Notes under the pieces: model-generated
What the model saw: the letters and a program-made list of their open reading frames with translations, nothing else
Database searches by the model: none
What the model was told of the DNA's origin: nothing
NCBI GenBank assembly: GCA_050186725.1
Contig: JBFWYG010000002.1
Location: 5,027-69,026, forward strand
Direction of reading: 5' to 3'
Source: Gammaproteobacteria bacterium
GTDB taxonomy: Bacteria > Pseudomonadota > Gammaproteobacteria > Ga0077536
Length of the DNA stretch: 64,000 nt
Translations under genes and position numbers: made by a program
Part shown: positions 1-64,000 of the stretch, one piece after another
How positions within the stretch are numbered: position 1 is the first letter of the stretch
Layout of the letters: each line of letters begins with the position of its first letter

Positions 1-507
1 GGCCTGGCCGGCTGCGCGACCTATCCGACCGGCCCGAGCCTGATGGCGTTGCCGGGCAGCGGTTCGAGCTTCGAACAGTTCCGCCTCGACGACGCGATGT
101 GCCAGGGCTATGCCCAACAGATGCTGGGCGGCAAGACCCCGCAGCAGGCGGCCTCCGACAGCGGCGCGAACAGCGCCGCGGTGGGCGCCGTGGTCGGCGC
201 CGCGGCCGGCGCCTTGATCGGCGCCGCCTCGGGCGACCCCGCCGCCGGCGCCGCCATCGGCGGCGGCAGCGGCCTCCTCTTGGGTACCGCGTCGGCCAGC
301 GACTCCTACAGCGGCAGCGGCTACCTCGCCCAGAACCGCTACGACGACGCCTACATCCAGTGCATGTACGCCAAGGGTCACCAGGTGCCGGTGCCGGCCA
401 GCGTCGCCAAGTACCAGCAGAGCGCGCCGGCCGCCCCTGCGTACACCCCGCCACCGCCCTCGAGCAGCTACCCGGCGCCCAACACGCCGCCGCCCCCGGG
501 CTATTGA
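1..507 (+). CDS. Glycine-zipper (YMGG/17 kDa-antigen-like) outer-membrane lipoprotein, 5' end outside window
   Basis: The window opens in-frame with GLAGCATYPT, a lipobox-like LAGC. It is followed by a Gly/Ala-rich GxxxG zipper region (AAVGAVVGAAAGALIGAASG) and a Pro-rich tail. No upstream start lies inside the window. Confidence 0.55.
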   Translation, partial: GLAGCATYPTGPSLMALPGSGSSFEQFRLDDAMCQGYAQQMLGGKTPQQAASDSGANSAAVGAVVGAAAGALIGAASGDPAAGAAIGGGSGLLLGTASASDSYSGSGYLAQNRYDDAYIQCMYAKGHQVPVPASVAKYQQSAPAAPAYTPPPPSSSYPAPNTPPPPGY

Positions 508-695
508 TCGGTACCGCGCCAGCCCTGCGGCGAGACTTCGACAGTCAACCGCAAATGCATGTTTTGCAAAAAAGATAAGGTTTGCACGGGGTGATGCCGA
601 TGTTATCGTAGCTCTGCCGCAGGGCCGCCGCGCGATCGCCGCGAGCGTGGTCGCGCGGCGGTGGCATCAACCCTGGGGCGACGAGTGGCGCGAGC

Positions 696-1781
696 GTGAT
701 TGACGAGCAGGTGGAAGGAGTCGCCTCCCCCGACGACTGGGGCAGGCGACGCGGCAGCATTCGACACGAAGTGTCGCTGCCCGCCATTGTCGTCGACCGT
801 AAGGGGTATGCGGTCGCCTGTACGATCGAGGACATCAGCAGCACCGGCATGGCCTTGAAGATCGACCTCAAGACGCCGGAGCCCGGCCGCGAGGCGCTCG
901 ACCAGGGCAGCGGCGGCCGGCTCGAGTTCACCGTGAAGTCACTGCAGGCCGGCCAGCACAAGGTGCAGGTGCCGGTGCAGATCATGTGGCGCACGCCGAC
1001 CGGCATGGGCGTGCGCTTCAAGCGCAATGACGAGAGCCTCCGCGACGCGCTCAAGATCATCGCCCAGGCCGCGGTCGAAGCCCGCGCCAAGGACACCGGC
1101 CAGCAGCGCCGCCAGGCAGGCCAGCAGGCGCGCAAGACCATGCTGGCCTGCCGCAGGACCGCCGAGAAGCTGTTGCCGAACATCATCTGGACGCTGCGCA
1201 CCGAGACCACCAAGCGGCTGCGCCAAGAGGCCGAGGGGGCGTCGGTGGCCGAAGCGCGCGAGGCGCGCGCCGCGGCGGACCTGCTGGACGAGAAGGCCAT
1301 CCCCATCGGGCGCACCATCGAGCGCCTGTTCCTGCAAGCCTTCGCCGTCACCAGCGACCTCGATCAGACCCAGGAACTCACCATCGCGCCGGTGCTCGGC
1401 GCACGCCGCCCCGGCGAGAATACGGGCGGCGGGCTGATCGGCGTGGTGGCAGACAGCGTGGTGGAGAGCGACGCCACCATCATCGCCATCGGCCACGCGG
1501 CGGCCGAGAAATTCAAGCTCAAGCTGTTCCAGCTGAACGTGCGCCTGGCGAACGTGCTCGGCCACGCGCTCGACGTCGAGCACAATCCGCTGCAGCCGGC
1601 CAACATCTTCCGCATCTTCTGGCAGGCGACGGTCGAGTACTGCGATTCGCCGCGCGTGCGGCGCTGCATGTACGACGCCATCCGCGTGCGCGTGGTGCCG
1701 CTGCTCGGCGAGCTCTACGACGCCATCGACAAGACCCTCGACGACGAACAGGTTCCACGCGCCTTCGGCCGCCTCGGCTGA
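696..1781 (+). CDS. PilZ-domain protein (putative c-di-GMP receptor) with uncharacterised C-terminal domain
   Basis: GTG start. N-terminus carries RxxxR (RRRGSIRHE) and D/NxSxxG (EDISSTGMAL) PilZ signature motifs. The C-terminal ~230 aa has no recognisable motif. Confidence 0.6.
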   Translation: MIDEQVEGVASPDDWGRRRGSIRHEVSLPAIVVDRKGYAVACTIEDISSTGMALKIDLKTPEPGREALDQGSGGRLEFTVKSLQAGQHKVQVPVQIMWRTPTGMGVRFKRNDESLRDALKIIAQAAVEARAKDTGQQRRQAGQQARKTMLACRRTAEKLLPNIIWTLRTETTKRLRQEAEGASVAEAREARAAADLLDEKAIPIGRTIERLFLQAFAVTSDLDQTQELTIAPVLGARRPGENTGGGLIGVVADSVVESDATIIAIGHAAAEKFKLKLFQLNVRLANVLGHALDVEHNPLQPANIFRIFWQATVEYCDSPRVRRCMYDAIRVRVVPLLGELYDAIDKTLDDEQVPRAFGRLG

Positions 1782-1870
1782 GTTCTTCTGCGGCCCGCCC
1801 GCGCCGGTTATAGTGCCCTGCCGCCGTGACTCACGCGGCGCATCGTTCGCAAGCACCACGGAGACCCGCG

Positions 1871-2374
1871 ATGGCCAACGCCTCCCCTACCGACGGTTTC
1901 GTCATGAACCAGACCATGCTGCGCGTACGCGATCCGAAGGTCTCGGTCGCGTTCTACCAGGATGTCCTGGGCATGACCCTGCTCGACCGCTACGACTTCG
2001 AGAGCATGCAGTTCTCGCTGTACTTCATGGGCTATCTCGCACCCGGCGAGAGCATCCCGAGCGACAAGGGTGAACGCGCCCAGTGGGTGTTCGGTCGCCC
2101 CGCGCTGATCGAACTCACGCACAACTGGGGCAGCGAGTCCGACCCGGCCTTCGCCGGCTATCACAACGGCAACAGCGATCCGCGCGGCTTCGGCCACATC
2201 GGCATCTCGGTGCCGGACGTGTATGCCGCCAGCACGCGCTTCGAGTCCCTGGGCGTGGAGTTCGTCAAGCGTCCGGACGACGGCAAGATGAAGGGCCTCG
2301 CCTTCATCAAGGATCCGGACGGCTACTGGATCGAGATCCTGAGCCCGCAGGGCCTGAGGGCGATCGTCGCCTGA
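1871..2374 (+). CDS. gloA: Lactoylglutathione lyase (glyoxalase I)
   Basis: Strong similarity to long-form glyoxalase I ([14 protein letters not shown]..., HNWG..., GFGHIGI). Start chosen at MANASP inside the longer ORF 1826..2374. Confidence 0.75.
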
Positions 2375-2418
2375 GACCCTCGCAGCGGGGCGGCGATCGC
2401 GCCGCCCCGCCTGTTCGC

Positions 2419-3198
2419 TCAGGCGTTCCGCACCGTGAGCCCACCGTCCACCGCCAGCACCTGGCCGGTGATGTACTGCGCGGCCGGCAGCACGAAGTTC
2501 AACGTGCCGTGGGCGACTTCCTCGGGCTCCGCGTAGCGCTTGAGCGCGACGCGGCGACGCGCGAACTCGGCCTTGGCGCTGTCCGGGATCTCGGCCGTCA
2601 TGCCGGTGTTGATCGGGCCCGGGCAGATGCAGTTGACGGTCACGTTGCGCGTGCCGAATTCCACCGCCAGGGAACGGGTGAGGCCGATCACGCCGGTCTT
2701 GGCCGCGGTATAGGGACTGAAGCCGCGAGTCGCGCCCAGGCCCTCGGTGGACGCGATGTTGACGATGCGCCCGCCACCGCTCTTCAAGAGATGGGGCATG
2801 CACACGCGAATCAGCATCACCTGCGCGGTGAGCAGCACGTCGAGATGCTTGTTCCACACAGCCACGTAGTCCTCGGCGTCCAGGTCGAGCTGGCGCGAGA
2901 TGCCGGCGTTGTTGACCAGGATGTCGAGCCCGCCCCAGCGCGCGACGATTTCACCGACCACCTGCTCGCGCGCGGCAGCGCTGCTGACGTCGAGCGCCCA
3001 GCCGGCCGCGCTGCCGCCGGCGGCGGTGATCTCCTCGACCACGCGCTGGACCTTGTCGGCATCGAGATCGGTCACCGCGACATGCGCGCCCTCGTCGGCG
3101 AACAGGTGGGCGGTGGCGCGGCCCATGCCGCTCGCCGCGCCGGTGACCAGCGCTGTCTTGCCGGCGATGCTGCGGCTCAGTTTGCTCAGACGTGGCAT
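2419..3198 (-). CDS. SDR-family oxidoreductase (3-oxoacyl-ACP reductase-like)
   Basis: TGAASGMG cofactor motif, NNAG, catalytic S...YxxxK (SPYTAAK). Length 259 aa. Confidence 0.85.
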   Translation of the reverse strand: MPRLSKLSRSIAGKTALVTGAASGMGRATAHLFADEGAHVAVTDLDADKVQRVVEEITAAGGSAAGWALDVSSAAAREQVVGEIVARWGGLDILVNNAGISRQLDLDAEDYVAVWNKHLDVLLTAQVMLIRVCMPHLLKSGGGRIVNIASTEGLGATRGFSPYTAAKTGVIGLTRSLAVEFGTRNVTVNCICPGPINTGMTAEIPDSAKAEFARRRVALKRYAEPEEVAHGTLNFVLPAAQYITGQVLAVDGGLTVRNA

Positions 3199-3246
3199 GA
3201 CTCTCTCCCCTCGATTTTTCGTTGATTGGCAATGAATTCGGCGGCC

Positions 3247-4833
3247 TCAGCCGCCCTGCGCGAGGCGTTCTTCGGCCAGCGCGCGCAGCTTCGCTTTCTG
3301 GATCTTGGTGCCGTTGGCGCTCAAGGTGGTCGGGAACGCCTCCAGCACGAACACTCGCTTCGGTGCCTTGTAGCCCGCCAGGCGCGCGCGGCAGTGCGCC
3401 ATCACCGCCTCGGCGTCCACCTCGCCCTCGCGCGCGAGGACGAAGGCCACCGGCGCCGGCGCGCCGTCCACCTGCACTGCCACCACCTGGCTGCTCAGCA
3501 CCTGCGGATGCTGGTCGATGACCGCTTCGATCTCGAGCGGGCTGGTGAGGAAGCCGCCCAGGCGCAGCGTGTCGCCCATGCGCGCGAGGTAGCAGAAGCG
3601 ACCATCGGCCTCGAGATAGCCGAGGTCGCCGGTGCGCAGGTAGCCATCGGCGGTAAACGCGGCGGCGGTCGCGGCAGGGTCGCCGTAGTACTCGTGCATC
3701 AGGCTGGGGCCGGCGATCTCGAGTTCGCCGGCGACACCCACCGGCAGCAATTCACCGCTCTCGGGATCGCGCACTCGCACCCGCGCCTCGGGCGCGACCG
3801 GCAGTCCCCCGCCCTTGCGCCGCTCGTTGGCCGGCAGGGCTAGCGGCTGTAGCGCGTACAGCGCGTGACATTCGCTCATGCCGTACAGGCCGCGCAGGGT
3901 CACACCGCGCGTGGCCGCGCGCTCCACGATGTCCTCCAGCGCCGGGTTGAACAGCGCGAAACCGAAGTGGCGCAGGCTCGGAAAGGCCTGTTGCTCGTCG
4001 ACCTCGGCCAGCATGCGGTCGATCATGTCGTCGACGCCGTTCATGTGCGTGATGCCGAGTTCGCGCACCAGGCGCGCCGCCTGCGGGGCATCGAACACCG
4101 GCATGACTTCCATCGGCGCGCGCGCGACGAGCGCGGCCAGCGCCTGGGTGAAGCCGTACACACCGCACAGCGGCAGCGCCTGCAGGACGCGGCATGGACC
4201 ATCGTCGAGGCCCAGGCCACGAGCCGCGTCGGCCGCGTGGCGCGCCACCGTGCCCTGCACGTGGCACACGAACTTGGGCGCCTTGGTGGTGCCCGAGGTG
4301 GTGAAGATGACGCAGCGTGCGTCCGGCCCGCCGACGACGGGGGGCGCCGGACCGTCGAGATCCGCGTAGCGCGTGCTCGGCACGCCCGGCAGCGGTTCGC
4401 CGCGCGCCTCGTCCGGTGCTTCGTTGTAGACGATGACGCGCTCGATGGCGCTGAGCGCGGCCGGTGGCACCTCGCGCAGGATGCCGGCGAAGTCGATGGC
4501 CTTGAAGGTCGGCCACAGCGCCAGCATGCGACAGCCGGACCGGCCGACGATGTCCGCCACCTCGTGGGCGCGAAAGCGCGTGTTGACCGACACCAGGATC
4601 GCGCCGAGCCGGGCGCAGGCGAACAACAGCGTGAGCCAGGCGGGAATGTTCGGCAGCCACACCGCGATGCGGTCGCCCGATCTCAAACCGTGGGCCGCGA
4701 GGCCGGCGGCGACCCGCGCGCTCTCCGCGCGCAGTTCCGCAAAGGTCATCGCGCGGCCGGCGTAGCACAGCGCGACGACGTCGTCGGGCGCATCGGCCAG
4801 CAGCGCGGTCAGATCGCGCGACGCGTGCAGCAT
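3247..4833 (-). CDS. AMP-dependent acyl-CoA synthetase/ligase
   Basis: AMP-binding motif TSGTTKAPK, plus YLRTGDLG and GYKAPK C-terminal motifs. Start set at internal MLHASRD so that it abuts the upstream gene. The ORF track extends to 4914. Confidence 0.8.
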   Translation of the reverse strand: MLHASRDLTALLADAPDDVVALCYAGRAMTFAELRAESARVAAGLAAHGLRSGDRIAVWLPNIPAWLTLLFACARLGAILVSVNTRFRAHEVADIVGRSGCRMLALWPTFKAIDFAGILREVPPAALSAIERVIVYNEAPDEARGEPLPGVPSTRYADLDGPAPPVVGGPDARCVIFTTSGTTKAPKFVCHVQGTVARHAADAARGLGLDDGPCRVLQALPLCGVYGFTQALAALVARAPMEVMPVFDAPQAARLVRELGITHMNGVDDMIDRMLAEVDEQQAFPSLRHFGFALFNPALEDIVERAATRGVTLRGLYGMSECHALYALQPLALPANERRKGGGLPVAPEARVRVRDPESGELLPVGVAGELEIAGPSLMHEYYGDPAATAAAFTADGYLRTGDLGYLEADGRFCYLARMGDTLRLGGFLTSPLEIEAVIDQHPQVLSSQVVAVQVDGAPAPVAFVLAREGEVDAEAVMAHCRARLAGYKAPKRVFVLEAFPTTLSANGTKIQKAKLRALAEERLAQGG

Positions 4834-4835
4834 GG

Positions 4836-5447
4836 TCACCTTCCTGTCTTCTGCGTGGAGGCGTGTCGCCATACCAGCAGCTGGTTGTTGGCGGGCAGCG
4901 CGAGATTCTCGCACAAGGCCAGTCCGACCCGCGCCGCCAGCGCTTCGAGCTCGGCGAGATCGCGCAGGCCGAAGCCGGGATCAAGGCCGCGCGCCCAGGC
5001 GTCCAGGCGCAGGTTGCCTTCGCTGGTGAAGCGGCCGTCGCGGTTGAATGGTCCGTACAAGAGCAAGGGACCACCTGGGCGCAACACACCGGCCACGCCC
5101 GCGAACAGCGCCTCGACCGCGGGCCAGGTCATGCAGTGCACGACGTTGGCCGCGTAGACCGCGTCAACCGTCGTCACCGGCCAGGGGCTCACGCGCACAT
5201 CGAGCGCGAGCGGCGCGGGCAGCGCGACATCCGCGCCGGCGAGGTTCGCGGCCAGTGCCGCGACCCCCGTGGGATGCTCGCTCGCCTGCCAGCGCAGTCC
5301 GGGCAGCGCGGCGGCGAAATAGCAGGCGTGCTGACCGCTGCCGGCGCCAATCTCGAGCACCTCGCGTGCGTTCTCGAGCAGCGGGCCGAGGGCCGCGAGG
5401 ATCGGCGCCTTGTTGCGTTCGGCGGCGTGGCTGAAGTCCTGGAACAT
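4836..5447 (-). CDS. DUF938-type SAM-dependent methyltransferase-like protein
   Basis: MFQDFSHAAERNKAPIL N-terminus and EIGAGSGQH glycine-rich SAM-binding motif. Its stop lies 2 bp from the ligase start, so an operon with ligase and SDR is likely. Confidence 0.55.
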   Translation of the reverse strand: MFQDFSHAAERNKAPILAALGPLLENAREVLEIGAGSGQHACYFAAALPGLRWQASEHPTGVAALAANLAGADVALPAPLALDVRVSPWPVTTVDAVYAANVVHCMTWPAVEALFAGVAGVLRPGGPLLLYGPFNRDGRFTSEGNLRLDAWARGLDPGFGLRDLAELEALAARVGLALCENLALPANNQLLVWRHASTQKTGR

Positions 5448-5549
5448 CGCGCCAGTCTAGCCGCAGCGCGGCACGACCACACTGGCTCGGCGAGCGACAC
5501 ACGGCCTGTGCTAAGGTCGCGCTACTTCGCCTTCACACCCGGCACCAGC

Positions 5550-7367
5550 ATGAACTCTCCCACCGCGGCGGGCGCCGCGCTCGACCCGCCGCGCGCGCGA
5601 CGACGCCTCGCCGGCCTGCGCGGCCTGCGCCCCTTCCTCGCGCCCTATCGCGCCGTCATCGCCGCGGCGCTGGTCGCCCTGCTGGCCGCCGCGGGCGCGT
5701 CGCTCGCCATGCCGGTCGCGGTGCGCCACGTGATCGACGCCGGTCTCGGCGACGCGCATGGCGCGGCGGTGGATCGCTATTTTCTCGGCCTGTTCGTGCT
5801 CGCCGTCGCGACCGCCTGCTTCGCCGCGCTGCGCTTCTACCTGGTGTCCTGGCTCGGCGAACGAGTGGTGGCCGATCTGCGCTCGGCGGTGTTCCGCCAC
5901 GTGCTCGGCCTGTCGTCGTCCTTCTTCGAAGTGACCAAGAGCGGCGAACTGCTCTCGCGCCTCACCACCGACACCACGCTCATCCAGAACGTGGTCGGCA
6001 GCAGCCTGTCGGTCGCGCTGCGCAGTTCGCTGACCCTCGGCGGATCGGTGGTGATGCTGACCGTCACCAGTCCACGCCTGACCGGCATCATCCTGCTGGT
6101 GATCCCGCTGGTGGTGGTACCGATCATCCTCGCCGGCCGGCGCGTGCGAGCGCTGTCCCGCGCGAGCCAGGACCGGCTCGCCGACACCTCTGCCCTGGCG
6201 GGCGAGGTGCTGAACGCGATGTCGCTGGTGCAGGCCTATACTCTGGAGGCCCTGCACGGCGCGCGCTACGAGCAGGCGGTGGAGCAGGCCTTCCTCGCGG
6301 CGCGCAAGCGCATCCGCCAGCGCGCGCTCCTCACCGCCTATGCCATCTCCATGGTGTTCGCCGCGCTGGTATTCGTGCTGTGGGTCGGCGCGCAGGACGT
6401 GGTGAGCGGGCGCATGAGCGGCGGCCAGCTCGGCCAGTTCCTGCTCTACGCGGTGTTCGCCGGTGGATCGACCGCCGGCCTGTCGGAGATCTTCGGCGCC
6501 CTGCAGCAGGCCGGTGGCGCCACCGAGAGACTGGTGGAGCTGCTGGGCGTACGGCCCGATCCGCCGCTGCCGGCCACGCCCACGCCGCTACCCACGCCGT
6601 GCCGCGGCGAATTGAGCTTCGAGCACGTGCGCTTCAGCTACCCGTCGCGGCCCACGCCGCCGGCGCTCAATGACTTCTCGCTGACGCTCAGGCGCGGCGA
6701 GACCATCGCTCTGGTCGGCCCGTCGGGCGCCGGCAAGAGCAGCGTGCTGGCGCTCGCGCTCGCCTTCTATCGGCCACAGGCCGGACGCATCCTGCTGGAC
6801 GGCGTGGATCTCGCCCTGGTCGATCCGCGCGAACTGCGCGCCCACATCGCCATCGTCGCGCAGGACACCGTGCTGTTCGCCGACAGCATCCTGGAGAACA
6901 TCCGCTACGGGCGGCCCGACGCCAGCGACGAGGAAGTGCGCGCCGCGGCGCGCGCGGCCGCCGCGTCCGAGTTCATCGAGCGGCTCCCCGACGGCTATCT
7001 CACCCAGGTCGGCGAACGCGGCGTGCGGCTCTCCGGCGGCCAGCAGCAGCGCATCTCCATCGCGCGCGCGGTGCTGAAGCAGCCCGCCATCCTGCTGCTC
7101 GACGAAGCGACCAGCGCGCTCGACGCCGAGTCGGAGTTGGCGGTGCAGGCGGCGCTCGAAGACCTGGTCCACGACCGCGCGACGCTCGTCATCGCGCATC
7201 GTCTCGCCACCGTGCGCCGCGCGGACCGCATCGTGGTGATGGACGCCGGTCGCATCGTGGCCAGCGGCACCCACGAGGATCTCACCGAGGGCGGCGGACT
7301 CTATGCGCGCCTGGCCGAACTGCAGTTCAGCGACGTCGGCCCCATCGACAGCCTGACGACGAGTTGA
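5550..7367 (+). CDS. ABC transporter, fused permease/ATP-binding (MsbA/lipid-exporter-like)
   Basis: Six-TM N-terminal domain, then Walker A GPSGAGKSS, ABC signature LSGGQQQR and Walker B ILLLDEATSALD. The ORF-track entry 4863..7367 is an artefactual N-terminal extension. MNSPTAAG at 5550 gives about 605 aa. Confidence 0.85.
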   Translation: MNSPTAAGAALDPPRARRRLAGLRGLRPFLAPYRAVIAAALVALLAAAGASLAMPVAVRHVIDAGLGDAHGAAVDRYFLGLFVLAVATACFAALRFYLVSWLGERVVADLRSAVFRHVLGLSSSFFEVTKSGELLSRLTTDTTLIQNVVGSSLSVALRSSLTLGGSVVMLTVTSPRLTGIILLVIPLVVVPIILAGRRVRALSRASQDRLADTSALAGEVLNAMSLVQAYTLEALHGARYEQAVEQAFLAARKRIRQRALLTAYAISMVFAALVFVLWVGAQDVVSGRMSGGQLGQFLLYAVFAGGSTAGLSEIFGALQQAGGATERLVELLGVRPDPPLPATPTPLPTPCRGELSFEHVRFSYPSRPTPPALNDFSLTLRRGETIALVGPSGAGKSSVLALALAFYRPQAGRILLDGVDLALVDPRELRAHIAIVAQDTVLFADSILENIRYGRPDASDEEVRAAARAAAASEFIERLPDGYLTQVGERGVRLSGGQQQRISIARAVLKQPAILLLDEATSALDAESELAVQAALEDLVHDRATLVIAHRLATVRRADRIVVMDAGRIVASGTHEDLTEGGGLYARLAELQFSDVGPIDSLTTS

Positions 7368-7372
7368 GCCTC

Positions 7373-7395
7373 GGCCGCGCGTCCCGCGCGCGGCC
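7373..7395. terminator. GC-rich hairpin immediately after ABC transporter stop (candidate intrinsic terminator, no T-tract)
   Basis: ggccgcgcg-tccc-cgcgcggcc is a perfect 9-bp stem 6 nt after the TGA. Confidence 0.3.
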
Positions 7396-7577
7396 CGTTC
7401 CCACCCCATTCCCGCCCCGTCGCCGCGTCGCGCGGCGCCGACTGCCGTACGCGACGTCGCCCGCGCGCCTGCGCGGCTATCAAAAAACTCGCCTGCCCAG
7501 CCGCTAGTGGAGGAGCTCTCCCGCCACTGGCCAGCGCCTCGCGCGAGCCATTTCCAGTCGTCAACTCGGAGTCGAAC

Positions 7578-10211
7578 ATGGACCTGAGCGTCAAGCAGAA
7601 ACTATGGGCCTTCGCGGCCTTCAGCATCATCGCCACTCTGATGGTGGGCCTCGTCGGCTATCACGGCGAAAAGGCCCAGGGCGACGCACTGAAGGTGCTG
7701 AATGTCCAGTTGAGCGCGCTGCGCAACCACATGGAAGCTGACATGATGCACGATGCGCTGCGCGCCGACGTGCTGTCGGCGTTGCGCGCGGCCGCGAGTG
7801 GTGATGCCGACGCACGACGCGAGGTCGAGAGCGATCTCAAGGAGCACATCGCGAATTTCGAGGCGGTGCTCGCCGACAACCAGGCGCTGCCCCTGTCGGG
7901 CGACGTCAAAGACGCGCTCGGCTCGGTTGCCCCGGCGCTGCAGTCCTACGAGACCGCCGCCAACACCATCGTGCAGCAGGCCTTCACCGACAGCGCGGCT
8001 GCCGAGAAGCTGATGCCGGACTTCCTGGTCGCCTTCGGCGCGCTCGAGCAGGAGATGGGCAAGGTCTCGGACCTGGTGGAGGACAAGGCCAAGCAGGCCG
8101 AGGCGTCGGCCGTCGCGCTGGCGGCGCGGTCAGTGATGCTGATGTCGGTCGTGATCCTCGGCGCGGCCATCGCCGCGCTGGTGGTGTCCTACTTCCTGGT
8201 GCGCAGCGTGGTCAATCCGCTCGACACGCTGCGCGCGGCGATCGAAGCGCTGCGCGGCGGTGACAGCAGCGGCACGCGCCTGTCGGGCTTCAAGCACGAG
8301 TTCGCCGGCGTGGAGCACGCCTTCAATGGCGTGCTCGACGACCTCGATGCGCAGCACCGCGCCGAACAGTTGCGCGCGCAGGCCGCGTTCCGCGTGCAGC
8401 AGGCGCTGAATGCCGCCACCACCAACGTGGTGCTGAGCGACGAGCGCCTGGACGTGGTCTACGTCAACGACACCGCGCGCGCGATGTTCGAGCGCTACGC
8501 CGCCGACCTGCGCAAGGACCTGCCCGGCTTCGACACGGCGCAGATGATCGGCCGCGGGGTCGAGCAGTTCTACGCTGAACGCGGCATGCGCGACACGCTG
8601 CAGCGCCTGACTACGCCGCGCACCGACGAGGTCGTGCTGGGCGGCAAGACCTTTTCCGTGACCGCCACCCCGGTACGCGGCGCGCAGGGCGAGCAGCTCG
8701 GCGTGGTGTGCGAGTGGGTCGATCTCACCGAGCAGCGCGAAGCGGAGCACCAGATCCAGGCGGTGCTGGCCGACGCCACCGCCGGCCGCCTCGACAGCCG
8801 CCTGGAGGCCGAGCGCTTCCGCGGCTTCACGCGCGCGCTGGCGCTGTCGGTCAACCAGATGATGGACGCGGTCACCGCGCCGCTGAACGTCGCCGCGGCG
8901 CACCTGAGCGCGATCGCCGACGGCAAGCTGCCGGCGCCGATCACCGCCGAGTTCCACGGCGCGTTCAACGACATCAAGAACAACCTCAACACCTGCAGCG
9001 AAGTGCTGCGCGCGATGGTCGAGGACGCCACTACGCTGGTCGAGGCCGCGCAGGCCGGCCGGCTCGAGGAACGCGCCTCGCTCGAGCGCCACTGGGGTGA
9101 TTTCCGCAAGATCGTCGCGGGCATGAACAACATGCTCGACTCCGTGGCGCAGCCGATCACCGCCGCACGCACCGTCATGACCGCGCTCGCGGCCGGCGAT
9201 CTGTCCCAGCGCATGGAGGGCGACTACCAGGGTGAGTTCGCGGTGCTGCGCGACGCGATGGACGCCTCCATCGCCAATCTCGCCAACATGGTCAAGCGCA
9301 TCGGCGATTCGTCGTCCAGCATCGGCAGCTCGGCGAGCGAAATAGCCAAGGGCAACCAGGACCTCAACCGCCGCACCCAGGAACAGGCGGCCTCCATCGA
9401 GGAGACCACCTCGGCCATCCAGTCGCTCACGACCCGCGTACAGGAGAACACCGAGAACGCGCGGCGCGCCAACCAGCTCGCCGCCTCCGCGCGCACCGAG
9501 GCCGAAAAGGGCGGCAAGGTGGTCGCCGACGCGATCGGCGCGATGGGCGAGATCAACAGCGCCAGCGCCAAGATTGCCGACATCATCTCGGTCATCGACG
9601 GCATCGCCTTCCAGACCAACCTGCTGGCGCTGAACGCGGCGGTCGAAGCCGCCCGCGCCGGCGAACAGGGACGCGGCTTCGCGGTGGTGGCGAGCGAGGT
9701 GCGCAACCTCGCGCAGAACAGCGCGGCGGCGGCCAAGGAAATCAAGGATCTCATCGGCGACAGCGTCGACAAGGTCACCCACGGCACCCAGCTGGTCAAC
9801 GAGTCGGGCAGCACGTTGCGCGACATCGTCGGCGCGGTGAAGAACGTCAGCGACATCATCGCCGAGATCACCGCCGCGTCCGAGGAACAGCAGGTCGGTA
9901 TCGAACAGGTCAACCGCGCGCTGGTGCAGCTCGACGAAGTCACGCAGCAGAACGCGGCGCTGGTCGAGGAAGCGACCGCGGCCAGCGAGTCGATGGACGA
10001 CGAGACGCGATCGCTGACCGATCTCATGGCCTTCTTCCAGGGCGGCGCCGCGGATGACGTCGCGCCCCGGGTCGAGGCGACGGAAGCGCCGCGCGTCGAG
10101 CGGCGCAAGGCCAACCGGCCGTGGTCCGAGCGCGCCGCACCGGTGATCGCGCCGGCCGCCTCACAGATCGCCGCGGGCGGCAACGGGAGTGACGTATGGA
10201 ACGAGTTCTGA
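7578..10211 (+). CDS. Methyl-accepting chemotaxis protein (4HB sensor, PAS, multiple HAMP, MCP signalling domain, C-terminal xWxxF pentapeptide)
   Basis: Two TM segments flank an N-terminal helical sensor. The PAS-like region runs [21 protein letters not shown]...[10 protein letters not shown]. Conserved MCP hairpin is [37 protein letters not shown]. The protein ends ...GSDVWNEF. Confidence 0.9.
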
Positions 10212-11410
10212 GCGTGCGCGGAGGCGCACGGGCCTGGGCCCTGCTGGCCGGATCCTGGCTGGCGCAGGGGGCCATGGCCGCCGATGACGCCCAGCCCTGG
10301 TTGCTGGGCGACTGGAACGGCCACCGCTCGGCGCTCGCCGAGCGCGGCCTCGACATGGAGTTCCTCGCTACCAGCGACGTGATGGCGGTGGTCGACGGCG
10401 GACGCTCGCGGGGCGTCGAGGCGCTCGCCAACTTCGATGCGGTGTTCAACCTGGACACCGGCACCGCGGGCTGGTGGTCGAACGGCACGTTCCGCATGCA
10501 TGTGATCGGCTCGGTGGGCGGCTATCCCAGCCAGCGCGTGGGCGACATGCAGTTCACGAGCAACTACGAAGCCATCTCCAACACGGTGACGTTCTACGGC
10601 TTGAGCTACGAGCAACGCATGCTGGACGACCGGCTGGGACTCCTGGTCGGCCTGCACGAGGTGAACGAAGACTTCTACGTGACGGAAATGAGCGTGCTGT
10701 TCCTGAACAGCTCGCTCGGCATCGGCATCGACGTGACCCAGGCGGGGCCGTCGACGTTCCCGGTCACGGCGCCGGGTGTGCGGCTACGCCTGAACTGGAC
10801 ACCAGACACCTACCTGCTGGCCGCGGTCTACGACGGCGTACCCGGCGACCCCGACAATCCCTACGGGCCGCAGATCCAGTTCGACCACGGCGACGGCGTG
10901 TTCGCCATCGGTGAGGCCGGCCTGCTCGGCGGCGAAGGACGCTACTACAAGGTTGGCGTCGGCGGCTGGTATCGCACCAGCAACTTCGACGACCTGGACG
11001 GCGTGCCGCGGGACGAAAATTCCGGCATCTACGCGATCGCCGAAAGCGACCTGTGGCGCCAGGAGGATGGTCGCGGCGTGGGTGTGTTCACCCAGCTCGG
11101 TTTTGCTGACGGCGATGCCAACCAGGTGTCCACCTATGTAGGTGGGGGCGTCAACTGGACCGGGCCTTGCGCCTGTCGACCGGCGGACGTGGCGGGTCTG
11201 GCGGTCGCCCACGCGCGCAACGGCGACCACTTCATGCGGCTCGACCCGACCGTACAGCGCGCCGAGACGACCATCGAAATGACCTATCTCGTCGTGCCCA
11301 CGCCGTGGCTGTCGATCCAGCCCGACCTGCAGTACGTCATCGACCCGGGCACCGACAGCAGCCTGGACGACGCCCTGGTGCTCGGCCTGCGCGTGCAGCT
11401 CGCGCTGTGA
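10196..11410 (+). CDS. Carbohydrate-selective porin, OprB family
   Basis: Signal peptide (…[11 protein letters not shown]) then [17 protein letters not shown], typical of the OprB N-terminus. About 400 aa, beta-rich. The start overlaps the MCP 3' end by 16 nt. Confidence 0.65.
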
Positions 11411-11420
11411 GCGCCGCGCG

Positions 11421-11798
11421 CTAGAGCAGTTCGACCACCACCCGCTCGGCCTCCCCGGCGACCGCCGGCAGGCGGGCGCCGACGAAGGCGTCGCGGCTGT
11501 TGCCGCGCGGCAGCTGCGCCGGACCGACCACGCGGCGCTGTTCGGCGCGCGCCTTGCCCTGGCCATCGACGATGGCCACGCGCAGCACCCGCGGCGTGAG
11601 CACGCGGGTCAGGAGGTTGCGCGAGATGCGCGCCGCGACCACGGTCGCGTCGCCTTCGCTGCGCACCTCGGTGGATACCACGCGCAGCGCGCCGCCATTC
11701 GGGCTCAGCACCGGCGCGGCCTGCAGCGATCCCGACACGGTCAGCGCACTCGCCACGGCCAGCGCGCGCCAGGCGCGATGGGGAATCTTGGTATGCAT
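11421..11798 (-). CDS. Hypothetical secreted/periplasmic protein
   Basis: N-terminal signal peptide (ALAVASALTVSGSLQA/AP). No recognisable motifs. 125 aa. Confidence 0.35.
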   Translation of the reverse strand: MHTKIPHRAWRALAVASALTVSGSLQAAPVLSPNGGALRVVSTEVRSEGDATVVAARISRNLLTRVLTPRVLRVAIVDGQGKARAEQRRVVGPAQLPRGNSRDAFVGARLPAVAGEAERVVVELL

Positions 11799-12062
11799 AC
11801 AGTTCTGCTCCCGCTCGTACTTCCAGAGTGTCCTACCCCCCTGGCGCCGCCGGCGCCGGCCGGCGACGAGCCATCATTCACCACCCGTCGGCGCCCGGGC
11901 AAGCCCGAAGTGCGGCGTGGTGCGCATCTTTAACATTCAGGCCTCAAGTCTTCGCGACAGCGGTCGGGCCAGCCGGCCCCGGGTTGACGGGCCGGCGCGC
12001 GCCCCGTCTACTTGGATGTTCAACGCCACCATTTTCACGGCGCAAGCCGAGGAGTCTCGAAC

Positions 12063-13202
12063 ATGCATGTAGGTATGGCCGCCATCTTCCAGAACCCGGG
12101 CCGCGACAGCGGACACAGCGATTACGCCGTCTATCAGCAGGACATGAAGCTCGCCCTGTCGGCGGAGAGCCTGGGCTACGAGTCGGTGTGGGGCGTGGAG
12201 CACCACTTCACCGACTACACGATGACGCCCGACGTCACCCAGTTCCTGTCCTTCGTGGGCGGGCACAGCAAGAAGGTCAAGCTCGGCACCATGGTCATCG
12301 TGCTGCCGTGGAACGACCCGATGCGCATCGCCGAGAAGATCGCCATGCTCGATTGCATGTCCGAGGGTCGCCTGCTGGTCGGCATCGGCCGCGGGCTCGG
12401 CCGCGTCGAGTTCGAGGGTTTCCGCGTGCCGATGGGCGAATCTCGCGAGCGCTTCGTCGAATGCGCCGAGACCATCCTGCAGGGCCTCGAGCAGGGCTAC
12501 TGCGAGTACGACGGCAAGCACATCAAGCAGCCGCGCGCGCGCATCCGTCCGGAGCCGTTCCGCTCGTTCAAGAACCGCACCTACGCCGCCGCCGTGTCGC
12601 CAGAATCGGCGCTGATCATGGCGCGCCTCGGCGTCGGCCTGCTGGTCATTCCGCAGAAGCCCTGGGAAGAGCACGCCAAGGAACTCAAGGACTACGCGGA
12701 TCTGTATCGCAAGGAACAGGGCGTCGCCCCGCCGCGCCCCTATGTCACCGGTTGGGTGGCTTGCGACAAGGACGCCGGCCGCGCCGAGGAAATGGCGCGC
12801 AAGTACATCGGCGGCTACTGGCACTCGGTGGTCAAGCACTACGAAATGGGCGGCAGCCACTTCGAAGGCACGACCGGCTACGAGTACTACAAGCGCATGA
12901 CCGAAACGGTCGCGACACTCGGCGTGGACGCCATGACGGAATTTTTCATGAGCCTGCAGATCTGGGGCACGCCGGAGATGTGCTTCGAGAAGATCAAGGA
13001 CGTGCACTCGCGCACCGACTGCTGCGGCTTCACCGGTGTGTTCAGCTACGCCGGCATGTCGGAAGCAGTCGCCAGGGGCAACCTGGAACTGTTCGCCAAG
13101 GACGTGGTGCCGGAACTGAAGAAGCTCGGCCATCGCCCGCTGTTCGACACCGAGGTGGACGCCGCGCCGGCCTTCCTGCGCGACGAGAGCAAGGCCGCCT
13201 GA
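12063..13202 (+). CDS. LLM-class (luciferase-like) flavin-dependent oxidoreductase
   Basis: MAAIFQNP...ESVWGVEHHF...LLVGIGRG motifs of luciferase-like monooxygenases. An AGGAG RBS lies 8 nt before ATG 12063. Confidence 0.8.
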   Translation: MHVGMAAIFQNPGRDSGHSDYAVYQQDMKLALSAESLGYESVWGVEHHFTDYTMTPDVTQFLSFVGGHSKKVKLGTMVIVLPWNDPMRIAEKIAMLDCMSEGRLLVGIGRGLGRVEFEGFRVPMGESRERFVECAETILQGLEQGYCEYDGKHIKQPRARIRPEPFRSFKNRTYAAAVSPESALIMARLGVGLLVIPQKPWEEHAKELKDYADLYRKEQGVAPPRPYVTGWVACDKDAGRAEEMARKYIGGYWHSVVKHYEMGGSHFEGTTGYEYYKRMTETVATLGVDAMTEFFMSLQIWGTPEMCFEKIKDVHSRTDCCGFTGVFSYAGMSEAVARGNLELFAKDVVPELKKLGHRPLFDTEVDAAPAFLRDESKAA

Positions 13203-13213
13203 GCCCTGCCCTC

Positions 13214-13269
13214 CCAGGCGCGCGCGCCCGCGCGCGCCTGGCCGACAAGGGCGGCCAGGCCGCCCTTGT
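13214..13269. terminator. Two adjacent GC-rich perfect hairpins between convergent genes (candidate bidirectional terminator)
   Basis: ccaggcgcgcgcg/cgcgcgcgcctgg is a 13-bp stem. acaagggcggcc/ggccgcccttgt is a 12-bp stem. Both lie between the LLM stop (13202) and the GST stop (13279). Confidence 0.35.
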
Positions 13270-13278
13270 GCGTGCCGC

Positions 13279-13929
13279 TCAGCCTGCCATCTTGAGCTGC
13301 GGCGCCGCCGGGTGCAGGCTCGACTGGGCGCTCGGACGCGCCGCGACGCGTGCGTACCACGCCGTCAGGTTGGCGAACTCCGGCTCCAGCGGCTGACCGA
13401 CGCCCTTGGCGAAATCCACGCACGCGAACAGCACGATATCCGCGAGCGAGAAACGGCTGCCGGCGATGAAGTCGCGACCGGCCATGAGTCCGTTCAGCCA
13501 CTCCCGACCGGCCTTGCCCTTGGCCTTCAGGCCGGCAGCGGCCTCCGGCAGGCACAGCATGCGGTTGCGGAAGATCTCGATGCCTTCTGCGAAGCGGAAT
13601 CCGTTGTACATATATTCCGTGATGTTCAGTTCGACGCGGCGCACCCACATGCGCGTCTCGGCGCGCTGCTCGGCGGTCGTGCCGACGAGCGCCGGGGTGG
13701 GGTGCTTCTCTTCCAGGTACTCACATATGACCACCGTCTCGGCCAGCACCGTGCCGTCGTCCAGTTCCAGCGCCGGCGTCTGACCCGCGGGGTTCTTGCT
13801 CAGGTAGGGCGCCTGGCGATTCGCGCCGCCGAGCAGGTCCAGGTCTTCGCTGGGCAGGGTAATGCCCTTCTCGGCCATGAACATGCGCACGAGGCGCGGG
13901 TTCGGGCCAAAGGAATTCAGCAGCTTCAT
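13279..13929 (-). CDS. Glutathione S-transferase
   Basis: GST N-terminal thioredoxin-like fold (MKLLNSFGPNPRLVRMFMAEKG) and C-terminal helical domain. A GGAG RBS lies 8 nt upstream of MKLL. The ORF-track start at 13965 lacks an RBS. Confidence 0.8.
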   Translation of the reverse strand: MKLLNSFGPNPRLVRMFMAEKGITLPSEDLDLLGGANRQAPYLSKNPAGQTPALELDDGTVLAETVVICEYLEEKHPTPALVGTTAEQRAETRMWVRRVELNITEYMYNGFRFAEGIEIFRNRMLCLPEAAAGLKAKGKAGREWLNGLMAGRDFIAGSRFSLADIVLFACVDFAKGVGQPLEPEFANLTAWYARVAARPSAQSSLHPAAPQLKMAG

Positions 13930-14304
13930 ATCGTTGTCTCCTCGCTGGTCTGGCCTCGCCGGCACGAGCGCCGGCGCGATCCCGAAGGTGTTCGGGAACG
14001 GCCGTTATAGGGAGGGGCCGCAGGCGCGTCAATCGACGCGGCTGGGTCGGGCCCGGCCGCGCCGTGTTCGTTCAGGCGCGGCTCAGTTCGGGCTGACATG
14101 CTGCGCGCGCTTTACTTTTCCCATGGTGCGACGCACCATGCGCCGCCGCGAAGCGGGCCCGATGACCCGGCAGGCTGCGAGCCCTGGTGGGAACGCGTCC
14201 CCGGTCCTACGGATCTGGATGAGCTGCGTGCATTTAACGTTTGATTCATTGGGCCTTTGTCAATACCATTCACGTATCGTGATGGTTCCCACGGTGAACC
14301 AACA

Positions 14305-14946
14305 ATGCTGAGACCCCTGCGCTACTGGCTGGCTGCCTTGATCTTCCTGCCGCTCCTTTGCGGCGCCGCAGAGGCGCCAGTCGTCTCGGGACCGACCTGT
14401 GGCGGACGCCAGCACGAGGTGCCTCTCGCCACCGAGACCGGCTCGGTCGGCATCGTGCAGAACATGGCCGAGGACCCCAGCTCCATCCGGGTCGTGGCGG
14501 GCAGACTGCTGACCAAGGCCTTCGACCTGGACCGCAAGACCGCGCGCGCCGACTGCGGGCCGCATTGCCCGGCGCGGGAAATGTCGCAGATCGTCTACCG
14601 CGTGACGCCCACCGCCTTCCTCGCCGATGAGCAGCAACGCGACGTGTGCCGTCAGTTCGAGCACGAGACGCGCTCCCGGCCCATGACCTTCGACCAGCGC
14701 GAGTTCGCGAGCGTCGAGGCGATGAACCAGTGGATCATGGAGTTCTCCCAGGGCCGGGGTGAAGACGGGCGCCTGCTGTACGCGCGCTGCTCGTCGAACT
14801 GCAGCCCGCGCTACACCTTCCTGATCGCCGAGCAGACCAGCGGCTACGCCGTGAAGACCGAGGTGCTTTGCGGCCTGGCGCGCGACAAGACCAACGACGT
14901 CTACCTGGTATCGACCGCCGTACGGCGCAGCTGCGCGCTGAATTGA
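14305..14946 (+). CDS. Hypothetical cysteine-rich secreted protein
   Basis: Signal peptide (LAALIFLPLLCGAAEA) followed by about 12 Cys in a soluble domain. No family recognised. Confidence 0.4.
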   Translation: MLRPLRYWLAALIFLPLLCGAAEAPVVSGPTCGGRQHEVPLATETGSVGIVQNMAEDPSSIRVVAGRLLTKAFDLDRKTARADCGPHCPAREMSQIVYRVTPTAFLADEQQRDVCRQFEHETRSRPMTFDQREFASVEAMNQWIMEFSQGRGEDGRLLYARCSSNCSPRYTFLIAEQTSGYAVKTEVLCGLARDKTNDVYLVSTAVRRSCALN

Positions 14947-14957
14947 GCATCGCGGCC

Positions 14958-15842
14958 ATGGATCGGGGCGTCACCGACGCCGCCCGCCGCTGGGCGTGGC
15001 CGCTGCTGGTGACGAGCGCCTGCGCGATCCTCGCGGCGGGCTTCGCGCGCGACACCCCCACCCTGTTCTTCAATCTCTCCTACGCCTGGATCATCGCCTG
15101 GCTTCTGCTGCTCGAAGCGTGGCTGCCGTTCCGCGAGACCTGGCGCCGATCGGACGGTCAGATCCTGCAGGACCTCGGTCACAGCGTGCTGAACAAGGGC
15201 CTGGTGCAACTCATCATCGTCACGCTCGCAGGGCACGGCGTGCTGGAGCAGCGCGCGCCGGGACTGCTCGGCACGGCGCCCATGGCGCTGCAGGTGGCGG
15301 TGGGACTGGTGGCGTCGGAATTCGGCCTCTACTGGGCGCACCGACTGAAGCACGAATGGCCGGCGCTGTGGCGCTTCCATGCTGTCCATCACAGCGTGCG
15401 CAAGCTGTGGCTGGTGAACACCGGACGCTTCCACTTCGTCGACTCGCTGCTGGCGGTGGCGGCGAGCTTGCCGGGACTGCTGCTGACCGGCATCTCGATG
15501 GACGCGATCATCTGGGTCAGCGCCATCACCGCCTACATCGGCATCCTCACCCACTGCAATGTCGACATGTGCTGCGGGCGCCTGAGCCTGGTGTTCAACA
15601 CCCCCAACCTGCACCGCTGGCACCATGCGATCGACACCAGCATCGGCAACAGCAACTACGGCGAGAATCTCGTACTGTGGGATCGCCTGCTCGGCACCTT
15701 CCACCATCGGCCGGGCGCCGAGGTCGAGGCCATCGGCATTCGCGAGTTCATGCCGACCGGGTTCCTGGGCCAGCTCGCCGCGCCGTTCCGCTGGCGGCGC
15801 TGCCAGGCGGAAGGCGCCTCAACCGCCGGCGAAGGACGCTGA
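14958..15842 (+). CDS. Fatty acid hydroxylase superfamily protein (sterol desaturase family; OlsE-like candidate lipid hydroxylase)
   Basis: Multi-TM protein with the three histidine boxes HRLKH, HAVHH and HRWHH. Start at MDRGV within longer ORF 14868..15842. Confidence 0.7.
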   Translation: MDRGVTDAARRWAWPLLVTSACAILAAGFARDTPTLFFNLSYAWIIAWLLLLEAWLPFRETWRRSDGQILQDLGHSVLNKGLVQLIIVTLAGHGVLEQRAPGLLGTAPMALQVAVGLVASEFGLYWAHRLKHEWPALWRFHAVHHSVRKLWLVNTGRFHFVDSLLAVAASLPGLLLTGISMDAIIWVSAITAYIGILTHCNVDMCCGRLSLVFNTPNLHRWHHAIDTSIGNSNYGENLVLWDRLLGTFHHRPGAEVEAIGIREFMPTGFLGQLAAPFRWRRCQAEGASTAGEGR

Positions 15843-16739
15843 GCTGCGCAAGCGCAACCATTGCCAACCCAGCCAACCCATCATGCGCACCAGCCGCGCG
15901 GTGCCACGCAGGCCAAGCGCAAGCGCGATCATGCTGACCAGCGCGCGCACGTGAGCAAGGCCGTACATCGACATGACGAGCCGCTGGTAGACCGCCGCGC
16001 AGCGCGCGCGCTCGTAGCGCGCCCCCGGCCGAGTGGCCTCGTTGGCACTGAACCACGCGAAGGCCAGTTCGTCGTCGTCGGTCTCGCCCACCCGCCCGAG
16101 CGCGATGCGCAGCCGCGCCCAGGGCCCGAGGCCCGCCTGGCGGGCATAGCGAGCGAGATGGCGGTGAAACAAGCGGTAGTGCTGGGCCTCGTCCTGCGCG
16201 ATGCGATGGCAGATGTCGCGCAACACGGGCTCGGCGGCGCGATCGCGGAGCGCCGAGTAGTAGGAACAGGTGCCCGACTCCACCACGCAGCGCGCCAGCA
16301 GCTCGCCTGCCCGCGAACCACGCACCGATTCCGCCGCGTCGAGCGGGATGCGGTAGCCGGCGCGGAAGCGGGCCAGCGCCGCGGCGAAGTCGAAACCGGG
16401 GTCGGCGAGTTCGGCCCAGCGCCCGAGCGCCGCGCCGTGCTGCGCCTCCTCCTCTCCCCAGCGCGCGGCGGCGGCGCGGAACGCCGGGTCGTCGGCGAAC
16501 ACGTTGTCGAGGTAGCGCACGTAGTCGGCGCTGTTGGCCTCGACCACCGCGGCGGTCTTCACCGCCGCCAGCAGGCGCGGGTCCACCGCGGAACGCTCGA
16601 AGCCCGCCCAGTCAATGTCTTCCAGACGCCAGTGGCGCGTCGCGCGTCCCGAGGGAGGCTGGCTTTCGGTATGATGCGCGCCCGCGGTGGCCGGCGCGCT
16701 TGCGCCGGACGTATCCGGCGTATCGGAGGCGTGGAGCAT
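15819..16739 (-). CDS. Ferritin-like diiron-carboxylate protein (acyl-ACP-desaturase/AurF-like)
   Basis: Two E..H diiron motifs (EEEAQH, DEAQHYRLFHRH). 3' end overlaps the convergent hydroxylase gene by 24 nt. Confidence 0.45.
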   Translation of the reverse strand: MLHASDTPDTSGASAPATAGAHHTESQPPSGRATRHWRLEDIDWAGFERSAVDPRLLAAVKTAAVVEANSADYVRYLDNVFADDPAFRAAAARWGEEEAQHGAALGRWAELADPGFDFAAALARFRAGYRIPLDAAESVRGSRAGELLARCVVESGTCSYYSALRDRAAEPVLRDICHRIAQDEAQHYRLFHRHLARYARQAGLGPWARLRIALGRVGETDDDELAFAWFSANEATRPGARYERARCAAVYQRLVMSMYGLAHVRALVSMIALALGLRGTARLVRMMGWLGWQWLRLRSSASFAGG

Positions 16740-16849
16740 CGACGATGGGGCTCGAAAGGTCGCGGTCGTGACTCTGGGCCCGCTAGTGTAACAATCTCGT
16801 GCGAGCCTGCCTCGGCCCGCCGCCGTCCCGCGGAGAACATCCAGCCTTC

Positions 16850-18688
16850 ATGACGCGCGAACGCTCCTACTTCACCCTGCGACACCATCTGCCCCAAGCC
16901 TTAGGTCCGCTGCGCGGACCGCTGGCCCGCACGCTTGATCGCGCGCTCCGGCTCGACGGCCTGAACGACGTCTGGCGTGCCATCCCGGTGGGTACCGACC
17001 CGCACACCTTCGCGCGCTGCGTGCTGGACAACTGCGGCGTCGAGGCGCGCATCGACGACTCGCTGAGCAACGTGCCGGCCAGCGGCCCGTGCATCGTCGT
17101 CGCCAATCATCCGCACGGCATGCTGGACGGCGTGGCGATGGTCGAGCTGCTCATGCGCCGACGGCCCGACCTGCGCGTGATGGCGAATTTCCTGCTGCTG
17201 AACTTCAACGAGCTCGCGCCGATCTTCATCGGCGTCGATCCGTTCGGCGGCCCGAATGCGTCCCGCGCCAATTTCAGCGCGGTTCGTCGCGCGCTCGCCT
17301 GGCTGAAGCAGGGCGGCGTGCTCATGCTGTTCCCGGGCGGCGAAGTCTCGAGTCTCAGCCTGCGCACACGCGTCGTGAGCGACCCGCCCTGGGATGCCGG
17401 CGTCGGCTGGCTGGTGGAGAAGTCCGGCGCGCCGGTCGTGCCGTGCTTCATCGATGGCCGCAACAGCGCGCTGTTCCAGGCCGCCGGCCTGCTCCATCCG
17501 CGGCTGCGCACCGCGCTCCTGGTGCGCGAGATGCTGAATCACCGCGGGACGGTGCTGAACGTCAAGTGCGGTCGGCCCATCGAAGCGGAGACGCTCGCGG
17601 TGCTCGGCGATCGCGCCGCCATCGGCCCCTACCTGCAGGCCAACACCTACCTCATCAAGGCACGCAACGCCTATCGCAAGCCGGTGCGCCTGACGCGCGT
17701 GCCGCCTGCCCAGGTGCATCGCGAACCGCTGGCCGCGGCCATCGAGCCGGCGCTCTTGGCGCGCGAGGTCGGGGCGCTCGCGCCCGAACAGCGCCTGGTC
17801 AGCACCAGCCAGTACGAAGTGTGGGTGGCGCAGGCCGACCAGGTGCCGTGGCTGCTGCAGGAAATCGGTCGCCTGCGCGAGATGACCTTCCGCCAGGTCG
17901 GCGAGGGCACCGGGCGCAGCGTCGACCTGGACCTGTTCGACAGCTATTACCTGCACCTCTTCGTGTGGGACCCGGCCAAGCAGCTGGTCATCGGCGGTTA
18001 CCGTCTCGGCCAGGCCGACCGCATCCTGTCGCGCTACGGCGCGCGCGGCCTGTACGTGCGCAGCCTGTTCAAGCTCGAGCGCTCACTGGAGGCGGAGCTG
18101 CATTCCGCGCTCGAGGTCGGACGCTCCTTCGTGCGCCCGGAGCACCAGCGCAACTACTCCTCGCTGATGCTGCTGTGGAAGGGCATAGGCGCCTATGTCG
18201 CCCGCCATCCGCACTACCGCGTGCTGTTCGGCCCGGTCAGCATCAGCAACGACTACCACCCGGTCTCGCAGCAGCTGATGGTGCGCTTCCTGCAACGCAA
18301 TCGGATGGAGCCGCAGCGCGCCAGCCTGGTGAAGCCGCGGCGACCCTTTCCGCGCGGGGATCGAACCGCCACGCTGATGGATCTGAACGTGAGCGATCTG
18401 CGCATCATCGCCGCGCTGCTGAACACGGTGGAGGAGCAGGACATCGGCATCCCGGTGCTGCTCCGCCAGTACCTGAAACTGAACGGGCGCATCCTCGGCT
18501 TCAACGTGGACCCGGAGTTCAACAACGCCATCGACTGCCTGCTGTGGGTGGACCTGTCGCTGACCGAGGTGCCGCTGCTGCGCAAGTACATGGGCGCCGA
18601 GGGCGCGGACCGCTTCCTCGCCCACCACGGCTGCGCGGCGGACGGCGCGGCCGCTGCGCCGCTGCGCCGCGTGAACCAGGCCGAGTGA
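16850..18688 (+). CDS. Bifunctional lysophospholipid/aminolipid acyltransferase, OlsF-like (N-terminal PlsC-type O-acyltransferase plus C-terminal OlsB/GNAT-like N-acyltransferase)
   Basis: N-terminal HX4D acyltransferase motif (VVANHPHGMLDG) and FPGGEVS motif. The C-terminal ~300 aa resemble the OlsB/hemolysin-like N-acyltransferase fold (...DLFDSYYLHLFVWD...IGGYRLG...). Confidence 0.55.
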   Translation: MTRERSYFTLRHHLPQALGPLRGPLARTLDRALRLDGLNDVWRAIPVGTDPHTFARCVLDNCGVEARIDDSLSNVPASGPCIVVANHPHGMLDGVAMVELLMRRRPDLRVMANFLLLNFNELAPIFIGVDPFGGPNASRANFSAVRRALAWLKQGGVLMLFPGGEVSSLSLRTRVVSDPPWDAGVGWLVEKSGAPVVPCFIDGRNSALFQAAGLLHPRLRTALLVREMLNHRGTVLNVKCGRPIEAETLAVLGDRAAIGPYLQANTYLIKARNAYRKPVRLTRVPPAQVHREPLAAAIEPALLAREVGALAPEQRLVSTSQYEVWVAQADQVPWLLQEIGRLREMTFRQVGEGTGRSVDLDLFDSYYLHLFVWDPAKQLVIGGYRLGQADRILSRYGARGLYVRSLFKLERSLEAELHSALEVGRSFVRPEHQRNYSSLMLLWKGIGAYVARHPHYRVLFGPVSISNDYHPVSQQLMVRFLQRNRMEPQRASLVKPRRPFPRGDRTATLMDLNVSDLRIIAALLNTVEEQDIGIPVLLRQYLKLNGRILGFNVDPEFNNAIDCLLWVDLSLTEVPLLRKYMGAEGADRFLAHHGCAADGAAAAPLRRVNQAE

Positions 18689-18758
18689 CGCCTGCCAGGC
18701 GCGCGTCGGCCGCGTATACTCCGGCCACCACGGGCAACACTCCAGGGGAGGAATCGCC

Positions 18759-19145
18759 ATGCAAGTGAACCAGAACGCGTCCTTGAAGAAGCACCACCTG
18801 CCGGGCCTGGAGCACCAGACCCTGGCCGGGCAGCGCGACGGCCTGAAGAGTATCGAAGTCTGGCGTCAGACCATCGCCGCGGGCGCCGCGACACCGGTCC
18901 ACCGCCACGACTGCGAAGAAGTGATCGTGGTGCTGAAGGGCGAGGCGGTGTGCTACTGCGGTGGCCAGGAGTACCGCGCCAAGGAAGACGAGACCTTCGT
19001 CATTCCGTCCGGCGTCACCCACCAGATCTGCAACGCCGGCGACAGCGACCTGTACATCATGGCGACGCTGGCCATGGCGCCGGTCCGAGTGGAAACGGCG
19101 GAGCACCAGCACATGGCGCTGCCCTGGGACGGCCAGCAGGCATGA
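18759..19145 (+). CDS. Cupin-domain protein
   Basis: Single cupin barrel with His cluster (PVHRHDCEEVIVVLKG ... GVTHQICN). GGGGAGG RBS upstream. Confidence 0.7.
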   Translation: MQVNQNASLKKHHLPGLEHQTLAGQRDGLKSIEVWRQTIAAGAATPVHRHDCEEVIVVLKGEAVCYCGGQEYRAKEDETFVIPSGVTHQICNAGDSDLYIMATLAMAPVRVETAEHQHMALPWDGQQA

Positions 19146-19969
19146 GCGCGGCCGGCGGCGCGACCGTGCGCACGGCCTTCGTGCCGGGCGCGCCGCGACT
19201 GGCCTACGACGTGGCCGGCGACGGTCCGGCGACCCTGGTCTGCCTGCACGGCGTCGGCGGCAACCGACGCAACTGGACCGAACAACTGACCGCGCTCGCC
19301 GACGTCTGCCGGGTGGTGGCGTGGGACGCGCGTGGCTACGGCGACAGCGACGACTATGAGGGGCCGCTCGCCTTCACCGATTTCGCCGACGACCTGCTGC
19401 GCCTCCTCGATCACCTGGGCGTGGCGCGCGCCCACCTGTGCGGCCTGTCCATGGGCGGACGCATCATTCTCGATTTCCACGAGCGCCACGCCGACCGGGT
19501 CGCGAGCCTGGTCCTGGTGGACACTTTCCCCGGCTACGACGCGTCCTTCACCGCCGAGGGCCGCGAACGCTTCGTGCGCGAGCGGCGCCAGCCGCTGATC
19601 GAAGGCAAGGAACCGCGCGACATCGCGCCCGCGGTGGCGAAGTCCCTGGTCTCGCCGAAGACCTCGCCGGACATCCTGCAGAAACTCGTCGACAGCATCT
19701 CGATCCTGCACAAGGATTCGTACATCAAGACCATCGAAGCGCTGACCATGTACCAGCCGGTCACGGACGTCTCGCTCATCCGCTGCCCGGTGCAGGTCAT
19801 CGTCGGGGCGGACGACCGCCTCACGCCGCCTTCCATCTCGCGCAAGATGGCCGAGAGCATCGCCGGCGCGCGGCTGCTCGAGATCCCGGACGCCGGACAC
19901 TTGAGCAATCTCGAGGCGCCGACGGCGTTCAACGCCTGCCTGCGCGAGTTCCTCACCCCACTCGTCTAG
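19142..19969 (+). CDS. Alpha/beta-hydrolase (3-oxoadipate enol-lactonase-like)
   Basis: HGVGGN oxyanion region, nucleophile elbow GLSMGG, C-terminal His. ATGA overlap with the cupin stop suggests translational coupling. Confidence 0.8.
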   Translation: MSAAGGATVRTAFVPGAPRLAYDVAGDGPATLVCLHGVGGNRRNWTEQLTALADVCRVVAWDARGYGDSDDYEGPLAFTDFADDLLRLLDHLGVARAHLCGLSMGGRIILDFHERHADRVASLVLVDTFPGYDASFTAEGRERFVRERRQPLIEGKEPRDIAPAVAKSLVSPKTSPDILQKLVDSISILHKDSYIKTIEALTMYQPVTDVSLIRCPVQVIVGADDRLTPPSISRKMAESIAGARLLEIPDAGHLSNLEAPTAFNACLREFLTPLV

Positions 19970-19989
19970 CCGCCCGCGCCGGCCGGCGC

Positions 19990-20742
19990 TCAGCCGGGCT
20001 TGCGCGTGAGCATCAAGGTCAGGGGCCAGTTCACCACCCGCGTCGCGGCTACACCCCACGCGCTTTCGAGCCGCGCCGCGAGAACCGGCATGGGATCGAC
20101 GCCGTTCGCCTGGCGATAGCGCGTCACCGCCGACCAGGTCGCGACATAGGCCAGCACCTGCGCCAGCGACCACGCGGCCTGCATCTCGAGCGTGCAGCGC
20201 GCGCCGCCGCCCCATGGCAGGTCGATATCCGCGTAGGCGTTCTCCACGTGCCGGCGATCCGCTGGCCACCAGGCGCCGATCTCCTCCGTGTAGAAGCGTC
20301 CCAGTTCCGCGTCCACCACGGGCGTGATGGCGAACAGGTTGTAGGTCCACACCGCCAGCACGCCGCCCGGCTTCAGCACGCGCTGGACCTCGGCGAAGAA
20401 CGGTGGAAGATCGAACCAGTGCAGCGCCTGTGCGACCGTCACCAGGTCGACGCTGGCCGCCGGCAACGGCGCCCGCTCCGCACGCGCAGCGACCAATCCA
20501 TCGTGCCCGCGTCGCCGCGCCTCGCCGAGCTGGGCCAGGCTCGCATCGCTGGCCAGCACCTGGGCGTAGTGCGCGCACAGGCCGGCGAGCGCCTGGCCGC
20601 TGCCGGTGCCGACATCCCAGGCCAGCTGCTGCTCACGCGTCTCGGCCGCGAGCCGCGCGAAGAGCGCGTCGGGGTAGTGCGGGCGGAATGCGCCGTAGTC
20701 GGCCGCGCGCGCCGAGAAATGGTCGGCGAAGCCCGCGCTCAC
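19990..20742 (-). CDS. Class I SAM-dependent methyltransferase
   Basis: VGTGSGQ SAM motif I and LKPGG motif post II. 4-nt overlap with the upstream GGDEF gene. Confidence 0.8.
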   Translation of the reverse strand: MSAGFADHFSARAADYGAFRPHYPDALFARLAAETREQQLAWDVGTGSGQALAGLCAHYAQVLASDASLAQLGEARRRGHDGLVAARAERAPLPAASVDLVTVAQALHWFDLPPFFAEVQRVLKPGGVLAVWTYNLFAITPVVDAELGRFYTEEIGAWWPADRRHVENAYADIDLPWGGGARCTLEMQAAWSLAQVLAYVATWSAVTRYRQANGVDPMPVLAARLESAWGVAATRVVNWPLTLMLTRKPG

Positions 20743-21836
20743 AAGGCGGCGGCGGCCGGCGTACGCGCGGTGGCGCCCTCTTCACTATCCACTTCGATGC
20801 GGTCGCGACCGCGCGTCTTGGCGGCGTAGAGCGCGCGGTCGGCGCGACGCAGCAGGCTCTCGGTGTCGTGCGTGTCCAGGCCGCGCACCCAGGTCAGGCC
20901 GATGGACACGGTGAGCTGGCCGCGCTCGCCGGCCACGTGCGGCAGGTTCAGATCGCGCACGCCCTCGACGATGGCCTCGGCGACGAACAGTGCGTCGTTG
21001 CCGCTCGGGCCAGAGGACACCACGCAGAACTCCTCGCCGCCGTAGCGGAACACGAGATCGGTCGCGCGCCGCGCCGCGCGGCGAATGACCTCGGCGACCT
21101 GGGACAGCGCGCGGTCGCCGGCGATGTGGCCGTAGTTGTCGTTGTAGCGTTTGAAGTGATCGATGTCGATCATGTACACCGCCAGGCCTTCCTGGCGCCG
21201 CCGCGCGCGGTTGAAGAGGTTACCGAACAGCTCTTCGAATAGCTGGCGGTTGTAGGTCTTGGTCAGGGTGTCGGTGTGCGACAGGCGGCTGATGGCACGC
21301 ACGCTGGCCTCGTAGCCGCGCGCGAAGAGATACATGGCATAGGCGAAAATCGGGTGGGCGGTGAGCAGGATCATCACCGACAACGGCTCGTATTGCGCGC
21401 GCTTGACGTAGAACACCGCGCACAACGCCAGCAGATCGGCCAGCGACCACCACACCCCGCGTCGGCTGCCGGCCAGCAGGAAGGCGATCATCGGGATCAG
21501 CATCTGCCAGGGCTTGTTGTCGAGCTGCTCGTTGCCGAACCAGATGCCTGCCAGCGTCACGCCCATGCACAGGCCGAGGAACAGGCTGGCGCTCGCGGGA
21601 TGGGCGTAGCGCCGCAGGTTGTGCACGAAACACAGCGCGGCCACGCCGACGAAGAACACGCAGGAGACATAGAACAAGGGGCGGATGCCGACCATCCAGT
21701 AGGCCGGTAGAACGGGCACGGCGAGCAGCGTCGCGGTGTACAGGAACCGGGTCAGGACCTCGCGCTGGAAATGCGCGATGCGGACCTCGCCTGGATCGGC
21801 TTCGGACGATGACACGGGAGTGGACATGTTCAGCAC
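20739..21836 (-). CDS. Membrane-anchored diguanylate cyclase (MASE-like TM domain plus GGDEF)
   Basis: About 6 TM helices, then YGGEEFCVV GGDEF active site with RxxD I-site-like residues upstream. Confidence 0.85.
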   Translation of the reverse strand: MLNMSTPVSSSEADPGEVRIAHFQREVLTRFLYTATLLAVPVLPAYWMVGIRPLFYVSCVFFVGVAALCFVHNLRRYAHPASASLFLGLCMGVTLAGIWFGNEQLDNKPWQMLIPMIAFLLAGSRRGVWWSLADLLALCAVFYVKRAQYEPLSVMILLTAHPIFAYAMYLFARGYEASVRAISRLSHTDTLTKTYNRQLFEELFGNLFNRARRRQEGLAVYMIDIDHFKRYNDNYGHIAGDRALSQVAEVIRRAARRATDLVFRYGGEEFCVVSSGPSGNDALFVAEAIVEGVRDLNLPHVAGERGQLTVSIGLTWVRGLDTHDTESLLRRADRALYAAKTRGRDRIEVDSEEGATARTPAAAAL

Positions 21837-22068
21837 GGTGCGCCTCGCTCAGCGACAACGGACGGTCGCGCCCCTCCCGCCGGCACCGTCTTGAGCGGCT
21901 ACCTTACGCGGGCATGCGGTCAGCGCAAGCAAGCAGGTCGCATTCGAACCCCGGTCGGCGCAAAAATTCACAGCCATAGCGTTTTCCTCGCGCCGTCTAG
22001 CGATTCTCGTCCCGCGACAGGTCCGTGGCACAATCCTGCGCGCACCGCTATTCCATCCCCAGGCGACC

Positions 22069-22512
22069 ATGGAGTCCACCGCCGCACCTGCCATCACGGT
22101 CCTAATCGAGGTCCCACGCGGCAGCTTCGCCAAGCGTGACGCCGCGCGCCGCCTGGAATTCCTCTCGCCCCTGCCCTGCCCGTTCAACTACGGGTCGGTG
22201 CCGGCGCTGCGCGGCGCCGACCACGACGCGCTCGACGCCGTCGTGCTCGGGCCGCGGCTCGCCGCCGGTACCACGCTCTGCGCGACGGCCCGCGCCGTGG
22301 TGCGCTTCGTGGATGCCGGCCACGACGATGACAAGCTCATCTGCGCGGCCGGGCCGCTGACGCGCGGCGAGCAGCGCCTGGTGCTGGCATCCTTCCACTT
22401 CTACGCGCTGGTCAAACGGCTGCGCAACGCCGTCCTGCGGCGCCCCGGCAGAACCCGTTGCGCGGGCTTCGGCGACCTCGCGGACGTCCTGGCGCGCGCC
22501 GCGCGGCGCTGA
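22069..22512 (+). CDS. Compact inorganic pyrophosphatase-like protein (family I PPase fold)
   Basis: EVPRGSFAKRD, NYGSVP, DHDALDAVV (DxDxxD) and DDDK...HFYALVK map onto the family I PPase catalytic motifs. Only 147 aa. Confidence 0.5.
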   Translation: MESTAAPAITVLIEVPRGSFAKRDAARRLEFLSPLPCPFNYGSVPALRGADHDALDAVVLGPRLAAGTTLCATARAVVRFVDAGHDDDKLICAAGPLTRGEQRLVLASFHFYALVKRLRNAVLRRPGRTRCAGFGDLADVLARAARR

Positions 22513-22516
22513 GCGC

Positions 22517-23140
22517 TCAAGTCCCGTCCGGCGCTGGGCCCATCGCCATCAAGTCGCCTAGCGCGCTGCCGGCCAGGCCGCGCATCACCCCGTCGCGGTC
22601 GCGACCGTCGCGGTTCTGGCTCAGCTTGAACTTGCCTTCCAGCCGTTCGATGCGGAACTCGAGCCCGACGATGGCGCGCAGCATGCCGTCCAGGTAATCG
22701 AGAGGTGCGTCGTCCACCCGCCAGGGACGCGGGCGCCCTGCTTCGTGGCCATCGGTCAGCGTGTGCACCAGGGTCAGCAGCCAGTCGCGATCCGTCACCG
22801 CCCGCAGGCGACCATGGGCCTGCACCACCGCGTAGTTCCAGGTCGGCACCACCCGCCCATGCTCGGCCTTCGAAGGGTACAAGGATGGCGAGACATAGGC
22901 CTGCGGTCCCTGGAACAGGCTCAACGCGGTGTGACCTTCACCGACCAGCTGCCACAGCGGATTGCCGCGCGCCACGTGGCCACGCAGCAGCCCCTGTTCT
23001 TCATCCACGGACCAGGGCAAAAGGTTCGCGACCAGGCCCTGCGACGGGTGGGCGATGACCACCGTCGCCAGCGGATGGGCGCGCATCAGGCCATACAGGG
23101 CCGCGGGCCGGCGTTCGGCGAAGGCTTCGGGCGTGTACAC
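22517..23140 (-). CDS. FMN-binding negative transcriptional regulator (PaiB family)
   Basis: MYTPEAF N-terminus and overall PaiB-like pattern. 207 aa. Confidence 0.65.
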   Translation of the reverse strand: MYTPEAFAERRPAALYGLMRAHPLATVVIAHPSQGLVANLLPWSVDEEQGLLRGHVARGNPLWQLVGEGHTALSLFQGPQAYVSPSLYPSKAEHGRVVPTWNYAVVQAHGRLRAVTDRDWLLTLVHTLTDGHEAGRPRPWRVDDAPLDYLDGMLRAIVGLEFRIERLEGKFKLSQNRDGRDRDGVMRGLAGSALGDLMAMGPAPDGT

Positions 23141-23152
23141 GGTCGCGCTCAG

Positions 23153-23653
23153 TCAGTCGTCCGGCGTCTCGAGTCCCAGGCGCTGATGCCACTCGGCGAT
23201 CGCCTCCCGCGGGTACTCGTCGAAGCGCTGGTCCTTCTTGCCGGTCAGGAGCGGCACCCAGGCGGCCTTGGAGCCGAGCATGAGATGGGTGCGCTCGGGC
23301 GCCACCGGCAGCTCGGTGTCGATCGCCGAGGCGAAGGGATGGATGAGTTCCGGCCAGCGCGGATCCCACACCCACAGCGCGCTGCCGCACTCGCCGCAGA
23401 AATGGCGCTCGGCCGGACTGCGCTTCGCACGTCCCCCCGGCGCGTCGGACGGCATCAGCGCGCGGTAGACCTTGACGTGACCGCGCCCGCGAACCTTGAG
23501 CGAGTCGCTGTCGCCACCGAGGTTGATGGCGTAGCCACCGCCGCCGGCGGTCTTGCGGCAGATCGAGCAGTAGCACAGGTTGAACGGATAGGGATGCCTG
23601 GAAGACAGCGAGAACTTGACCTTGCCGCAGTGGCAGGAACCGGACAGGTGCAT
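23153..23653 (-). CDS. GFA-family (CENP-V/glutathione-dependent formaldehyde-activating-like) Zn-binding protein
   Basis: CHCG...C.C..C and CGECGS cysteine motifs characteristic of the GFA domain. Confidence 0.7.
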   Translation of the reverse strand: MHLSGSCHCGKVKFSLSSRHPYPFNLCYCSICRKTAGGGGYAINLGGDSDSLKVRGRGHVKVYRALMPSDAPGGRAKRSPAERHFCGECGSALWVWDPRWPELIHPFASAIDTELPVAPERTHLMLGSKAAWVPLLTGKKDQRFDEYPREAIAEWHQRLGLETPDD

Positions 23654-23682
23654 GGGCGAGACTCCGCGAAAGAAAGGGCCTG

Positions 23683-24669
23683 CTAGGGGGCACGCGCCAG
23701 CACGCGTGCGAGCGTCGCGCGGTCGACGTTGGCGCCGGATACCACCAGCCCCACCCGACGCCCGGCCTGTTGCTCGCGCTCGGCCAGCAACGCGGCGAGC
23801 GGCGCGGCGGCCGCGCCCTCCACCAGGTTGTGGGTGTCGCTGAGCAGCGCGCCCACGGCGTCCAGGATCGCCGCGTCGTCCACCGTCACCACGCGCGCGA
23901 CACCGTCCAGCAGGTAGGCCAGCGCCTCCGGCGAAGGCACGCGCACCGCGAGTCCGTCGGCCAGGGTGTCGGCACGCTCGGTCGCGACCGGCGCACGTGC
24001 GGCGAAGGAGCGTGCATAGGCGTCAGCGCCGGCCGCCACCACGCCCACCACCTCGGTGCTGAGCCCGAGGGCGTCGCGCGCGGCCAGCGTGCCGGCGATG
24101 CCGGAGCCCAGGCCGATGGGCACGTACACGACGTCGAGCGTCGGTACCGCGCGCAGGAACTCGTAGGCATAGGTCCCGACGCCCTGTACCAGGGTCGAAT
24201 GGAACGACGGCATGGGGAACAGCCCCTGCTCGGCGGCGAGCTCGCGGGCATGGTCGAGCGCGGCGTTGAAGTCCTCGCCGTGTTCGATGAGTTCCGCGCC
24301 CAGCGCGCGCATCGCGCGGTTCTTCTCAGGGTTGTTGCCGTGCGGTACCACCACCACCGCGCGCAGGCCGTGGCGCCGGGCGGCGAAGGCCACGCTCTGG
24401 CCATGGTTGCCGCGGGTCGCCGCCACCACGCCGGGCAGGTCGGGGTGGGCGGCGGCGAGTTCGGCCATGAACCACACGCCGCCGCGCACCTTGAACGCGC
24501 CGGTCGGCAGGTGGTTCTCGTGCTTGACCCACACTTCGCAGCCGCAGCGCTCGGCGAGCAGCGGCCAGGCGATCTGAGGACTCGGCGCGAGGACGGTGTA
24601 GATCTCGCTCGCGGCGCGCGCGAAGTCCGCCGCCGAGAGCGGCGTGCGCCGCAGGTCGCGGGATTCCAT
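23683..24669 (-). CDS. PLP-dependent serine/threonine dehydratase
   Basis: Lys in the HENHLPTGAFKVRGG PLP site, plus a glycine-rich loop. 328 aa. Confidence 0.8.
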   Translation of the reverse strand: MESRDLRRTPLSAADFARAASEIYTVLAPSPQIAWPLLAERCGCEVWVKHENHLPTGAFKVRGGVWFMAELAAAHPDLPGVVAATRGNHGQSVAFAARRHGLRAVVVVPHGNNPEKNRAMRALGAELIEHGEDFNAALDHARELAAEQGLFPMPSFHSTLVQGVGTYAYEFLRAVPTLDVVYVPIGLGSGIAGTLAARDALGLSTEVVGVVAAGADAYARSFAARAPVATERADTLADGLAVRVPSPEALAYLLDGVARVVTVDDAAILDAVGALLSDTHNLVEGAAAAPLAALLAEREQQAGRRVGLVVSGANVDRATLARVLARAP

Positions 24670-24680
24670 GACGCCGCGGC

Positions 24681-25148
24681 TCAGCGCGGCAGGTGGTGGG
24701 CAGCCTCGCCGCGCGCGGCGAGCGCCTCGCCCTGGCGGCCGATGATCTTGACGAGACGCTCAGGGGCGAAACCGAGCATCGCGAGCCCGGGCGCCGCGTT
24801 GGCGACTTCGTGGTAGGTCACCAGGCGCCCGTCCCGCAGCGTGCAGATGGACACACCCTCGAACAGCGCCCGGCGGCCTTCGCTGCCGGGCATGCGGCCG
24901 GCGTAGCTGAACACGTAGCGGGCATAGCCCACGCGCCCGTCGCTGACCGGCTCGTGCAGGTCCCAGATGAAGTCGCTGGCGTCGCGGTGGAAATGCCCGC
25001 TCACCATCGCCGGGATGCGCGCCTTGGGAAAGGCGCCGTAGAACACGTCGTGGTAGACGCCGTCGTCGGTGAAGCAGTCGGCGGCCGCGGCGCCGTCGTT
25101 GCGCACGATGGCCTGGGTCATGCGCGTGATGAGTTCGGCAAAGGACAT
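24681..25148 (-). CDS. NTF2-like/SnoaL-like domain protein
   Basis: Small (155 aa) protein with an alpha+beta cone pattern. Weak, fold-level call only. Confidence 0.45.
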   Translation of the reverse strand: MSFAELITRMTQAIVRNDGAAAADCFTDDGVYHDVFYGAFPKARIPAMVSGHFHRDASDFIWDLHEPVSDGRVGYARYVFSYAGRMPGSEGRRALFEGVSICTLRDGRLVTYHEVANAAPGLAMLGFAPERLVKIIGRQGEALAARGEAAHHLPR

Positions 25149-25321
25149 GGCTCGCTCCGGATGACGCCAGTGGGCGGGCGGCCCGCGCCCGTCGCGCGCG
25201 GCGACAACTATCTCGCGCCCGTGGCCTTGTTATAGTCTTAGCCCGTGCGCTCGTCCATAGCGACGGCGCGGCTCGTGCCGCCGCGCTCGAAGCGCACGTG
25301 AACTCAAGGGGGAGAGCATTC

Positions 25322-26296
25322 ATGGCGCAAGCGCTGTCCGTCGAGGACCTGCTCGACGCGTACCGTACGATGAAGACCATTCGCGAATTCGAGGACCGCG
25401 TCCACGTCGAATTCGCCAAGGGCGGCATTCCGGGTTTCGTCCATCTCTATGCCGGCGAGGAAGCCTCGGCGACCGGCGTCGGCGTGCAACTGCGCGACGA
25501 CGACCGTCTCGCCAGCAACCATCGCGGCCACGGCCACTGCATCGCCAAGGGCGTGGAAGTGAAGGGCATGATGGCCGAGATCTACGGCAAGAAGACCGGC
25601 ACCTGCCACGGCAAGGGCGGTTCGATGCACATCGCCGATCTCGACACCGGCATGATGGGCGCAAATGGCATCGTCGGCGGTGGGCCGCCGCTGGTATGCG
25701 GCGCGGCGCTGGCCGCCAAGCGCCGCGGCAAGGGTGGCCTCGCGGTCGCCTTCTGCGGTGACGGCGCGTCGAACCAGGGCACGGTGTTCGAAGCGATGAA
25801 CCTCGCCACGGTGTGGAAACTGCCGGTGGTGTTCGTATTCGAGAACAACGGCTACGCCGAGGCCACCGACAGCCGCTTCTCGGTGTCCTGCAAGGACATC
25901 GCGCAGCGCGCGGTCGGCTTCGGCATGCCAGGCCGCATCGTCGACGGCCATGACTTCTTCGCCGTGCACGAGGCTTTCGCCGAGGCCGCCGCACGCGCCC
26001 GCGCCGGCGAGGGCCCGTCGCTCATCGAGCACAAGCTCGATCGCTTCTTCGGCCACTTCGAGGGCGACAACCAGAAATACCGCCCGCCCGGCGAGGTCCA
26101 GCGCCTGCGCGAAGAGGCGTGCTGCATCAAGCGCTTCTCATCGAAGGTCACGAGCGAACACGGCATCACGCCGCAGCAGCTCGCGGCCATCGACGACGAG
26201 GTGGCGAAGCTCATCGACGAAGCGGTGGCTTTCGCCGAGTCCTCGCCCGATCCGGAACCCGCGGATCTCCTGACCGACGTCTACATCAAGTACTGA
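25322..26296 (+). CDS. acoA: Acetoin:2,6-dichlorophenolindophenol oxidoreductase E1 alpha (TPP-dependent)
   Basis: TPP-binding GDGA...NN motif and HRGHGH. RBS GGGGGAGAG before ATG 25322. Confidence 0.8.
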   Translation: MAQALSVEDLLDAYRTMKTIREFEDRVHVEFAKGGIPGFVHLYAGEEASATGVGVQLRDDDRLASNHRGHGHCIAKGVEVKGMMAEIYGKKTGTCHGKGGSMHIADLDTGMMGANGIVGGGPPLVCGAALAAKRRGKGGLAVAFCGDGASNQGTVFEAMNLATVWKLPVVFVFENNGYAEATDSRFSVSCKDIAQRAVGFGMPGRIVDGHDFFAVHEAFAEAAARARAGEGPSLIEHKLDRFFGHFEGDNQKYRPPGEVQRLREEACCIKRFSSKVTSEHGITPQQLAAIDDEVAKLIDEAVAFAESSPDPEPADLLTDVYIKY

Positions 26297-26307
26297 GGAG
26301 CGGCATC

Positions 26308-27321
26308 GTGGCGAGAAAAATCACTTACCAGCAGGCCATCAACGAGGCGCTGGACCAGGAAATGGCGCGCGACGAGAACGTCATCCTGATGGGCGAGGAC
26401 GTGGTCGGCGGCAGCGGCTCGGATGGCGAGATGGACGCCTGGGGCGGCGTGCTCGGCGTGACCAAGGGCCTCTACAAGAAATACGGCGACCGCATCCTGG
26501 ACACCCCGATCAGCGAATCGGGCTTCGTCGGCGCGGCAGTCGGCGCGGCGGCCTCGGGCCTGCGCCCGGTGTGCGAACTCATGTTCATCGACTTCATGGG
26601 CGTGTGCTTCGACCAGATCTTCAACCAGGCGGCCAAGTTCCGCTACATGTTCGGCGGCAAGGCCGAGACGCCGGTCGTGATCCGCACCATGTACGGCGCG
26701 GGCTTTCGCGCCGCCGCCCAGCACTCGCAGTGCCTGTACCCGCTGTTCACCCACATCCCGGGCCTGAAGGTCGTGCTGCCTTCTTCGCCCTACGACGTGA
26801 AGGGTCTGCTGATCCAGGCGATTCGCGACAACGACCCGGTGATCTTCTGCGAGCACAAGGTGCTCTACACGCTGGAAGGCGAGGTGCCCGAGGAGTCCTA
26901 TACCATCCCCTTCGGCGAGGCCAACGTGGTGCGCGAAGGCGACGACGTGACCATCGTCGCCTTCGGCCGCATGGTCCACCAGGCGAACAAGGCCGCGGCC
27001 GCGCTCGCCAAGGAAGGCGTGTCCTGCGAGGTCATCGATCCGCGCACCACCTCGCCGCTGGACGAGGACACCATCCTCGAGTCAGTCGAGAACACCGGCC
27101 GCCTGGTGGTGGTCGACGAGGCCCATCCGCGCTGCGGCATGGCAGCCGACATCTCCGCCCTGGTGGCGAAGAAGGCCTTCTCCTCGCTGAAGGCGCCGGT
27201 CGAGATGGTCACCGCGCCGCACACGCCGGTGCCCTTCAACGGCAAGCTCGAGGACCTCTACGTGCCGAGCGCCGAGCGCATCGCGGCCGCCGTGCGCGTC
27301 ACCGCGGGGTACGCCGCATGA
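26308..27321 (+). CDS. acoB: Acetoin dehydrogenase E1 beta subunit
   Basis: Transketolase-like pyrimidine-binding and C-terminal domains. GTG start with GGAG RBS, directly after the acoA stop. Confidence 0.8.
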   Translation: MARKITYQQAINEALDQEMARDENVILMGEDVVGGSGSDGEMDAWGGVLGVTKGLYKKYGDRILDTPISESGFVGAAVGAAASGLRPVCELMFIDFMGVCFDQIFNQAAKFRYMFGGKAETPVVIRTMYGAGFRAAAQHSQCLYPLFTHIPGLKVVLPSSPYDVKGLLIQAIRDNDPVIFCEHKVLYTLEGEVPEESYTIPFGEANVVREGDDVTIVAFGRMVHQANKAAAALAKEGVSCEVIDPRTTSPLDEDTILESVENTGRLVVVDEAHPRCGMAADISALVAKKAFSSLKAPVEMVTAPHTPVPFNGKLEDLYVPSAERIAAAVRVTAGYAA

Positions 27322-28427
27322 GCGCAGCCAAGATAGTGCCCATCACCATGCCCAAGTGGGGCCTCTCCATGCAGGAGGGCAAGGTGGTGGAGTGGCTGGT
27401 CCCAGTGGGCACCGAACTCAAGCTCGGCGACCATGTGCTCGACATCGAGACCGAGAAAATCGCCAACACCTTCGATGCGCTGGACGCGGGACTCCTGCGG
27501 CGCATCGTCGCCCAGCCCGACGAGGTGCTGCCCATCGGCGCGCTGCTCGGCGTGCTGGCGCCGGCGGAGGTGTCCGACGCTGACGTCGACGCCTACATCA
27601 CCGAGTTCCAGAAGAACTACGTGCCGCCGGCCACGGACGAGGAAGGCGCCGGCGACGGCGGCTGGAAATTCATCGAGGCCGGCGGCTACCGCCTGCGCTA
27701 CTCGAAGATGGGCGACGGCGCGCGCAACATCGTGCTGATCCACGGCTTCGGCGGCGACGCCGATCGCTGGGCGTTCACCCAGGAACCGCTCGCGGCGAAC
27801 GCCAGCGTCTACGCGCTGGATCTCCCCGGGCACGGCCAGTCGAGCAAGCAGTTGAGCGACGGCTCGGTGAAGCACCTCGCCGCCACGGTCATTGCCTTCA
27901 TGGACGCTGTCGGCATCGACCGGGCGGAGCTCATCGGCCACTCGCTCGGCGGCGCGGTCGCGCTGCAGGCGGCGGTCGATAACCCCGGGCGGGTGAGCGG
28001 GCTCGCGCTGATCGCTTCCGCCGGCCTCGGCGCGGAGATCAACGCGAGCTACATCAACGGCTTCATCGCCGCCGACTCACGCAAGGAGATGAAGCCGCTG
28101 CTGGAACAGCTGGTGGCCGACCCCGAGCTCGTGACCCGCACCCTCATCAACGACATGCTGCAGTTCAAGCGCATCGACGGCGTGGGCGCGGCGCTCGCCG
28201 CCATCGCCAAGGGCTTCCAGGATGGCAGCCAGCAGACGGTGAACCTGCGCGCGCACCTGGACGGCCTGGACGTGCCGGTCAAGGTCATCTGGGGGTCGAA
28301 GGACGCGATCATCCCGGCGAGCCACGCGGCCGGCCTGCCCGCCAAGGTCAAGGTGACGGTGCTGGACGGTTTCGGCCACCTGGTGCAGTTGGAAGCCGCG
28401 GCCGAGGTCAACAAGCTGCTGCTGTAG
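27318..28427 (+). CDS. acoC: Acetoin dehydrogenase E2-like component: lipoyl domain fused to alpha/beta-hydrolase fold
   Basis: N-terminal lipoyl attachment (DIETEKI, Lys in the hairpin). Linker, then HGFGGD and GHSLGG hydrolase motifs. ATGA overlap with acoB. Confidence 0.75.
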   Translation: MSAAKIVPITMPKWGLSMQEGKVVEWLVPVGTELKLGDHVLDIETEKIANTFDALDAGLLRRIVAQPDEVLPIGALLGVLAPAEVSDADVDAYITEFQKNYVPPATDEEGAGDGGWKFIEAGGYRLRYSKMGDGARNIVLIHGFGGDADRWAFTQEPLAANASVYALDLPGHGQSSKQLSDGSVKHLAATVIAFMDAVGIDRAELIGHSLGGAVALQAAVDNPGRVSGLALIASAGLGAEINASYINGFIAADSRKEMKPLLEQLVADPELVTRTLINDMLQFKRIDGVGAALAAIAKGFQDGSQQTVNLRAHLDGLDVPVKVIWGSKDAIIPASHAAGLPAKVKVTVLDGFGHLVQLEAAAEVNKLLL

Positions 28428-28497
28428 GTCGGACTTCAGTTCGACATTCGGCGTCTTTGCGGGACAGACCCCGGACGGGGTCTGTCCCATCCCTCCC
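28428..28497. repeat. REP-like structured extragenic element, family B (12-bp GC stem hairpin), directly after acoC stop
   Basis: gtcggactt...cgacatt...gggacagacccc-ggac-ggggtctgtccc-atccc. A second copy lies at 59020..59086 with an identical stem and a different loop. Confidence 0.5.
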
Positions 28498-28511
28498 CCA
28501 TTCCCGCTCGC

Positions 28512-29399
28512 TTACGGTGCCGCCGGCGCCAACCCCGCAACATCCCCCAGCCGCGTTGCCACCTCTGCGGCTCGCGTCCCCTCGGCGGCCCAACCCGGTC
28601 GCAGCACCGACAGCGTGATCCACCCCGCCGCGAAACGTCCCGTGTCGCTGTCCGCGTCCCGCGCCCCGTCGGGGTCCACGTCGAGCGCCACGCGCACCCG
28701 GCCCTCCGACACCTGCGGGTAGTCGAAGCGGAAGCCGCCGCGAGCGCCGAGCGGCACGAGCGCCACGCCCATAACCGGCCTTGCCGGCACGTTCACGTTC
28801 AGCAGGGTGTCGGGCGGCAGCAGTGGCCCACCGCGCGCGGCGGCCGCCAGGCGCTCGACGAGACGCACCACGGTCGATGCGGCCAGCGGATAGGCGGCGG
28901 TGGTGCTCGGAAACGGCGCCGGCGTCGCACGCGCCTCCTCAAGGTCCAGGCCGACCGAGACGGCGATCGCCGGCACGCCGAACTGCACGGCCATCACCGC
29001 CGCGCCCACCGTGCCCGAACTGACGACGTTGGCGCCGAGGTTCTGACCGAGATTGGCGCCCGACACGACGAGATCCGGCCGGGCCGGCAGCAGGCGTGTA
29101 AGGCCCACCGCGACCGCGTCGGCCGGACTGCCGTCGACCGCCCAGGCGCCCTCGCCCTCGGCCTGGACGTTGAGTTCGCCCAGAGTCAGGCGCACGCCGC
29201 TGCCGCTCTGCTGACGCAGCGGCGCGACCACCGTCACGCGGTGACCCGCCGCGAGCAGTGCGGTGCGCAGCGCGGCCAGGCCCGGGGCGTCGTAACCGTC
29301 GTCATTGGTCAGGAGCACGGACAGCGGCGCGGCCCAGGCGCCCGCCGCCGCGAACAGCAGCGCCACGCTCAACGCGACGCGACCCCGAATCTTCTGCAT
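28512..29399 (-). CDS. surE: 5'/3'-nucleotidase SurE family, with predicted signal peptide
   Basis: LLTNDDGYDAPGL SurE N-terminal motif, preceded by a cleavable-looking signal sequence (ALSVALLFAAAGAWA/AP). Confidence 0.75.
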   Translation of the reverse strand: MQKIRGRVALSVALLFAAAGAWAAPLSVLLTNDDGYDAPGLAALRTALLAAGHRVTVVAPLRQQSGSGVRLTLGELNVQAEGEGAWAVDGSPADAVAVGLTRLLPARPDLVVSGANLGQNLGANVVSSGTVGAAVMAVQFGVPAIAVSVGLDLEEARATPAPFPSTTAAYPLAASTVVRLVERLAAAARGGPLLPPDTLLNVNVPARPVMGVALVPLGARGGFRFDYPQVSEGRVRVALDVDPDGARDADSDTGRFAAGWITLSVLRPGWAAEGTRAAEVATRLGDVAGLAPAAP

Positions 29400-29495
29400 G
29401 CGTGCTTCCCCCCGCGCCCGCTGCGGCGGGTTGATCGAGGCCAAGCCCTGCCGGTGCGCGCGCAGCTAGAATGCCACGCTTCGAACGACCACGAG

Positions 29496-30665
29496 ATGAC
29501 AGCCATGGACACGCTTGCCCGCCTGGGCGTCGACGCCACCCGCCTCGCGCGCCTGCCGGCGCGCATCGACACCGACATCGCCGCCGGCCGCTACCATGGC
29601 GCCGCGCTGGCGGTCAGCCGTCGCGGCGAGACCCTGTACCGCGGCGTGCACGGCTGGGCCGACCGCGCGGCCGACCGCCGCCTCACCCTGGACGACGTGT
29701 TCGTGTCGTTCTCGGTCGGCAAGCAGTTCACCAACGTGCTGGTGCTGAACCGGGTGGAGAGCGGCGCGCTGCACCTGCACCAGCACGTCGGCGAGATCAT
29801 TCCCGAGTTCCGAAGCCGCGGCCTGCGTGGCATCCAGCTCTGGCACCTGTTGAGCCATACGAGCGGGCTCATGTCGGCGATCCCCGCCGCGCCGCTCGAG
29901 ACCCTGGTCGACGTCACGAAGCTCACGGCCTGGGTCGCCGCGCAGCGGCCCGAAGCGCGCCCCGGCGAGCGGGTCAACTACTCGATCATCGTCGCCCACG
30001 CCGTGCTGGCCGAGATGGTGCGGCGGGTGGACGGCGGCGGGCGGCGCTTCGGCCAGATCCTGGCCGAGGACCTCTTCACACCGCTCGGCATGCGCCACAC
30101 GAGCCTCGGGCCACGGCCGGACCTCGTTGCGCGCCTGTGCCCGGTCACGGCCTGCTACACCGAGCCCGGCATGTTCGCGCCCGAGGACGTGGTGGGCGTC
30201 GGCCAGGTGGTCACCCTGCCCGGCGCCGAGGTGCCGGCAGGCGGCTACCTCACCACGCTCGACGACCTGCACCGCTTCGCGCTGATGCTGCGCAACGGCG
30301 GCGAGCTCGACGGGATACGCCTGCTGTCACCCCATACGCTCGCCTACTGCACCGGCAACTTCACCGGCGAGCGCTCGAACGTGCTGTTCGACTACGCGCA
30401 GGACACCCGCGGCTGGGCGCCGTGGCCGGCGAACATCGGCCTGGGCTTCTTCGTGCGCGGGCACGGCGTGCAGCCCGGCCCGATGAGCAATCTCTCCAGC
30501 CCCGGCACCTTCTGCGGCTGGGGCGCCGGCTCGACCTGCTTCTGGGTGGACCCCGCGCTGGACCTGACCTTTGCCTTCCTCTCGACCGGGCTCATGGAGG
30601 AGACCTACCACCTGGAACGCCTGCAGCGCCTGGCCGACCTGGTGATCACCGCCCTGGTGGACTGA
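29496..30665 (+). CDS. Serine hydrolase, beta-lactamase/esterase (class C-like) family
   Basis: SVGKQFT (S-x-x-K) nucleophile motif, YxN-like and later G-x-G regions. About 390 aa. Confidence 0.7.
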   Translation: MTAMDTLARLGVDATRLARLPARIDTDIAAGRYHGAALAVSRRGETLYRGVHGWADRAADRRLTLDDVFVSFSVGKQFTNVLVLNRVESGALHLHQHVGEIIPEFRSRGLRGIQLWHLLSHTSGLMSAIPAAPLETLVDVTKLTAWVAAQRPEARPGERVNYSIIVAHAVLAEMVRRVDGGGRRFGQILAEDLFTPLGMRHTSLGPRPDLVARLCPVTACYTEPGMFAPEDVVGVGQVVTLPGAEVPAGGYLTTLDDLHRFALMLRNGGELDGIRLLSPHTLAYCTGNFTGERSNVLFDYAQDTRGWAPWPANIGLGFFVRGHGVQPGPMSNLSSPGTFCGWGAGSTCFWVDPALDLTFAFLSTGLMEETYHLERLQRLADLVITALVD

Positions 30666-30791
30666 GCCGCCGACCCGCGCGCCGGTGTCCGCCTGCCTCG
30701 TCGCCCCCTGCGCGGGGCGGAAAAAACCCTATCGGGGAATGTCGTCTGGGCGTGCATAACCGGGTAGACTGTCGCGGCTTTCTGTCTCGCC

Positions 30792-32030
30792 ATGCTGGTC
30801 CGGGGGGGTCTAGTGGATTTCAGATACAACGACAAGTCGCGCCAGTTGCTCGAGCAGGTGCGTGCCTTCATGCACGAGCACGTCTATCCCATCGAGGAAG
30901 AGATCTACACCTTCAACCACGACCCCAAGAACCTGTGGGTCGTGCCGCCGCAGATCGAGGAACTCAAGCAGCTGGCCAAGGCCCAGGGCCTGTGGAACCT
31001 GTTCCTGCCGCACGAATACAGCGACTACAGCCCCGGCCTGACCAATCTCGAATACGCGCCGCTGGCCGAAGAGATGGGCCGCGTGCACTGGGCCTCGGAG
31101 GTCTTCAACTGCTCCGCGCCCGATACCGGCAACATGGAAGTGCTCGCGCGCTACGGTACGCCCGAACAGAAGAAGCAGTGGCTCGAACCGCTGCTGGCCG
31201 GCCAGATCCGCTCCTCCTACCTGATGACGGAGCCGCAGGTGGCGTCTTCCGACGCGACCAACGTCGAGACCTCGATCAAGCGCGACGGCGACGAATACGT
31301 CATCAACGGCCGCAAGTGGTGGAGTTCCTGCGTGTTCGATCCCAGGAACAAGATCTACATCCTGATGGGCAAGACCGACCCGTCCGCCGCGCGCCACGTG
31401 CAGCAGTCGATGATCCTGGTGCCCGCGGGCACGCCGGGCTTCGAAATCCTGCGCCCGCTGCGCGTGCTGAACGACCTGCACTCGCCCCACGGTCACGGCG
31501 AAGTGCGCATGACCAACATGCGCGTGCCGGCCTCCAACCTGCTGCTCGGCGAGGGCCGCGGCTTCGAGATCGCGCAGGGTCGCCTCGGCCCGGGCCGCAT
31601 CCACCATTGCATGCGCCTCATCGGCGCCGCGCAGCGCGCGCTCGACATCATGTGCAAGCGGGTCGAGAGCCGCGTGGCCTTCGGCAAGAAGCTGTCTGAC
31701 CAGTCGAGCATCCGCCAGGACATCGCCAAGTCCCGCTGCGAAATAGAGCAGGCCCGCCTGCTGACGCTGTGGGCCGCCGACCGCCTGGACCGCGAGGGCA
31801 ACAAGCTGGCCAAGGACGCCATCGCCATGATCAAGATTTCCGTGCCGACCATGTGCCAGACCGTCGCCGACAGAGCGATGCAGGCCCACGGCGGCATGGG
31901 TGTCTGCCAGGACACGGTGCTGCCGGAGATCTTCTCCTACGCCCGTGCCGTGCGCCTGGCCGACGGACCTGACGAGGTGCACATGTCGCAGCTCGGCAAG
32001 TTGACCATCCAGCAGACGCTGGCGGGTTGA
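30792..32030 (+). CDS. Acyl-CoA dehydrogenase
   Basis: ACAD N-terminal, middle and C-terminal domain pattern (…GGMG… near the C-terminus, catalytic Glu region). A GTG at 30813 is an alternative start. Confidence 0.85.
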
Positions 32031-32241
32031 GCGCTGGTCGCCTGACGCAGGCTCGGGTTTCGTTCGCGCCGGTGTCGTGATGCGGGTTTCGCCCCACCAC
32101 CACGTCACCCCCGCGCGGCGCTTCGGGGAAGACGGCCTAACTGCCGTCACGAGGCGCGCCACGCGGGGCATGAACGAGACCATGAACCGGACGATCGGCG
32201 CCGTAACTAGATAATCATTACCATCGGGAGAGTTTCATTCC

Positions 32242-34671
32242 ATGAGGTTCCGAGTAGCAAAATGGATCATGACGCACCGCTTCGGTGTGGGCATGGCCTT
32301 CCTCATCGTGACACTGGGTTTCATGAGCCAGTTTCCGAAAGTCGAGATCCGCACGATCTACAACGACTTCCTGCCGACCAACGAAGAGTTCGTGAAGATC
32401 TTCTTCGCGCATCGCAACTTCGGTAATCCGCTGACCATGTCCATCATGGTCAAGAACAAGAACGGCGACATCTACAACCCGGAAACGCTGGCCAAGGTCT
32501 ACGCCATCACGCGCGACATCGACCTCGCGCCGTATATCGACCATGACCAGATCATCTCCATCTCGACGGAGAAGATGCGCTACGCGGAAGCCACGCGTGA
32601 CGGCATCGACACCAAGCCGCTGATGAGCGACCATGCGCCGGCCACCGAGGAGGAGATCGCGGAGTTCCGTCGCCGCGTGAACATCTCCTCCGGCGCTCAG
32701 ACCTTCTACATCTCCGGCGACAGCACCGCGACCCTGATCAACGCCGCCTTCCTCGATACCATCGACTACGGCGAAGCGTTCAAGTACGTGCAGGATCTGG
32801 TGGTCAAGAACCGCGACGCCAACCACGAGGTACACCTCGTCGGACAGCCCGCGCTCACCGGCTGGGTGTACAAGCTGCAGCACCAGACCTACACCATCTT
32901 CGCCACCACCATCGGCGTGATGCTCCTGCTGCTGGTGTTCTACATGGGCAACATCGCCGGCACCGTGATGCCGCTCGCGAGCGCGGCGACCGCCGGCATC
33001 TGGGGCTTTGGCACCATCGGCTGGTACGAGCGTCCGATCGAGCCGCTCCTGATGATCGTGCCGCTGCTGCTGGTGGCCCGCTCCATCTCGCACTGCATTC
33101 AGTACACCGAGCGCTACTACGAGGTGCTGAATCATGTGAAGGACAAGGTGCTGGCCGCCGAGATCACCATGGCGATCATGATGGCGCCATCGATCCTCGG
33201 CATCTTCACCGACGTGTTCGGCATCATCTTCATCGCCATCGCGCCGATCAAGACGATGATCAACCACTCGATCTTCTGCGGCTGGTGGGCGTTCTGGATC
33301 ATCCCGACCGGCGTGTTCCTGGCCTCCATCCTGCTGTCCTACCTGCCGGTGCCGAATAATCTCGAGAAGATCGTCGGCGGCGCGGAGAAGGAATCCGCCT
33401 TCCATCGTTGGCAGACTGGGCTGCTGGAGAACATCGCGCACATCACCTACGGCAACGCCGCGCGCGTCACCGCCGTGGTGGTCACGATCGTTGCCGTCAT
33501 CGCGATCTACCTGACCTCGCAGATCAAGGTCGGCAACCCGGTCGAGGGCACCAACCTGCTGTGGAACGAGTCGGAGTTCAACACCGGCACGCGCGCCATC
33601 AACGCGCACTTCCCCGGCACCAACACGCTGGAAATCGTGCTGGAAGCCAAGGAGCGCAAGAACGACCATCGCGTGGTGAACACCCCGGACGTCGTGCAGG
33701 TGGCGACCGAGATGCAACGCTCGCTGGAATCGGATCGCTCCGATCCCAACCTGCCGCCGCGCGCCACGCTGTCGTTCTCGGACTACATGCGTGACATCAA
33801 CCGCCTGTTCGCCGGCGGTAACCCGAAGTGGATGCCGCTGGATCCGACGCCGGAAGCGATTTCGGCCGCCGGCTTCGCCGCGCTGATGGGCTCCAACGCC
33901 ATCAACTTCAGCCACGTCGCCGACTTCGAGTTCCAGGACTCGACGGTCTCCGCGTGGTTCCGCGACAACAAGCAGGGCACGGTGGACGCGGCGCTCGCCT
34001 CGGCCTTCGCGGCCGGCGAAAAGGTGGGTCTGGACCATCCCGAGTTCAAGGTGCGTATCGCCACCGGCGTGATCGCGCTCCAGCAGGCGATGAACAACGT
34101 GGTCAAGAAGTACCACTGGCTCATCCTCGGCTGCGTGAACATCGGCGTGTTCTTCCTGGCCTGGTACGCCTATCGGTCCATGGTCGCGGCCTTCCTGCTG
34201 CTGGTGCCGGTGAACCTGTCGAACTTCATGCTGATGGCCTCGATGCACGTCATCGGCATCGGTCTCGACATCAACGCGGCCATCGTCGCGGTGATGGGCG
34301 TGGGCGTGGGTATCGACTACGGCATCTACCTCTTGTCCCGCATCTGCGAGGAGTACGTGGCGCAGGACCAGGATCTGAAGAAGGCCATCTTTGCCTCGCT
34401 GACCACGACCGGCAAGGCCATCATGTTCACCGCGTCGATCATGCTGCTCGCCATCCTGCCGTGGTACTTCCTGTCGGATCTGAAGTTCATGGCCGACATG
34501 GGCGTGCTGCTGGTGGCCATCATGCTGATCAACATGGTGCTGTCGCTGGTCGTGCTGCCGCTCCTGGTGTGGTTCGTCAATCCGAACTTCATGCGCCGCA
34601 CGGACCTGATGGTCGGCGAGAACGTCGACCTGACGCAGTTCATGGACAAGGTCGACGAAGCCGTCGTCTGA
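32242..34671 (+). CDS. RND-superfamily exporter, MMPL/SSD family (paralog 1)
   Basis: 809 aa. Two 6-TM bundles, each preceded by a large periplasmic domain, and an SSD-like TM region. GGGAGAG RBS. About 55-60% identical to 51896..54310 by eye. Confidence 0.8.
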   Translation: MRFRVAKWIMTHRFGVGMAFLIVTLGFMSQFPKVEIRTIYNDFLPTNEEFVKIFFAHRNFGNPLTMSIMVKNKNGDIYNPETLAKVYAITRDIDLAPYIDHDQIISISTEKMRYAEATRDGIDTKPLMSDHAPATEEEIAEFRRRVNISSGAQTFYISGDSTATLINAAFLDTIDYGEAFKYVQDLVVKNRDANHEVHLVGQPALTGWVYKLQHQTYTIFATTIGVMLLLLVFYMGNIAGTVMPLASAATAGIWGFGTIGWYERPIEPLLMIVPLLLVARSISHCIQYTERYYEVLNHVKDKVLAAEITMAIMMAPSILGIFTDVFGIIFIAIAPIKTMINHSIFCGWWAFWIIPTGVFLASILLSYLPVPNNLEKIVGGAEKESAFHRWQTGLLENIAHITYGNAARVTAVVVTIVAVIAIYLTSQIKVGNPVEGTNLLWNESEFNTGTRAINAHFPGTNTLEIVLEAKERKNDHRVVNTPDVVQVATEMQRSLESDRSDPNLPPRATLSFSDYMRDINRLFAGGNPKWMPLDPTPEAISAAGFAALMGSNAINFSHVADFEFQDSTVSAWFRDNKQGTVDAALASAFAAGEKVGLDHPEFKVRIATGVIALQQAMNNVVKKYHWLILGCVNIGVFFLAWYAYRSMVAAFLLLVPVNLSNFMLMASMHVIGIGLDINAAIVAVMGVGVGIDYGIYLLSRICEEYVAQDQDLKKAIFASLTTTGKAIMFTASIMLLAILPWYFLSDLKFMADMGVLLVAIMLINMVLSLVVLPLLVWFVNPNFMRRTDLMVGENVDLTQFMDKVDEAVV

Positions 34672-34920
34672 GCCGCCTGATTGCCGCCGCGCCGCTCGGC
34701 GCGGCGGCCCGCCTTCGGCCCCTCGCCCGCGCGGCGGGGGGCCCTCTCTTCCCCTCCGCCGACAACCTGTCCGTCTTCCGCCTACACGCGGACGGCCACG
34801 CGATTTCGTGCATCCTGACCGGCAGCGCGCGACATGCCGGTGTTAGACTGATGACCATTCCACGGCGCGCTCGGCGCGTCCCCTTCGACCGCCCGGCGGT
34901 CGCGTGCATCGAGGCCAGGC

Positions 34921-36003
34921 ATGGGACTGCTCGACGATCTGAAGAAACGCGCGGCCGCCAAGGAGGCCGCGAGCCGCGGTACGCAGGACGAGAGCCGCGC
35001 GCAGGATCTGCTCGCGGTCGCGCTGCCCGCGCTATTCCGCATCCACCAGGTGCTCGGCGATCTCGTCAAGCAGCTGCGTATCCTCGGCGACGAAGCGCCG
35101 GTGACGCTCAAGGTCCCGGGTGTCGGCGAGGTGCCGGGCTTCCTGCAGGGCAACTACGACATCAGCGCCGAGGGCCGTCCACCGCAGACCGTCAGCCTGC
35201 GTTGCAATTTGCGGCTGGCGCGACCGCGGCCGCTGGAGATGATCACCGCGGGCGCCTCGCCCACCACCTGGGCGGATCGGCTGCGCCAGCACGGCGCGCC
35301 GATCAAGGTGCTGCGCGTGACCGATGCGCGCGGCCCCAACCAGAAAGCGGTGATCGGCATCGACGGCACGATTCCCGTGCTCGTGCAGTTCAGCATCGAC
35401 GTCGAGCACGCGGCCGTGCAGCTCCTGACGCGCAACTTCGACGAGCTGGTGGAACGTCGCCAGTATTTCAATCCGGCCGACGTCACCGAGCAGTGGTGCG
35501 AGGAGCTGCTCAAGTACGTGCTGCGCGAGGAGAACAGCTTCCTGCGCCACGAAGTCTCCACCGACGTGCGCGAACAGCTGCGCCGGCGGCTGGAGTGGGA
35601 GAAGCTCAAGGACCAGAGCCTGGAGGAGACCACCGAGACGCGGGTCGCCGCGAGCGGCATGCTGAAGCAGTTCTTCCGCCGCCCGCCGCAGCTCAAGATC
35701 GAGTGGCGCGGGCTGACCTGGGATCTCGCCACCCACGTCGGCGCCTTCACCCTGGGCCGCGTCAGCGATTGCGATCTGCGCATCCGGCGCGATCGCGTGT
35801 CGCGCTTTCACGCGCGCATCGAGTACCGCGAAGGCGAATATCACCTGACCGACGACAGCACCAATGGCACCTTCGTGCGTTTCAGCGACGGACGACGCCA
35901 GGAGCTGCGCAAGTCCAGCATGGTGCTGCAGGGCAGCGGCGTGTTCGCGCTCGGCGACGAGCCCAGCGAAGACAACCCCGACGTGGTGCATTTCGTGATG
36001 TGA
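34921..36003 (+). CDS. FHA-domain protein with novel N-terminal domain
   Basis: C-terminal canonical FHA (GRVSDCDLRI...VSRFHARIEY...YHLTDDSTNGTFV). N-terminal ~250 aa soluble, no recognisable motif. Confidence 0.75.
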   Translation: MGLLDDLKKRAAAKEAASRGTQDESRAQDLLAVALPALFRIHQVLGDLVKQLRILGDEAPVTLKVPGVGEVPGFLQGNYDISAEGRPPQTVSLRCNLRLARPRPLEMITAGASPTTWADRLRQHGAPIKVLRVTDARGPNQKAVIGIDGTIPVLVQFSIDVEHAAVQLLTRNFDELVERRQYFNPADVTEQWCEELLKYVLREENSFLRHEVSTDVREQLRRRLEWEKLKDQSLEETTETRVAASGMLKQFFRRPPQLKIEWRGLTWDLATHVGAFTLGRVSDCDLRIRRDRVSRFHARIEYREGEYHLTDDSTNGTFVRFSDGRRQELRKSSMVLQGSGVFALGDEPSEDNPDVVHFVM

Positions 36004-36082
36004 GGCGGGCTATCGGCCGCCTCCTCCACCACGCCGCGTCTGCCCCGGCCTGACACCCCCCCCAGGCCGCGCGCCCCACACC

Positions 36083-37351
36083 ATGTCAGCCATGAACCCA
36101 AGCGTCGTCGAACTCGCCGCCACTGCGCTGTTCGCGCTCGCGGTGCTGCATACCTTCGCGACCAAGCTCATCGCGCGTCTCGGCCACCTGCAGCCGCGCC
36201 ACGCGGGGCTCTGGCATTTGCTCGCCGAGGTCGAGGTGGTGTTCGGCGTGTGGGCGCTGGCGCTGGTCGCCTGCCTGTTCTCCCTGCAGGGTGAGGCCGC
36301 GACCATCGCCTACATCGAGAGCCGCAATTACGGCGAGCCGATGTTCGTGTTCGTGGTGATGGTCGTGGCTGCCAGCCGGCCGGTGCTCAGCACGGTGATG
36401 GCGGCGATGCAGTGGTTGGCGATCGCGGTGCCGGTGGACCGACGCCTGACCTTGTTCTTCCTGTGCATGACGCTGGTGCCGCTGTTCGGTTCCTTCATCA
36501 CCGAGCCGGCGGCGATGACGCTCGCCGCGTTCGCCCTGCGCGATGGCTTCTTCCGCTATCGTCTCGGCGCGCCGCTCAAGTACGCGACGCTCGGCACCTT
36601 GTTCGTGAACATCTCAATCGGCGGCACGCTGACCAGCTTCGCCGCGCCCCCGGTGCTGATGGTGGCCGCCACCTGGCAGTGGGATTCGAGCTTCATGCTG
36701 CTCACCTTCGGCTGGAAGGCCGCGCTGGCGGTGCTGCTGAATGGCCTGGTGCTGACCGCGCTGTTTCGCCGCGAGATAGTCGCCAAGGGACGCTGCGACG
36801 ATGCCGGCGCGCGCCTGCGGGTCCCGCTCGGCGTGGCCGCGGTGCACTTCACAATCCTGGTCGCGGTGGTCGGCTTCGCCCACCACCCGACGCTGTTCAT
36901 GGGTTTGTTCCTGCTGTTTCTCGGCTACTGCGAGGCCTACAGCGAATACCAGGATCGCCTGATCCTGCGCGAAGGCCTGCTGGTGGCCTTCTTCCTCGGC
37001 GGGCTGGTGGTGCTGGGCGGCCTGCAGCGCTGGTGGCTGGAGGACACCCTGACCGCCGTCTCGCCGACGGCGCTGTTCTACCTGGCCACCGCGCTCACCG
37101 CCATCACCGACAACGCCGCACTCACCTATCTCGCCTCGCTGGTCGAGGGTGTTTCACCCGCCTTCCAGTACGCGGTGGTGGCGGGCGCGGTCAGCGGCGG
37201 GGGACTGACCGTCATCGCCAACGCGCCCAACCCGGCCGGCATCGCCATCCTGAAGGGCAACTTCGCGGAAGAAGCAGTGAGCCCGGGCGCGCTGTTCCTT
37301 GCCGCCCTGCCCCCCACCGTGGTCGCCGCCCTCGCCTTCCTGCTGCTCTAG
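36083..37351 (+). CDS. Polytopic membrane protein (tentatively putative Na+/H+ antiporter-like family)
   Basis: About 11 TM helices across 422 aa. Assignment rests on the hydrophobicity pattern only. Confidence 0.35.
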   Translation: MSAMNPSVVELAATALFALAVLHTFATKLIARLGHLQPRHAGLWHLLAEVEVVFGVWALALVACLFSLQGEAATIAYIESRNYGEPMFVFVVMVVAASRPVLSTVMAAMQWLAIAVPVDRRLTLFFLCMTLVPLFGSFITEPAAMTLAAFALRDGFFRYRLGAPLKYATLGTLFVNISIGGTLTSFAAPPVLMVAATWQWDSSFMLLTFGWKAALAVLLNGLVLTALFRREIVAKGRCDDAGARLRVPLGVAAVHFTILVAVVGFAHHPTLFMGLFLLFLGYCEAYSEYQDRLILREGLLVAFFLGGLVVLGGLQRWWLEDTLTAVSPTALFYLATALTAITDNAALTYLASLVEGVSPAFQYAVVAGAVSGGGLTVIANAPNPAGIAILKGNFAEEAVSPGALFLAALPPTVVAALAFLLL

Positions 37352-37372
37352 GGCACGCCGCGCGGCGGCGCC

Positions 37373-38584
37373 TCAGATCACGCCCTCGTCCTTGAGCCGC
37401 GCGAGCGCCGCGGCGTCATAGCCCAGTGCGCCGTAGATCTCCGCGTTGTGCTGGCCGAGCGTCGCGGCCGGCTCGTGCACCCGGGTCGGCGTGCGGGAGA
37501 ACTTGGCGGCTGGCCCGGTCAGCGGCACGGTGCGGCCGTCGGCGAGGGTGGTGGGCTGCAGCATGTCGCGCGCCGCCACGTGGGGATGGCCGGAGGCCTC
37601 GGCGTAGGACTGCACGCGGGTCACGGTCAAGCCGGCCTCGGTCCACAGCGCCGTGACTTCGGCCACCGAATGGCCCGCGCACCAGGCCGCCACCAGGCCG
37701 TCCAGTTCTTCGCGGCGCGCGATGCGCTCGGCGTTCACCAGGGATGCGAGGTCCGGCCGCTCCAGCAGCACGCACAGCGCGCGCCAGTGGCTGTCCAGCA
37801 GCACGCCGCCGTAGATGCTGCCGTCCCGGCAGGCGTAGACGTTGACCGGCGCGGCGAGCGCGAACTGGTTGCCGTAGCGCGTGAGCGGCATGCCGAGCGC
37901 GCCGGCGGTGAGATTGCCGTTGCTCTGGTAGAGCAGGCCGTCGATCAGCGCCACGTCGACGTGCTGGCCCTCGCCGGTGCGGTTGCGATGCTGGAGCGCG
38001 GCCAGCGCGCCCAATGCGCCGTGCATGCCGGCGAGGTCGTCGCCGAGGAAGGTCGGCGCCTTGGTCGGGCCGCCGCCCGGATCGCCGTTCAGCGAGGTCC
38101 AGCCGGTGAAATTCTGCGCGATGGGATCGTAGGCGGGACGCTCGGACAGCGGCCCGAACTGCCCGTAGCCGCTGACCGAGACGTAGATGATGTCGGGCTT
38201 CACCGCCGCGACGTCGGCGTAACCCACGCCCCAGCCGGCAAGCGTGCCGGGCTTGAAGTTCTCGACCACGATGTCGGCGTCCCGGCACAGCGCGAGGAAC
38301 ATCTCCCGTCCTTGCGGCTTGCGCAGATCGAGCGACACGTTGCGCTTGTTGCGGTTGACGGTCTCGTGCGCCATGGACAGCGCGGAGTCGGGCAGCATGG
38401 GCGGGAGCTTGCGGCACACTTCCCCGGCCGGATGCTCGACTTTCACGACCGTGGCGCCGAAATCCGCCAGCAGGCAGGCCGCCATGGGGCCCGCCCAGGT
38501 GGTGGTGGCCTCGACCACCTTGATGCCGTGCAACGGCCCGCGCACGTCGTGGCGCGCCGCGGCGTAGAACGCTTGCTTGTCCAT
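37373..38584 (-). CDS. CoA-transferase family III (CaiB/BaiF)
   Basis: LHGIKVVE...GPMAA N-terminus and GxGxxD pattern typical of family III CoA transferases. Confidence 0.85.
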   Translation of the reverse strand: MDKQAFYAAARHDVRGPLHGIKVVEATTTWAGPMAACLLADFGATVVKVEHPAGEVCRKLPPMLPDSALSMAHETVNRNKRNVSLDLRKPQGREMFLALCRDADIVVENFKPGTLAGWGVGYADVAAVKPDIIYVSVSGYGQFGPLSERPAYDPIAQNFTGWTSLNGDPGGGPTKAPTFLGDDLAGMHGALGALAALQHRNRTGEGQHVDVALIDGLLYQSNGNLTAGALGMPLTRYGNQFALAAPVNVYACRDGSIYGGVLLDSHWRALCVLLERPDLASLVNAERIARREELDGLVAAWCAGHSVAEVTALWTEAGLTVTRVQSYAEASGHPHVAARDMLQPTTLADGRTVPLTGPAAKFSRTPTRVHEPAATLGQHNAEIYGALGYDAAALARLKDEGVI

Positions 38585-38733
38585 CGAACTCTCCCCTCGC
38601 GCCTGGTGGCCGGGGATTGTAGCGGCAGGCGCGTCGGTCGCGTGTTCCGGGACCCGCCGCGCGCCCTCAAGCGGCCTTCCCGCACTGCCGCTAAGTAGCC
38701 TCGAGTAGTCCTGGCAAGAGTTTCGCGCGACCC

Positions 38734-39588
38734 ATGTTCCTCATCATCGGCATCGTCCTCGTGCTCGGCTGCGTGGCCGGCGGTTTCGTCCTGTCCCACG
38801 GCGAGCTGGCGGCCCTGTGGCAGCCCTACGAACTCCTGGTGATCGGCGGCGCCGCACTGGGCGCCTTCGTCATCGCCAACCCCATGAAGGTGATCAAGGC
38901 CACCTTCGGCGCGATCCCCAAGCTGCTCAAGGGCTCGAAGTACAAGAAAGAGCTCTACATGGACACCCTGGCGCTGCTCTACGACCTGCTGGTCAAGGCG
39001 CGCAAGCAGGGCATGATGGCGCTGGAAGGCGACGTCGACAAACCGGAGTCCAGCGAGATTTTCGGCAAGTACCCGACCCTGATGGCCGACCACCACCTGA
39101 TCGAATTCATCACCGACTACCTGCGCCTGCTGGCGGCCGGCAGCATCACCAGCCCCTACGAGCTCGACGCCTTGATGGACGTCGAGCTCGAGACCCACCA
39201 CCACGACGGCCACCAGCCGGCGGCGGCGCTGACCCGCGTGTGCGACGGCCTGCCGGGCTTCGGCATCGTCGCCGCGGTGCTCGGCATCGTCATCACCATG
39301 GGCGCCATCGGCGGACCGCCGGCGGAGCTCGGCCATCACGTCGCGGCGGCGCTGGTCGGCACCTTCTTGGGCATCCTTCTCGCCTACGGCTTCGTCGGCC
39401 CGATGGCGACCGCGGTCGAGCACATGGCGGCGGACGAGGCGCAGATGTTCCTCGCCATCAAGAACACGCTGGTGGCCTCGGCGCAGGGCTATGCCCCGCA
39501 GATCGCCATCGAGTTCGGCCGCAAGGCCATCGGCGGCCCGGACCGGCCGTCGTTCTCGGAGCTCGAGACCCGCGTGAAGGGCAAGTGA
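38734..39588 (+). CDS. motA: Flagellar motor stator protein MotA/PomA family
   Basis: 4-TM topology, conserved GPPAELGHHVAAALVGTFLGIL plug/TM3-4 region, 284 aa. Confidence 0.85.
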   Translation: MFLIIGIVLVLGCVAGGFVLSHGELAALWQPYELLVIGGAALGAFVIANPMKVIKATFGAIPKLLKGSKYKKELYMDTLALLYDLLVKARKQGMMALEGDVDKPESSEIFGKYPTLMADHHLIEFITDYLRLLAAGSITSPYELDALMDVELETHHHDGHQPAAALTRVCDGLPGFGIVAAVLGIVITMGAIGGPPAELGHHVAAALVGTFLGILLAYGFVGPMATAVEHMAADEAQMFLAIKNTLVASAQGYAPQIAIEFGRKAIGGPDRPSFSELETRVKGK

Positions 39589-39607
39589 CGGCCGGAGTCC
39601 ACTGAGC

Positions 39608-40759
39608 ATGGCCGCGAACCAGTCCGCCGCGCCGATCATCATCAAGAAGATCAAGAAGGGCGGCCATGGGCACCATGGCGGCGCCTGGAAGGTCGCGTTC
39701 GCCGACTTCGTGACGGCGATGATGGCCTTCTTCCTCCTGATGTGGCTGATGGCCTCGACCACCGTCGAGCAGCGCGCATCGATCTCGTCCTATTTTAACG
39801 ACCCGATGGCCAAGGTCGGCTTCGACGGCAACGGCGGCGGCAACCCCGCCTTGAACGGCGGCAGCGGCATTCTCACCGGGCGCGGGAAGAATCCCTTCAG
39901 CGGTCAATCCCAAGACGAAGAGAACAGCACCCGCAACGGGCCAGACGTGATGCTCGACGACGAACAGATCGAGCGCGCGCGCATGGTGCAGATGATGGAC
40001 GAGCTGAAGGAGGTGGTGGACGCCGGCAAGGCGCTCAAGGAGTTCGCCGACCAGATCCTGCTCGACATCACGCCCGAGGGGCTGCGCATTCAGATAGTCG
40101 ACAAGGAGAACCGCGCGATGTTCGACCAGGGCAGCGCGCGGCTGCAGCCCTACACCCGCGACATCCTGCACGAGATCGTGAAAGTGGTAAGCGAGGCGCC
40201 GAACCGCATCAGCATCTCCGGCCACACCGACGCCACGCCCTACGCGCGCAATGGCGACTATGGCAACTGGGAACTGTCCGCCGACCGCGCCAACGCCGCG
40301 CGCCGCGAACTGCTGGCCGGCGGGCTGGAGGAGGAGAAGATCGGACGCGTGGTCGGGCTCGGCTCTTCCGACCTGCTGGACCCCAGCCAGCCGCGCGCGC
40401 CCATCAACCGCCGCATCAGCATCGTGGTGCTGCGTGGCGATCATGGCACCGATACCAACCCGGACGGCAGCGCCGACGGCGCCCCCCCGCCGACGGCGCA
40501 AGAAGGCGAAGCGCTGCCCGCGCCCAGTGAAGCCCCCGAGGACGGCGCGCCGCCCGCGGCCGAAACCACCGATGGCGACACCGCGAGTGCGAGCGGCGCC
40601 AGTGAGGCCGCACCCGCGCTGGCGGGCCTGACCAGCGCGGCGAGCGCCGCGGACGCCGCGAGTCGCGCGGTGGCGAAGAAACTCGCCGCCAAGCCCGCGG
40701 CACCGGTCAAGACCAAGGCCAGGACCACCCGGCCGCGCGCCGCCAAGACCAAGGGCTGA
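39608..40759 (+). CDS. motB: Flagellar motor stator protein MotB (OmpA-like) with long Ala/Pro/Lys-rich C-terminal tail
   Basis: N-terminal TM with conserved Asp (FADFVTAMMAFFLLMW), OmpA-like peptidoglycan-binding core (ISGHTDATP...NWELSADRA). About 110 aa low-complexity extension. Confidence 0.8.
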   Translation: MAANQSAAPIIIKKIKKGGHGHHGGAWKVAFADFVTAMMAFFLLMWLMASTTVEQRASISSYFNDPMAKVGFDGNGGGNPALNGGSGILTGRGKNPFSGQSQDEENSTRNGPDVMLDDEQIERARMVQMMDELKEVVDAGKALKEFADQILLDITPEGLRIQIVDKENRAMFDQGSARLQPYTRDILHEIVKVVSEAPNRISISGHTDATPYARNGDYGNWELSADRANAARRELLAGGLEEEKIGRVVGLGSSDLLDPSQPRAPINRRISIVVLRGDHGTDTNPDGSADGAPPPTAQEGEALPAPSEAPEDGAPPAAETTDGDTASASGASEAAPALAGLTSAASAADAASRAVAKKLAAKPAAPVKTKARTTRPRAAKTKG

Positions 40760-40876
40760 TGCGTCTCCGGCGCGCTGCGCGCGCGCCTGGCCAGGCCTCT
40801 CCCGCCGCGCCGCGGGCGCGCGATCCGACGTGCTACACTCGAGGCCGTTCACGCACGCCACACGAGGGAGTCTCAC

Positions 40877-41860
40877 TTGTCGCGCGCCCACTCTGCACGG
40901 ATCGCGCGCGACGATGTCGTCCGCCTGAGCCAGCTCCGCTCGCTGCCCAACCTGGCCAAGCTCAGCCTGATCACAGGCCTGATGACCGGCCTCACCTGGC
41001 TGGCCTGGCACACTGAAGAGGCGCCGCTACGCTGGGCCGCCTACGTCGCCCTCGGCTACCTGTGGATGTCCATCGTGACCTTCATGCACGACGCCGGGCA
41101 CAACACGCTGTGGCCGCGACGCTGGCTGAACACCGCCTTCGGCGTCGTCGCCATGCTGCCGCTGTTCGCCTCGTTCATCGCCTTCAAGCAGGACCACTAC
41201 GAGCACCACCGCTTCAACCGCTCACCGCGCGATCCCGACGCATTCACCATGGGCAAACGCGGTGCGCTCGACTTCGTGCTGTTCTATGCCTACATGGCCT
41301 TCGGCGCGGTGCTGAGCCTGGTGCACTTCAACCTGCTCTACCCCATCGCGCGCTTCAACCGGCGACAGTGGGCCATGCACCTGTTCGAGACAGGCCTCAA
41401 GGTCGTGGTCTACTGGCTGGCACTGGGCTACGCGGCGCGCCACGGCGTGCTCGGCCGCGCGCTCGAAGTGTGGCTGTGGCCGGTGTTCTTCTTCTCGCTG
41501 TTCAATTCCATGCGCTTCATGGCCGAGCACTACGGCACGCCCTGGAACGCCGGACAGATGTCGGGCACGCGCACCATCACCTCGAACCGCCTGCACGCGT
41601 TCTTCTGGAACAACATCAACTGGCACATCGGCCACCACGTGTACCCGAGCGTGCCGTGGTACAACCTGGTGGAACTGCATCACCTTCTGCTCCCGCAGAT
41701 CGAAGCGAGCGGCGCGCTGGTCGACAAGAGCTACGTCGGCGTGTGCTGGCGGGCGCTGCGCGACGGGCCGGAGACGGAGACCCGGCTGGCACGGGCATTG
41801 GCGAAGCGCAGAGTCGCCGAACATGGCGAGTTGAAACCCGCCCTGCAGACACCGTTGTAG
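40877..41860 (+). CDS. Membrane fatty acid desaturase
   Basis: Histidine boxes HDAGH, HYEHH and HIGHHVYP in a 4-TM scaffold. The last 12 codons and the stop are encoded by a REP-A element. Confidence 0.8.
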   Translation: MSRAHSARIARDDVVRLSQLRSLPNLAKLSLITGLMTGLTWLAWHTEEAPLRWAAYVALGYLWMSIVTFMHDAGHNTLWPRRWLNTAFGVVAMLPLFASFIAFKQDHYEHHRFNRSPRDPDAFTMGKRGALDFVLFYAYMAFGAVLSLVHFNLLYPIARFNRRQWAMHLFETGLKVVVYWLALGYAARHGVLGRALEVWLWPVFFFSLFNSMRFMAEHYGTPWNAGQMSGTRTITSNRLHAFFWNNINWHIGHHVYPSVPWYNLVELHHLLLPQIEASGALVDKSYVGVCWRALRDGPETETRLARALAKRRVAEHGELKPALQTPL

Positions 41861-42020
41861 GGCCGATTTCAATCGGCCAGGCACGGCGCACAGACGAAAC
41901 GCCACGCATGGCGGGTTGAAACCCACGCCACAGGTGCCGCCGATGTAGGGCCGATTTCAATCGGCCAGGCACGACGCACGAACGCAGCGCCGCGCATGGC
42001 GGGTTGAAACCCGCCCTACA
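41822..42020. repeat. Array of about 2.5 direct copies of REP-like element family A (about 70-bp unit with two internal palindromes)
   Basis: Unit is catggcgggttgaaacccgccctgcag...gtagggccgatttcaatcggccaggcacggcgca. Copies at 41822-41890, 41907-41978 and 41995-42020 (partial). Confidence 0.6.
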
Positions 42021-43830
42021 GGGAGAACGGGAACACCAGCGGCGTGATGGCGATGGTGGTCGCGGCGACGACCAAGTCGAGGGGAATGCCGAAACGCAGG
42101 AAGTCGGCGAAACGGTAGCCACCGGGGCCGTAGACCATCATGTGCGTCTGGTAGCCGAGTGGCGTGGCGAAGCCGCAGGACGCGGCGATGGTCATGGCGA
42201 CCACGAAGGGCATGTGATCGACCCCCATCACGCGGGCGGTGGCGAGCGCGATGGGGAACATCAGCACCGCGGCCGTGTTGTTGCTGAGCAGTTCGGTGGC
42301 GAGCATGGTGGAGAGATAGACGGTGGCGAGCGCCATCCAGGGCGAGGAAGCGGACATGTTCGCCACGCCGCTGGCCGCTAGCGCCGCGAGCCCGGTCTTC
42401 TGCAACGCCGTGCCGATGCCGATGGTGGTGGCGATGACGATGAGCACCTGCCAGTCCACCGTGCGGCGCGCGGCGTCCGCTCCGCAGCAGCGTCCAAGCA
42501 GCATGGCGACCGCAGCGAGCATGCCGGCGTGCAACATCGAATAGCCGTGGGACTCGAACCAGGGGTGCTGCTCGAAGAGCGTCGCGGCCGCGACCATGGC
42601 GAGGAGGATGCCGAGCGCGAGCGGCGCCTTGTGGCGCGCGAGCGGCGCGGAGTCATCGATGCCCGAGACCAGGAAGAAGTCGCGCGCGTTGCGCTGCTGC
42701 TGGACGAAGGCCGGGCGCGCTTCCACCAGCAGGGTGTCTCCGACCTCCAGCACCACGTCGCCGAGCTTCTGGTAGAGGCGCTGGCCGCCGCGCGCGACGC
42801 CGATCACCACCGCGTTGTACTGGGTGCGGAAGCGTCCTTCGCGAATGCTCTTGCCGAGCAGCGGGGACTGGTCCGACACCACGGCTTCGATCAGCATGCG
42901 CTGCTCGCGCGGCCCGTCGAGCTTGAAGACCTGCTCCGTGGCCGGCGCCAGGCCGCGCATCTTCTGCAGGTCGAGAACCGCGTCGACCACGCCGACGAAC
43001 ACCAGGCGATCGTTCGCCTGCAGACGGAAGCTGGCGCCGACCGCCGCCATCACCTGGCCATCGCGATCGACCTCCGCCAGGTAGCTGCCGGGCAGGTGCC
43101 GCAGGCCGGCCTCTTCGATGCTGCGCCCCGCGATGGGCCCGTCCGGCATGACCAGCATTTCGACCGTGTAGGCGCGCGGGTCACTCTCGTCCCGCAGCGG
43201 CGAGCCACGCTTTGGCAGCAGAACTGGGGCGAGCAGCACGATGTAGGCCAGGCCGGCGAGCGCGCAGGCGAGGCCGACGGGCGAGAGCGTGAAGAAGCTG
43301 AAGCCGCGGTCGACGACGCCCGCCCGCACCGCGTCATTCAGCAGACCCGCGACGATGACGTTGGTACTTGTGCCGATGAGCGTGCACAACCCGCCCAGGA
43401 TGGCGGCGTAGCTGAGTGGCATGAGCAGACGGGACAAAGGGATCTGCAGCCGCCGGCCCCAATCCGACACCGCGGGCAGCATGGCCGCGACCAGCGGCGT
43501 GTTGTTCATGAAGGCCGACAGACCGGCGACCGGCAGCATCATGCGCAGCTGCGCCCCGGCCACGCTCTTCGGCCGACCGAACCAGGCGTTGGCGAGCATG
43601 CCCATGGCGCCCGTGTCGCGCAGCCCGGCGACCGCGATGTAGAGGATCCCCACCGTCATCACGCCTTCGTTGGCGAAGCCGGCCAGGGCCTCCTTGGTGC
43701 CGAGCACCCCGCCGAGCAGGAGCGTCGCGAGCGCGCCGAGCATGACCAGGTCGGTGGCCAGCGAGGTCAGCGCCAGCAGGCCGAAAATCGCGCTGACCAC
43801 CGCGAGCGTGAGCCACGCGTCGAAGCTCAT
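42016..43830 (-). CDS. SLC13/DASS-family anion permease with two central TrkA-C (RCK_C) domains
   Basis: Two transporter halves flank two RCK_C-like soluble repeats. Start taken at MSFDAWLTL. The upstream 36 codons of the ORF are Arg/Pro-rich and non-protein-like. Confidence 0.8.
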   Translation of the reverse strand: MSFDAWLTLAVVSAIFGLLALTSLATDLVMLGALATLLLGGVLGTKEALAGFANEGVMTVGILYIAVAGLRDTGAMGMLANAWFGRPKSVAGAQLRMMLPVAGLSAFMNNTPLVAAMLPAVSDWGRRLQIPLSRLLMPLSYAAILGGLCTLIGTSTNVIVAGLLNDAVRAGVVDRGFSFFTLSPVGLACALAGLAYIVLLAPVLLPKRGSPLRDESDPRAYTVEMLVMPDGPIAGRSIEEAGLRHLPGSYLAEVDRDGQVMAAVGASFRLQANDRLVFVGVVDAVLDLQKMRGLAPATEQVFKLDGPREQRMLIEAVVSDQSPLLGKSIREGRFRTQYNAVVIGVARGGQRLYQKLGDVVLEVGDTLLVEARPAFVQQQRNARDFFLVSGIDDSAPLARHKAPLALGILLAMVAAATLFEQHPWFESHGYSMLHAGMLAAVAMLLGRCCGADAARRTVDWQVLIVIATTIGIGTALQKTGLAALAASGVANMSASSPWMALATVYLSTMLATELLSNNTAAVLMFPIALATARVMGVDHMPFVVAMTIAASCGFATPLGYQTHMMVYGPGGYRFADFLRFGIPLDLVVAATTIAITPLVFPFSL

Positions 43831-44094
43831 GGAGCGGCCATGTCGAGGGCAGGGGTCATGGGAGGGCGCTTTACGCGCGTGCGGTCTTGCGGCTGGAAAG
43901 TCAGGGCGGAGCGTACACGCGCGGCGAACGCTGGGCAATGCGCGCGGCCGTGCTTGCCCGGGCCGACGAATTCACTAAGATGCGCGGGTCGCGCCGTGGT
44001 TGGGGACCAAGGCGCGCCGTCGGCGCGACCTCGGTCGCTCCCCTACCCGCTCACCGACCATGCGCCGCTCATTCACGGCGGCGACGGAAACGAC

Positions 44095-45099
44095 ATGCCT
44101 GTCTGGATCGAAATCCTGCTGATGCTGCTGCTGATCCTGGTGGCCGCGGAAATCTTCACCAACGCGCTGGAACACCTGGGCGAGCAGCTCGGCATCTCGG
44201 AGGGCGTGACCGGATCCATCTTCGCCGCGGTCGGCACTGCCATGCCCGAGAGCATCGTGCCGCTGGTCGCGGTGCTGGCGGGCGGCCCCAACGAACAGAC
44301 CAATATCGAGGTCGGCGTGGGCGCCATCCTGGGCGCGCCGCTGATGCTCTCGACGCTCAGCCTGTCGCTGATGGCGTTCTCGGTGCTGGGCAAGCGCGGC
44401 GCCGCGGGCGAGATGCGCCCGGAACGGGTCGGGCTCAAGCGCGACGTCTGGTTCTTCATGGGTGCGTTCTCGCTCGCGAGCGCGAGCCTCTACCTGCCAT
44501 CCGGCGCCAGTCTCCTGCGGGTCGGCGCGGCGGTGCTGCTGGTCGGCATCTATTTCATGTACGTGATGCTGACCCTGCGCGCGTCCTCGGCCCTGGTGGC
44601 CGACGGCCACGGCACCGAGGCCCACTCCGATCTCTTCCTGGTCAAGGCGCGGCTGCCCGACCATATCGCCACCGCCGCGGTGCAGGCGCTGCTCGGCCTC
44701 GCGCTCTTGATCTACGGCGCCAGGGGGTTCGTGCATGGGATCGAGCATGCCTCTGCCCTGCTCGGCGTATCGCCCCTGCTGCTGTCGCTGCTGCTGGTGC
44801 CGGTCGCGACCGAACTACCGGAGAAGGTCAACAGCATCCTGTGGATTCGACGCGGCAAGGACACGCTGGCCTTCGGCAACATCACCGGCGCTATGGTCTT
44901 CCAGGGCAGCCTGCTCCCGGCCCTCGGCCTTGCCATCACCCCCTGGCGCCCGAATCCCGAGGTGCTGGGCGGCGTCATCACCACCCTGCTTGCGGGCGCG
45001 TGGCTGGTGATGCACGCTCACCGTGGCAGGTTGCAGGTGTGGCACGTCGCCGCGAGCGGCCTGCTGTACGTCGGTTACCTCGCCATCATGCTGCGCTGA
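44095..45099 (+). CDS. Ca2+/cation antiporter (CaCA, YrbG-like) membrane protein
   Basis: Two alpha-repeat regions (GVTGSIFAAVGTAMPE and GNITGAMVFQ) in a 10-TM protein of about 334 aa. Confidence 0.7.
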   Translation: MPVWIEILLMLLLILVAAEIFTNALEHLGEQLGISEGVTGSIFAAVGTAMPESIVPLVAVLAGGPNEQTNIEVGVGAILGAPLMLSTLSLSLMAFSVLGKRGAAGEMRPERVGLKRDVWFFMGAFSLASASLYLPSGASLLRVGAAVLLVGIYFMYVMLTLRASSALVADGHGTEAHSDLFLVKARLPDHIATAAVQALLGLALLIYGARGFVHGIEHASALLGVSPLLLSLLLVPVATELPEKVNSILWIRRGKDTLAFGNITGAMVFQGSLLPALGLAITPWRPNPEVLGGVITTLLAGAWLVMHAHRGRLQVWHVAASGLLYVGYLAIMLR

Positions 45100-45162
45100 G
45101 GCGCGCGGGCGGCACGCAGAGATCCCGGCCATCACCCGCGGCAGCAAGGTCCACAGGCAGGC

Positions 45163-46719
45163 ATGATGATTTTCGATCGCGTGAAATCGCTGGACGCCAT
45201 TCTCGCCACGGCCGAGAAGAAAGCCCTGCACCGGTCCCTCGGCGCCTTCCAGCTCACCATGCTCGGCATCGGCGCTGTGATCGGCACCGGCATCTTCGTG
45301 CTCACCGCGGAGGCCGCGCAGAAAGCCGGGCCGGGCATGATGGCGAGCTTCGTCATCGCCGGCGTGGTGTGCGCGGTGGCGGCGCTGTGCTACGCCGAGA
45401 TGGCGGCCATGGTGCCGGTGTCAGGCTCGGCCTACACCTACAGCTACGCGGTCATGGGCGAGTTGGTCGCGTGGATGGTGGGCTGGGCCCTGATCCTGGA
45501 ATACGCGGTCGCGGCCGGTGCGGTCTCGGTAGGTTGGTCAGGTTACGTGGTCGGCCTCGCCAATCACCTGCTCGGCTGGGACATCCCGCCGGCGCTGGTC
45601 CGCGGTCCCTACGACGGCGGCATCGTCAACCTGCCGGCCGCGGCCATCGCCGTACTCGTGACCTGGCTTCTGGTGATCGGCACGCGTGAGAGCGCGCAGG
45701 TCAACGCCGTGCTGGTGGCGATCAAGGTGGTGGCGCTCGCGGCCTTCATCGCGCTTGCCGTGCCGGTCATCCAGATGGACCACTTCACGCCCTTCGCGCC
45801 GCTCGGCTTCGCCGGCATCTCGGCCGCGGCGGCCTCGATCTTCTTCGCCTATGTCGGCTTCGATGCGGTCTCCACCGCGGCCGAGGAGACCCGCGATCCC
45901 CAGCGCAACATGCCCATCGGCCTGGTAGGCTCGCTGGCCATCTGCACGGTGTTCTACCTGCTGGTGGCTGCGGGTGTGATCGGCAGCGTCGGCGCGCAGC
46001 CGGTGTTCGGCGCCGGCGGCGAACCGCTCTCACCCGGCAGCCTGGCGCTCACCGAGCAGTGCGCCGCCATCGACGACGCCGCGGTGGTGTGCTCCAAGGA
46101 GGCGCTCGCCTGGACGCTGCGCTCCATCGGCTGGGCCCAGGTCGGCAACCTGGTCGGCTTGGCGGCCGGCCTCGCCCTGCCCTCCGTGATCCTGATGATG
46201 ATGTTCGGCCAGACGCGCATCTTCTTCGTCATGAGCCGCGACGGCCTGCTGCCGCAACTCTTCTCGCGCATCCACCCGCGCTACCACACGCCGCATGTGA
46301 TCACGCTCTTGACCGGCGTGTTCGTCGCGCTGTTCGCCGCCTTCTTCCCGGTCGGCAAGCTGGCCGACATCTCGAACAGCGGCACGCTGTTCGCGTTCAC
46401 CGCGGTGTCCATCGCCGTGCTGGTCCTGCGCCGCACCGAGCCTGGGCGTCGCCGCCCCTTCCGCACGCCGGCGGTGACCCTCATCGCGCCGCTCTCCATC
46501 CTCGGCTGCCTGTACCTCTTCTGGTCGCTCGGCGACGAAACCAAGCACATGTTCTATGCCTGGTCGGCGCTGGGACTGGTGGTGTACTTCGGCTACAGCC
46601 GCGCGCGCAGCTTCGCCGGGCGCGGCGTGGTGGATGTGCACGAGGACGACGCCGACACCCCACCGCAGCCGGTGCCACCGCTGCCGGGGGTTCATACGCC
46701 GGGCGGCAAGGACGCGTAG
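45163..46719 (+). CDS. APC-superfamily amino acid permease (cationic amino acid transporter-like)
   Basis: 12-14 TM. FQLTMLGIGAVIGTGIF signature region of APC permeases. Confidence 0.85.
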   Translation: MMIFDRVKSLDAILATAEKKALHRSLGAFQLTMLGIGAVIGTGIFVLTAEAAQKAGPGMMASFVIAGVVCAVAALCYAEMAAMVPVSGSAYTYSYAVMGELVAWMVGWALILEYAVAAGAVSVGWSGYVVGLANHLLGWDIPPALVRGPYDGGIVNLPAAAIAVLVTWLLVIGTRESAQVNAVLVAIKVVALAAFIALAVPVIQMDHFTPFAPLGFAGISAAAASIFFAYVGFDAVSTAAEETRDPQRNMPIGLVGSLAICTVFYLLVAAGVIGSVGAQPVFGAGGEPLSPGSLALTEQCAAIDDAAVVCSKEALAWTLRSIGWAQVGNLVGLAAGLALPSVILMMMFGQTRIFFVMSRDGLLPQLFSRIHPRYHTPHVITLLTGVFVALFAAFFPVGKLADISNSGTLFAFTAVSIAVLVLRRTEPGRRRPFRTPAVTLIAPLSILGCLYLFWSLGDETKHMFYAWSALGLVVYFGYSRARSFAGRGVVDVHEDDADTPPQPVPPLPGVHTPGGKDA

Positions 46720-46732
46720 GCCACACATCGTC

Positions 46733-46752
46733 ATGCCTGCGAAAGCAGGCAT
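46733..46752. terminator. Hairpin with GAAA tetraloop between convergent permease and ettA genes
   Basis: atgcctgc-gaaa-gcaggcat is an 8-bp stem. No T-tract. Confidence 0.3.
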
Positions 46753-46808
46753 CCATGTGCGCCTCAGAGCGCCCGCGCCGCGGACACGGCCTGGGCGGCC
46801 GTCTGATC

Positions 46809-48482
46809 TCAGCGCACCACCGGCTTGAACTTGATCCGATGCGGCTTGTCGGCCTCGTCGCCGAGGCGGCGCTTACGGTCGGCCTCGTAGTCGGCGTAGT
46901 TGCCGGGGAACCACTCCACGTGGCTGTCGCCCTCGAAGGCGAGCATATGGGTGGCGATACGATCAAGGAACCAGCGGTCGTGGGAGATCACCACCACGCA
47001 GCCGGGGAAGTTCAGTAGCGCCTCTTCCAGCGCGCGCAGCGTCTCGATGTCGAGATCGTTGGTCGGCTCGTCGAGCAACAGCACGTTGCCGCCGGCGAGC
47101 AGCACCTTGGCGAGATGCACGCGGTTGCGCTCACCGCCCGAGAGCAGGCCGATCTGTTTCTGCTGGTCCGTGCCCTTGAAATTGAAACGCCCGCAGTAGG
47201 CGCGCGACTGCACCTCGTAGTCCTCGATGCGCAGCACGTCCTGGCCGCCCGCGATCTCCTGGAACACGGTGTTCTTGTCGTTCAAGGTGTCGCGACTCTG
47301 GTCGACGTAGGCGAACTTCACCGTCTCGCCGACACGAATCGAACCGCCGTCCGGCTGCTCCTGCCCGGTCAGCATCTTGAACAGCGTGGACTTGCCGGCG
47401 CCGTTCGCGCCGATCACGCCGACGATGCCGCCCGGCGGCAGGCTGAAGCTCAAGCCGTCGATCAGCAGGCGATCGCCGTAGGCCTTCTTCAGATCCGTCG
47501 CCTCGATCACGACGTCGCCGAGCCGCGGGCCGGGCGGGATGTAGATCTCGTTGGTCTCGTTGCGGCTCTGGAATTCCTTGGACTGCAGTTCCTCGAAGCG
47601 CGCGAGACGGGCGCGGCTCTTGGCCTGTCGTCCCTTGGCGCCCTGGCGCACCCATTCGAGTTCCGCGGCAATCGTCTTGCGATGCGCGGCCTGTTCGCGC
47701 TCTTCCTGCTTCAGGCGCGCTTCCTTCTGCTCGAGCCAGGAGGAGTAGTTGCCCTGCCAGGGAATGCCGTGGCCGCGATCGAGTTCCAGGATCCAGCCCG
47801 CGACGTTGTCGAGGAAGTAGCGATCGTGGGTCACCGCGACCACCGTGCCGGCGTACTTCTCGAGATAACGCTCGAGCCACGCCACCGACTCCGCGTCGAG
47901 ATGGTTGGTCGGTTCGTCGAGCAGCAGCATCTCGGGCTCGGACAGCAGCAGCCGGCAGAGCGCGACGCGGCGGCGCTCACCACCGGAGAGCTTGCTGACG
48001 TCGGCATCCCAGGGCGGCAGGCGCAGCGCGTCGGCGGCCACTTCGAGCTTGCGGTCCACTTCCCAGCCGCCGACCGCGTCTATCTTGTTCTGCAACTCGC
48101 CCTGCTCTTCGAGCAGCGCGTTCATCTCGTCGTCGCTCATGGGCTCGGCGAACTTCATCGAGATCTCGTTGAAACGCTCGAGCAGCTTGATGGTCTCGCC
48201 CAAGCCCTCTTCGACGTTGCCGCGCACGGTCTTGCTCGCGTCGAGTTGGGGTTCCTGCGGCAGGTAGCCGATCTTCAGTCCCTTGAGCGGCGTGGCCTCG
48301 CCTTCGATCTCCTTGTCGATGCCGGCCATGATGCGCAGCAAGGTGGACTTGCCCGCGCCGTTCAGACCGAGCACGCCGATCTTGGCGCCGGGGAAGAAGG
48401 ACAGGGAAATGTCGCGCAGGATGTGGCGCTTGGGCGGCACGACCTTGCCGACCCGGTGCATCTGGAAAACGTATTGAGCCAT
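46809..48482 (-). CDS. ettA: Energy-dependent translational throttle protein EttA (ABC-F ATPase)
   Basis: Two ABC cassettes ([18 protein letters not shown]; two LSGGE signatures) with an inter-domain linker. N-terminus [29 protein letters not shown] is EttA-typical. Confidence 0.9.
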
Positions 48483-48604
48483 AGCGGGAAACTTGCAACC
48501 TCGAACACTGGATGAGCCGCGCGCGGTCGCGCGCGACGTCCATGATAGAGGCTTTTAGGGGCTTGTCACTCGCGGCAGTGAGCGCCGCCGCGAGTGACCG
48601 CGGC

Positions 48605-50695
48605 CTACTTCGCGGCGGTCGCGTTGCCGGCCAGCGCCTTGCGCGCCTGGGACCGGATGTAGTGCGTGAGCCCGTCCAGTTCCTTGTCGGTGAAGTCCTT
48701 GAAGCGCGGCATGCCGAGCGGCAGTCGCACGCCGTCAACCAGCACCTGCTTGAGCGCCTCCTTGTTCAGCACCACCGGTGACTCGCGCAGGTCCGGGGCC
48801 GCGCCGCCCGACACCACGCCGCCGCCGTGGCACAGGAAGCAGGACTGGGCATAGACGTGCTGACCGTAGGCCACCTTGTCAGCGTCGAGCTTCAGATCCG
48901 GCACGTCGACCGGCTTGGCGAAGGCCGGCGGCGGCGACGGCGGCAGGGGCGTCTTGCCATCCAGCACGAAGGTCACCAGGCGCCGCGGATGCACGCGGTA
49001 CTTCCAGCCGTGCTGCGCGGCCAGCGTGCCCGAGATCTGGCCGGCGCCGCCCCAGCCGACCAGAAGCGACACATGCTGCTTGCCGTCGACCGTGTAGGTC
49101 ACCGGCGGCGCCGAGATGCCGAGCCCCATGTTCTGCGACCACAGCTTCTTGCCGTCGCGCGCGTCGAAGGCGGCGAACTCGCCGCTCGCCATGCCCTCGA
49201 ACACCAGGTTGCCCTTGGTGGTCATGGTGCCGGCGTTCCACTGCGGCGGCAGGTCCACTTTCCACACCTGCTTCTGGTTGATCGGATCCCAGGCCTGCAG
49301 GAAGCCCTTGCCGGAATCGGCCGGCGCGTCCTCGGTGCCGAACTCGACGCCGACCGACACGTAGAAGTTGGGCGACTGCCAGCCCTCCATCTTCACGCTC
49401 TTGTCCTTCCAGGTGGCGGGCATGTCGATGGTCGGGATGTAGACCAGGCCGGTGTTGGGGTTGTAGGACATCGCGTGCCAGCTGTGCGCGCCGAAGGGGC
49501 TCGGCCACACGGTCTCCTCGCCGTCCTCGTAGCGCGCGCCCTTCACCTCGACCGGACGACCGGTCTTCAGATCGATGCGCTCCGCCCAGGTGACCTTGGC
49601 AATCTTCTCCGCCGACAGGAGTTCACCGTTGGCGCGGTTGATGACGTAGAAGAAACCGTTCTTCGGCGCGTGCATCAGCGCCTTCACGGTCTGCCCGCCG
49701 TATTTCAGGTCGGCCAGCGTGATGTCCATGTTGGAGTTGTAGTCCCAGGTCTCGCCGGGATTGGTCTGGTAGTGCCACTTGTACTCCCCGGTGTCGGCAT
49801 CGAGCGCGACGATGGAACAGAGGAACAGGTTGTCGCCGCCGCCGGGACTCCTGATCTTCTGATTCCATGGCGAGCCGTTGCCAGTGCCGATCAGCACCTG
49901 GTTGAACTCGGCGTCGTACGTCAGTCCGTTCCAGGTGTTGCCGCCGCCGCCGTGCTTCCACCATTCGCCGGTCCAGGTCTTGGCCGCCATCTCCATGGCC
50001 TTGTCCTCGAAACCGTCCGACGGATTGCCGGGCACGATCCAGAAGCGCCAGGCCTGCTTGCCGGTCTCGATGTCATAGGCGGTGACATAGCCGCGCGCGG
50101 CCGAGTGCTCGGTGCCGCCATTGCCAATCAGCACCTTGTCGCGGAACACCTTGGGCGCGCCGGTGATGTAGTACGGTCGGCGTGGGTCGATGGTCTGGGT
50201 CTCCCACAGCATCTTGCCGGTCTTGGCGTCGAGCGCGACGAGCCGCCCGTCGATGGTGGAGACGATCAGCTTGCCCTTGTAGAAGGCCGGACCGCGGTTC
50301 GAGTCCCACATGATCTTCAGGCGCTCGCCGGCGTGCTCGATGGACTTCGGGTCGTACTCCCACAGGAGCTTGCCGGTCTTCGCGTCCACAGCGCGCGCCA
50401 CGCTGTAGCTGCCGGTGAAATAGATCACGCCGTCGACCACCAGCGGCGTGGCGAGCAGCGAGCGATCGTTCGGCAAGTCCAGGCTCCAGGCCACGCCCAG
50501 GCGCTTCACCGTGTCGGTATTGATCTGGTCCAGCGGGCTGTAGCGCTGCTCATTCGAGTTGCGTCCGTAGGCCAGCCAGTTGCTGCCATCGCCAAGCTCG
50601 GCGATCGCCTTGTCGTCGACTACCGTGCCCGCGCCGTGGGCATTGAGCGCGGTCGCCAACAGCGCGGCGCCCCACTTTCCGTGAGTCCAAGCCAT
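48605..50695 (-). CDS. PQQ-dependent quinohemoprotein alcohol dehydrogenase (type II, C-terminal cytochrome c domain)
   Basis: Signal peptide. Eight-bladed PQQ propeller motifs (W-repeats, vicinal CC absent, type II pattern). C-terminal CFLCHGG heme-binding CxxCH. 696 aa. Confidence 0.85.
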   Translation of the reverse strand: MAWTHGKWGAALLATALNAHGAGTVVDDKAIAELGDGSNWLAYGRNSNEQRYSPLDQINTDTVKRLGVAWSLDLPNDRSLLATPLVVDGVIYFTGSYSVARAVDAKTGKLLWEYDPKSIEHAGERLKIMWDSNRGPAFYKGKLIVSTIDGRLVALDAKTGKMLWETQTIDPRRPYYITGAPKVFRDKVLIGNGGTEHSAARGYVTAYDIETGKQAWRFWIVPGNPSDGFEDKAMEMAAKTWTGEWWKHGGGGNTWNGLTYDAEFNQVLIGTGNGSPWNQKIRSPGGGDNLFLCSIVALDADTGEYKWHYQTNPGETWDYNSNMDITLADLKYGGQTVKALMHAPKNGFFYVINRANGELLSAEKIAKVTWAERIDLKTGRPVEVKGARYEDGEETVWPSPFGAHSWHAMSYNPNTGLVYIPTIDMPATWKDKSVKMEGWQSPNFYVSVGVEFGTEDAPADSGKGFLQAWDPINQKQVWKVDLPPQWNAGTMTTKGNLVFEGMASGEFAAFDARDGKKLWSQNMGLGISAPPVTYTVDGKQHVSLLVGWGGAGQISGTLAAQHGWKYRVHPRRLVTFVLDGKTPLPPSPPPAFAKPVDVPDLKLDADKVAYGQHVYAQSCFLCHGGGVVSGGAAPDLRESPVVLNKEALKQVLVDGVRLPLGMPRFKDFTDKELDGLTHYIRSQARKALAGNATAAK

Positions 50696-50862
50696 GAGAT
50701 TCTCCCCTCGATGCGATTATTCTGCGCACGCACGGCGGACCTGCGCGCGCGTGCCGCCCTACTATAAGGCGACGGCGCGAAGCGTCACCACCACCGTCTC
50801 GCGCTAGCCGTGAGAGCAGTGCGCCCGCCTCCACTATCGATAGCGAGAAACAGGAAAACGGC

Positions 50863-51705
50863 ATGGGAATCCGCCACGAACTCGTCGCCCTCGCCCGCCG
50901 CATGGCGGCCGCGTTGTCCCTCCCGCCGGTGGCTGACGCCTTCATCGCCGATCCCGATCCCGCGCTGAAGCAGAACACCGAGTTCGGCCTGCTTGCCCTG
51001 GCCGACGGCAGCGCTGGCCTGTACTACGCCTGGCTCGGGGCGAGCCAGGCCGACATGCCGGGGCGGTTCTCGCCGGCCGCGCTGCGCGGGCTGCCGGCCC
51101 TGGAAGCCGCCGAACTCGTGTTGGGAGACGACGACGGACTGCGCTCGCTCGGCGTCGCCGCTCTGAACGCCTTGACCGAGCATCTCTACCGGCGCGCGGG
51201 CTTCGCGCCGCCGCCGGCGACCGATTCCTTCGGCGGCCTCACGCTCGAGGCCGGCGACCGGCTCGGAATGATCGGCTACTTCCCGCCGCTCGCGGCGCGG
51301 GCCCGCGCGGAAGGCGTGCCCACCTACGTGGTGGAACGCAAGGCGCACCTGCTCGGGCGGGATGGCAGCGTCGAGGTGGCCCTCGACCCGCGCCCACTCA
51401 GCGTCTGCAACAAGGTCATCTGCACCGGCGCCACGCTGCTGAACGACTCCCTGGACGAGATGCTGGGGTACTGCGCGAAGGACGCAGAGGTCGCGCTTGT
51501 TGGGCCGACGGTAGGTTTCTTCCCCGACCCTCTGTTCGCGCGCGGCGTGCGCCTGGTAGCGGGCACGCGCCTGCTGGACAGCACCACCGCGGAGGCATGC
51601 CTGGCGCGGAATGAGAAGTTCGGCGACTGCGCGCAGCGCACGATTATCAGGCGTGAAGACTATCCGGGCTTCGATGTCTTGCTGGCACGCGCGGTCGCCA
51701 GATAG
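50863..51705 (+). CDS. Hypothetical protein, possibly DUF4213/DUF364 Rossmann-like family
   Basis: 280 aa soluble protein. Tentative fold-level guess only. Confidence 0.3.
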   Translation: MGIRHELVALARRMAAALSLPPVADAFIADPDPALKQNTEFGLLALADGSAGLYYAWLGASQADMPGRFSPAALRGLPALEAAELVLGDDDGLRSLGVAALNALTEHLYRRAGFAPPPATDSFGGLTLEAGDRLGMIGYFPPLAARARAEGVPTYVVERKAHLLGRDGSVEVALDPRPLSVCNKVICTGATLLNDSLDEMLGYCAKDAEVALVGPTVGFFPDPLFARGVRLVAGTRLLDSTTAEACLARNEKFGDCAQRTIIRREDYPGFDVLLARAVAR

Positions 51706-51895
51706 CCGGGCCCCTGATTCGGCAGCGCCGGCCTGCCGTCTTTCAGGGGGGTGGCACGGCACCTATGCAAGGGCCGGCAAGCGCGCTAGCTTTGCCTTCA
51801 GGACGATCTAGGGACGGCCAGGTCAGGGAGACTGACCCGCGCTACGCCTTCGGGCTGGTCTCGCGCATGGGCCGACTCACCACTCAACGGAGGTC

Positions 51896-54310
51896 GTGCT
51901 CGTGACGTTACGCCATCGCTTCGCCGCGCTCATCATCAATAACCGCGCCATCTCGTTCGGCATTCTCATGCTGATCACCGCGTTCTTCGCCTATGGCCTG
52001 AAGGACGTGCAGATCAGGACGATCTTCTCCGACCTGTTCCCCAAGGATCACGAGTTCGTCAAGACCTACATGGATCATGGGAACTTTGGTAACCCGCTCA
52101 CGGTTACCATCATGATCAAGCATAAGAACGGCGACATCTACAACGCCGAGACCTTGGCCAAGGTGTACCGCATGACGCGGGACATCGACCTCACGCCCTC
52201 GGTCGATCACGATCAGATCCTGTCGCTGGCCTCCGAGAAGGCGCGCTACGCCGAAGCCACGCCGGACGGCGTGGACATGAAACCGATGATGGAGGACACC
52301 GCGCCCGACACGCCGGAGGAACTCGAGGAGTTCCGCAAGCGGGTCGACCGCTCGAACAACGTGCGCAAGTTCCTCATCTCCGAGGACGAGAGCGCCACGC
52401 TGATCACGGCGACCTTCATCGAGTTTCACCTCGACTACGGTGTCACCTTCCGCTTCATCCAGGACATGGTCGAACGCGAGCGTGACGCCAACCACGAGAT
52501 CTACGCTGCCGGCCAGCCGATGCTGACCGGTTGGGTCTACACCTACCAGCGCCAGATGCTGATGATTTTCGGCGTCACCGCCGGACTGCTGGTGCTGTCG
52601 CTGGTGTTCTACATGCGCAACGTGCCCGGCGTGGTGGCGCCGATCTTCGTCAGCGTGATCGGTGGCATCTGGGGCTTCGGCCTGACCGGCTGGATCAAGC
52701 AGCCCATCGAACCGCTGATCATGGTGGTGCCGATGCTGCTGGTCGCGCGCGCCTTCTCGCACTGCGTGCAGTACCTGGAGCGCTTCTACGAGGTGCTCTA
52801 CGAGGTCGGGGACAAGAAGAAGGCGGCGACGGTGTCGCTCGGCGTGATGATGGCGCCCGGCATCCTCGGCATCGTGACCGACATGATGTGCCTGTTCCTG
52901 ATCGCCATCGCGCCGATTCCTGTCATGGAGCGTTTCGCGATCTTCTGTGGCTTCTGGGCGCTGATCCTCATTCCGACCGACGTGTTCCTCGCCTCGATCC
53001 TGGCCTCCTACCTGCCCACGCCGCGTAACGTGGACGTGCTGACCGGCAAGACCGACCGTGTGACCTGGCACACGCGGCTGATCGGTGTGCTCGGACGGGC
53101 CGCCAAGCTGAGTCATGGCAAATTGGCACCGGTCACCAGCGTGTTCTTCGTGCTGCTGTTCGCCGGCGGCTTCTACGTGCAGTCGCTGATGAAGGTCGGC
53201 AACCCGGTGGAAGGCTCCAACCTGCTGTTCGACGGATCGGAATTCAATACCGCGGTGCGCGCCGTCAATTCGCACTTTCCAGGGCTGATGACGCTCGAGA
53301 TCGTGTTCGAAGGCAAGGGCGGCAAGGAGTCCCCGCGCATCCTGCAGCAACCGCAGACCATTCACACCATGCTCGACATCCAGCGCCGCCTGGAGTCCTA
53401 CGAAAACCCACCGGAGGCAACCCTGACCTTCGCCGACTACCTGCCGGAAGCGAGTCGCATTTTCGCCGGCGGCAACCCCAAGTGGTCGCCGCTGGACGTG
53501 AGCGAAGACGCGACCAACGGCGCGGTCAACGCGCTGCTGCTGGGCTCGAGTCCCAAGGCCTACAGCCACGTCATGGACTTCACCCTGCAGAACGGCACGC
53601 TCTCGCTCTGGTACAAGAACAACAAGCAGGACACCGTCGATCTGGCCCTGCGCCAGGCGCACGAGGTGCTGAGCGAAGTCGGGACCGATTTTCCCGACTT
53701 CCGCATCCGCATGGCGACCGGCGCCATCGCGCTCCAGCAGTCGGTCAACGACGTGGTGGCGACCAATCGCCTGACCATCCTGGCGTCCTTGAACGTGCTG
53801 ATCCTGATAGTCTGCAGCCTGGCCTACCGCTCGGTGGTCGCGGGTATCATCCTGCTGATCCCGGTCAACCTGTCCAACGTGCTGCTCGACGCCACCATGG
53901 TCGGTCTCGGCATCGGCCTGGACGTCAACAGCCTGCCCATTGCTTCCATCGGCATCGGGGTCGGCATCGACTACGGCATCTACCTGCTGTCGCGCATGTG
54001 CGAGGAGTTCCAGGACAGCGGCCACTATGGCGAAGCGATCGACAAGGCCATCACCACCTCGGGCAAGGCCATCACCTTCACCGCGAGCATCGTGCTGCTC
54101 AGCATCCTGCCGTGGTATTTCCTGTCGGACCTGAAATTCCTGTCCGACATGGGCCTGCTGCTGGTCATGGTCATGACCATCAACATGGTCATCTCGCTGC
54201 TCGTGCTGCCGCTCCTGGTGTGGTGGATCAAGCCGCGCTTCATCGCCTCCGAGCACCAGCTGATCTCGGAGAAGATCGACTACAGCGCCCACGCCGCCGG
54301 TCTTTCCTGA
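51896..54310 (+). CDS. RND-superfamily exporter, MMPL/SSD family (paralog 2)
   Basis: Same architecture as 32242..34671, with colinear similarity along the whole length. The likely true start is GTG 51902 (GGAGG 8 nt upstream). Confidence 0.8.
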   Translation: MLVTLRHRFAALIINNRAISFGILMLITAFFAYGLKDVQIRTIFSDLFPKDHEFVKTYMDHGNFGNPLTVTIMIKHKNGDIYNAETLAKVYRMTRDIDLTPSVDHDQILSLASEKARYAEATPDGVDMKPMMEDTAPDTPEELEEFRKRVDRSNNVRKFLISEDESATLITATFIEFHLDYGVTFRFIQDMVERERDANHEIYAAGQPMLTGWVYTYQRQMLMIFGVTAGLLVLSLVFYMRNVPGVVAPIFVSVIGGIWGFGLTGWIKQPIEPLIMVVPMLLVARAFSHCVQYLERFYEVLYEVGDKKKAATVSLGVMMAPGILGIVTDMMCLFLIAIAPIPVMERFAIFCGFWALILIPTDVFLASILASYLPTPRNVDVLTGKTDRVTWHTRLIGVLGRAAKLSHGKLAPVTSVFFVLLFAGGFYVQSLMKVGNPVEGSNLLFDGSEFNTAVRAVNSHFPGLMTLEIVFEGKGGKESPRILQQPQTIHTMLDIQRRLESYENPPEATLTFADYLPEASRIFAGGNPKWSPLDVSEDATNGAVNALLLGSSPKAYSHVMDFTLQNGTLSLWYKNNKQDTVDLALRQAHEVLSEVGTDFPDFRIRMATGAIALQQSVNDVVATNRLTILASLNVLILIVCSLAYRSVVAGIILLIPVNLSNVLLDATMVGLGIGLDVNSLPIASIGIGVGIDYGIYLLSRMCEEFQDSGHYGEAIDKAITTSGKAITFTASIVLLSILPWYFLSDLKFLSDMGLLLVMVMTINMVISLLVLPLLVWWIKPRFIASEHQLISEKIDYSAHAAGLS

Positions 54311-54652
54311 CGACCGGGCCCTGCCGTCCCGTCCTGCCCTGCACAGAGCCGAGGGGCAGGGCGGGCGACCTCCCGTCCCACCCCGACCGGGACGTCGCGG
54401 CTGTCCCCGCGACGCCGGGGTGATCGGGTATCATTGACCGCCGCTACGCGCGCTTCGTCGTGCCTGCCGACCGCCCGGCGCGGACGCCGGGTCGCGCCAG
54501 GCGCGTGGCCGTTTCGCCTTGATTCGTCCTGCCGGCACGTCCGCCAGGCGACCGGCGACGTCGGCCTGCTCCCGTGGACACTGACCGCCGAGTCGAAAGG
54601 TCGACACACACCGCATGTTCATCCTTGCCGTTGGCGCGGGCGCGCCCTTGTC

Positions 54653-57127
54653 ATGAAGCGCGCGCTGCAAGCCCTGTACGAAGGCCTGGTCATCGACCGT
54701 CCAGCCTGGACCCTGCTGCTGCTGCTGCTGCTGCTCGGCGCGGCGGCGAGCGGCGTGCCGAAGTTCCGGCTCGATGCCTCGGCGGACTCGCTGCTGCTGG
54801 AGAGCGATCCGGATCTGAAGCAGTTCCGCGACCTCGCCCAGCGCTACCACGCGCGCGACTTCCTGTTCATGACAGTGACGCCGCGGGAAGCGCTGCTGGC
54901 GCCCGCCACGCTCACCTTGATCAAGTCGCTGCGCGAGGAACTGAAGGCGCTGCAGACGGTGGACTCGGTGACCACGGTGATCGACGTGCCGCTGGTCAGG
55001 AACATCAAGGGCGGACTGTCCAAGGTGGTGTCGAACTACCGCACGCTCGAGTCCAAGGACGTCAACCCCGACAAGGCGCTGGAAGAACTGACCACCAGCC
55101 CGCTGTATCGCAACATGGTGGTCAGCGCCGACGGCAAGACCACCGCCATCCGCATCACGCTGAAGCCGCCGCCGGCGGGCTTCGCGGAACTCCAGTACGA
55201 ACGCGGCGACCTGCTCTACAAGCGCGCCACCGGCCACGCCAGCGCGGCGGAACTGGTGCGCCTGGCCGAGATCGAGCCGCTCTACCAGCGCCAGAAGGAC
55301 GCGGTCGACGCCACCAACCACGCCACCATCGACCAGCTGCGCGAGGTCATGCGCACCCACCGCGACCAGGCCGAGATCCACCTCGGCGGCGTGGCGATGA
55401 TCGCCGACGACATGATCGGCTACGTGCGCAACGACATCGTGGTGTTCGGCACCGCCTCCTTCCTGCTCGCCATCGGCATGCTGGGCTACATCTTCCGCGA
55501 GGCGCGCTGGGTGGTGATCCCGGTGCTGAACTGCGGCTTCATCACCCTCGGCATTCTGGGCGTCCTCGGTCACGCGGGCTGGAAGCTGACGGTCATCTCG
55601 TCGAACTTCCTCGCGCTCACGCTGATCCTCGCCATCTCGATCAACATCCACCTCATCGTGCGCTACCGCGAGCTGTACCGCGAGCGGCGCGAGCAGAGCC
55701 ACCGCGACCGCGTGCGGCAGGTGTGCCGCGACATGGCGAGCCCCTGCCTGTACACCTCGCTGACCTCGATCATCGGCTTCGGCTCGCTGCTCTCGAGCGA
55801 CATCCGCCCCATCGCCGATTTCGGCGCGATGATGAGCCTGAGCCTCATCCTGGTGTACTTCGTGGTGTTCACGCTGGTGCCGGCGATGATGATCCTGCTG
55901 CCGGAACGGGCGCCCCGGGTCGACGACGACGGCCAGTCGGGCTTCACCGTGTGGCTCGCGCGCATCACCGACCGCCACGGCTTCGGCGTGATGGCGGCGA
56001 CCACCCTGGTGGTGGGACTGAGCGCGGTCGGCATCTCGCGGCTCGAGGTCGAGAACAGCTTCATCAACTATTTCCGCGAGAAGACCGAGATCTACCAGGG
56101 CCTGAAGCGGGTCGACGAGGCCTTGGGCGGCACCACGCCGCTCGAAATAGTGCTGAAGTTCCCGTCCACCGAGGTCAAGCCCACCGGCGGCGACGAACTG
56201 GAAGCGGCGCTGTTCGAGGACGACGGCGGCGACAAGTCCGACACCTGGTTCACCGCCGACAAGATCGAGCGCATCAAGCGCGTGCACGACTACGTCGCGG
56301 CGATCCCCGGGGTCGGCACGGTGCAGTCGCTGGCGTCCATCGTGCGCGTGGCCGAGCAGCTGAACGAGGGGCGTGAGTTCGATCCCTTCGAGCTCAACGT
56401 GATCTACAAGCGCATCCCGGCGGCGCTGCGCGAGGAACTGCTGACGCCCTACATCAACATCGAGCACGACGAGGCGCGCATCACGCTGCGCATCCTGGAC
56501 TCGACGCCGAACCTGCGCCGGCAGGCGCTGCTCGATCACCTCAATCGCGGCCTGACCGAGGAGTTGCGCCTGGAACCCGGCCGCGACTTCGAGGTGGCCG
56601 GCCTGCTGGTGCTCTACAACAACATGCTGCAGAGCCTGTACAGCTCGCAGATCGCCTCGATCGGCAGCGCCATGCTCGGCATCCTGCTGACGCTCTGGTT
56701 CCTGTTCCGCAACCTGCGCGCGGCCTTCATCGGCATCGTGCCCAACCTGGTCGCGGCAGGCGCGGTGCTGGGCTTCATGGGCTGGGCGGAAGTGCCGCTC
56801 GACATGATGACCATCATGGTCGCGGCGCTCACCATGGGTATCGCGGTCGAAGACTGCATCCATTACCTGTATCGCTACCGGCTGGAGTACTTGCGCCTGG
56901 GCAACGGCCTCGAGACGATGTACCACTGCCACGGCAACATCGCCCGCGCCGGCTTCTACACCACGCTGGTGGTGTGCGCCGGCTTCTCGATCCTGATGCT
57001 GTCGAACTTCACGCCCAGCATCCTGTTCGGCCTGCTGACCACCATCGCGATGGGCATCGCCATCCTGGCCGCGCTGACCTTGATGCCGAAGCTGCTCCTG
57101 ATGTGGGAGCCGTTTCGCAAGGCGTGA
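54653..57127 (+). CDS. RND-superfamily exporter, MMPL family, HpnN-like subtype
   Basis: 824 aa. Poly-Leu signal-anchor (TLLLLLLLLGAAASG). Two periplasmic domains and two 6-TM bundles. Distinct from the other four paralogs. Confidence 0.75.
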   Translation: MKRALQALYEGLVIDRPAWTLLLLLLLLGAAASGVPKFRLDASADSLLLESDPDLKQFRDLAQRYHARDFLFMTVTPREALLAPATLTLIKSLREELKALQTVDSVTTVIDVPLVRNIKGGLSKVVSNYRTLESKDVNPDKALEELTTSPLYRNMVVSADGKTTAIRITLKPPPAGFAELQYERGDLLYKRATGHASAAELVRLAEIEPLYQRQKDAVDATNHATIDQLREVMRTHRDQAEIHLGGVAMIADDMIGYVRNDIVVFGTASFLLAIGMLGYIFREARWVVIPVLNCGFITLGILGVLGHAGWKLTVISSNFLALTLILAISINIHLIVRYRELYRERREQSHRDRVRQVCRDMASPCLYTSLTSIIGFGSLLSSDIRPIADFGAMMSLSLILVYFVVFTLVPAMMILLPERAPRVDDDGQSGFTVWLARITDRHGFGVMAATTLVVGLSAVGISRLEVENSFINYFREKTEIYQGLKRVDEALGGTTPLEIVLKFPSTEVKPTGGDELEAALFEDDGGDKSDTWFTADKIERIKRVHDYVAAIPGVGTVQSLASIVRVAEQLNEGREFDPFELNVIYKRIPAALREELLTPYINIEHDEARITLRILDSTPNLRRQALLDHLNRGLTEELRLEPGRDFEVAGLLVLYNNMLQSLYSSQIASIGSAMLGILLTLWFLFRNLRAAFIGIVPNLVAAGAVLGFMGWAEVPLDMMTIMVAALTMGIAVEDCIHYLYRYRLEYLRLGNGLETMYHCHGNIARAGFYTTLVVCAGFSILMLSNFTPSILFGLLTTIAMGIAILAALTLMPKLLLMWEPFRKA

Positions 57128-57138
57128 TCGACGCCGTG

Positions 57139-57230
57139 CATGGCGGGTTGAAATTCGCCCTGCAGACCGACTGCGATCGGTCGCGCACGGGGCCCTTGTA
57201 GGGCCGATTTCAATCGGCCAGGCACGGCGC
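57139..57230. repeat. REP-like element family A, single copy with inserted extra palindrome
   Basis: catggcgggttgaaattcgccctgcag ... gtagggccgatttcaatcggccaggcacggcgc. Begins 11 nt after the MMPL stop. Confidence 0.55.
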
Positions 57231-57253
57231 CGGATGCGGGAACACACGCCCTC

Positions 57254-57663
57254 TCACCCCGCCCGCGTCGCTCCGACCATCACCGCCGCCATCACGCAGG
57301 GCCGATCGCTACGATTCTGCCAGCGGTGACGCGTGCCGTTCTGCACCACGCAGTCGCCGGCGCGTACGCAGCGTTCCGCGCCGTCGTCGAGTTCGAGCCA
57401 CACTTCGCTGCTCAGCATCACGACGAAGTCGAGCGTGTCGGTGGTGTGCATGCCATGCGCGTCCTTCTCGTGGGCATGGCCCAGTCCCGGCACCTTGGCG
57501 TTGTATTCCGCGCGCAGCGCTTCCCGGCAGGTAGGTGCTGACGCCGAGCGAGGGATCGCCGCCAGCGCGTGGCACCAGAGGCGCGGCGCCGGTGGTCCAC
57601 AGGGTGTTCAGCTTCCGGCCCGGCCTTGCCGGCCACGTCGTGACCGGTGACGATGCGTCGCAT
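57254..57663 (-). pseudogene. Cupin-domain gene disrupted by two frameshifts
   Basis: A recognisable cupin protein is split over three minus-strand frames. MRRIVTGHDVAGKAG... is in one frame. ...LNTLWTTGAAPLVPRAGGDPSLGVSTYLP... is in a second. ...PGLGHAHEKDAHGMHTTDTLDFVVMLSSEVWLELDDG...GDCVVQNGTRHRWQNRSDRPCVMAAVMV is in a third. Confidence 0.55.
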
Positions 57664-57810
57664 GGCGACAGGCTCCTCATCTGTTTCCGGCAATTGCTGG
57701 TCGGGCTTCAGCCCGACATTGCCGGCGACGTCGAGGTCACACTCGGACGCGCTGCATCGTCAACACACACGGGGGCGATTTGCCCCAGCACTTCACCCAG
57801 GAGCAAGTCC

Positions 57811-59019
57811 ATGCAGCAACTCGTCATCATCGGCGGCGGCTTCGCCGGCCTGTGGGCCGCGCTGGTCGCGGCGCGCGAAGCGCACGTCGCCGACCGGCCG
57901 CTGGCCATCACCCTGGTCGCGCCCGATGACGCGCTGACCGTGCGTCCGCGGCTCTACGAGCCCTTCACACCAGCCTTCCGCGCGCCCTTCGCGCCGCTGT
58001 TCGAGCCGCTTGGCATCGCCCAGCTGCGCGCCCACGCGACCGATCTCGATACCGTCGCGCGATGCGTCCGGGTCCAGCTTGCCGACGGCGCGTCGCGTGA
58101 CCTGCCCTACGATCGCGTGGTGCTCGCGGCCGGCAGCCGCCAGGCGCCGCTGCCCGTAGCCGGCGCCGCCGAACATGCGCTCGACCTCGACACTTACGTC
58201 GCCGCGGAACGCTTCCACGCGCATCTCGCGGCCGTCGTCGCGGCGCCCGTCTCGCCGGCGACCTCGACCTTCGTCGTGATCGGCGGCGGCTTCACCGGCA
58301 TCGAGATGGCCTGCGAACTGCGCCGCCACCTGCGCGCGCTCGGCGCCACCGCGGCCGCGCGCGACGCGCGGGTGGTGCTGGTCGAGCGCGCCACCGAAAT
58401 CGGGCCGGAACTCGGCGCCGGTCCGCGCGCGACCATCCTCGAGGCTCTGCAGCACTGCGGCGTGGAACTGCGACTCGGCGCGCAGGTATCACGTATCGAG
58501 GCCGACGCGGTCACCTTCCAGGATGGCGAACGCCTGCCCTGCGCGACCACCGTCATCGCCACCGGCCTGCGCGCCCATCCACTCACCGGCGGCCTGGGCG
58601 TGGAACTCGATGGGCAGGGCCGGCTGCCGGTGGACGAACATCTGGAGGTGATCGGCGCGCCGGGGGTGTATGCCGCCGGCGACCTGGCGCGCGCGCGCGT
58701 CGATGACGCGGGCCATGTCGCGCTGATGTCCTGCCAGCATGCCGTGCCCCAGGGCAAGCACGCCGGCTACAACGCCGCCCACGCCCTGCTGGGCCTCGCG
58801 CCGCGGGCCTACCGCCAGCCGGACTACGTCACTTGCCTGGATCTCGGCGACTACGGCGCGGTGTTCACCACCGGGTGGGAACGCACGGTGGCGCAGGCGG
58901 GCGCGGACGTGAAGGCGCTGAAGCAGACCGTCAACACCCAGTGGATCTACCCGCCAAAAGGCGACCTCGAGACGCTGCTCGCGGCCTGCGACATCGACGC
59001 GCCCTGGCCACCCGTGTAG
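57811..59019 (+). CDS. NAD(P)/FAD-dependent oxidoreductase (type II NADH dehydrogenase-like, pyridine nucleotide-disulfide family)
   Basis: Two dinucleotide-binding GxGxxG motifs (IIGGGFAG, VIGGGFTG) and a GD motif (YAAGDLA). AGGAG RBS. Confidence 0.8.
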   Translation: MQQLVIIGGGFAGLWAALVAAREAHVADRPLAITLVAPDDALTVRPRLYEPFTPAFRAPFAPLFEPLGIAQLRAHATDLDTVARCVRVQLADGASRDLPYDRVVLAAGSRQAPLPVAGAAEHALDLDTYVAAERFHAHLAAVVAAPVSPATSTFVVIGGGFTGIEMACELRRHLRALGATAAARDARVVLVERATEIGPELGAGPRATILEALQHCGVELRLGAQVSRIEADAVTFQDGERLPCATTVIATGLRAHPLTGGLGVELDGQGRLPVDEHLEVIGAPGVYAAGDLARARVDDAGHVALMSCQHAVPQGKHAGYNAAHALLGLAPRAYRQPDYVTCLDLGDYGAVFTTGWERTVAQAGADVKALKQTVNTQWIYPPKGDLETLLAACDIDAPWPPV

Positions 59020-59086
59020 GTCGGACTTGCACCCGACATTCCAACGCTAGCTGGGACAGACCCCGTGCGGGGTCTGTCCCTTCCCC
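59020..59086. repeat. REP-like structured element family B, second copy, directly after the ndh-like stop
   Basis: gtcggactt...cgacatt...gggacagacccc-gtgc-ggggtctgtccc-ttcccc. Identical 12-bp stem to copy 1, loop differs. Confidence 0.5.
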
Positions 59087-59140
59087 AAAAAAATGGCGCC
59101 CCGAAGGGCGCCATGGCAGAGCGAAACCGGGCGTCCTGCC

Positions 59141-61582
59141 TCAGATCGATGTTTTGGCGAGAGCGTCTGCCTGCCAGCCACCGAGGTTGCGGTCGCGCAG
59201 GGTGTCGGAATCGTCGATGTGCGAGTCCATGACGAACTTCGGCTTGAACACCCGGATCCACAGCGGGATCACGGTGATGGCGCCGATCATGTTGCTGGTC
59301 AGGAGCAGGCACAGGAGCAGCGCCATCTCGCTGTTGAAGCGCAGCGAGGAACCCGGGATCCAGTAGATGATGCCCGCCATCACGGTCATGCCGGTGAAGA
59401 GGATGGCCGCGCCGGTGGTGCGCATCGAGGTGACGATGGCGTCCAGCAGCGAGCGATGGCGCATCTCCTCCTTCAGGCGGTCGAGCATGTAGATCGCGTA
59501 GTCGACGCCGACGCCGATACCCACCGAGGTCACCGGCAGCGTGTTGACGTTGAGACCGATGTCGCGAATGGTCATGAACGCGCGGTTGGTCATCACGCAG
59601 ATGATCAAGAGCACGAACACCATGAGCCCGGCGAAGATCGAGCGATAGGCGATCATGATGGCCAGCGTCACCAGGGTGATGATGGTGATGGTCATCTTGA
59701 GGTCCGAGATCTCGGTCTCCTCGTTGGCCGCCGCCGTCGTACCGATGATGCCGCCCGCGAGCAGCGGGGTCACGCCTTCCATCTTGTGCGTCTCCAGGAA
59801 GGCCTTGGCCTTGGCGACCGCCTCGGACACCGTCTGGCCGGTCGCGTCCTTGTAGAACACCGTGAAGTTCGCGATGCGGCCCTCCAAGTCCATGTACTCC
59901 AGGATCACGCCCGGCACCGCCGCGCCCGCCTCGTACATGAACAGCGTGTTGCCGATGTCCTTCTGCGTCGCGGGGATCAGCGACCAGCGCGGGTCGTCGT
60001 AGTGATACAGGCGGTTGATCGAGCGCACCAGGTGCGGAATGTCGCGCGTGCCGCCGAAGTTGGAGGTGCCGGCCATGTAGCGACCGAACTCTTCCATCAT
60101 CGCGACCACCTCAGGGTCCTTCATCTTGTGGGGCTCGTTGCCCTCGAAGAAGATGTTGAACTGGTTCGCGCCGGCGAAACGATCGGCAATGGTCTTGGCC
60201 GCGACGTTGTACTCCTGGTCCTGGAACAGGATGGGCGAACCAGGCTGCTTCTCGCCGATGTCGACGTGCCAGCCGAACCAGAACGCCCACACGGTGAGCG
60301 CGATGGCGCCCACGAAGATGGTCGAGGAGGCCTTCGGCCCGACCAGGAACACGCCCATGTTGTGCATCATGCGCGACGGCAGGTGCTTGTGCTCTTCCTG
60401 CACGGTGACCTTGGGCGTCGGCAGCACGGACATGATGAGCGGCACCAGCACCGCCACTGTGATCAGGTTCGACGCGCCCCAGAACGAGCAGTAGATGCCG
60501 AGCTTGGCGATCAGCGGCATGGAGGACAGGGCCAGCACCAGCAGCGCCATGGCGTCGGCCAGGATGCCGAGACCCGCCGGCAGGATCAGCTCGCCCATGG
60601 CGATGCGCACCGCCTGTTCCTTCTCGCGCCCGACGCGAATTTCGTCGTAGTAGCGCTCCATCATCTGCACGCAGTGACTGGCCGTTCGCGCCGATATGAG
60701 GATCGGTACCACCAGGATCAGCGGGTCCAGGTTGTAGTGCATCCAGCCGACAAAGCCGAGGCCCCAGATGGCCGACAGCGCCGTGCCGAGCGTCGGCACC
60801 ACCACGCCCGTGACCGAGCCGAAGTGAATCCAGAGCAGCAGCACCATCACCGCGCCGGTGACGCCGAAGATGGTCTTCAACTCCTTCGAGTAGAAGTAGA
60901 TCCAGCCCTTCAGCATCGGCTCGCCGGCGATGTAGAGCCGCGTCTGCCCGTCCTTCTCCACCTCTTCCTTCAAGCTCTGCAGCTTGGTGTGGATGTCGAC
61001 GTAGTTCAGGCGCTCTTCGTCGAAGCCGGCGACCACCAGCGCGGCGCGGCCGTCGGTGGATAGATAAGTGCCGTAGACGATGTCGTTGTTGAACGATTCC
61101 TCGCGCAGTTGCTTCAGCGCCTCGGGATCGGTCGGCAAATCCTTGGGCAACACCGACTCGGACTTGATCAGACCGCCGGCCGTGGTGCGGATGCGACGGA
61201 TCTTGGGATGCGCGATGCTCGCCACCTGGTAGTGGTTCACGCCGGCGATCAGGTCCACCTGCTCGGTGATGTGCACGATCTTCTTCAGCGTGTCGTGGGT
61301 GAACACGTCGCCGTTGGGATCAGTGACCTCCAGCGCCATGGTCACCACGTTGGCGCCGCCGAAGGTCTGCTTCATGCGGTTGTAGTTGACGATGTACTCG
61401 TGCTTGGCGGGCAGCAGGTCGGCGAAGCGCGAGAACACTTCGATCTTCGGGATGTGCAGGGCGAGCATGATGGTCGGGACCAGGATCACCGCGAAGGAGA
61501 ACCACTTGCGGTCCATCATCCAGTTCGCGATGGCGTGACCACGCGTGATGCGTGGCGGCGGTGGCGGCACGACCGAACTCAT
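59141..61582 (-). CDS. RND-superfamily exporter, MMPL/SSD family (paralog 4)
   Basis: 813 aa, same architecture. About 65% identical over the alignable region to the adjacent upstream gene. Confidence 0.8.
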   Translation of the reverse strand: MSSVVPPPPPRITRGHAIANWMMDRKWFSFAVILVPTIMLALHIPKIEVFSRFADLLPAKHEYIVNYNRMKQTFGGANVVTMALEVTDPNGDVFTHDTLKKIVHITEQVDLIAGVNHYQVASIAHPKIRRIRTTAGGLIKSESVLPKDLPTDPEALKQLREESFNNDIVYGTYLSTDGRAALVVAGFDEERLNYVDIHTKLQSLKEEVEKDGQTRLYIAGEPMLKGWIYFYSKELKTIFGVTGAVMVLLLWIHFGSVTGVVVPTLGTALSAIWGLGFVGWMHYNLDPLILVVPILISARTASHCVQMMERYYDEIRVGREKEQAVRIAMGELILPAGLGILADAMALLVLALSSMPLIAKLGIYCSFWGASNLITVAVLVPLIMSVLPTPKVTVQEEHKHLPSRMMHNMGVFLVGPKASSTIFVGAIALTVWAFWFGWHVDIGEKQPGSPILFQDQEYNVAAKTIADRFAGANQFNIFFEGNEPHKMKDPEVVAMMEEFGRYMAGTSNFGGTRDIPHLVRSINRLYHYDDPRWSLIPATQKDIGNTLFMYEAGAAVPGVILEYMDLEGRIANFTVFYKDATGQTVSEAVAKAKAFLETHKMEGVTPLLAGGIIGTTAAANEETEISDLKMTITIITLVTLAIMIAYRSIFAGLMVFVLLIICVMTNRAFMTIRDIGLNVNTLPVTSVGIGVGVDYAIYMLDRLKEEMRHRSLLDAIVTSMRTTGAAILFTGMTVMAGIIYWIPGSSLRFNSEMALLLCLLLTSNMIGAITVIPLWIRVFKPKFVMDSHIDDSDTLRDRNLGGWQADALAKTSI

Positions 61583-61919
61583 AAGCGACTACTCCTGCGA
61601 ATCTGCGCAACTAGGGGCCAGGGAACCGCGGGTTCCCCTCGAACGCACCCGCGCAGCGTGCCCGATGCCTGGATGGCCGTTGCGCCGGCCGTCGGGACCA
61701 TCGTCGATGTCGCGCAGGTCAGTGGTGCCATGGCGGCGACCTGTAGGTATCCCCCCCTGCGGCGGTCGCGGCACCGGGCGGGAGTATATGCGCGATGTTG
61801 GGGCGCGCCTAGGCATTGTGCGGTCGAGGGCCGGGCGCCGACGCGCGACGTCCCAGGACGCGACACGCGGGGCCGCGACGCCTGCACGAGTGCACGGTCG
61901 CCCGCCTTCGACCGGTCGC

Positions 61920-64000
61920 CTAGCCAGCGTCGCGACCAGGTGCCGCACTACCGGACATGAACGCGCGCGACGCGGCGTCGCCGGTCGCGCAGTCGTCCCG
62001 GTGGGCGCGCAGGATGAAGCGCGGCCGCGTGATCCGCACCAGGAGCGGCAGCAGGGTCACCGCACCCAGCATGTGACTGGCGGTCAGAAGGCCCAGCAGC
62101 AGGGCCATCTCGGCAGTGAAGCGCAGCGAAGAGGCCGGCACCCACCAGGCGATGCCGGCCAGCACCGTCACCGCGGTGAACAGCACCGCCGCGCCGGTGG
62201 TGGCCAGCGCCACGCGCAGGGCGTCGTCGAGCTGGCGGTGACGCACTTCCTCGCGGATGCGGTCCAGCATGTAGATGGCGTAGTCGACGCCGAGCCCGAC
62301 GCCGACCGCGGTCACCGGCAGGGTGTTGACGTTGAGCCCGATGCCGCGCAGGCCCATGTAGGCACGATTGATCAGCACCGCCACCGCCAGCACCGCGAAG
62401 ACGAGCAGCGCCGCGCTGACCGAACGATAGGTGACCAGCACCGCCGCCATCACCATGGCGATGATCAGCACCGTCTGGCGCAGCTCCGACAGCGCCACCT
62501 CCTCGTTGGCCGCGGCCGTGGCGCCGACGATGCCGCCGGCGAAGCACGCGGTCACGCCCGCGACGTGATGTTCGTCCAGCCAGCGGTGCGCGGCGGCCAG
62601 CGCCCCCTGTATGGTCGGCCCGGTGGCGTCCCTGAAGAACACCACGAAGTTGGCCACGCGCCCCTCGAAGTCGAGATACTCGGTGATCACGCCCGGCACC
62701 GCGGCGCCGGCCTGGTACATGAACAGCGTGTTGCCGATGTCGTTCTGCGTGCGCGGCACGAGCGACCAGCGTGGATCGTCGTAGTGGTACAGGCGGTTGA
62801 CCGCGCGCACCAGGCTCGCGATGTCGCGCGTGCCCCCGACCCCGGGTTGCGCCGCCATGAAGCGCGCGAAGTCCTCCATGTGGCGCACGACCTCGGGATG
62901 CTTGATGCGCTCAGGCTGGTCGGCCTCGAAGTAGATCGACAGCTGGCTCGCGCCGGCGAAACGCGCGGCGATGTGGCGCGCGGCGACGTTGTACGCGGCC
63001 TGCGGGTAGAGGATCGGCGAGCCGGCACGCTCCTCGCCGATGAGCTGGGTGCGGCCGAACCAGGCGCTCAGCGCCACCACCAGCAGGCAGGCGAGCAGCA
63101 GCGGCCGCGTGCCGCGCGGTCCGGTCAGGAAGCGCGCGAAGCTCGCCATCAGGCGCGCGTAGACATGGCGCTCGAACGCCACGCGGTGGGTGGCCGGCAG
63201 CGGCAGCCAGGACAGCACCAGCGGCACGAGCAGCACCACGGTCACGAGGTTGCTGAACGACCAGAAGGCCGCGAAGAAGCCGAGCTTCGCGATCAGCGGG
63301 ATGGACGACACGGTCAGCACCAGCAGGCCGACCACGTCGGTGAAGATGCCGACCGCGGCCGGCACCATCAGCTCCGCCATGCAGGTCTCCACCGCCGGTC
63401 CGCGCGCGGCGCCGAGTCGAATCTCGTCGTGGTAGCGCTCCATCATCTGCACGCAGTGGCTCGCGGTGCGCGCCGAGATGATCATCGGCACCACCAGGAT
63501 CAGCGGGTCGAGGTTGTAGCCGAGCCAGGCGACGAAGCCCAAGCCCCAGACGGTCGACAGCGCCGTGCCCATGAGCGGGATCAGCACCCCGGCGAGACTG
63601 CGGAAATGGAGATACAGCAGCAGCGCCATCACCGCCAGCGTCATGCCGAAGATGCCGCGCAGCTCGTGGGCGTGGTGGTAGATCCAGCCCTTCAGCATGG
63701 GCTCGCCGGCGATGTAAAGCCGGGTCTCGCCGTCCCGCTCCACCTCGCGCTGCAGTTCGCGCAGACGCTCGAAGATGCGCCGGTAGTCGAGCCGCTCCTC
63801 GTCGAAGCCTGCCACCACCAGCGCGGCGCGCCCGTCGGTGGCGACGTAGGTGCCGTACACGATGTCGTTGTTGAAGGCCTCCTCGCGCAGGCGCTTCAGC
63901 GCGGCCGGGTCGCGCGGGATTTCGAGGGGCAGCACCGGTGTCGACTTGATGGTGCCGGTCGCGGTGGTCTCCACGCGCCGCACCTTGCCATGGGCGATGC
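61920..64000 (-). CDS. RND-superfamily exporter, MMPL/SSD family (paralog 5), 5' end beyond window
   Basis: The in-window ORF begins at a position aligning to about residue 130 of paralog 4 (…IKSTPVLPLEIPRDPAALKRLREEAFNNDIVYGTY…). The reading frame stays open to the window edge. Confidence 0.75.
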   Translation of the reverse strand, partial: IAHGKVRRVETTATGTIKSTPVLPLEIPRDPAALKRLREEAFNNDIVYGTYVATDGRAALVVAGFDEERLDYRRIFERLRELQREVERDGETRLYIAGEPMLKGWIYHHAHELRGIFGMTLAVMALLLYLHFRSLAGVLIPLMGTALSTVWGLGFVAWLGYNLDPLILVVPMIISARTASHCVQMMERYHDEIRLGAARGPAVETCMAELMVPAAVGIFTDVVGLLVLTVSSIPLIAKLGFFAAFWSFSNLVTVVLLVPLVLSWLPLPATHRVAFERHVYARLMASFARFLTGPRGTRPLLLACLLVVALSAWFGRTQLIGEERAGSPILYPQAAYNVAARHIAARFAGASQLSIYFEADQPERIKHPEVVRHMEDFARFMAAQPGVGGTRDIASLVRAVNRLYHYDDPRWSLVPRTQNDIGNTLFMYQAGAAVPGVITEYLDFEGRVANFVVFFRDATGPTIQGALAAAHRWLDEHHVAGVTACFAGGIVGATAAANEEVALSELRQTVLIIAMVMAAVLVTYRSVSAALLVFAVLAVAVLINRAYMGLRGIGLNVNTLPVTAVGVGLGVDYAIYMLDRIREEVRHRQLDDALRVALATTGAAVLFTAVTVLAGIAWWVPASSLRFTAEMALLLGLLTASHMLGAVTLLPLLVRITRPRFILRAHRDDCATGDAASRAFMSGSAAPGRDAG

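Follow-up and report, generated by a model that had tools for sequence, protein, structure and literature searches.

A chemoreceptor with a C-terminal xWxxF pentapeptide encoded beside an OprB-family porin whose start codon probably lies within the pentapeptide codons

Genes and features of the locus

The window, which is the whole 64-kb stretch of gammaproteobacterial DNA that was analyzed, carries a gene for a methyl-accepting chemotaxis protein (MCP) followed on the same strand by a gene for an outer-membrane porin of the OprB family (Table 1). The next gene past the porin is convergent. The surrounding genes code for an ABC exporter, a luciferase-like monooxygenase, a GST, an acyl-CoA ligase and an SDR. 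A tblastn search of the window with E. coli CheA, CheB, CheR, CheW, CheY and CheZ yielded no match, and motA and motB are located at 38.7-40.6 kb.

Table 1. Features of the receptor-porin locus, with positions numbered from the first nucleotide of the window.
Feature	Position	Strand	Basis and remarks
Sigma-28 (FliA)-like promoter motif, CAAA-N15-GCCGCTA(G)	7481..7506	+	97 nt upstream of the receptor start codon
Shine-Dalgarno GGAG of the receptor gene	7568..7571	+	6 nt 5' of ATG 7578; direct reading
Methyl-accepting chemotaxis protein, 877 aa	7578..10211	+	ORF list and Pfam; GC3 = 0.92
Periplasmic four-helix-bundle ligand-binding domain, ~aa 30-184	7665..8129	+	Carries a 17-residue motif at 7725-7775
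Aer2-type PAS domain	8382..8750	+	3VOL match; haem-His position is Tyr332 (8571-8573), W283-equivalent Trp retained
MCP signalling domain, Pfam aa 633-789	9474..9944	+	Methylation-site motifs at 9378-9431 and 9960-9986
C-terminal linker, 51 aa (aa 822-872), A/R/G/P-rich	10041..10193	+	Contains ERRKANRPW at 10098-10124
Porin Shine-Dalgarno GGGAG	10185..10189	+	Gly870 (GGG) and first two bases of Ser871 (AGT); 6 nt before ATG 10196
Pentapeptide VWNEF (xWxxF), putative CheR/CheB docking tag	10194..10208	+	Stop codon at 10209-10211
OprB-family outer-membrane porin, 404 aa	10196..11410	+	Pfam PF04966, E 2.5e-52; GC3 = 0.88
7-bp GC-rich hairpin, CGUGCGC-GGAG-GCGCACG	10213..10230	+	RNA fold; contains alternative in-frame GTG 10214-10216
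Small secreted protein, 125 aa, convergent	11421..11798	-	Conserved directly after the porin gene

Architecture of the chemoreceptor

A Pfam search with the receptor returned 4HB_MCP_1, PAS, two copies of HAMP_2 and MCPsignal (E 3e-52 for the last). Its parts follow the order TM1, periplasmic four-helix-bundle sensor, TM2, HAMP, Aer2-like PAS, two HAMP_2 domains, 36H signalling domain, linker and VWNEF. In the proposed mechanism, the periplasmic sensor would act through a HAMP / Aer2-like PAS / di-HAMP relay on the methylatable signalling domain. Residues 524 (in HAMP_2) to 837 align without gaps to residues 227-540 of E. coli Tar, covering the whole signalling domain, with 46% identity over the full HSP. 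On this alignment the receptor belongs to the length class of Tar (36H), and predicted methylation motifs, including LVEEATAAS, are retained.

An AlphaFold2 model of the sensor domain (pLDDT 93.2) consists of four long helices. Ten residues (D55, M56, H58, D59, R62, D64, H90, Y124, F149 and F153) are invariant among 35 sequences and E157 is nearly so, and Asp, His and Glu abound in the conserved pocket. Foldseek searches with the model returned generic four-helix-bundle sensors only (Adeh_2942, Vc1313, MCP2201, Tsr/Tar and PcaY, at 12-17% identity), and therefore no ligand could be inferred from these matches. Little was gained from a homologue search with the sensor domain alone, which returned mainly short fragments.

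Residues 268-479 match the Aer2 structure 3VOL (E 2.6e-32). Haem-based O2 sensing by this Aer2-like PAS domain was considered and rejected, because the equivalent of His234 is a Tyr and is not conserved: orthologues carry Y, H, Q, F, L or V at this position, whereas genuine Aer2-like matches retain FHKNPxHQR.

The receptor thus resembles two known types. Like Tar and Tsr of E. coli and Salmonella, it has a periplasmic four-helix-bundle sensor, a signalling domain of equal length, methylation motifs, and a linker with a terminal xWxxF. Unlike Tar and Tsr, it carries an additional HAMP-PAS-HAMP-HAMP relay between the membrane and the signalling domain, its linker is 51 aa long rather than ~30-35 and includes a conserved ERRKxxRPW, and its tag is VWNEF rather than NWETF, followed by a porin gene whose start overlaps the tag. 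With Aer2/McpB of P. aeruginosa (tag GWEEF) it shares a homologous PAS domain and flanking poly-HAMP module, and both are 36H receptors with a pentapeptide, which in the Aer2/McpB family is fundamental and binds CheR2 and CheB2. The match to the NCBIfam Aer2 model covers the C-terminal half and extends to the last residue. However, Aer2 is soluble and senses O2 through a PAS haem on His234, whereas the receptor described here has the PAS/HAMP sandwich but also two TM segments and a periplasmic four-helix-bundle domain, with Tyr in place of the His. Its score against the NCBIfam equivalog NF041847 is 552 bits, below the cut-off of 1200, and its gene is not part of a che2-type cluster.

Probable promoter and operon structure

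The motif [TC]AAA-N15/16-GCCG[AC]TA upstream of the receptor gene is the sole match on either strand of the window, where 0.07 matches are expected from shuffled sequences. Nine of the 11 closest loci carry CTAAAG-N15/16-GCCG(C/A)TA at -97 to -130. The published sigma-28 consensus is TAAAGTTT-n11-GCCGATAA (PMC2859248); the window has CAAAAAAC-n11-GCCGCTAG, and the orthologues have TAAAG...GCCG(C/A)TA with a spacer of 12. The -35 element of the window itself (CAAA) is degenerate, and an equivalent -35 change in E. coli reduces the activity of the aer promoter about ten-fold (PMC2859248). In E. coli, chemoreceptor genes such as aer and trg have a promoter of the sigma-28 type (PMC2859248). Judging from the motif, transcription of the two genes probably starts from a sigma-28-type promoter of the flagellar late class.

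Within the close clade, the distance between receptor and porin genes ranges from -16 to +23 nt over all 15 junctions. A generic promoter scan detected no sigma-70-like promoter between the two genes of the window, and a scan for terminator-like sites likewise found none there. Co-transcription and translational coupling of the two genes are plausible from this arrangement. Porin synthesis could be initiated independently by means of a strong ribosome-binding site, or could be coupled to translation of the receptor. Our overall explanation is that mcp and oprB constitute a two-gene operon with a docking tag, an overlap, a sigma-28-type promoter and a porin for ligand entry, and we assign to it as a whole a probability of about 0.7.

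Receptor-porin pairing across bacteria

The pairing of receptor and channel is the most interesting result of this study and a moderately novel lead; no description of an MCP-OprB pairing was found in the literature library that was searched. An OprB-type gene adjoins the MCP gene in 25 of 38 loci whose receptor has this sensor domain and in none of 41 MCP loci that lack it (Fisher p = 2e-11, with relatedness uncorrected). Adjacency was also found in seven of eight further orthologues that were looked up. The pairing spans Gamma- and Alphaproteobacteria and occurs in three arrangements: MCP-porin tandem, divergent, and porin followed by MCP. Caulobacter, Phenylobacterium and Sphingomonas have the divergent form within an otherwise different set of neighbours, and in the locus L063 the porin gene precedes the MCP gene by 2 nt, beside cheY-cheA-cheW. 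The MCP-linked porins are spread over separate branches of the porin family tree. A functional link between receptor and porin, proposed in the first-pass annotation, is thereby backed by a conserved neighbourhood, and more strongly than that annotation could have known.

Viewed from the porin, the link is rare. A first metagenome scan with a single porin sequence as the query gave no match. A second scan with an alignment as the query recovered 80 OprB homologues at 29-63% identity (mostly 30-48%), and an MCP gene lies within 4 kb of only two of these 80. One apparent MCP-OprB fusion protein (P0011, 1296 aa) was discarded as a frameshift artefact: its tail follows the reading frame of the porin (...CLERVLS...), and the LemA gene next to it is split as well.

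Two interpretations of the pairing can be weighed against each other. Tentatively, and with less than even odds, we propose a dedicated module of chemoreceptor and outer-membrane channel, in which MCPs of this sensor type are repeatedly kept beside an OprB-type channel, are often coupled with it, and are expressed in the flagellar regulon. Access to the periplasmic sensor would be set by the channel, perhaps for a cationic solute or for a metal ion. Rather unlikely, in our estimate, is that adjacency has no meaning at the level of the ligand, and that a general or housekeeping channel simply shares the transcript or is useful together with the motility regulon. The receptor's ligand would then not need the porin. 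Such an adjacency would fit with the lack of a porin gene in 13 of the 38 loci with the sensor domain and also in L163, with the position of most OprB homologues away from MCP genes, and with a wider region that is largely syntenic within the closest clade anyway. However, the adjacency outlasts the turnover of all other neighbours as well as changes of gene order and orientation, and it spans both Gamma- and Alphaproteobacteria. Only MCPs that have this sensor domain show it, and porins from different branches of the family take part in it.

If the module is real, outer-membrane permeation would be a built-in and co-evolving part of chemosensory input, and a docking tag that doubles as the start of the channel would be one lineage-specific way to lock the pair together. 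The pairing suggests that, for some stimuli, entry across the outer membrane is genetically tied to chemoreception. It also offers a handle on the ligands of two uncharacterised families together, and cultured strains of Caulobacter and Sphingomonas have the receptor-porin pair.

The probable embedded start codon of the porin gene

The receptor gene ends with the codons gta (10194-96), tgg (10197-99), aac, gag, ttc and tga (10209-11). An ATG at 10196-10198, within gtA-TGg, is in frame with the 404-aa porin ORF. The first-pass annotation had placed the porin start within the pentapeptide codons and given an overlap of 16 nt, and direct reading and the ORF list bear out the position of the ATG and the overlap of the reading frames. 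In the proposed arrangement, the final 27 nt of the gene for the receptor would double as the translation-initiation region of the porin. The porin ATG would consist of the final A of Val873 and the TG of the invariant Trp874, and the codons for W-N-E-F-stop would be read in the other frame as M-E-R-V-L-S, the positively charged beginning of a signal peptide. Ribosomes would start the porin 13 nt ahead of the receptor stop codon, so that both proteins would be made from one mRNA.

The overlap is not a conserved feature, as most orthologues start the porin after the receptor stop codon. Eleven of the 15 junctions lack an embedded ATG in frame and offer a single likely start, an ATG that overlaps or follows the stop; this ATG lies 3-11 nt downstream in nine of them and 23 nt downstream in L004, and forms a TGATG stop overlap in L012. 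The loci L016, L002 and L166-L169 have GTC, CTC or ACC before the TGG and therefore no embedded ATG at the tag Trp. Because the overlap is missing from most orthologues, the embedded ATG is dispensable for the receptor-porin module.

This distribution is an argument for a different start in the window, namely GTG 10214, located 2 nt past the receptor stop codon. There would then be no functional overlap, the ATG in gtA-TGg would be a by-product of the Val and Trp codons, and the porin would be made by termination and reinitiation. A start at the GTG would also give a signal peptide of 22 aa, which is nearer the 19 aa of the orthologues. We nevertheless regard it as unlikely. The GTG has no Shine-Dalgarno core upstream and sits in the 5' arm of the 7-bp GC-rich hairpin, whereas the embedded ATG has the GGGAG-N6-ATG layout that is typical of the genome and is also seen in the window at long ORFs starting at 3198(-), 38584(-) and 50695(-). 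This layout draws on three codons that are rare in the window: GGG (8% of Gly codons), AGT (3% of Ser codons) and GTA (2% of its family). When the 11-residue receptor tail was randomly re-coded with synonymous codons at the usage of the window, 2.0% of the trials contained the ATG, and 0.06% combined it with a Shine-Dalgarno core at a working distance. Furthermore, in L162, where the receptor is 53% identical and ends in EQWEEF, a GGAGG-N6-ATG with the ATG in CAA-TGG produces the identical 16-nt overlap. There the embedded start is the only option, since no other in-frame start precedes the signal peptide. The embedded ATG 10196 is thus probably genuine, and the support for it is confined to this lineage.

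In L001 and L165 both ATGs are in frame, and these junctions look like intermediate states. From such comparisons, the dual-coding solution appears to have arisen at least two times independently, with apparent intermediates still extant. Coupled overlapping gene pairs similarly have two genes on the same strand, with the ribosome-binding site and start of the downstream gene inside the end of the upstream one, and L012 shows the classic TGATG form. What differs from the usual overlaps is that the overlapped codons would encode a conserved docking tag in one frame and the N-terminus of a signal peptide in the other, and that the position of the porin start shifts between lineages. Although the overlap is a small curiosity, it is a clear example of start codons that move between lineages in tight operons, and it suggests that the codons of a docking tag (W-x-E-F-stop) can at the same time provide a secreted protein with its ribosome-binding region and its first codons (M-x-R-x-L-S). 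As for the RNA, the stability of the folded junction does not exceed that of shuffled sequences (z = 0.9), and the one noteworthy element is the small hairpin that covers the GTG.

The linker and the putative docking pentapeptide

C-terminal tags of chemoreceptors are defined as xZxxZ, where Z stands for F, W or Y; position 2 is typically W and position 5 typically F (PMC7390727). VWNEF fits both the definition and the W2/F5 consensus, in agreement with the resemblance to NWETF and GWEEF first noticed from the sequence. Given the W and F content of the MCP, the probability of an xWxxF end by chance is ~1.7e-4. The ortholog comparison that had been proposed as a check also came out in its favour: the W..F end is retained in 23 of 27 near-full-length homologues (>=49% identity), the exceptions being P0008, P0010 and P0011, which have divergent or frameshifted tails, and P0031, which simply lacks the tag. 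All 15 orthologous junctions examined have xWxxF, while the surrounding linker diverges. About one tenth of bacterial chemoreceptors have a pentapeptide (PMC7390727), and VWNEF is an ordinary xWxxF tag whose presence is in itself routine.

The signalling helix ends at residue 821 (...MAFFQ). The tether between it and the pentapeptide, rich in A, R, G and P, is 51 aa long and shorter than the ~60 aa first described. Of the 120 best homologues, 11 carry the linker motif (E)RRxxxRPW, the most distant of them at ~53% identity. Linkers that join such tags are variable in sequence, with a negative / positive / negative charge pattern (Velando et al., bioRxiv 10.1101/2024.03.07.583918), and the pattern of -3 / +4 / -1 found here fits this description. 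The putatively disordered 51-residue linker would carry VWNEF to its partners. By analogy with NWETF of Tar/Tsr and GWEEF of McpB/Aer2, and in view of its conservation, VWNEF most likely serves to keep the methyltransferase CheR and the methylesterase CheB close to the methylation sites.

It is quite improbable that VWNEF is instead vestigial or an otherwise used C-terminus that tethers neither enzyme in this organism. Pentapeptide-binding CheR proteins have an extended beta-subdomain loop and an equivalent of Arg197 (PMC5907407). In L014, a related metagenome-assembled genome, the CheR carries Ala in place of R197, but retains the long Gly-rich beta-loop (G188, G190 and G194) that is typical of pentapeptide-binding CheRs. 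Val1 and Asn3 of the tag are less typical than the consensus acidic residues (PMC7390727), and certain CheB enzymes bind no pentapeptide (PMC7698151). Against a vestigial tag, however, the W and F are retained down to ~49% identity despite the diverging linker. An xWxxF end is likewise found on several paralogous MCPs (L006, L007 and L018) in the related genomes, which implies that a protein that reads the tag is present.

The porin and its possible ligand

The porin matches PF04966 with 179 bits over residues 74-402, against a gathering cut-off of 22.9, and begins with a predicted 28-aa signal peptide (10196-10279). In belonging to this family, and in having a signal peptide followed by a protein of beta-barrel size, it resembles Pseudomonas OprB (4GEY). 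Yet its relation to this glucose porin is distant, with a full-length alignment to the P. putida structure at E 1.3e-12, and it is smaller than the solved chain (404 aa vs 436 aa). It is also strongly acidic, as the mature protein has 50 D+E vs 21 K+R and a net charge of ~-29. Instead of a sugar-uptake operon it has a chemoreceptor partner: no sugar-uptake or sugar-catabolic genes were found near the porin gene, and the Caulobacter and Sphingomonas loci have no sugar ABC transporter, kinase or glycosidase genes nearby. Direct binding of sugars by four-helix-bundle sensors is not known. The Mn2+ channel MnoP is another member of the OprB family (PMC4827864), which is therefore not restricted to sugars. 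The designation as a sugar porin in the first-pass annotation is not upheld by these observations, and PF04966 membership alone is a poor ground for such a name.

A joint unit for sugar uptake and chemotaxis, with the porin as a carbohydrate channel and the receptor as a sugar sensor, is suggested by the Pfam family name ('carbohydrate-selective porin, OprB') and by the homology to P. putida OprB, but is very unlikely given how distant that match is relative to the match with the broad family profile, the lack of sugar genes in all of these loci, the inclusion of MnoP in the family, the Asp-, His- and Glu-rich sensor pocket, and the charge of the mature porin. Rather, we infer that the ligand of the receptor most likely crosses the outer membrane through the porin. 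The acid- and His-rich pocket and the strongly acidic porin suggest that this ligand might be a cationic solute rather than a sugar.

A small convergent gene after the porin

The 125-aa protein encoded downstream of the porin has no Pfam or NCBIfam match, and its AlphaFold2 model, a beta-sandwich with a pLDDT of 68, gave no informative structural match. Homologues adjoin the porin gene in L003, L001, L002 and L080, and in L004 at 38% identity. In a comparison by position only, six further loci (L162, L164, L165, L166, L168 and L169) have an unannotated convergent ORF of 106-134 aa at the same place.

Overlap of the receptor and porin reading frames

The receptor ORF ends in gac gta tgg aac gag ttc tga (...D-V-W-N-E-F-stop), and the A of gta together with the tg of tgg forms an ATG that opens the 404-codon porin ORF, such that the two frames overlap by 16 nt. 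Direct reading, the ORF list and Pfam show that the first-pass annotation, which described this terminus, the embedded ATG and the overlap, is correct as written, the tether length aside. Third-position GC (0.92 for the receptor, 0.88 for the porin) is typical of real genes in this window of 68% GC. The receptor matches 4HB_MCP_1, PAS, two HAMP_2 and MCPsignal in Pfam, and the porin matches the OprB porin family (PF04966). The earlier claim is largely right, yet mostly ordinary. Overlapping coupled genes are commonplace; what sets this pair apart is that the same bases encode a conserved docking tag in one frame and the start of a signal peptide in the other. The added value lies in a conserved receptor-channel module and its moving start codon.

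Coordinates of features in the window and in related loci (L-handles)
Feature	Position	Strand	Length
PilZ-DUF1631 gene	696-1781	+	
Sigma-28-like match	7481-7506		
Receptor (MCP)	7578-10211	+	877 aa
Helix 1 stretch, residues 50-66	7725-7775		17 aa
PAS domain	8382-8750		
Tyr332 codon	8571-8573		
Linker motif ERRKANRPW, residues 841-849	10098-10124		
Embedded ATG	10196-10198	+	
OprB-family porin	10196-11410	+	404 aa
Alternative GTG	10214	+	
Small secreted protein	11421-11798	-	125 aa
motA and motB homologues	38734-40759	+	
P0011, apparent MCP-OprB fusion	L080:1390-5280		1296 aa
Porin gene with internal stop	L012:13006-14115		
Gene past receptor	L163:6880-7803		307 aa
mcp, OprB-like gene, second mcp	L063:2700-9923		
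OprB homologue, then MCP	L097:4001-7400		

The porin start site

Two in-frame start candidates exist for the porin, the embedded ATG and a GTG located 2 nt past the receptor stop. The ATG is preceded by GGGAG with a 6-nt spacer. The window has five GGGAG-N6-ATG sites, of which four open long ORFs with high third-position GC (3198-, 10196+, 38584- and 50695-), as do 5 of 11 matches to the looser pattern GGGAG-N5-7-ATG/GTG. The element is built from GGG, AGT and GTA, codons used for 8% of Gly, 3% of Ser and 2% of Val residues, respectively. When the tag peptide is randomly re-coded with synonymous codons, the ATG arises in 2.0% of cases, and in 0.06% it comes with a Shine-Dalgarno core. The GTG lacks such a core and lies inside the 5' arm of a 7-bp GC hairpin. 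We assign the start to the embedded ATG with a probability of about three in four.

Fifteen orthologous junctions were compared. A 93%-identical relative (L003) has the same junction as the window. The receptor of L162, only 53% identical and from a genome of 56% GC, ends in EQWEEF, and its junction carries GGAGG-N6-ATG with the ATG drawn from CAA-TGG and the same 16-nt overlap. There, a textbook signal peptide (MGRILSSAVAFGACVATLTVQA/DD) follows, and the embedded ATG is the only start that precedes it in frame. Two loci (L001 and L165) have both the embedded ATG and a second in-frame ATG 5 nt past the stop. Eight others, among them L016, L002, L166, L167, L168, L169 and L080, have a sole ATG 3-10 nt past the stop, at 3-8 nt in most and at 10 nt in L168. 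The remaining arrangements are an ATG 11 nt past the stop with its own AAGGA ribosome-binding site (L164), a 23-nt gap (L004) and a classic TGATG overlap (L012). In this lineage, the embedded start proposed earlier is probable from its ribosome-binding layout; most orthologues start past the stop. From this comparison, a start just past the receptor stop is the common and probably the ancestral state, which an embedded start with its own strong ribosome-binding site would have replaced at least twice. In the second frame, W-x-E-F-stop reads M-(E/G)-R-(V/I)-L-S, which is predicted to supply the charged beginning of the porin signal peptide.

Spacing between the two genes ranges from -16 to +23 nt in all 15 junctions and fits a single transcript, whichever start is used. 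Translational coupling, as first suggested, is probable. No terminator-like site was found between the two genes, and the gene after the porin is convergent. An apparent MCP-OprB fusion (P0011, a database homologue) was rejected as a frameshift artefact near the end of the receptor gene; in the same assembly, the neighbouring LemA gene is likewise split. The L012 porin gene has an internal stop codon (...AQAGA*LFPVT...) and is either a pseudogene or the product of an assembly error.

Pairing of the receptor with OprB-type porins

Among 79 loci fetched by receptor similarity, with porin presence not a selection criterion, an OprB-type gene is found in 25 of the 38 that carry the receptor's sensor domain (recognised by its 17-residue helix 1 motif) and in none of the 41 that do not (Fisher p = 2e-11, treating loci as unrelated). 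Individual look-up placed a porin directly downstream in seven of eight further orthologues. The order of the genes differs among groups. Gammaproteobacterial MAGs carry the tandem receptor-then-porin arrangement, and Caulobacter, Phenylobacterium and Sphingomonas carry a divergent pair whose porins are confirmed as PF04966 and whose other neighbours are unrelated. The divergent pair is found, for instance, in the cultured Caulobacter sp. UNC358MFTsu5.1. In L063, the porin precedes the receptor by 2 nt, directly past cheY-cheA-cheW-mcp. The paired porins fall in separate branches of a family tree that also holds many unlinked homologues. These counts, arrangements and branches indicate that the pairing is specific to the sensor-domain family and has been kept or re-created through rearrangements, which supports a functional connection between receptor and porin. 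No description of an MCP-OprB pairing was found in the literature searched.

The association is not universal. Thirteen loci have the sensor domain and no porin, and viewed from the porin side a link to an MCP is rare (2 of 80 homologues). A 49%-identical orthologue (L163) has, 216 nt downstream of the receptor, a gene for a protein with no Pfam match, and OprB is absent from that position; this protein may have taken the porin's place as partner, or else the locus may simply have lost the module.

Two loci carry related arrangements. In L063, a Pseudomonadota MAG, the first mcp ends in EEDWKEF and is followed by the OprB-like gene and a second mcp with the same sensor motif; the porin ORF has no obvious canonical start codon, which an assembly indel may explain. 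In L097, an OprB homologue is closely followed by an MCP with a different sensor domain ending in DDVLNEF, which resembles DVWNEF with Leu in place of Trp.

Architecture of the receptor

Beginning at residue 524 (Tar 227) and taking in the entire signalling domain, the alignment of the receptor to E. coli Tar is free of gaps, with an identity of 46% across the HSP; the methylation-site motifs are retained. The gapless alignment places the receptor in the Tar length class (36H). Residues 268-479 are homologous (E 2.6e-32) to the PAS-HAMP part of Aer2/McpB crystallised from P. aeruginosa. Membership in Aer2 itself was considered and rejected: over the C-terminal half, the NCBIfam Aer2 model aligns as far as the final residue, but with a score below the equivalog cut-off, and the haem ligand is lost. 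Unlike Aer2, the receptor has two transmembrane segments and a periplasmic four-helix bundle (model pLDDT 93), and the haem-ligating His234 is replaced by Tyr332. Relatives have Y, H, Q, F, L or V there, whereas the Trp283 equivalent is kept. Because of this substitution and variability, the PAS domain, although clearly of the Aer2 type, is probably a relay rather than a haem sensor, and the clade appears to have lost canonical haem ligation. The protein joins a periplasmic sensor of the Tar kind to a cytoplasmic relay that resembles that of Aer2 but is devoid of the haem ligand.

The pentapeptide and its linker

Docking pentapeptides for CheR/CheB are C-terminal xZxxZ sequences in which W and F predominate; about 10% of chemoreceptors carry one, with four-helix-bundle receptors over-represented (PMC7390727). 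VWNEF, proposed earlier as such a tag, fits this definition. The ending is shared by related MCPs. A W..F end is present in 23 of 27 near-full-length homologues (>=49% identity), three of the other four having divergent or frameshifted tails, and both residues are kept in all 15 orthologous junctions while the linker diverges. The tether, put at about 60 residues by the first-pass annotation, measures 51 from the end of the signalling helix (...MAFFQ821) to the pentapeptide. Its charge pattern (negative, positive, negative) is as reported for such tethers. The pentapeptide tether is a known device, and the receptor is a predicted further member of that group.

No che genes were found in the window, which holds only motAB (48% and 40% identical to the E. 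coli proteins). In the genome of L012, a related MAG with the same receptor-porin pair, the CheR of the che cluster (locus L014) has a long Gly-rich beta-loop and Ala at the Arg197 position.

Within a linker that varies elsewhere, the motif (E)RRxxxRPW recurs in 11 of the best 120 homologues, some only about 53% identical. According to Velando et al. (bioRxiv 10.1101/2024.03.07.583918), no conserved sequence feature is on record for such linkers. The motif could be a second docking or positioning element.

Possible ligand

Foldseek matches to the sensor domain are ordinary four-helix-bundle sensors of chemoreceptors and kinases (12-17% identity), and none of these structural neighbours offers a transferable ligand. 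Residues D55, M56, H58, D59, R62, D64, H90, Y124, F149 and F153 are invariant and E157 nearly so. The conserved residues map to the latter half of helix 1 and to the beginning of helix 4, the region where Tar binds aspartate at its dimer interface. The helix 1 stretch, nearly invariant and rich in Asp, His and Met, is common to MCPs of Caulobacter, Phenylobacterium, Sphingomonas, Pseudomonas, Rhizobium and others.

The porin had been called a sugar porin. It does belong to PF04966, but nothing points to sugar specificity beyond the family name, and no sugar genes were found near the pair in the window or in the Caulobacter and Sphingomonas loci. The pocket is rich in acidic residues and His, and the mature porin has a net charge of about -29; as a guess, a cationic solute is therefore preferable to a sugar. 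Among the members of the OprB family is also the Mn2+ channel MnoP (PMC4827864).

Candidate promoter and neighbouring genes

A relaxed sigma-28 pattern has a single match in the window (0.07 expected), located 97 nt ahead of the receptor start codon. Compared with the published TAAAGTTT-n11-GCCGATAA consensus (PMC2859248), the candidate -35 element here (CAAA) is degenerate. Orthologous receptor genes have better upstream copies (CTAAAG...GCCGCTA), and of the 11 closest loci, 9 keep CTAAAG-N15/16-GCCG(C/A)TA at -97 to -130. It is reasonable to suggest from this that the predicted operon, with the porin in it, may be part of the late flagellar regulon, and an outer-membrane porin may thus be expressed with late flagellar genes.

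Directly past the porin lies the convergent gene for the small secreted protein, which carries a signal peptide and matches nothing in Pfam or NCBIfam. Its AlphaFold2 model is a beta-sandwich of low-to-moderate confidence with no informative structural match. A small convergent ORF follows the porin in 12 related loci, with sequence homology confirmed in five. Elsewhere in the window, the PilZ-DUF1631 protein is a possible c-di-GMP effector.

Follow-up and report, generated by a model that had tools for sequence, protein, structure and literature searches.

A predicted OlsF/OlsE-type aminolipid locus with two candidate accessory genes in a gammaproteobacterial clade

Within a 64,000-nt stretch of gammaproteobacterial DNA (contig JBFWYG010000002.1; hereafter the window), a gene for a two-domain acyltransferase lies close to one for a membrane hydroxylase, which raises the question of whether the two make and modify an aminolipid and which of their neighbors take part. 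A first-pass annotation of the window proposed a complete make-and-modify module that additionally included a ferritin-like di-iron protein, a cupin and an alpha/beta hydrolase, with exporters nearby. The five open reading frames that it named are all real at the coordinates given, with third-position GC values of 0.83–0.90 (genome GC 69%), and the OlsF-like, OlsE-like and di-iron genes stand as members of the set, whereas the cupin, the hydrolase and the exporters do not. The block conserved across 36 related loci consists of these three genes together with hyp229, which encodes a predicted secreted Cys-rich protein. The locus as a whole probably directs synthesis of an acyloxyacyl aminolipid by an OlsF/OlsE-type route, with two possible accessory genes, and the cupin, hydrolase and transporters lie outside it. 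The OlsF-like and OlsE-like proteins are ordinary members of known families, a known system in a new instance, and the di-iron and secreted Cys-rich proteins may be new components that modify or handle lipid.

The OlsF-like protein (612 aa; positions 16850–18688, + strand) is matched by both Pfam and NCBIfam models and is a predicted bifunctional aminolipid synthase for which no transmembrane segment was predicted. Its N-terminal O-acyltransferase domain (16934–17659) matches Acyltransf_2 (PF19576; aa 29–270, 50.5 bits) and Acyltransferase (PF01553; 31.4 bits), and its C-terminal N-acyltransferase domain (17780–18568) matches Acetyltransf_5 (PF13444; aa 342–443, 75.1 bits), so that the proposed OlsF architecture, a PF19576-type N-terminal and an OlsB/GlsB-type PF13444 C-terminal domain in a single polypeptide, is borne out. 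By far the best full-length NCBIfam model is OlsF (NF052615), which aligns over model positions 22–561 of 570 at 387.5 bits, short of its equivalog cut-off of 620 bits; public records label its homologues only "GNAT family N-acyltransferase" or "lysophospholipid acyltransferase family." The GlsA model scores 87 bits on aa 15–250, the GlsB model 128 bits on aa 311–559 and the OlsB models 57.8 and 47.7 bits; the C-terminal domain thus aligns to OlsB/GNAT-type N-acyltransferases, an alignment whose failure the first-pass annotation had named as grounds for giving up its proposal. The "PlsC-type HX4D" motif reported for the N-terminal domain needs correction, as the sequence there is NHPHGMLDG (17105–17131), with a His-to-Asp spacing of five residues and not four; motifs of this kind are the OlsF/GlsA-type signature of PF19576 rather than the classical PlsC HX4D (PMC11631085). 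In an alignment of 10 sequences, four of them from cultured genera (Vibrio, Aeromonas, Enterobacter, and Flavobacterium), N86-H87-P88-x-G90-xx-D93-G94 and F161-P-x-G-E-V-S167 (FPGGEVS, 17330–17350) are invariant or nearly so, and E338, R341, R343, E344, R348, D359, D361, D364, Y384, R385, E422, and R425 of the C-terminal domain are invariant. By analogy with characterized homologues, the Acyltransf_2 domain bearing the NHPxGxxDG and FPxGEVS motifs would place a second fatty acid on the 3-hydroxyl through an ester bond. A published operational criterion for OlsF asks that a protein share no less than 30% identity, at a coverage of no less than 70%, with an OlsF of proven function (PMC12971839). 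Identity is 40% to Vibrio/Photobacterium homologues and 33–37% to those of Enterobacter, Klebsiella, Aeromonas, and Bacteroidota (including Flavobacterium), over 80–89% of the query length; these values refer to homologues from genera with published OlsF function rather than to the functionally proven references Serratia A0A7U0N5K6 and F. johnsoniae A5FLQ1.

The adjoining hydroxylase gene (14958–15842, + strand) encodes an OlsE-like membrane di-iron protein of the FA_hydroxylase superfamily (PF04116, 101 bits) with approximately four hydrophobic segments and three His boxes (HRLKH, 15339–15353; HAVHH, 15378–15392; HRWHH, 15612–15626). OlsE (NF052566) is the sole NCBIfam model matched, at 295.5 bits over model positions 7–285 of 293, below the equivalog cut-off of 475 bits. 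Identity to Rhizobium/Ensifer (Rhizobiaceae) homologues is 43–46% over more than 90% of the length and drops clearly, to ∼35% over 76%, for other members of the sterol-desaturase family; the His boxes, the end-to-end model match and the closer kinship to the Rhizobiaceae proteins all agree with the earlier suggestion of an OlsE-like candidate beside OlsF. OlsE hydroxylates C4 of the ornithine head group of ornithine lipid, and the three-His-box enzyme would, by analogy with characterized homologues, likewise hydroxylate the head group once the lipid has been synthesized.

Because both the OlsF-like and the OlsE-like protein score below their equivalog cut-offs (387 versus 620 bits and 295 versus 475 bits), substrate identity is not guaranteed, and the same enzymology could be directed to lysine, glycine, serine-glycine, glutamine or an undescribed amino-acid lipid. 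Besides the shortfall in the OlsF score, this reading draws on the GlsB match of the C-terminal half and on the modest identity (33–40%) to proteins of genera in which OlsF activity is proven, and F. johnsoniae OlsF also makes a lysine lipid while relatives of OlsB and OlsF make glycine and glutamine lipids (PMC12971839). OlsF is nevertheless the best full-length model by a wide margin, and since the neighboring OlsE-like hydroxylase would act on the amino-acid side chain, a head group of the ornithine or lysine type is favored; on glycine an enzyme of the ornithine-side-chain type, ∼45% identical to the Rhizobiaceae proteins, would find no target. A lysine head group is still compatible, as hydroxylysine lipids exist (PMC4484230). 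On balance a head group other than ornithine is considered unlikely, and these analyses make an ornithine lipid the most likely product, and a phosphorus-free membrane lipid of ornithine type a very probable one. A more radical departure would have the OlsF-like protein make a secreted or signaling N-acyl amino acid, or act as a "hemolysin"-type acyltransferase, and not be an enzyme of bulk lipid at all. Several of its database homologues are called "putative hemolysin," and the C-terminal domain shares a family with N-acyl amino acid synthases (PMC11631085). The hemolysin label, however, is an old mis-annotation carried by OlsF homologues (PMC4484230), and the fused O-acyltransferase domain with its conserved motifs points to a diacylated acyloxyacyl product, such that this departure appears very improbable.

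Upstream of the OlsE-like gene lies a sixth gene (+ strand), just beyond the region delimited by the first-pass annotation, which overlooked it. The reading frame of this gene, hyp229, opens with TTG at 14257 but the likely start is an ATG at 14305, giving a product encoded by 14305–14946. Its stop codon lies 12 bp ahead of the OlsE-like start, a spacing that makes co-transcription probable. The hyp229 family has 143 members, is confined to one gammaproteobacterial clade and is located directly upstream of olsE in every case; tentatively, the disulfide-rich protein might serve in the periplasm to bind a small hydrophobic ligand. Of 30 genome loci, 27 show the gene order hyp229, OlsE-like, di-iron (on the opposite strand) and OlsF-like, a few of them ending at a contig edge, as do all nine clade metagenome loci long enough to show neighbors; one locus (L017) retains hyp229 and the OlsE and OlsF genes and is devoid of the di-iron gene. 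The four-gene block persists down to ∼51–53% identity while flanking genes differ, and is intact in at least nine loci in which both flanks have changed. None of the three partners (OlsE-like, di-iron and hyp229) accompanies the OlsF homologues found immediately outside the clade or those of cultured bacteria. Flanking GST, LLM, and GFA genes are also partly syntenic in the clade.

The block is tightly packed, with the 12-bp gap already described, a 24-bp convergent overlap between the OlsE-like and di-iron genes, and a common divergent control region between the di-iron and OlsF-like genes that holds two conserved non-coding blocks. The first of these, TTTCGGTATGATG (16664–16676), has a core, T-T-x-x-G-T-A-T-x-A-T, that is invariant in 12 of 12 aligned loci amid otherwise poorly conserved flanks, and could be a −10-like element for olsF. 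In the present window it falls within a 5′ extension of the di-iron reading frame. The second, AGTGTAACAA (16785–16794), lies 55 bp ahead of the OlsF-like start codon and takes the form (A/T)(G/T)TGTAACAA in nine of the 12 loci, the exceptions being L010, which retains TTGTAAC only, and two loci without the block. No Rfam family was found in this control region, and a search for a Pho box found none.

The di-iron gene (15819–16739, − strand) is divergent from olsF and encodes a soluble-type ferritin-like protein in which no transmembrane segment was predicted. Its six ligands, E67 (codon at 16539–16541), E98 (16446–16448) and H101 (16437–16439) in an ExxH motif, E154 (16278–16280), and E184 (16188–16190) and H187 (16179–16181) in a second ExxH motif, are invariant in 42 homologues, confirming the di-iron assignment made earlier for the gene between olsE and olsF. 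Pfam returned nothing above threshold for this protein, with Rubrerythrin alone appearing at a sub-threshold 17.6 bits. A profile search against the PDB gave acyl-ACP desaturases as the best matches (DesA2, 1za0, E = 0.0016), and a Foldseek search with the AF2 model (pLDDT 89.3) ranked acyl-ACP desaturases of ivy, castor and Thunbergia first (TM ∼0.6, E = 7e-5) and R2lox, ADO, and RNR-R2 next. PF03405 is recorded for two of 120 homologues, and the protein is filed as desaturase-like, not as a PF03405 member. It ends in a Trp/Arg-rich amphipathic C-terminal helix (aa 276–298), and its first 33 residues are disordered and unconserved, relatives beginning MLRxWKLEDI. The role proposed for the protein is an O2-dependent desaturation or hydroxylation of an acyl chain, whether in the aminolipid itself or in its acyl donor. 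The family is small and well conserved (966 representatives at 50% identity). A context unrelated to OlsF, overlooked by the first-pass annotation, is found in other genomes: among 80 metagenome loci with a di-iron homologue of 50–57% identity, 71 have neither an OlsF nor an OlsE neighbor, and in 39 of these 71 the gene follows the ATP synthase epsilon gene (atpC; F1 operon) by ∼136 bp. In a neighbor-joining tree the OlsF-linked copies form one clade, which indicates a single origin of the linkage to OlsF, so that inherited synteny could account for it.

How far the pathway extends beyond olsF and olsE can be weighed against this distribution. Since the family also occurs without OlsF and the linkage arose only once, a role for the di-iron protein in aminolipid modification is plausible but unproven. 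It is a substantial possibility, though short of an even chance, that functional coupling is limited to olsF and olsE and that the di-iron and Cys-rich genes are there by inherited order, doing something unrelated; the di-iron enzyme could then, for example, serve in housekeeping or in fatty-acid metabolism at large, as in the lineages that have it downstream of the ATP synthase operon. The OlsF-free loci, the single linkage event, the locus that does without the di-iron gene and the partial synteny of the flanking GST, LLM and GFA genes are all in keeping with this. Against it, the di-iron gene is inserted between the other two, running into the 3′ end of olsE on one side and having a conserved divergent control region in common with olsF on the other, the four-gene block outlasts the change of both flanks, and hyp229 is clade-restricted and always immediately 5′ of olsE. 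The four genes may instead constitute a cassette in which the di-iron protein is a new O2-dependent aminolipid modifier, unrelated to OlsC, OlsD, OlsE and OlsG, and hyp229 a periplasmic aminolipid binding or trafficking factor, a proposal that is made tentatively and judged less likely than not. Extension of the pathway in the other direction, to the full module of the first-pass annotation, is quite improbable. The cupin (18759–19145, + strand; Cupin_2 58.8 bits, Auxin_BP 75.5 bits) and the alpha/beta-fold hydrolase (19142–19969, + strand; Abhydrolase_1 112.5 bits) do follow olsF directly and in the same orientation, both in the window and in its closest relatives, no terminator was detected, and an alpha/beta-fold O-acyltransferase, OlsI, is known from another ornithine-lipid pathway (PMC12971839). 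The pair nevertheless looks like a separate unit: the cupin stop and the hydrolase start share 4 bp (ATGA, 19142–19145), suggesting translational coupling, the pair is served by an RBS of its own, and the only promoter-like site (18692–18720) found in scanning 13900–20100 falls in the 70 bp that separate olsF from the cupin. It has been moved away from OlsF by insertions of 1.3–2.4 kb in five relatives, and is kept only where OlsF identity is at least 64%, the hydrolase being distributed as the cupin is; relatives at or below 57% have no such pair and retain the other four genes. As a candidate OlsI (NF052614) the hydrolase was rejected, since it scores 38.8 bits where the cut-off is 385, and its best NCBIfam matches are PcaD-type enol-lactonases (153–159 bits, below cut-off). 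The "exporters nearby" are likewise not adjacent, the ABC exporter (4863–7367) being 7.6 kb away with five unrelated genes between and the MMPL protein (32242–34671) 13.5 kb away, also behind unrelated genes.

Ornithine lipids stand in for phospholipids under phosphate scarcity or stress, and their modifications, of which five have been described while some observed hydroxylations are without a known enzyme, tune membrane properties (PMC12971839). The locus predicts a hydroxylated ornithine-type lipid made via OlsF, not OlsBA, in a widespread uncultured gammaproteobacterial clade. This is an incremental extension of the known distribution, and the main yield is two candidate genes for new aminolipid biology, those of the di-iron and secreted protein families. 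Were the di-iron enzyme to act on lipid, it would represent a new enzyme class in aminolipid modification and offer a lead to the function of its ATP-synthase-linked relatives.

Among characterized systems, OlsF of Serratia proteamaculans (Spro_2569), Flavobacterium johnsoniae (Fjoh_0833), Vibrio cholerae and Klebsiella pneumoniae has the same PF19576-PF13444 domain order as the window protein and shares with it NHPxGxxDG, FPxGEVS and the invariant C-terminal residues; the window protein differs in being only 33–40% identical to homologues of those genera and below the equivalog cut-off, its product being predicted. The olsF loci of those genera are without OlsE, di-iron and hyp229 neighbors, the Enterobacter/Klebsiella gene lying between hemB and tauABCD. 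OlsE of Rhizobium tropici and Agrobacterium tumefaciens belongs to the same superfamily as the window hydroxylase, with three His boxes, a full-length model match and 43–46% identity to Rhizobiaceae proteins, but the window gene, at 295 of 475 bits, is paired with OlsF and not OlsBA, and is preceded by a clade-specific gene for a secreted protein. The acyl-ACP desaturases (castor delta-9, ivy delta-4, Thunbergia delta-6, and M. tuberculosis DesA2) have the same four-helix-bundle E/ExxH/E/ExxH core as the di-iron protein, although identity is only 12–17% (TM ∼0.6) and the latter is shorter (∼274 aa) and carries the Trp/Arg-rich amphipathic C-terminal helix. The LpxO-type Fe2+/2-oxoglutarate acyl-chain hydroxylases OlsC and OlsD, for which no gene was found in the locus, would have an analogous role if the di-iron protein modifies an acyl chain of the aminolipid, but differ from it in fold and cofactor and are not homologous. 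In the GlsB/GlsA glycine-lipid pathway of Bacteroides, finally, the two proteins correspond to the halves of the window protein, which is instead a fusion, scores 87 bits with GlsA and 128 bits with GlsB, both far below the cut-offs (260 and 300), and is accompanied by a head-group hydroxylase.

The locus probably encodes enzymes for making an acyloxyacyl lipid of the ornithine type by the OlsF route and for hydroxylating its head group as OlsE does, a reading based on analogy with characterized homologues. The window has a GC content of ∼69%, and gene order was drawn from the ORF listing together with codon-position GC (third-position GC 0.83–0.90). A gene for a hypothetical protein of 213–229 aa (hyp229; 14257/14305–14946, + strand) ends 12 bp before the start of an olsE-like hydroxylase gene (14958–15842, +), which overlaps tail-to-tail by 24 bp with the gene for a ferritin-like di-iron protein (15819–16739, −). 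The OlsF-like acyltransferase (16850–18688, +) is followed by a cupin (18759–19145, +), an alpha/beta hydrolase (19142–19969, +), a methyltransferase (19990–20742, −) and a GGDEF protein (20739–21836, −). The ORF listing, codon-position GC and domain searches bore out all gene coordinates and domain calls of the first-pass annotation, which had proposed an aminolipid locus at 14958–19969. The closest public relative, L001, is a contig from the MAG of an uncultured "Gammaproteobacteria bacterium"; gene by gene, amino-acid identity is 85–99%.

The OlsF-like protein carries the Pfam domains Acyltransf_2 (PF19576, aa 29–270), Acyltransferase (PF01553) and Acetyltransf_5 (PF13444, aa 342–443), and the NCBIfam OlsF model matches it with 387.5 bits over model positions 22–561 of 570, where 620 bits would be needed for equivalog status. 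Lower scores than that of OlsF are given by the GlsA, GlsB and OlsB models, each on the half expected of it, so that the C-terminal domain, where the GlsB and OlsB models and PF13444 align, does align with the OlsB/GNAT N-acyltransferases, as had been suggested. At the N-terminus, where a PlsC-type HX4D domain had been proposed, the His-to-Asp spacing is 5 and not that of classical HX4D; this spacing fits the N-terminus published for OlsF, which is of the PF19576 type common to GlsA and not of the PlsC/OlsA type (PMC11631085). Homologues detected in PLSDB by tblastn cover 80–89% of the protein, with 40% identity in Vibrio/Photobacterium and 33–37% in Enterobacter, Klebsiella, Aeromonas and Bacteroidota, and OlsF activity has been published in the genera matched (PMC12971839). 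When the window protein was aligned with four such homologues and five members of its own clade, the uncultured gammaproteobacterial group that keeps the genes from hyp229 to olsF together, the N-terminal motifs NHPxGxxDG (NHPHGMLDG in the window) and FPxGEVS were invariant, as was a set of residues in the C-terminal half. Like its characterized homologues, the protein would be expected to make an ornithine-type acyloxyacyl lipid.

The OlsE-like protein matches the Pfam FA_hydroxylase family (101 bits), and its sole NCBIfam match is OlsE, aligned end to end with 295.5 bits against a cut-off of 475. It has about four hydrophobic segments and the His boxes HRLKH, HAVHH and HRWHH, and shares 43–46% identity over >90% of its length with Rhizobium/Ensifer homologues, falling clearly to ∼35% with other proteins of the sterol-desaturase family. 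In R. tropici and A. tumefaciens, OlsE hydroxylates the ornithine head group at C4 (PMC12971839), and the enzyme encoded here probably likewise hydroxylates the head group of an aminolipid. The strongest argument at present for a head group of ornithine or lysine, and not glycine, is that its gene adjoins that of the synthase.

A search from the OlsF side recovered 30 genome loci, and the order hyp229, OlsE-like, di-iron (opposite strand) and OlsF-like is found in 27 of them as far as the contigs reach, down to 53% OlsF identity, surviving replacement of the flanking GST and LLM genes. Locus L017 keeps hyp229, OlsE and OlsF and has no di-iron gene, and none of the OlsF partners occurs at L022 (Victivallales, 41%) or L030 (32%). 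Nor does the block extend beyond the clade, its partners being absent at three further loci with 47–50% OlsF identity (L119–L121, one from Thermodesulfobacteriota), or to cultured bacteria, as they are absent beside the OlsF homologues of Vibrio, Aeromonas, Enterobacter, Klebsiella and Flavobacterium. The clade's locus is present on one contig deposited as a 'Klebsiella pneumoniae' MAG (L023, CAMCBY010000174.1, with 86–89% identity to the window OlsF-like protein) and on another named 'uncultured Enterobacteriaceae' (L017, CAZFZX010000034.1), records that are probably mis-binned or mislabelled. A Klebsiella pneumoniae record of 5.37 Mb that PLSDB lists as a plasmid (L111; CP125156.1, 1005733–1017245) has its OlsF homologue between hemB and tauD, next to a transposase; the homologue aligns in three pieces, lacks a CDS annotation and may be disrupted in that strain.

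The di-iron protein gives only a sub-threshold Rubrerythrin match in Pfam. E67, E98xxH101, E154 and E184xxH187 are invariant in 42 homologues and make up the six-ligand set of a carboxylate-bridged di-iron site. Acyl-ACP desaturases are the only coherent group in a PDB profile search (DesA2, E 0.0016; delta-4, delta-6 and delta-9 enzymes), and Foldseek with the confident AF2 model (pLDDT 89.3) ranks the acyl-ACP desaturases of ivy, Thunbergia and castor at the top (TM ∼0.6, E down to 7e-5), with R2lox, aldehyde-deformylating oxygenase and RNR R2 below them. The protein has no transmembrane segment, and its amphipathic, Trp/Arg-rich C-terminal helix suggests that it binds the membrane peripherally. 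Clustering at 50% identity leaves a small family of 966 representatives, 225 of them with E <= 1e-30. For hyp229, only 143 homologues were found among 5.8 billion proteins, every one named hypothetical; neither Pfam nor NCBIfam matches this protein, which carries a signal peptide and contains eight conserved cysteines along with motifs that are strongly conserved. Direct sequence searches of the PDB with the OlsF-like, OlsE-like and hyp229 proteins gave no match for any of the three.

Accessory functions may be served by the di-iron enzyme and hyp229, although that they are true aminolipid factors is less likely than not. In a neighbor-joining tree all 36 OlsF/OlsE-linked di-iron copies form a single clade, which indicates that the linkage to OlsF arose once and was then kept, and this constitutes real but limited evidence for functional coupling. 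That the two are merely syntenic is slightly more probable, though likewise less likely than not. A constant association of the di-iron gene with OlsF is ruled out by the absence of the gene from PLSDB records carrying OlsF homologues and by a metagenome scan that started from the di-iron protein. That scan recovered 80 loci, of which nine have OlsF or OlsE neighbors and 71 (50–57% identity, mostly soil) have neither; in 39 of the latter the gene stands at the end of an atpH-A-G-D-C operon, ∼136 bp past the ATP synthase epsilon gene. Homologues 50–62% identical to the window protein occupy this position, directly downstream of the F1 operon and with no OlsF/OlsE nearby, on many soil and other metagenome contigs (L041–L110 and L116–L118, e.g., L116:1030–6906). 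NUDIX, CtpA-type S41 peptidase, divergent polysaccharide deacetylase and iPGM genes are found beyond them. At L116 the neighbors of the di-iron homologue gave no Pfam match. The stand-alone F1 operon may point to Alphaproteobacteria.

In relatives, 220–260 bp separate the di-iron start (MLRxWKLEDI) from olsF. Two non-coding blocks in the region between the two genes, TTTCGGTATGATG (window 16664–16676) and AGTGTAACAA (16785–16794), are conserved across loci with diverged surroundings, ∼50–125 bp apart, and could represent a promoter or operator. The near start codon, which every other relative uses, is lost in the window and L001, where the ORF extends upstream to an ATG at 16739 (16640–16739, minus strand), crossing the TTTCGGTATGATG block and adding 33 residues that are unconserved and predicted to be disordered. 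In the window this gives a 306-aa form, and no in-frame start codon is present by its conserved WRLEDIDW region (around residue R35). An Rfam scan of the locus detected no known RNA family, only two chance-level eukaryotic RNA matches. The search for a Pho box (CTGTCATNNNNCTGTCAT, <=3 mismatches) gave one match, far from the locus, where ∼3 were expected by chance, and hence no evidence of phosphate regulation. Between 13900 and 20100 no terminators were found (∼2.2 expected by chance), so terminators give no guide to where operons end; the sole promoter-like site in this interval lies between olsF and the cupin gene.

The module had also been thought to include the cupin and alpha/beta hydrolase, with exporters nearby; none of these is retained in it. 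The cupin-hydrolase pair is limited to relatives with at least 64% OlsF identity, in five of which it is shifted 1.3–2.4 kb from OlsF, an LLM-like gene following OlsF in others. Among Pfam families the cupin matches Auxin_BP, from plants, best (75.5 bits), and the two genes are probably translationally coupled because the cupin stop and the start of the PcaD-like hydrolase overlap by 4 bp (ATGA). The hydrolase was rejected as the O-acyltransferase OlsI, whose model gives it 38.8 bits where 385 is the cut-off. The methyltransferase was considered as a possible OlsG-like N-methyltransferase and set aside; only generic class-I models match it, and it is kept only in closer relatives. This class-I SAM methyltransferase gene and that of the MASE6-GGDEF diguanylate cyclase (19990–21836, minus strand) overlap by 4 bp (20739–20742), which suggests a single operon, and several relatives retain both. 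Both putative exporters were judged to lie outside the module. The ABC exporter ORF (4863–7367) encodes 834 aa, yet its ABC_membrane domain begins at residue 268, reflecting either an over-called start codon or an unrecognized N-terminal domain; the ORF overlaps the 5′ end of a divergent acyl-CoA synthetase-like gene (3247–4914). The 809-aa MMPL protein (32242–34671) matches the MMPL family only weakly (54.9 bits, confined to aa 608–778), and its gene is unusually poor in GC at codon positions 1 and 2; the protein may be a divergent RND/MMPL-type transporter.

In the literature searched, no paper connects a ferritin-like protein with ornithine lipids, and no such enzyme appears in the two current reviews. 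Many gammaproteobacterial orders are already listed as having OlsF homologues, and those of OlsE are reported to be widespread (PMC12971839); the core of the locus thus belongs to a known system, and the di-iron enzyme and hyp229 are its only potentially new element.

Follow-up and report, generated by a model that had tools for sequence, protein, structure and literature searches.

The closest described system is AmeABCD of Castellaniella defragrans 65Phen, in which AmeD is an RND protein of the HAE3 type, AmeA a DUF1302 protein, AmeB a DUF1329 protein and AmeC a COG4447 protein (PMC6394551). An ameABCD deletion mutant tolerates monoterpenes less well, with weaker Nile Red efflux and higher Nile Red accumulation, while a transposon insertion in ameB leads to poorer growth on monoterpenes (PMC6394551). 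The same COG1033 class of RND protein is represented in PP_2018/PP_2019 and PP_0765/PP_0766 of Pseudomonas putida KT2440 and in Sama_1588-1591 of Shewanella amazonensis. The four cassette genes are cofit in several bacteria, and "export of a cell wall component" has been suggested as their role (Price et al., bioRxiv 10.1101/072470). PP_0765/6 and PP_2018, the latter in one operon with PP_2019, show specific fitness defects with Tween 20 and butyl stearate as carbon source (bioRxiv 10.1101/2020.07.04.188060). Growth on Tween 20 has been described as requiring all four genes, a "substrate transport system" has been proposed, and co-folding predicts DUF1302-DUF1329 and DUF1329-BNR-RND complexes (PMC10866462). 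In Betaproteobacteria, the cassette shares its regulation with phenol and aromatic catabolism (PMC6449761). The literature disagrees on the direction of transport, for which export, tolerance efflux and substrate acquisition have all been put forward; no solved structure or defined substrate is available for any member of the HAE3/COG1033 lineage.

More distant are HpnN (Burkholderia multivorans, 5KHN; B. pseudomallei, 6WU0), encoded by a standalone gene with neither adaptor nor outer-membrane partner, and mycobacterial (Actinobacteria) MmpL3, MmpL4 and MmpL5, which work with MmpS and AcpM partners in the export of mycolates or siderophores.

Family and fold of the five transporters

The initial annotation had listed five MMPL/RND-superfamily genes within 33 kb, each encoding about 800 amino acids with 12 transmembrane (TM) helices and two periplasmic domains (PD). 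An ORF check of the window, i.e., the whole 64-kb stretch of DNA analyzed, returned five long ORFs at these very positions, here designated R1 to R5 and given with their scores for the Pfam MMPL domain PF03176:

R1, 32242..34671, plus strand: 809-amino acid MMPL/HAE3-type RND protein of the AmeD/PP_2019-like lineage, 54.9 bits
R2, 51896..54310, plus strand: 804-amino acid protein with GTG start, R1-type group, distinct orthogroup, 80.6 bits
R3, 54653..57127, plus strand: 824-amino acid RND protein, 94 bits, and Patched SSD, 28.6 bits
R4, 59141..61582, minus strand: 813-amino acid protein of the AmeD/PP_2019-like lineage, downstream member of a tandem, 107.3 bits
R5, 61920..64000 and beyond the window end, minus strand: RND protein, 99.4 bits on the 687 amino acids visible

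All five lie well above the PF03176 gathering score of 20.5 bits (54.9-107.3 bits). A GC3 of 0.90-0.94 marks the five ORFs as coding frames; the opposite-strand ORFs overlapping them gave no Pfam match. The hydropathy pattern is the same in all five, namely TM1, a loop of about 190 amino acids, TM2-6, TM7, a loop of about 200 amino acids and TM8-12, in line with the architecture described before. For R3, the ATG start at 54653 is favoured over a TTG at 54434, because its closest database protein (P0241, 97% identical) likewise has 824 amino acids. The R5 frame is open to base 63998, where the window end cuts the gene; judged by the length of its 94% identical, full-length orthologue in locus L003 (7149-9662, 837 amino acids), the N-terminal 145 or so residues lie beyond. 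That the genes are not pseudogenes is concluded from Ka/Ks values against close relatives, which are 0.019 for R4 and 0.20 for R5 (both against L003) and 0.22 for R3.

The best NCBIfam model for each protein is HAE3 (TIGR00921), with scores from 110 bits (R1) to 159 bits (R3, 158.7 bits), all below the cut-off of 351.9; on R4, the alignment spans residues 30-774. The equivalog models for HpnN, MmpL3 and BstA are missed by about 8-fold or more, the MmpL3 model scoring 33-39 bits versus a cut-off of 1400. R1, R2 and R4 are assigned to the proteobacterial HAE3/COG1033 lineage of AmeD, PP_2019 and Sama_1591; size, TM topology and the two periplasmic loops agree with AmeD. R5 is placed as sister clade of the R4 type, being 57-62% identical to every R4-type protein compared. 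This DUF1302/DUF1329/BNR-associated lineage was already described (PMC6394551; bioRxiv 10.1101/072470).

AlphaFold models of R4 (pLDDT 83.5, pTM 0.79) and R3 (pLDDT 82.3) match MmpL4/5, MmpL3, HpnN, NPC1 and Patched with TM scores of 0.63-0.79. Best among these are the mycobacterial proteins MmpL3, MmpL4 and MmpL5 (E 1e-23 to 1e-27, TM 0.7-0.79), which have the Pfam MMPL domain in common with R1-R5 but share only 12-17% identity. Foldseek with R4 gave MmpL5/4 at E 3e-27 and TM 0.70-0.77, with HpnN, MmpL3 and NPC1L1 also matched. Across 48 R1-/R4-type sequences, two motifs are invariant, R299-x2-S302-H303-x2-Q306-x2-E309-R310 and G688xG690xG692xD694-Y695 (R4 numbering). On the predicted model they are placed in TM4 and TM10, which carry the proton relay in other RND pumps, and the proton gradient presumably drives R1-R5 as well. 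A classical AcrB-type tripartite pump was rejected for all five, since ACR_tran reaches at most 17.5 bits (cut-off 28) and no adaptor or outer-membrane-factor gene is among the window genes scanned with Pfam.

R3, termed HpnN-like in the initial annotation, resembles HpnN only weakly. HpnN is its best PDB sequence match (E 3e-8) and belongs to the same superfamily and fold, but its scores with the two HpnN models (97.5 and 78.9 bits) fall far short of the cut-offs (751.85 and 1100), identity in structural alignments is 13-16%, and no hopanoid genes lie nearby. In the fold search MmpL5 and MmpL4 come first and HpnN 16th, so the assignment of R3 as HpnN was rejected. Homologues about 50% identical to R3 stand alone, without partner genes, in the loci examined, and R3 is a separate, widespread, standalone RND clade.

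Paralogy and arrangement

As claimed earlier, R1 is related to R2 (52% identity) and R4 to R5 (59%). The two pairs are about 28% identical to each other, and R3 is 22-25% identical to the other four in partial alignments only. One of the two proposed tandem pairs remains: true tandem paralogues are R5-R4 only, whereas R1 and R2 are 17 kb and twelve unrelated genes apart and R2 adjoins the distantly related R3. R2 is 83% identical to an 801-amino acid gene in the same DUF364-RND-(ExoD)-R3 position of a distant 5.7 Mb relative and only 52% to R1, and it therefore forms an orthogroup separate from R1. R1 to R5 are old, distinct orthogroups under purifying selection, which does not bear out the idea of one expanded export system. 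Nor does substrate diversification find a counterpart in the sequences: R4 and R5 are 67% identical in PD1 and 61% in PD2 versus 58-62% in the TM bundles, so that the periplasmic domains are not preferentially diverged and give no specific sign of pocket diversification.

The R5-R4 tandem is kept in four relatives (L003, L004, L020, L031). No terminator-like hairpin lies between the two genes, which is compatible with their co-transcription. Such a hairpin, by intrinsic-terminator consensus match only, follows R4:

59093..59114, minus strand: terminator-like hairpin just 3' of the R4 stop, nine-pair stem with 7 G-C pairs, then TTTTTT

At least two such RND genes within about 22 kb occur in 2 of 24 well-flanked loci of a broad metagenome sample, and five in 33 kb therefore exceed the family norm. 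The density described as unusual is to this extent real, but it is itself conserved in the lineage of the source organism, the layout recurring in related uncultured gammaproteobacterial MAGs. The 5.7 Mb relative keeps the order SurE-ACAD-RND(-RND)-CoA-transferase-MotAB ... ABC-F-PQQ-ADH-DUF364-RND-RND, and L004, L020 and L031 keep R5-R4-oxidoreductase-R3-DUF364-PQQ-ADH. The chances are about even that the clustering is functionally meaningless and reflects independent transporters brought together by duplication and rearrangement in a paralogue-rich genome. The separate orthogroups agree with this, as do the failure to find a shared upstream motif among the five genes, the 2 Mb that separate R4 from R1/R2/R3 in the 5.7 Mb relative, the absence of R2 from its position in L004, L020 and L031, and the functionally unrelated genes in between. 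However, the sub-arrangements R5-R4, (R2-)R3 and ACAD-R1 persist across 68-90% identity; moreover, such an origin would bear on the arrangement alone and can stand beside the preferred explanation of protein function given below.

Partner genes and neighbourhood

Homologues of the lineage are usually linked in a cassette to genes for an outer-membrane beta-barrel (DUF1302), a periplasmic protein resembling LolA/LolB (DUF1329) and a beta-propeller of the BNR/Ycf48 type. At least one partner gene was found at 22 of the 24 well-flanked metagenome loci, and all three at 17. Homologues of R1, R2 and R4 occupy exactly such a four-gene cassette as in AmeABCD. The R1 homologue of Solimonas aquatica (69% identity) is part of an MMPL-DUF1329-PSII_BNR-DUF1302-LuxR cassette. 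Another, 46% identical, is encoded on the megaplasmid of Methylibium PM1, where the annotated cassette reads MMPL-DUF1329-PSII-factor-like-DUF1302-DUF1329 and genes for LuxR and rubredoxin lie close by. The R2 clade includes the cassette-linked L129 in a neighbour-joining (NJ) tree. Orthologues of R4 with 80-82% identity (L006, L007, L032) sit in BNR-RND-DUF1302-DUF1329 cassettes, and the eleven relatives with 65-82% (these three and L002, L018, L021, L023, L026, L030, L038, L039) have one to three partners each, seven of them all three.

Unlike AmeABCD, the window contains the RND gene only, five times, with no AmeA, AmeB or AmeC homologue in 64 kb (no DUF1302, DUF1329 or BNR gene by tblastn at E <= 1e-5 and 1e-6; none near R1 in particular) and without a linked monoterpene catabolic island. 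The absence of these defining genes from the window was overlooked in the initial annotation. A precedent for separate loci comes from P. putida and P. stutzeri, where BNR+RND form one cluster and DUF1302+DUF1329 another (bioRxiv 10.1101/2020.07.04.188060, bioRxiv 10.1101/072470, PMC10866462); unlike in Pseudomonas, where the RND gene keeps its BNR neighbour, BNR is absent here too, and five RND copies compare with the single cofit cassette of the Pseudomonas and Shewanella papers. Among the closest relatives, 12 of 18 well-flanked orthologue loci are without partners, and partner-less R4 copies nest among cassette-linked ones in the NJ tree. With partners absent both here and beside the closest orthologues, a four-component mechanism is unproven for these copies.

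Other genes of the window include:

30792..32030, plus strand: acyl-CoA dehydrogenase (ACAD) directly upstream of R1, all three Acyl-CoA_dh domains
57535..59019, plus strand: pyridine-nucleotide-disulphide oxidoreductase between R3 and R4, Pyr_redox_2 159 bits
40877-41860: fatty-acid desaturase
16787-18688: OlsF-like acyltransferase
14763-15842: fatty-acid hydroxylase-family gene

The lipid-gene surroundings put forward earlier are real as far as the acyl-CoA dehydrogenase, a family III CoA-transferase and the desaturase are concerned, but many genes are unrelated (FHA, Na+/H+ antiporter, MotA/MotB, CitMHS, a Ca/Na exchanger-like gene, amino-acid permease, ABC-F, PQQ alcohol dehydrogenase, DUF364 and the oxidoreductase), and the region is no coherent lipid locus. 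As the neighbours are mostly unrelated housekeeping and transport genes, the context is little informative on function. The oxidoreductase keeps its position in L004, L020, L031 and L042 (61-66% identity).

Standalone export of the cell's own lipids to the outer membrane without dedicated partners, in the manner of HpnN or MmpL3, is unlikely to account for the set. It would involve hopanoids, ornithine lipids or unsaturated or hydroxylated lipids flipped or extracted from the inner membrane, and would suit the lack of linked partners in R1-R5, the fold common to HpnN, MmpL3 and MmpL4/5, the standalone R3-type genes and the proposal of Price et al. (bioRxiv 10.1101/072470). The desaturase, OlsF-like and hydroxylase-family genes would supply such lipids a biosynthetic setting, but the nearest RND gene is 6-13 kb away from them and their linkage to RND genes is not kept in relatives; no hopanoid or sterol biosynthesis family is among the window genes scanned with Pfam, the equivalog models fail, and R1-, R2- and R4-type homologues are overwhelmingly in cassettes, often beside catabolic genes.

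Such catabolic genes are a di-iron monooxygenase in L057 and thiolase, MaoC and aldehyde dehydrogenase in L002. In L043 and L045 the ACAD-RND adjacency is kept, with an 87-88% identical ACAD and, in the R1 position, a tandem of two copies, each sharing 71-72% identity with R1; ACAD and R1 may be functionally linked. Both observations, together with the Tween 20, butyl stearate and ameB phenotypes, could speak for uptake of hydrophobic carbon sources, with fatty esters, alkanes or terpenes reaching the inner membrane on a trans-envelope route with DUF1302 and DUF1329 and the paralogues serving different growth substrates. This is quite improbable. Characterised RND and MMPL transporters move their substrates outward from the inner membrane. 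The raised Nile Red accumulation in the ameABCD deletion agrees with efflux (PMC6394551), poor growth on a hydrophobic compound that is toxic could equally mean lost tolerance, and no feature of the window bears on direction.

A possible mode of action

The explanation we prefer, and hold to be somewhat probable as a whole, is that R1-R5 are intact, partner-unlinked inner-membrane pumps for hydrophobic compounds from the MMPL/SSD branch of RND. In the cassettes, pump, DUF1302, DUF1329 and BNR proteins would form a route for hydrophobic molecules that links the inner membrane with the outer membrane or exterior; candidate cargoes are terpenes, fatty esters, aromatics or alkanes, as well as a lipid component of the envelope. 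In the source lineage, copies of the pump gene would have been duplicated away from the cassette and retained as separate old orthogroups. Each pump might collect its hydrophobic substrate at the periplasmic face or in the outer leaflet, with partners from other genomic loci receiving it, or else work alone, like HpnN and MmpL3. R3, of the different, very widespread and always-standalone clade of the same fold, would handle a lipid-like substrate. A hydrophobic-compound role, also suggested by the initial annotation, agrees with the literature on the family and with the genes found around the homologues. R1 to R5 are a lineage-typical set, four of them from a family already known but little understood, real but fairly ordinary.

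Gene calls and family assignment

The window has a G+C content of ~69%, so that many spurious long ORFs lie over the real genes, and coding frames were chosen by third-position GC (GC3), which amounts to 0.90-0.94 in the frames of the five MMPL/RND transporter genes, R1 to R5. All five products pass the Pfam MMPL model (PF03176) with 54.9-107.3 bits at a gathering cut-off of 20.5, which confirms the MMPL membership proposed in the initial annotation; the long opposite-strand ORFs over R1-R5 have no Pfam match.

Transporter genes of the window
R1: 32242-34671, plus strand, 809 aa
R2: 51896-54310, plus strand, 804 aa, GTG start
R3: 54653-57127, plus strand, 824 aa
R4: 59141-61582, minus strand, 813 aa
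R5: 61920 to window end, minus strand, frame open to base 63998

The orthologue of R5 in the related MAG contig L003 comprises 837 aa (94% identity), so that ~145 N-terminal residues of R5 would fall past the window end. The longest ORF of R3 begins at TTG 54434; the nearest database protein (97% identity) has the length of the product starting at ATG 54653, that is, 824 aa. A sixth RND gene past the window end was rejected, as the candidate ORF of L003 (4159-6591, 810 aa) has no Pfam match; it overlaps two long opposite-strand ORFs, and the genes identified beyond R5 in L003 encode an amidohydrolase and an SDR. Dips of the GC content to 0.62 at 32001-34000 and 52001-54000 coincide with R1 and R2. 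A foreign origin of these two genes was rejected, since their GC3 is still 0.90-0.91; it is at codon positions 1 and 2 that GC is low, which is attributed to the hydrophobic amino-acid composition of membrane proteins. Neither tRNA genes nor Rfam matches were found in the window.

In NCBIfam, all five proteins match HAE3 (TIGR00921, TC 2.A.6.7) best, with 110-159 bits. As none of them reaches the curated cut-off of 351.9, the HAE3 assignment rests on this best hit together with the placement of AmeD-like proteins in the literature. The equivalog models for HpnN, MmpL3, and BstA are missed by a far wider margin; with the HpnN models, R3 obtains 97.5 bits versus 751.85 (TIGR03480) and 78.9 versus 1100 (NF052374), while R1, R2, R4, and R5 score at most 41 bits. 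With regard to the AcrB-type HAE1 family, R4 alone is matched by ACR_tran, at 17.5 bits versus a cut-off of 28, and the Pfam-scanned window genes include no adaptor or outer-membrane-factor genes.

Architecture, fold, and conserved residues

According to hydropathy, all five proteins are composed of TM1, a loop of ~190 aa, TM2-6, TM7, a second loop of ~200 aa, and TM8-12. Structure models were made for R4 (alignment of 48 sequences, pLDDT 83.5, pTM 0.79) and R3 (42 sequences, pLDDT 82.3, pTM 0.74); the secondary structure of both AlphaFold models includes two alpha/beta domains between helix bundles. In Foldseek searches of the PDB, MmpL5/MmpL4 rank at the top for either model (E 1e-23 to 1e-27, TM 0.7-0.79), followed at lower ranks by NPC1L1, HpnN, MmpL3, and Patched. 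The R4 model matches MmpL5 with E 3e-27 (TM 0.71/0.74) and HpnN with E 8e-20, the R3 model with E 2e-23 and 3e-20, respectively. Sequence-only searches of the PDB gave just weak matches to HpnN or MmpL3, located in the TM regions, and no solved structure of a close relative was found there. The R3 model displays a long helical hairpin in the first periplasmic domain (residues ~177-235, window 55181-55357), with helices at residues 177-192 and 198-235, which is absent from the R4 model and may be a clade-specific insertion.

In 48 R1/R4-type sequences, the residues R299, S302, H303, Q306, E309, and R310 (R4 numbering) are invariant, and so is the motif G688xG690xG692xD694-Y695. In the R4 model, the former set would be placed in TM4 and the latter motif in TM10. 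R3-type sequences carry an invariant H333 in TM4 and H737/Y738 in TM10, with N331, R337, and D734 being nearly so. In other RND pumps, the proton relay is located in TM4 and TM10; because the invariant residues would sit in these very helices, we infer that the pumps are proton-coupled.

The initial annotation had regarded the exporters as possibly substrate-diversified. When the members of each paralogue pair are compared, conservation of the periplasmic domains equals that of the TM bundles; preferential divergence of these domains, a conceivable sign of such diversification, is not seen, and thus there is no specific signature of pocket diversification.

R3 had been described as HpnN-like. 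This is fair as a loose resemblance, since HpnN is the best PDB match of R3 by sequence (E 3e-8), and it does not extend to membership, for which R3 fails both HpnN models. In the fold search with R3, HpnN ranks 16th. Proteins of the R3 type are very numerous (6917 of the 8000 scored candidates matched), and homologues at ~50% identity stand alone among unrelated neighbours such as inositol monophosphatase and SBP56. Neither the Pfam-scanned window genes nor the surroundings of the R3 homologues contain squalene-hopene cyclase or hpn-type families. The identification of R3 as HpnN was rejected on the grounds of these gene contexts, the model scores, and the rank in the fold search.

Arrangement, synteny, and age

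The initial observation of five exporter genes holds apart from one structural error. Of the two tandem-paralog pairs that had been proposed, R5 and R4 are indeed adjacent on the minus strand, but R1 and R2 are separated by 17 kb, and the immediate neighbour of R2 is the unrelated R3. Identity amounts to 52% between R1 and R2, 59% between R4 and R5, and ~28% over the full length between the two pairs; R3 shares 22-25% with any of the other four, in partial alignments. By profile-profile comparison, the R1/R4-type alignment can still be linked to the R3-type one over 731 columns (probability 99.8%, 18% identity). A strong terminator-like site is located just past R4 (59114-59093), and none was found in the R5-R4 interval. 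Upstream of R1-R5, a search for a shared operator or promoter motif returned only chance-level GC-rich 12-mers, and the sigma-70 scan stayed at background level. That the clustering of the five genes is functionally meaningless has about an even chance of being true.

The window comes from an uncultured gammaproteobacterial lineage, whose best match is the MAG JAIEQK01 (99% for R4); isolate names of other relatives point to groundwater and deep Lake Baikal. Synteny with window 26-57 kb extends over 41 kb in the complete 5.7 Mb relative OZ257136.1. The gene order there comprises SurE - ACAD (acyl-CoA dehydrogenase) - RND - RND - CoA-transferase - MotA - MotB and, further along, amino-acid permease - ABC-F - PQQ alcohol dehydrogenase - DUF364 - RND - ExoD - RND of the R3 type. 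The R4 orthologue lies 2 Mb from this region, beside an AcrAB-type pump. R2 shares 83% identity with its positional counterpart in OZ257136.1, R1 shares 71-72% with both tandem RND copies there, and R5 shares 57-62% with every R4-type protein compared. By these comparisons, R1-R5 are old, separate orthogroups and not recent duplicates. A recent tandem duplication behind the pairs was rejected, given the 83% of R2 to its distant positional orthologue versus 52% to R1; the same applies to R5/R4, as the distance of R5 is the same to every R4-type protein.

MAGs at ~90% identity keep the order R5-R4-oxidoreductase-R3-DUF364-PQQ-ADH-ABC-F, without R2. In the window, the latter has DUF364 and R3 as its neighbours; in the 5.7 Mb relative, it likewise lies between these two, with ExoD placed between R2 and R3. 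In a comparison covering L004, L020, L031, and L046, its absence from this position in the closer relatives implies lineage-specific loss or relocation. Judged from these comparisons, multi-RND neighbourhoods are a trait of the lineage and not a peculiarity of the window.

Ka/Ks is 0.019 for R4 and 0.20 for R5, both versus L003, and 0.22 for R3 versus L004, which places the three copies tested under purifying selection. At the protein level, R5 evolves ~10 times as fast as R4 (Ka 0.040 versus 0.004 against L003, with Ks ~0.2 for both). Neither the ACR_tran score below cut-off nor the purifying selection on the tested copies agrees with a set made up of one known tripartite pump and otherwise pseudogenised members.

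Several other genes of the window deserve mention.

Further genes of the window
14763-15842, plus strand, fatty-acid-hydroxylase family
16787-18688, plus strand, two-domain acyltransferase (Acyltransf_2/Acyltransferase and GNAT-like Acetyltransf_5)
25133-28427, plus strand, E1 dehydrogenase component, then a protein with lipoyl domain and alpha/beta-hydrolase fold
38734-40759, plus strand, solitary MotA/MotB stator pair, not accompanied by further flagellar genes
44096-45099, plus strand, very hydrophobic membrane protein, ORF in a gene-sized gap of the GC3-based gene list
48605-50695, minus strand, quinohaemoprotein-type PQQ alcohol dehydrogenase (PQQ beta-propeller and C-terminal cytochrome c domain)

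The hydroxylase gene lies ~1 kb upstream of the acyltransferase gene. The domain pair of the latter is reminiscent of OlsF, a bifunctional ornithine-lipid synthase, and OlsE-type enzymes belong to the family of the hydroxylase; 14763-18688 may be an ornithine-lipid locus. The lipoyl-hydrolase protein is taken to resemble the AcoC-type E2 of acetoin dehydrogenase, and its pair with E1 also precedes the syntenic block of the 5.7 Mb relative. The position of MotA/MotB beside a family III CoA-transferase is kept in two relatives (L043, L045), and the synteny of the PQQ alcohol dehydrogenase gene with the DUF364 and R2/R3 genes is kept across relatives. Judged by eye, the N-terminus of the 44096-45099 product, MPVWIEILLMLLLILVAAEIFTNALEHLGE, presumably resembles the Na+/Ca2+ exchanger (CaCA) family; the empty Pfam result for 43887-45689, which overlaps this ORF, pertains to another reading frame.

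Partner genes and the proposed role of the pumps

Homologues of the window proteins are frequently encoded in a cassette, in which the RND pump gene is accompanied by three partners, namely genes for a DUF1302 barrel, a DUF1329 LolA-like protein, and a BNR/Ycf48-like propeller. Relatives of R4 at 65-82% identity lie in cassettes of the order BNR/Ycf48-like - RND - DUF1302 - (DUF1329-like) - HEAT - DUF1329; at least one partner gene is present at 11 such loci, 7 of them with all three. A homologue of R1 in Solimonas aquatica (69%) is part of an RND-DUF1329-PSII_BNR-DUF1302-LuxR cassette, and another one (46%) is cassette-linked on the megaplasmid of Methylibium petroleiphilum PM1, where the RefSeq order is MMPL - DUF1329 - "photosystem II stability/assembly factor-like" - DUF1302 - DUF1329, with a LuxR regulator and two rubredoxin genes 4-7 kb upstream. 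For R2, a cassette-linked homologue was found at 62% (L129). A broader, profile-based scan returned 80 metagenome loci, among them 24 that are flanked by 5 kb or more on either side; 22 of these contain at least one partner gene, 17 all three, and 2 a second RND gene.

The AmeABCD-type cassette has an RND gene with adjoining partners, whereas the window has RND genes with no adjoining partners. Two divergent query sets of BNR, DUF1302, and DUF1329 proteins detected none in the 64 kb by tblastn, nor did Pfam scans of the called window genes. The closest relatives agree with this, as partner genes are missing at 12 of the 18 well-flanked genome loci carrying R4 relatives. In a crude NJ tree, partner-less R4 copies occur in several subclades nested among cassette-linked ones, which indicates that the unlinked copies have arisen by duplication away from cassettes. 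In the same tree, R1 stands beside the Solimonas copy, and the R2 clade includes L129; from homologue contexts and tree, R1, R2, and R4 belong to a clade with cassette-encoded members, to which R5 is assigned only by its sister-clade position. The surroundings of partner-less R4 homologues vary, including acyl-CoA synthetase, MFS, and amidase genes (L010) or an alpha/beta hydrolase gene (L037). At L057:12861-15769, such a homologue (72%) from a metagenome contig lies directly upstream of genes for two soluble di-iron hydroxylase subunits of the methane/phenol/alkene type, suggesting another link of the pump family to hydrocarbon or aromatic oxidation.

The cassette has been described before. 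Deletion of AmeABCD in Castellaniella defragrans lowers monoterpene tolerance and dye efflux (PMC6394551); Sama_1588-1591 of Shewanella amazonensis and the Pseudomonas equivalents form a cofit cluster (bioRxiv 10.1101/072470); and PP_0765/PP_0766 and PP_2018/PP_2019 of Pseudomonas putida have been linked to growth with Tween 20 and with butyl stearate (bioRxiv 10.1101/2020.07.04.188060). In Betaproteobacteria, it is co-regulated with phenol and aromatic catabolism (PMC6449761). Co-folding predicts DUF1302-DUF1329 and DUF1329-BNR-RND complexes (PMC10866462), and in a 2026 paper DUF1302 is still called structurally and functionally uncharacterised, with no solved structure (PMC13499233). No defined substrate of the RND proteins of this type was found in the papers covered. 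R1-R5 are additional members of a known, poorly characterised family and reveal no new type of system. The initial interpretation as an expanded export system for envelope lipids or hydrophobic compounds is partly right; it overlooked both the earlier descriptions of the family and the lack of the defining partners in the window.

Each of the five proteins is probably a proton-driven inner-membrane transporter that accepts a hydrophobic molecule at the outer leaflet or the periplasmic face. R1, R2, R4, and R5 would derive from an AmeD/PP_2019-type pump and would either dock with DUF1329/BNR/DUF1302 proteins from other loci or function on their own in the manner of HpnN/MmpL3; R3 would act alone. 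What we infer on substrates and transport direction leans towards hydrophobic compounds of exogenous origin and away from endogenous lipids, because homologues have catabolic neighbours and the ACAD gene is kept upstream of R1. The rival reading, export of endogenous envelope lipids, is unlikely. Transport in the opposite direction, that is, uptake of hydrophobic substrates, is quite improbable.

Returning to the pumps as a set, it is conceivable, albeit doubtful, that the lineage has uncoupled an HAE3 pump from its cassette and multiplied it, with substrate-specialised R1, R2, R4, and R5 sharing one remote periplasmic and outer-membrane conduit for hydrophobic compounds ("many pumps, one exit"). 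If this were true, R5 would be diversifying fastest among them, its Ka/Ks being tenfold higher than that of R4. Many Proteobacteria have the DUF1302/DUF1329/BNR/HAE3 system, which recurs in hydrocarbon, terpene, aromatic, and fatty-ester metabolism. A lineage with four to five partner-less orthogroups under selection represents a natural experiment on two questions, namely whether partners are needed for the pump to work and whether several pumps can have them in common; as such a test case, the partner-less multiplication of pumps is useful and mildly interesting.

Follow-up and report, generated by a model that had tools for sequence, protein, structure and literature searches.

The junction between a fatty acid desaturase gene and a convergent transporter gene in this gammaproteobacterial contig is very probably occupied by a BIME-like cluster of GTAG REP elements, composed of REPIN-like dimers, that caps both genes. 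The repeats fill the convergent 3' junction completely, and the stop codons of both the desaturase and the transporter are REP-supplied. In the following, family A denotes the repeat, the window is the whole stretch of DNA analyzed (64 kb; 64,000 nucleotides), and L numbers designate loci from other genomes and metagenomes.

Anatomy of the family-A array

The array between the desaturase and transporter genes spans 41815-42024, for which TRF reports a period of 88 bp, 2.4 copies and 80% matches. An initial annotation made from the window alone had rightly noticed a repeat here, although it put the unit at about 70 bp in 2.5 directly oriented copies. It also described two internal palindromes, which are in fact one 22-bp REP in opposite orientations. 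In this family-A unit, GTAG is unpaired and precedes a hairpin with an 8-bp stem and a 2-nt loop; the stem arms are either GGCCGATT/AATCGGCC or GGCGGGTT/AACCCGCC. Two types were resolved by pattern search of the 64-kb window, and they differ only by compensatory stem changes (CGA/TCG versus GGG/CCC). Type F, GTAGGGCCGATTTCAATCGGCC, has exact plus-strand copies at 41857, 41945 and 57198. Type R, GTAGGGCGGGTTTCAACCCGCC, has an exact minus-strand copy at 41998-42019 and three further minus-strand copies with two to three mismatches (41825-41846, 41910-41931 and 57142-57163). The same patterns gave 0 matches in 100 dinucleotide-preserving shuffles. GTAG stands at the head of every exact copy, and GCAG or GTGG at the head of decayed ones.

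Five REPs alternate in the array in the order R'-F-R'-F-R, with spacers of 10, 31, 13 and 31 nt. Copy 1 (type R, decayed by 2 mismatches, GCAGGGCGGGTTTCAACTCGCC; 41825..41846, minus strand) lies inside the desaturase coding sequence, where it encodes G-E-L-K-P-A-L; its counterpart at the orthologous locus L108 is intact. Copy 2 (type F, an exact GTAGGGCCGATTTCAATCGGCC; 41857..41878, plus strand) pairs with copy 3 (type R, decayed by 3 mismatches, with the head GTGG; 41910..41931, minus strand), and together they form dimer 1 (41857-41931), in which GTAG is on the outside and the spacer is 31 nt long. Dimer 2 (41945-42019) is built of copy 4 (type F, exact in the pattern search; 41945..41966, plus strand) and copy 5 (type R, an exact GTAGGGCGGGTTTCAACCCGCC; 41998..42019, minus strand). 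Its arms, 41944-41977 and 41987-42020, measure 34 nt each and are 79% complementary. The ends of the spacer are also complementary in the window's lineage (ATGCACGG...CGTGCAT), which produces a longer hairpin.

As RNA, the array folds with far lower energy than shuffled controls, whichever strand is taken (z = -4.7 and -5.7), and the minimum-free-energy structures pair each REP with its partner in the dimer. A scan of the array for intrinsic terminators found no U-tract terminator and only one weak match, no more than in shuffled sequence. Comparison with Rfam yielded chance matches only, far below gathering thresholds, and a tRNA and tmRNA scan returned none.

REP-borne stop codons and turnover at gene ends

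The desaturase gene (40877..41860, plus strand) was recognized as an ORF with a match to Pfam PF00487 (E=1.3e-39), and its product ends in ...AKRRVAEHGELKPALQTPL. The last 12-15 codons (41815-41860; ...VAEHGELKPALQTPL) constitute a REP-derived tail. The initial annotation had attributed both the C-terminus and the stop codon to the first repeat copy. This holds for the C-terminus, but the stop codon (41858-41860) is the TAG in the GTAG of the next REP, copy 2. When 60 homologs were aligned, the conserved core of the desaturase stopped near RLARALAxR, and the tails beyond it varied in length and sequence. Since this region is so variable across the family, a REP-coded tail is likely tolerated.

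Comparison with the closest orthologs agrees with the earlier proposal that an extragenic repeat has remodelled the end of this gene. The same REP-coded tail recurs in protein P0001 (91% identity; loci L108 and L109), where it reads ...HGGLKPALQAQL and the REP is intact. Protein P0002 (93% identity; locus L107) ends 12 residues earlier in ...RRRAL, and its TAG stop belongs to a REP of a second family, family B (GTAGGTCGGACTTCTGTCCGAC). Orthologs at 74% identity (L110 and L111) are REP-free, with unrelated tails that stop at TGA or TAG, and no REP was found downstream of the desaturase in either locus. Both have different neighbors, so that only the desaturase gene end is comparable. On the other side of the gene, no REP remnant is visible upstream of the desaturase (40760-40876). 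In L192-L194, whose transporter is 82-83% identical to that of the window, the transporter faces motB and motA directly in convergent orientation, with no desaturase in between. Because of this absence, the desaturase would have been either gained by insertion in the window's clade alone or lost elsewhere.

The convergent gene (42016..43830, minus strand; Pfam PF03600 and PF02080) encodes a CitMHS/TrkA_C (SLC13-type) transporter that ends in ...FPFSL*. Its stop codon is the TAG (minus strand, 42018-42016) in the GTAG of the outermost REP, copy 5, and the outermost REP likewise provides the transporter stop in L108 (...FPFHL*) and, from family B, in L107 (...FPFHA*). REP-free orthologs of the transporter (82-84% identity) end in ...FPFHP*, encoded by CAT CCC TGA, and the REP-bearing relatives end in ...CAC CTG TAG or ...CAC GCG TAG. 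In the alignment of these ends the REP-borne TAG falls on the codon that the native TGA occupies in the REP-free genes, and the last sense codon changes from CCN to CTG or GCG in the REP-bearing genes. Since the REP-free orthologs use TGA at that codon, we infer that the REP itself supplies the stop; the idea of a REP landing on a pre-existing TAG is unsupported for the same reason. No target-site duplication is visible at this end when REP-bearing and REP-free sequences are aligned, a comparison confounded by the fact that the REP-free relatives are without the desaturase here.

Two other genes in the window end in the same manner: family-B REPs at 28424 and 59016 contribute the TAG stops of ORFs 26571..28427 and 57535..59019. 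The REP hairpin starts at the stop codon itself in these two genes as well as in the desaturase and the transporter. Of 184 TAG-headed family-A REPs in the fetched loci taken together, 28 (15%) end a supported ORF, compared to 6% of other TAGs, where an ORF was counted if it had at least 100 codons and support from third-codon-position G+C. This enrichment is significant (Fisher p = 2e-5) and modest, at 2.7-fold.

The content of the desaturase/transporter junction differs between relatives: five family-A REPs are present in the window, three in L108, and three family-B REPs occupy the same junction in L107. The window exceeds L108 by exactly one 88-bp block, and the two 88-bp blocks of the array are 88% identical, spacers included. 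These two observations make whole-block tandem duplication the likeliest route, and the array has most likely grown by tandem duplication of 88-bp blocks (REP, spacer, REP, spacer), as judged from sequence comparison.

One might instead regard the array as a bidirectional 3'-end element, that is, a terminator or mRNA stabilizer that is selected by the host and is neither selfish nor mobilizable. Its exact position between convergent genes would be expected of such an element, as would the strong hairpins on both strands and the stem covariation, which speaks for a maintained structure; REP hairpins are also found at both stop codons in all three lineages. However, the content of the junction turns over (three family-A REPs, five, or family B) between relatives that are 91-93% identical, and no REP is present at the transporter end in more distant relatives. 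The same sequence is moreover scattered over unrelated loci and taxa, and there is no U-tract. A generic benefit to the host may coexist with mobility, yet it leaves the origin of the repeats unexplained, and we consider a purely host-selected element unlikely.

The outermost GTAG coincides with the stop positions of both convergent genes in three lineages with 91-95% protein identity. It is conceivable, though we would not favor it, that insertion of REPs or REPINs, or gene conversion between REPs, is targeted to the stop boundary, or that a hairpin at 0 nt from the stop is selected as a translation-coupled attenuator. If true, either reading would make gene-end capture intrinsic to GTAG REPs, beyond crowding that is simply tolerated. 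Our preferred reading continues to be a BIME-like GTAG REP cluster.

The initial annotation had also placed a further copy near 57139-57230, and we found this second family-A locus at 57132-57230. It begins with a decayed type R REP (GCAGGGCGAATTTCAACCCGCC; 57142..57163, minus strand), 14 nt 3' of the TGA stop of an MMPL-family gene, followed by an exact type F REP from the pattern search (57198..57219, plus strand). Together they form a dimer (57142-57163 and 57198-57219) whose GTAG ends face inward across a 34-nt spacer. A related locus, L095 of the metagenome-assembled genome (MAG) JAIEQK01, is 94% identical in DNA to positions 54588-57161 of the window (about 2.6 kb). The type R REP after the MMPL gene is common to both and intact in L095; beyond it, the window has the type F REP versus family-B REPs in L095. 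The distance from the MMPL gene to the Pyr_redox_2 gene (window 57162-57795) is about 630 bp, compared to about 144 bp of REPs in L095 (3526-3669). The longer region contains an ORF of 123 aa (57309..57680, minus strand) with no Pfam match, and it represents another variable, REP-associated intergenic region.

Family B is a second GTAG REP family with a consensus of approximately GTAGGTCGGACTTCAGTCCGAC. Its members in the window lie at 28424-28445, 57696-57717 and 59016-59037, all on the plus strand, and in L107 it takes the place of family A between the desaturase and the transporter, as it does in L095 behind the MMPL gene. The ORF that ends in the REP at 59016 (57535..59019) encodes the Pyr_redox_2 protein. 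A perfect 28-bp palindrome, GGGACAGACCCCG-N3-CGGGGTCTGTCCC, occurs at 28461-28488 and 59053-59080, each time 15 nt downstream of a family-B REP (28424 and 59016), and suggests either a composite repeat or a third family of palindromes. After the second palindrome, at 59086-59115, an A-run with a GC hairpin (AAAAAAATGGCGCCCCGAAGGGCGCCAT) resembles a terminator. The window further contains two sets of diverged paralogous segments with 67-79% DNA identity. One set comprises 32345-34629 and 52011-54280, 19.67 kb apart; the latter lies upstream of the long ORF 54434..57127, which matches Pfam MMPL, and just overlaps its annotated start. In the other set, 59201-61218 and 61983-64000 are arranged in tandem with an offset of 2782 bp.

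Dispersal of family A and its link to RAYT genes

Family A is widely dispersed. When one genome per GTDB species was searched with the pattern GTAGGGCSGRTTTCAAYCSGCC, in which two stem positions are free on each arm, at least 106 matching loci emerged among the species representatives. This bears out the earlier suggestion that the repeats belong to a dispersed REP family instead of having arisen by local duplication. Isolates that carry family A include Lysobacter koreensis, with at least 10 loci, Cognatiluteimonas, Luteimonas, Vulcaniibacterium, Pseudoxanthomonas, three Denitromonas species, Thauera and Stutzerimonas, and many MAGs are also among the matches listed. The window's closest relative among these matches is MAG JAIEQK01, with at least 12 family-A loci. 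The window itself has seven copies at two loci in 64 kb, and a copy number for the source genome would be an extrapolation from these figures together with the related MAG.

With only two family-A loci within the window, one could think of a purely local tandem duplication plus one stray copy 15 kb away, in which case no dispersed family would exist. Local duplication did contribute to the array, as the homology of the 88-bp blocks extends across the spacers too. The occurrence of the same 22-mer at 106 or more loci in many genomes, at least 12 of them in JAIEQK01, and in the same dimer arrangement refutes it as the sole explanation, and we regard it as highly improbable.

The variation among family-A copies points to a maintained structure. 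Both variable stem pairs are Watson-Crick pairs in 144 of the 150 exact-pattern matches listed, with G-T pairs in 4 and mismatches in 2, and four stem variants are represented among these 150. Because 144 of the 150 listed copies keep both pairs across four variants, the hairpin is the conserved feature of family A. Where copies neighbor each other among the matches listed, GTAG-outside dimers are the most frequent arrangement (71), followed by GTAG-inside dimers (26) and tandem copies (12). Each genome has its own characteristic spacer length: neighboring copies are separated by 28-31 nt in the window's lineage, by 2 nt in a Comamonadaceae MAG and by 77 nt in L. koreensis.

Among the isolates listed, family A is found in Lysobacterales, Rhodocyclales and Pseudomonadales. 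Beyond the isolates, MAGs labelled Planctomycetia, Nitrospirota, Caulobacterales, Paracoccaceae and Acetobacteraceae contain the exact family-A 22-mer (L003, L008, L016, L037, L064, L074, L082, L086 and L103). Such taxonomic scatter could reflect horizontal spread of a REP/RAYT pair or mis-binned contigs.

No RAYT or other Y1 (HUH) transposase was detected in the 64-kb window by phmmer with an approximate E. coli TnpA-REP query, followed by jackhmmer with the resulting matches. Within the 106 pattern-match loci listed there are two RAYT genes, one in L. koreensis (L017) and one in Stutzerimonas nitrititolerans (L023). The L. koreensis gene was rejected as the cognate enzyme, as it is frameshifted and flanked by a different REP (GTAGCCCGGGTAAGCG...). 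It lies at 570-1230 of L017 between inverted copies of GTAGCCCGGGTAAGCGCAGCGCACCCGGG and appears inactivated. Since the REP that flanks it is not family A, L. koreensis hosts at least two REP families. ORFs between REP pairs in L014, L021, L022 and L026 were also considered as RAYT candidates and proved to be ordinary genes on inspection. The S. nitrititolerans gene adjoins GTAGGGCCGAACTTGTTCGGCC and GTAGTACCGAATTCATTCGGCC. Its product matches PF01797 and NF047646, 'REP-associated tyrosine transposase', the latter with 151 bits (cut-off 80), and its best PDB match is 4er8, TnpA-REP.

A metagenome scan with a RAYT alignment retrieved 80 loci, and REPs that differ from family A or B by 2-4 mismatches lie within the stored flanks of 12 of them. 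Individual checks confirmed REPs directly beside the RAYT gene in L113, L114, L116, L117 and L136. The flanking REPs include GTAGGGCCGAATTCATTCGGCC (L114), GTAGGGCCGACTTCAGTCGGCC (L117), GTGGGGTCGATTTCAATCGACC (L136) and GTAGGTCGGGCTTCAGCCCGAC (L113), and the REP-flanked RAYT genes score about 150 bits against NF047646 (cut-off 80). An exact family-A REP was not found beside any of the 80 RAYT loci retrieved, the closest having 2-3 mismatches. This sequence likeness places families A and B in the class of REPs served by the L023-type RAYT clade, with a putative RAYT in the host genome. Family A's cognate RAYT is thus presumed, because the 64-kb window holds none and none of the 80 loci carries an exact family-A REP.

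The association with RAYTs also bears on whether the repeats could be MITEs, miniature elements derived from a classical DDE insertion sequence, bounded by terminal inverted repeats and accompanied by target-site duplications. In favor of this, the units are short and repeated, do not code for protein and contain inverted repeats. Yet they are GTAG-tagged short hairpins that occur as singletons, as both kinds of dimer and in tandem, not as a fixed element bounded by terminal inverted repeats, and near-identical REPs flank Y1 (HUH) RAYT genes. We therefore attach next to no probability to a MITE origin.

Proposed mechanism and relation to known systems

We propose that the usual dispersed unit in the window's lineage is a heterodimer of about 75 bp, consisting of an F REP, a 28-31-nt spacer and an inverted R REP, with GTAG on the outside. 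This unit would correspond to the 'HH' dimer of Di Nocera et al., the equivalent of a REPIN, and could fold into one long hairpin as single-stranded DNA or RNA. Its dispersal would be catalyzed in trans by a RAYT whose gene lies in another part of the genome. The array at 41.8 kb can then be understood as one solo R-type REP plus two heterodimers, the outer GTAG tags of which came to serve as the TAG stops of both convergent genes. The leftmost REP was probably absorbed into the desaturase frame, where it would have replaced the native tail and stop by 12-15 REP-encoded codons. As a consequence, a stable hairpin starting right at the stop codon is predicted for the end of either mRNA. By analogy, such hairpins should protect or define the 3' ends of the mRNAs, and they may dampen translation of the upstream gene, as do E. 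coli REPs located less than 16 nt from a stop codon.

Many of these features have precedents in the GTAG REP superfamily, which includes the SMAG repeats of Stenotrophomonas maltophilia (Di Nocera, De Gregorio & Rocco 2013, PMC3733652). Its members have an unpaired GTAG, a 6-9-bp stem and a 2-3-nt loop, fall into compensatory sub-families, and occur as singletons, dimers of both kinds, heterodimers and clusters (PMC3733652). They favor sites downstream of ORFs, between unidirectional as well as convergent ORFs, and have already been documented at ORF ends with the TAG of GTAG as the stop codon (PMC3733652). Family A shares the GTAG tag, stem and loop size, sub-families, arrangements and ORF-end siting with this superfamily. 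Its consensus, GTAGGGC-SGR-TTTCAA-YCS-GCC, was absent from the searchable literature text, with Table 1 of Nunvar 2010 and the Di Nocera 2013 supplements included; this search covered text, whereas the family consensuses are listed in Figure 1 of Di Nocera. Querying the literature for the exact sequence gave a single match, which was unrelated. As far as this text search goes, the specific family-A consensus appears undescribed, while gene-end capture is a documented property of the class.

The array is also reminiscent of E. coli BIMEs and of the REP clusters of Xanthomonas campestris (PMC2817692) in its regular spacing and alternating orientation. Nunvar et al. 2010 (PMC2817692) described BIMEs as regularly spaced REPs of alternating orientation and RAYTs as being flanked by their REPs. 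Two sub-types alternate in both systems, F and R in the array and Y and Z in E. coli BIMEs, and the spacers of the array fall into classes of 10-13 and 31 nt. As in BIMEs, the copy number differs between relatives by whole units. The REP sequence, however, is different from that of E. coli BIMEs, for which binding of IHF, gyrase and Pol I is known. The REPIN-RAYT system (Bertels & Rainey; bioRxiv 10.1101/2021.07.10.451892) offers a further parallel, with an inverted REP doublet, one long hairpin and a lineage-specific spacer, and REPs related to family A flank RAYT genes. In contrast to that system, the doublets here are heterodimers of two stem variants and the RAYT of the host genome is putative. 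Finally, according to the account of Liang, Rudd & Deutscher 2015 given in PMC12306157, ribosomes stall at E. coli REPs that lie less than 16 nt from a stop codon, and the upstream gene is translated less. The array resembles the REPs of that account in having a hairpin at the stop; its REP sequence differs, and an effect on translation is putative.

These observations have practical consequences for genome annotation. REP arrays in high-GC genomes yield spurious ORFs, such as 41222-41926, 41616-42122 and 56956-57225. The initial annotation was right that these three are spurious, but they are not mere translations of the repeats: they run antisense, mostly across real genes, and include REPs at one end only. 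REP arrays also alter the ends of real genes, and tails such as ...GELKPALQTPL are best regarded as repeat-derived and not as functional sequence. The occupied and empty sites described here constitute a small comparative data set on the poorly understood spread of REPs, raising no new question in themselves. The locus provides a clean natural example of REP turnover at a single junction among close relatives, with GTAG tags replacing native TGA stops.
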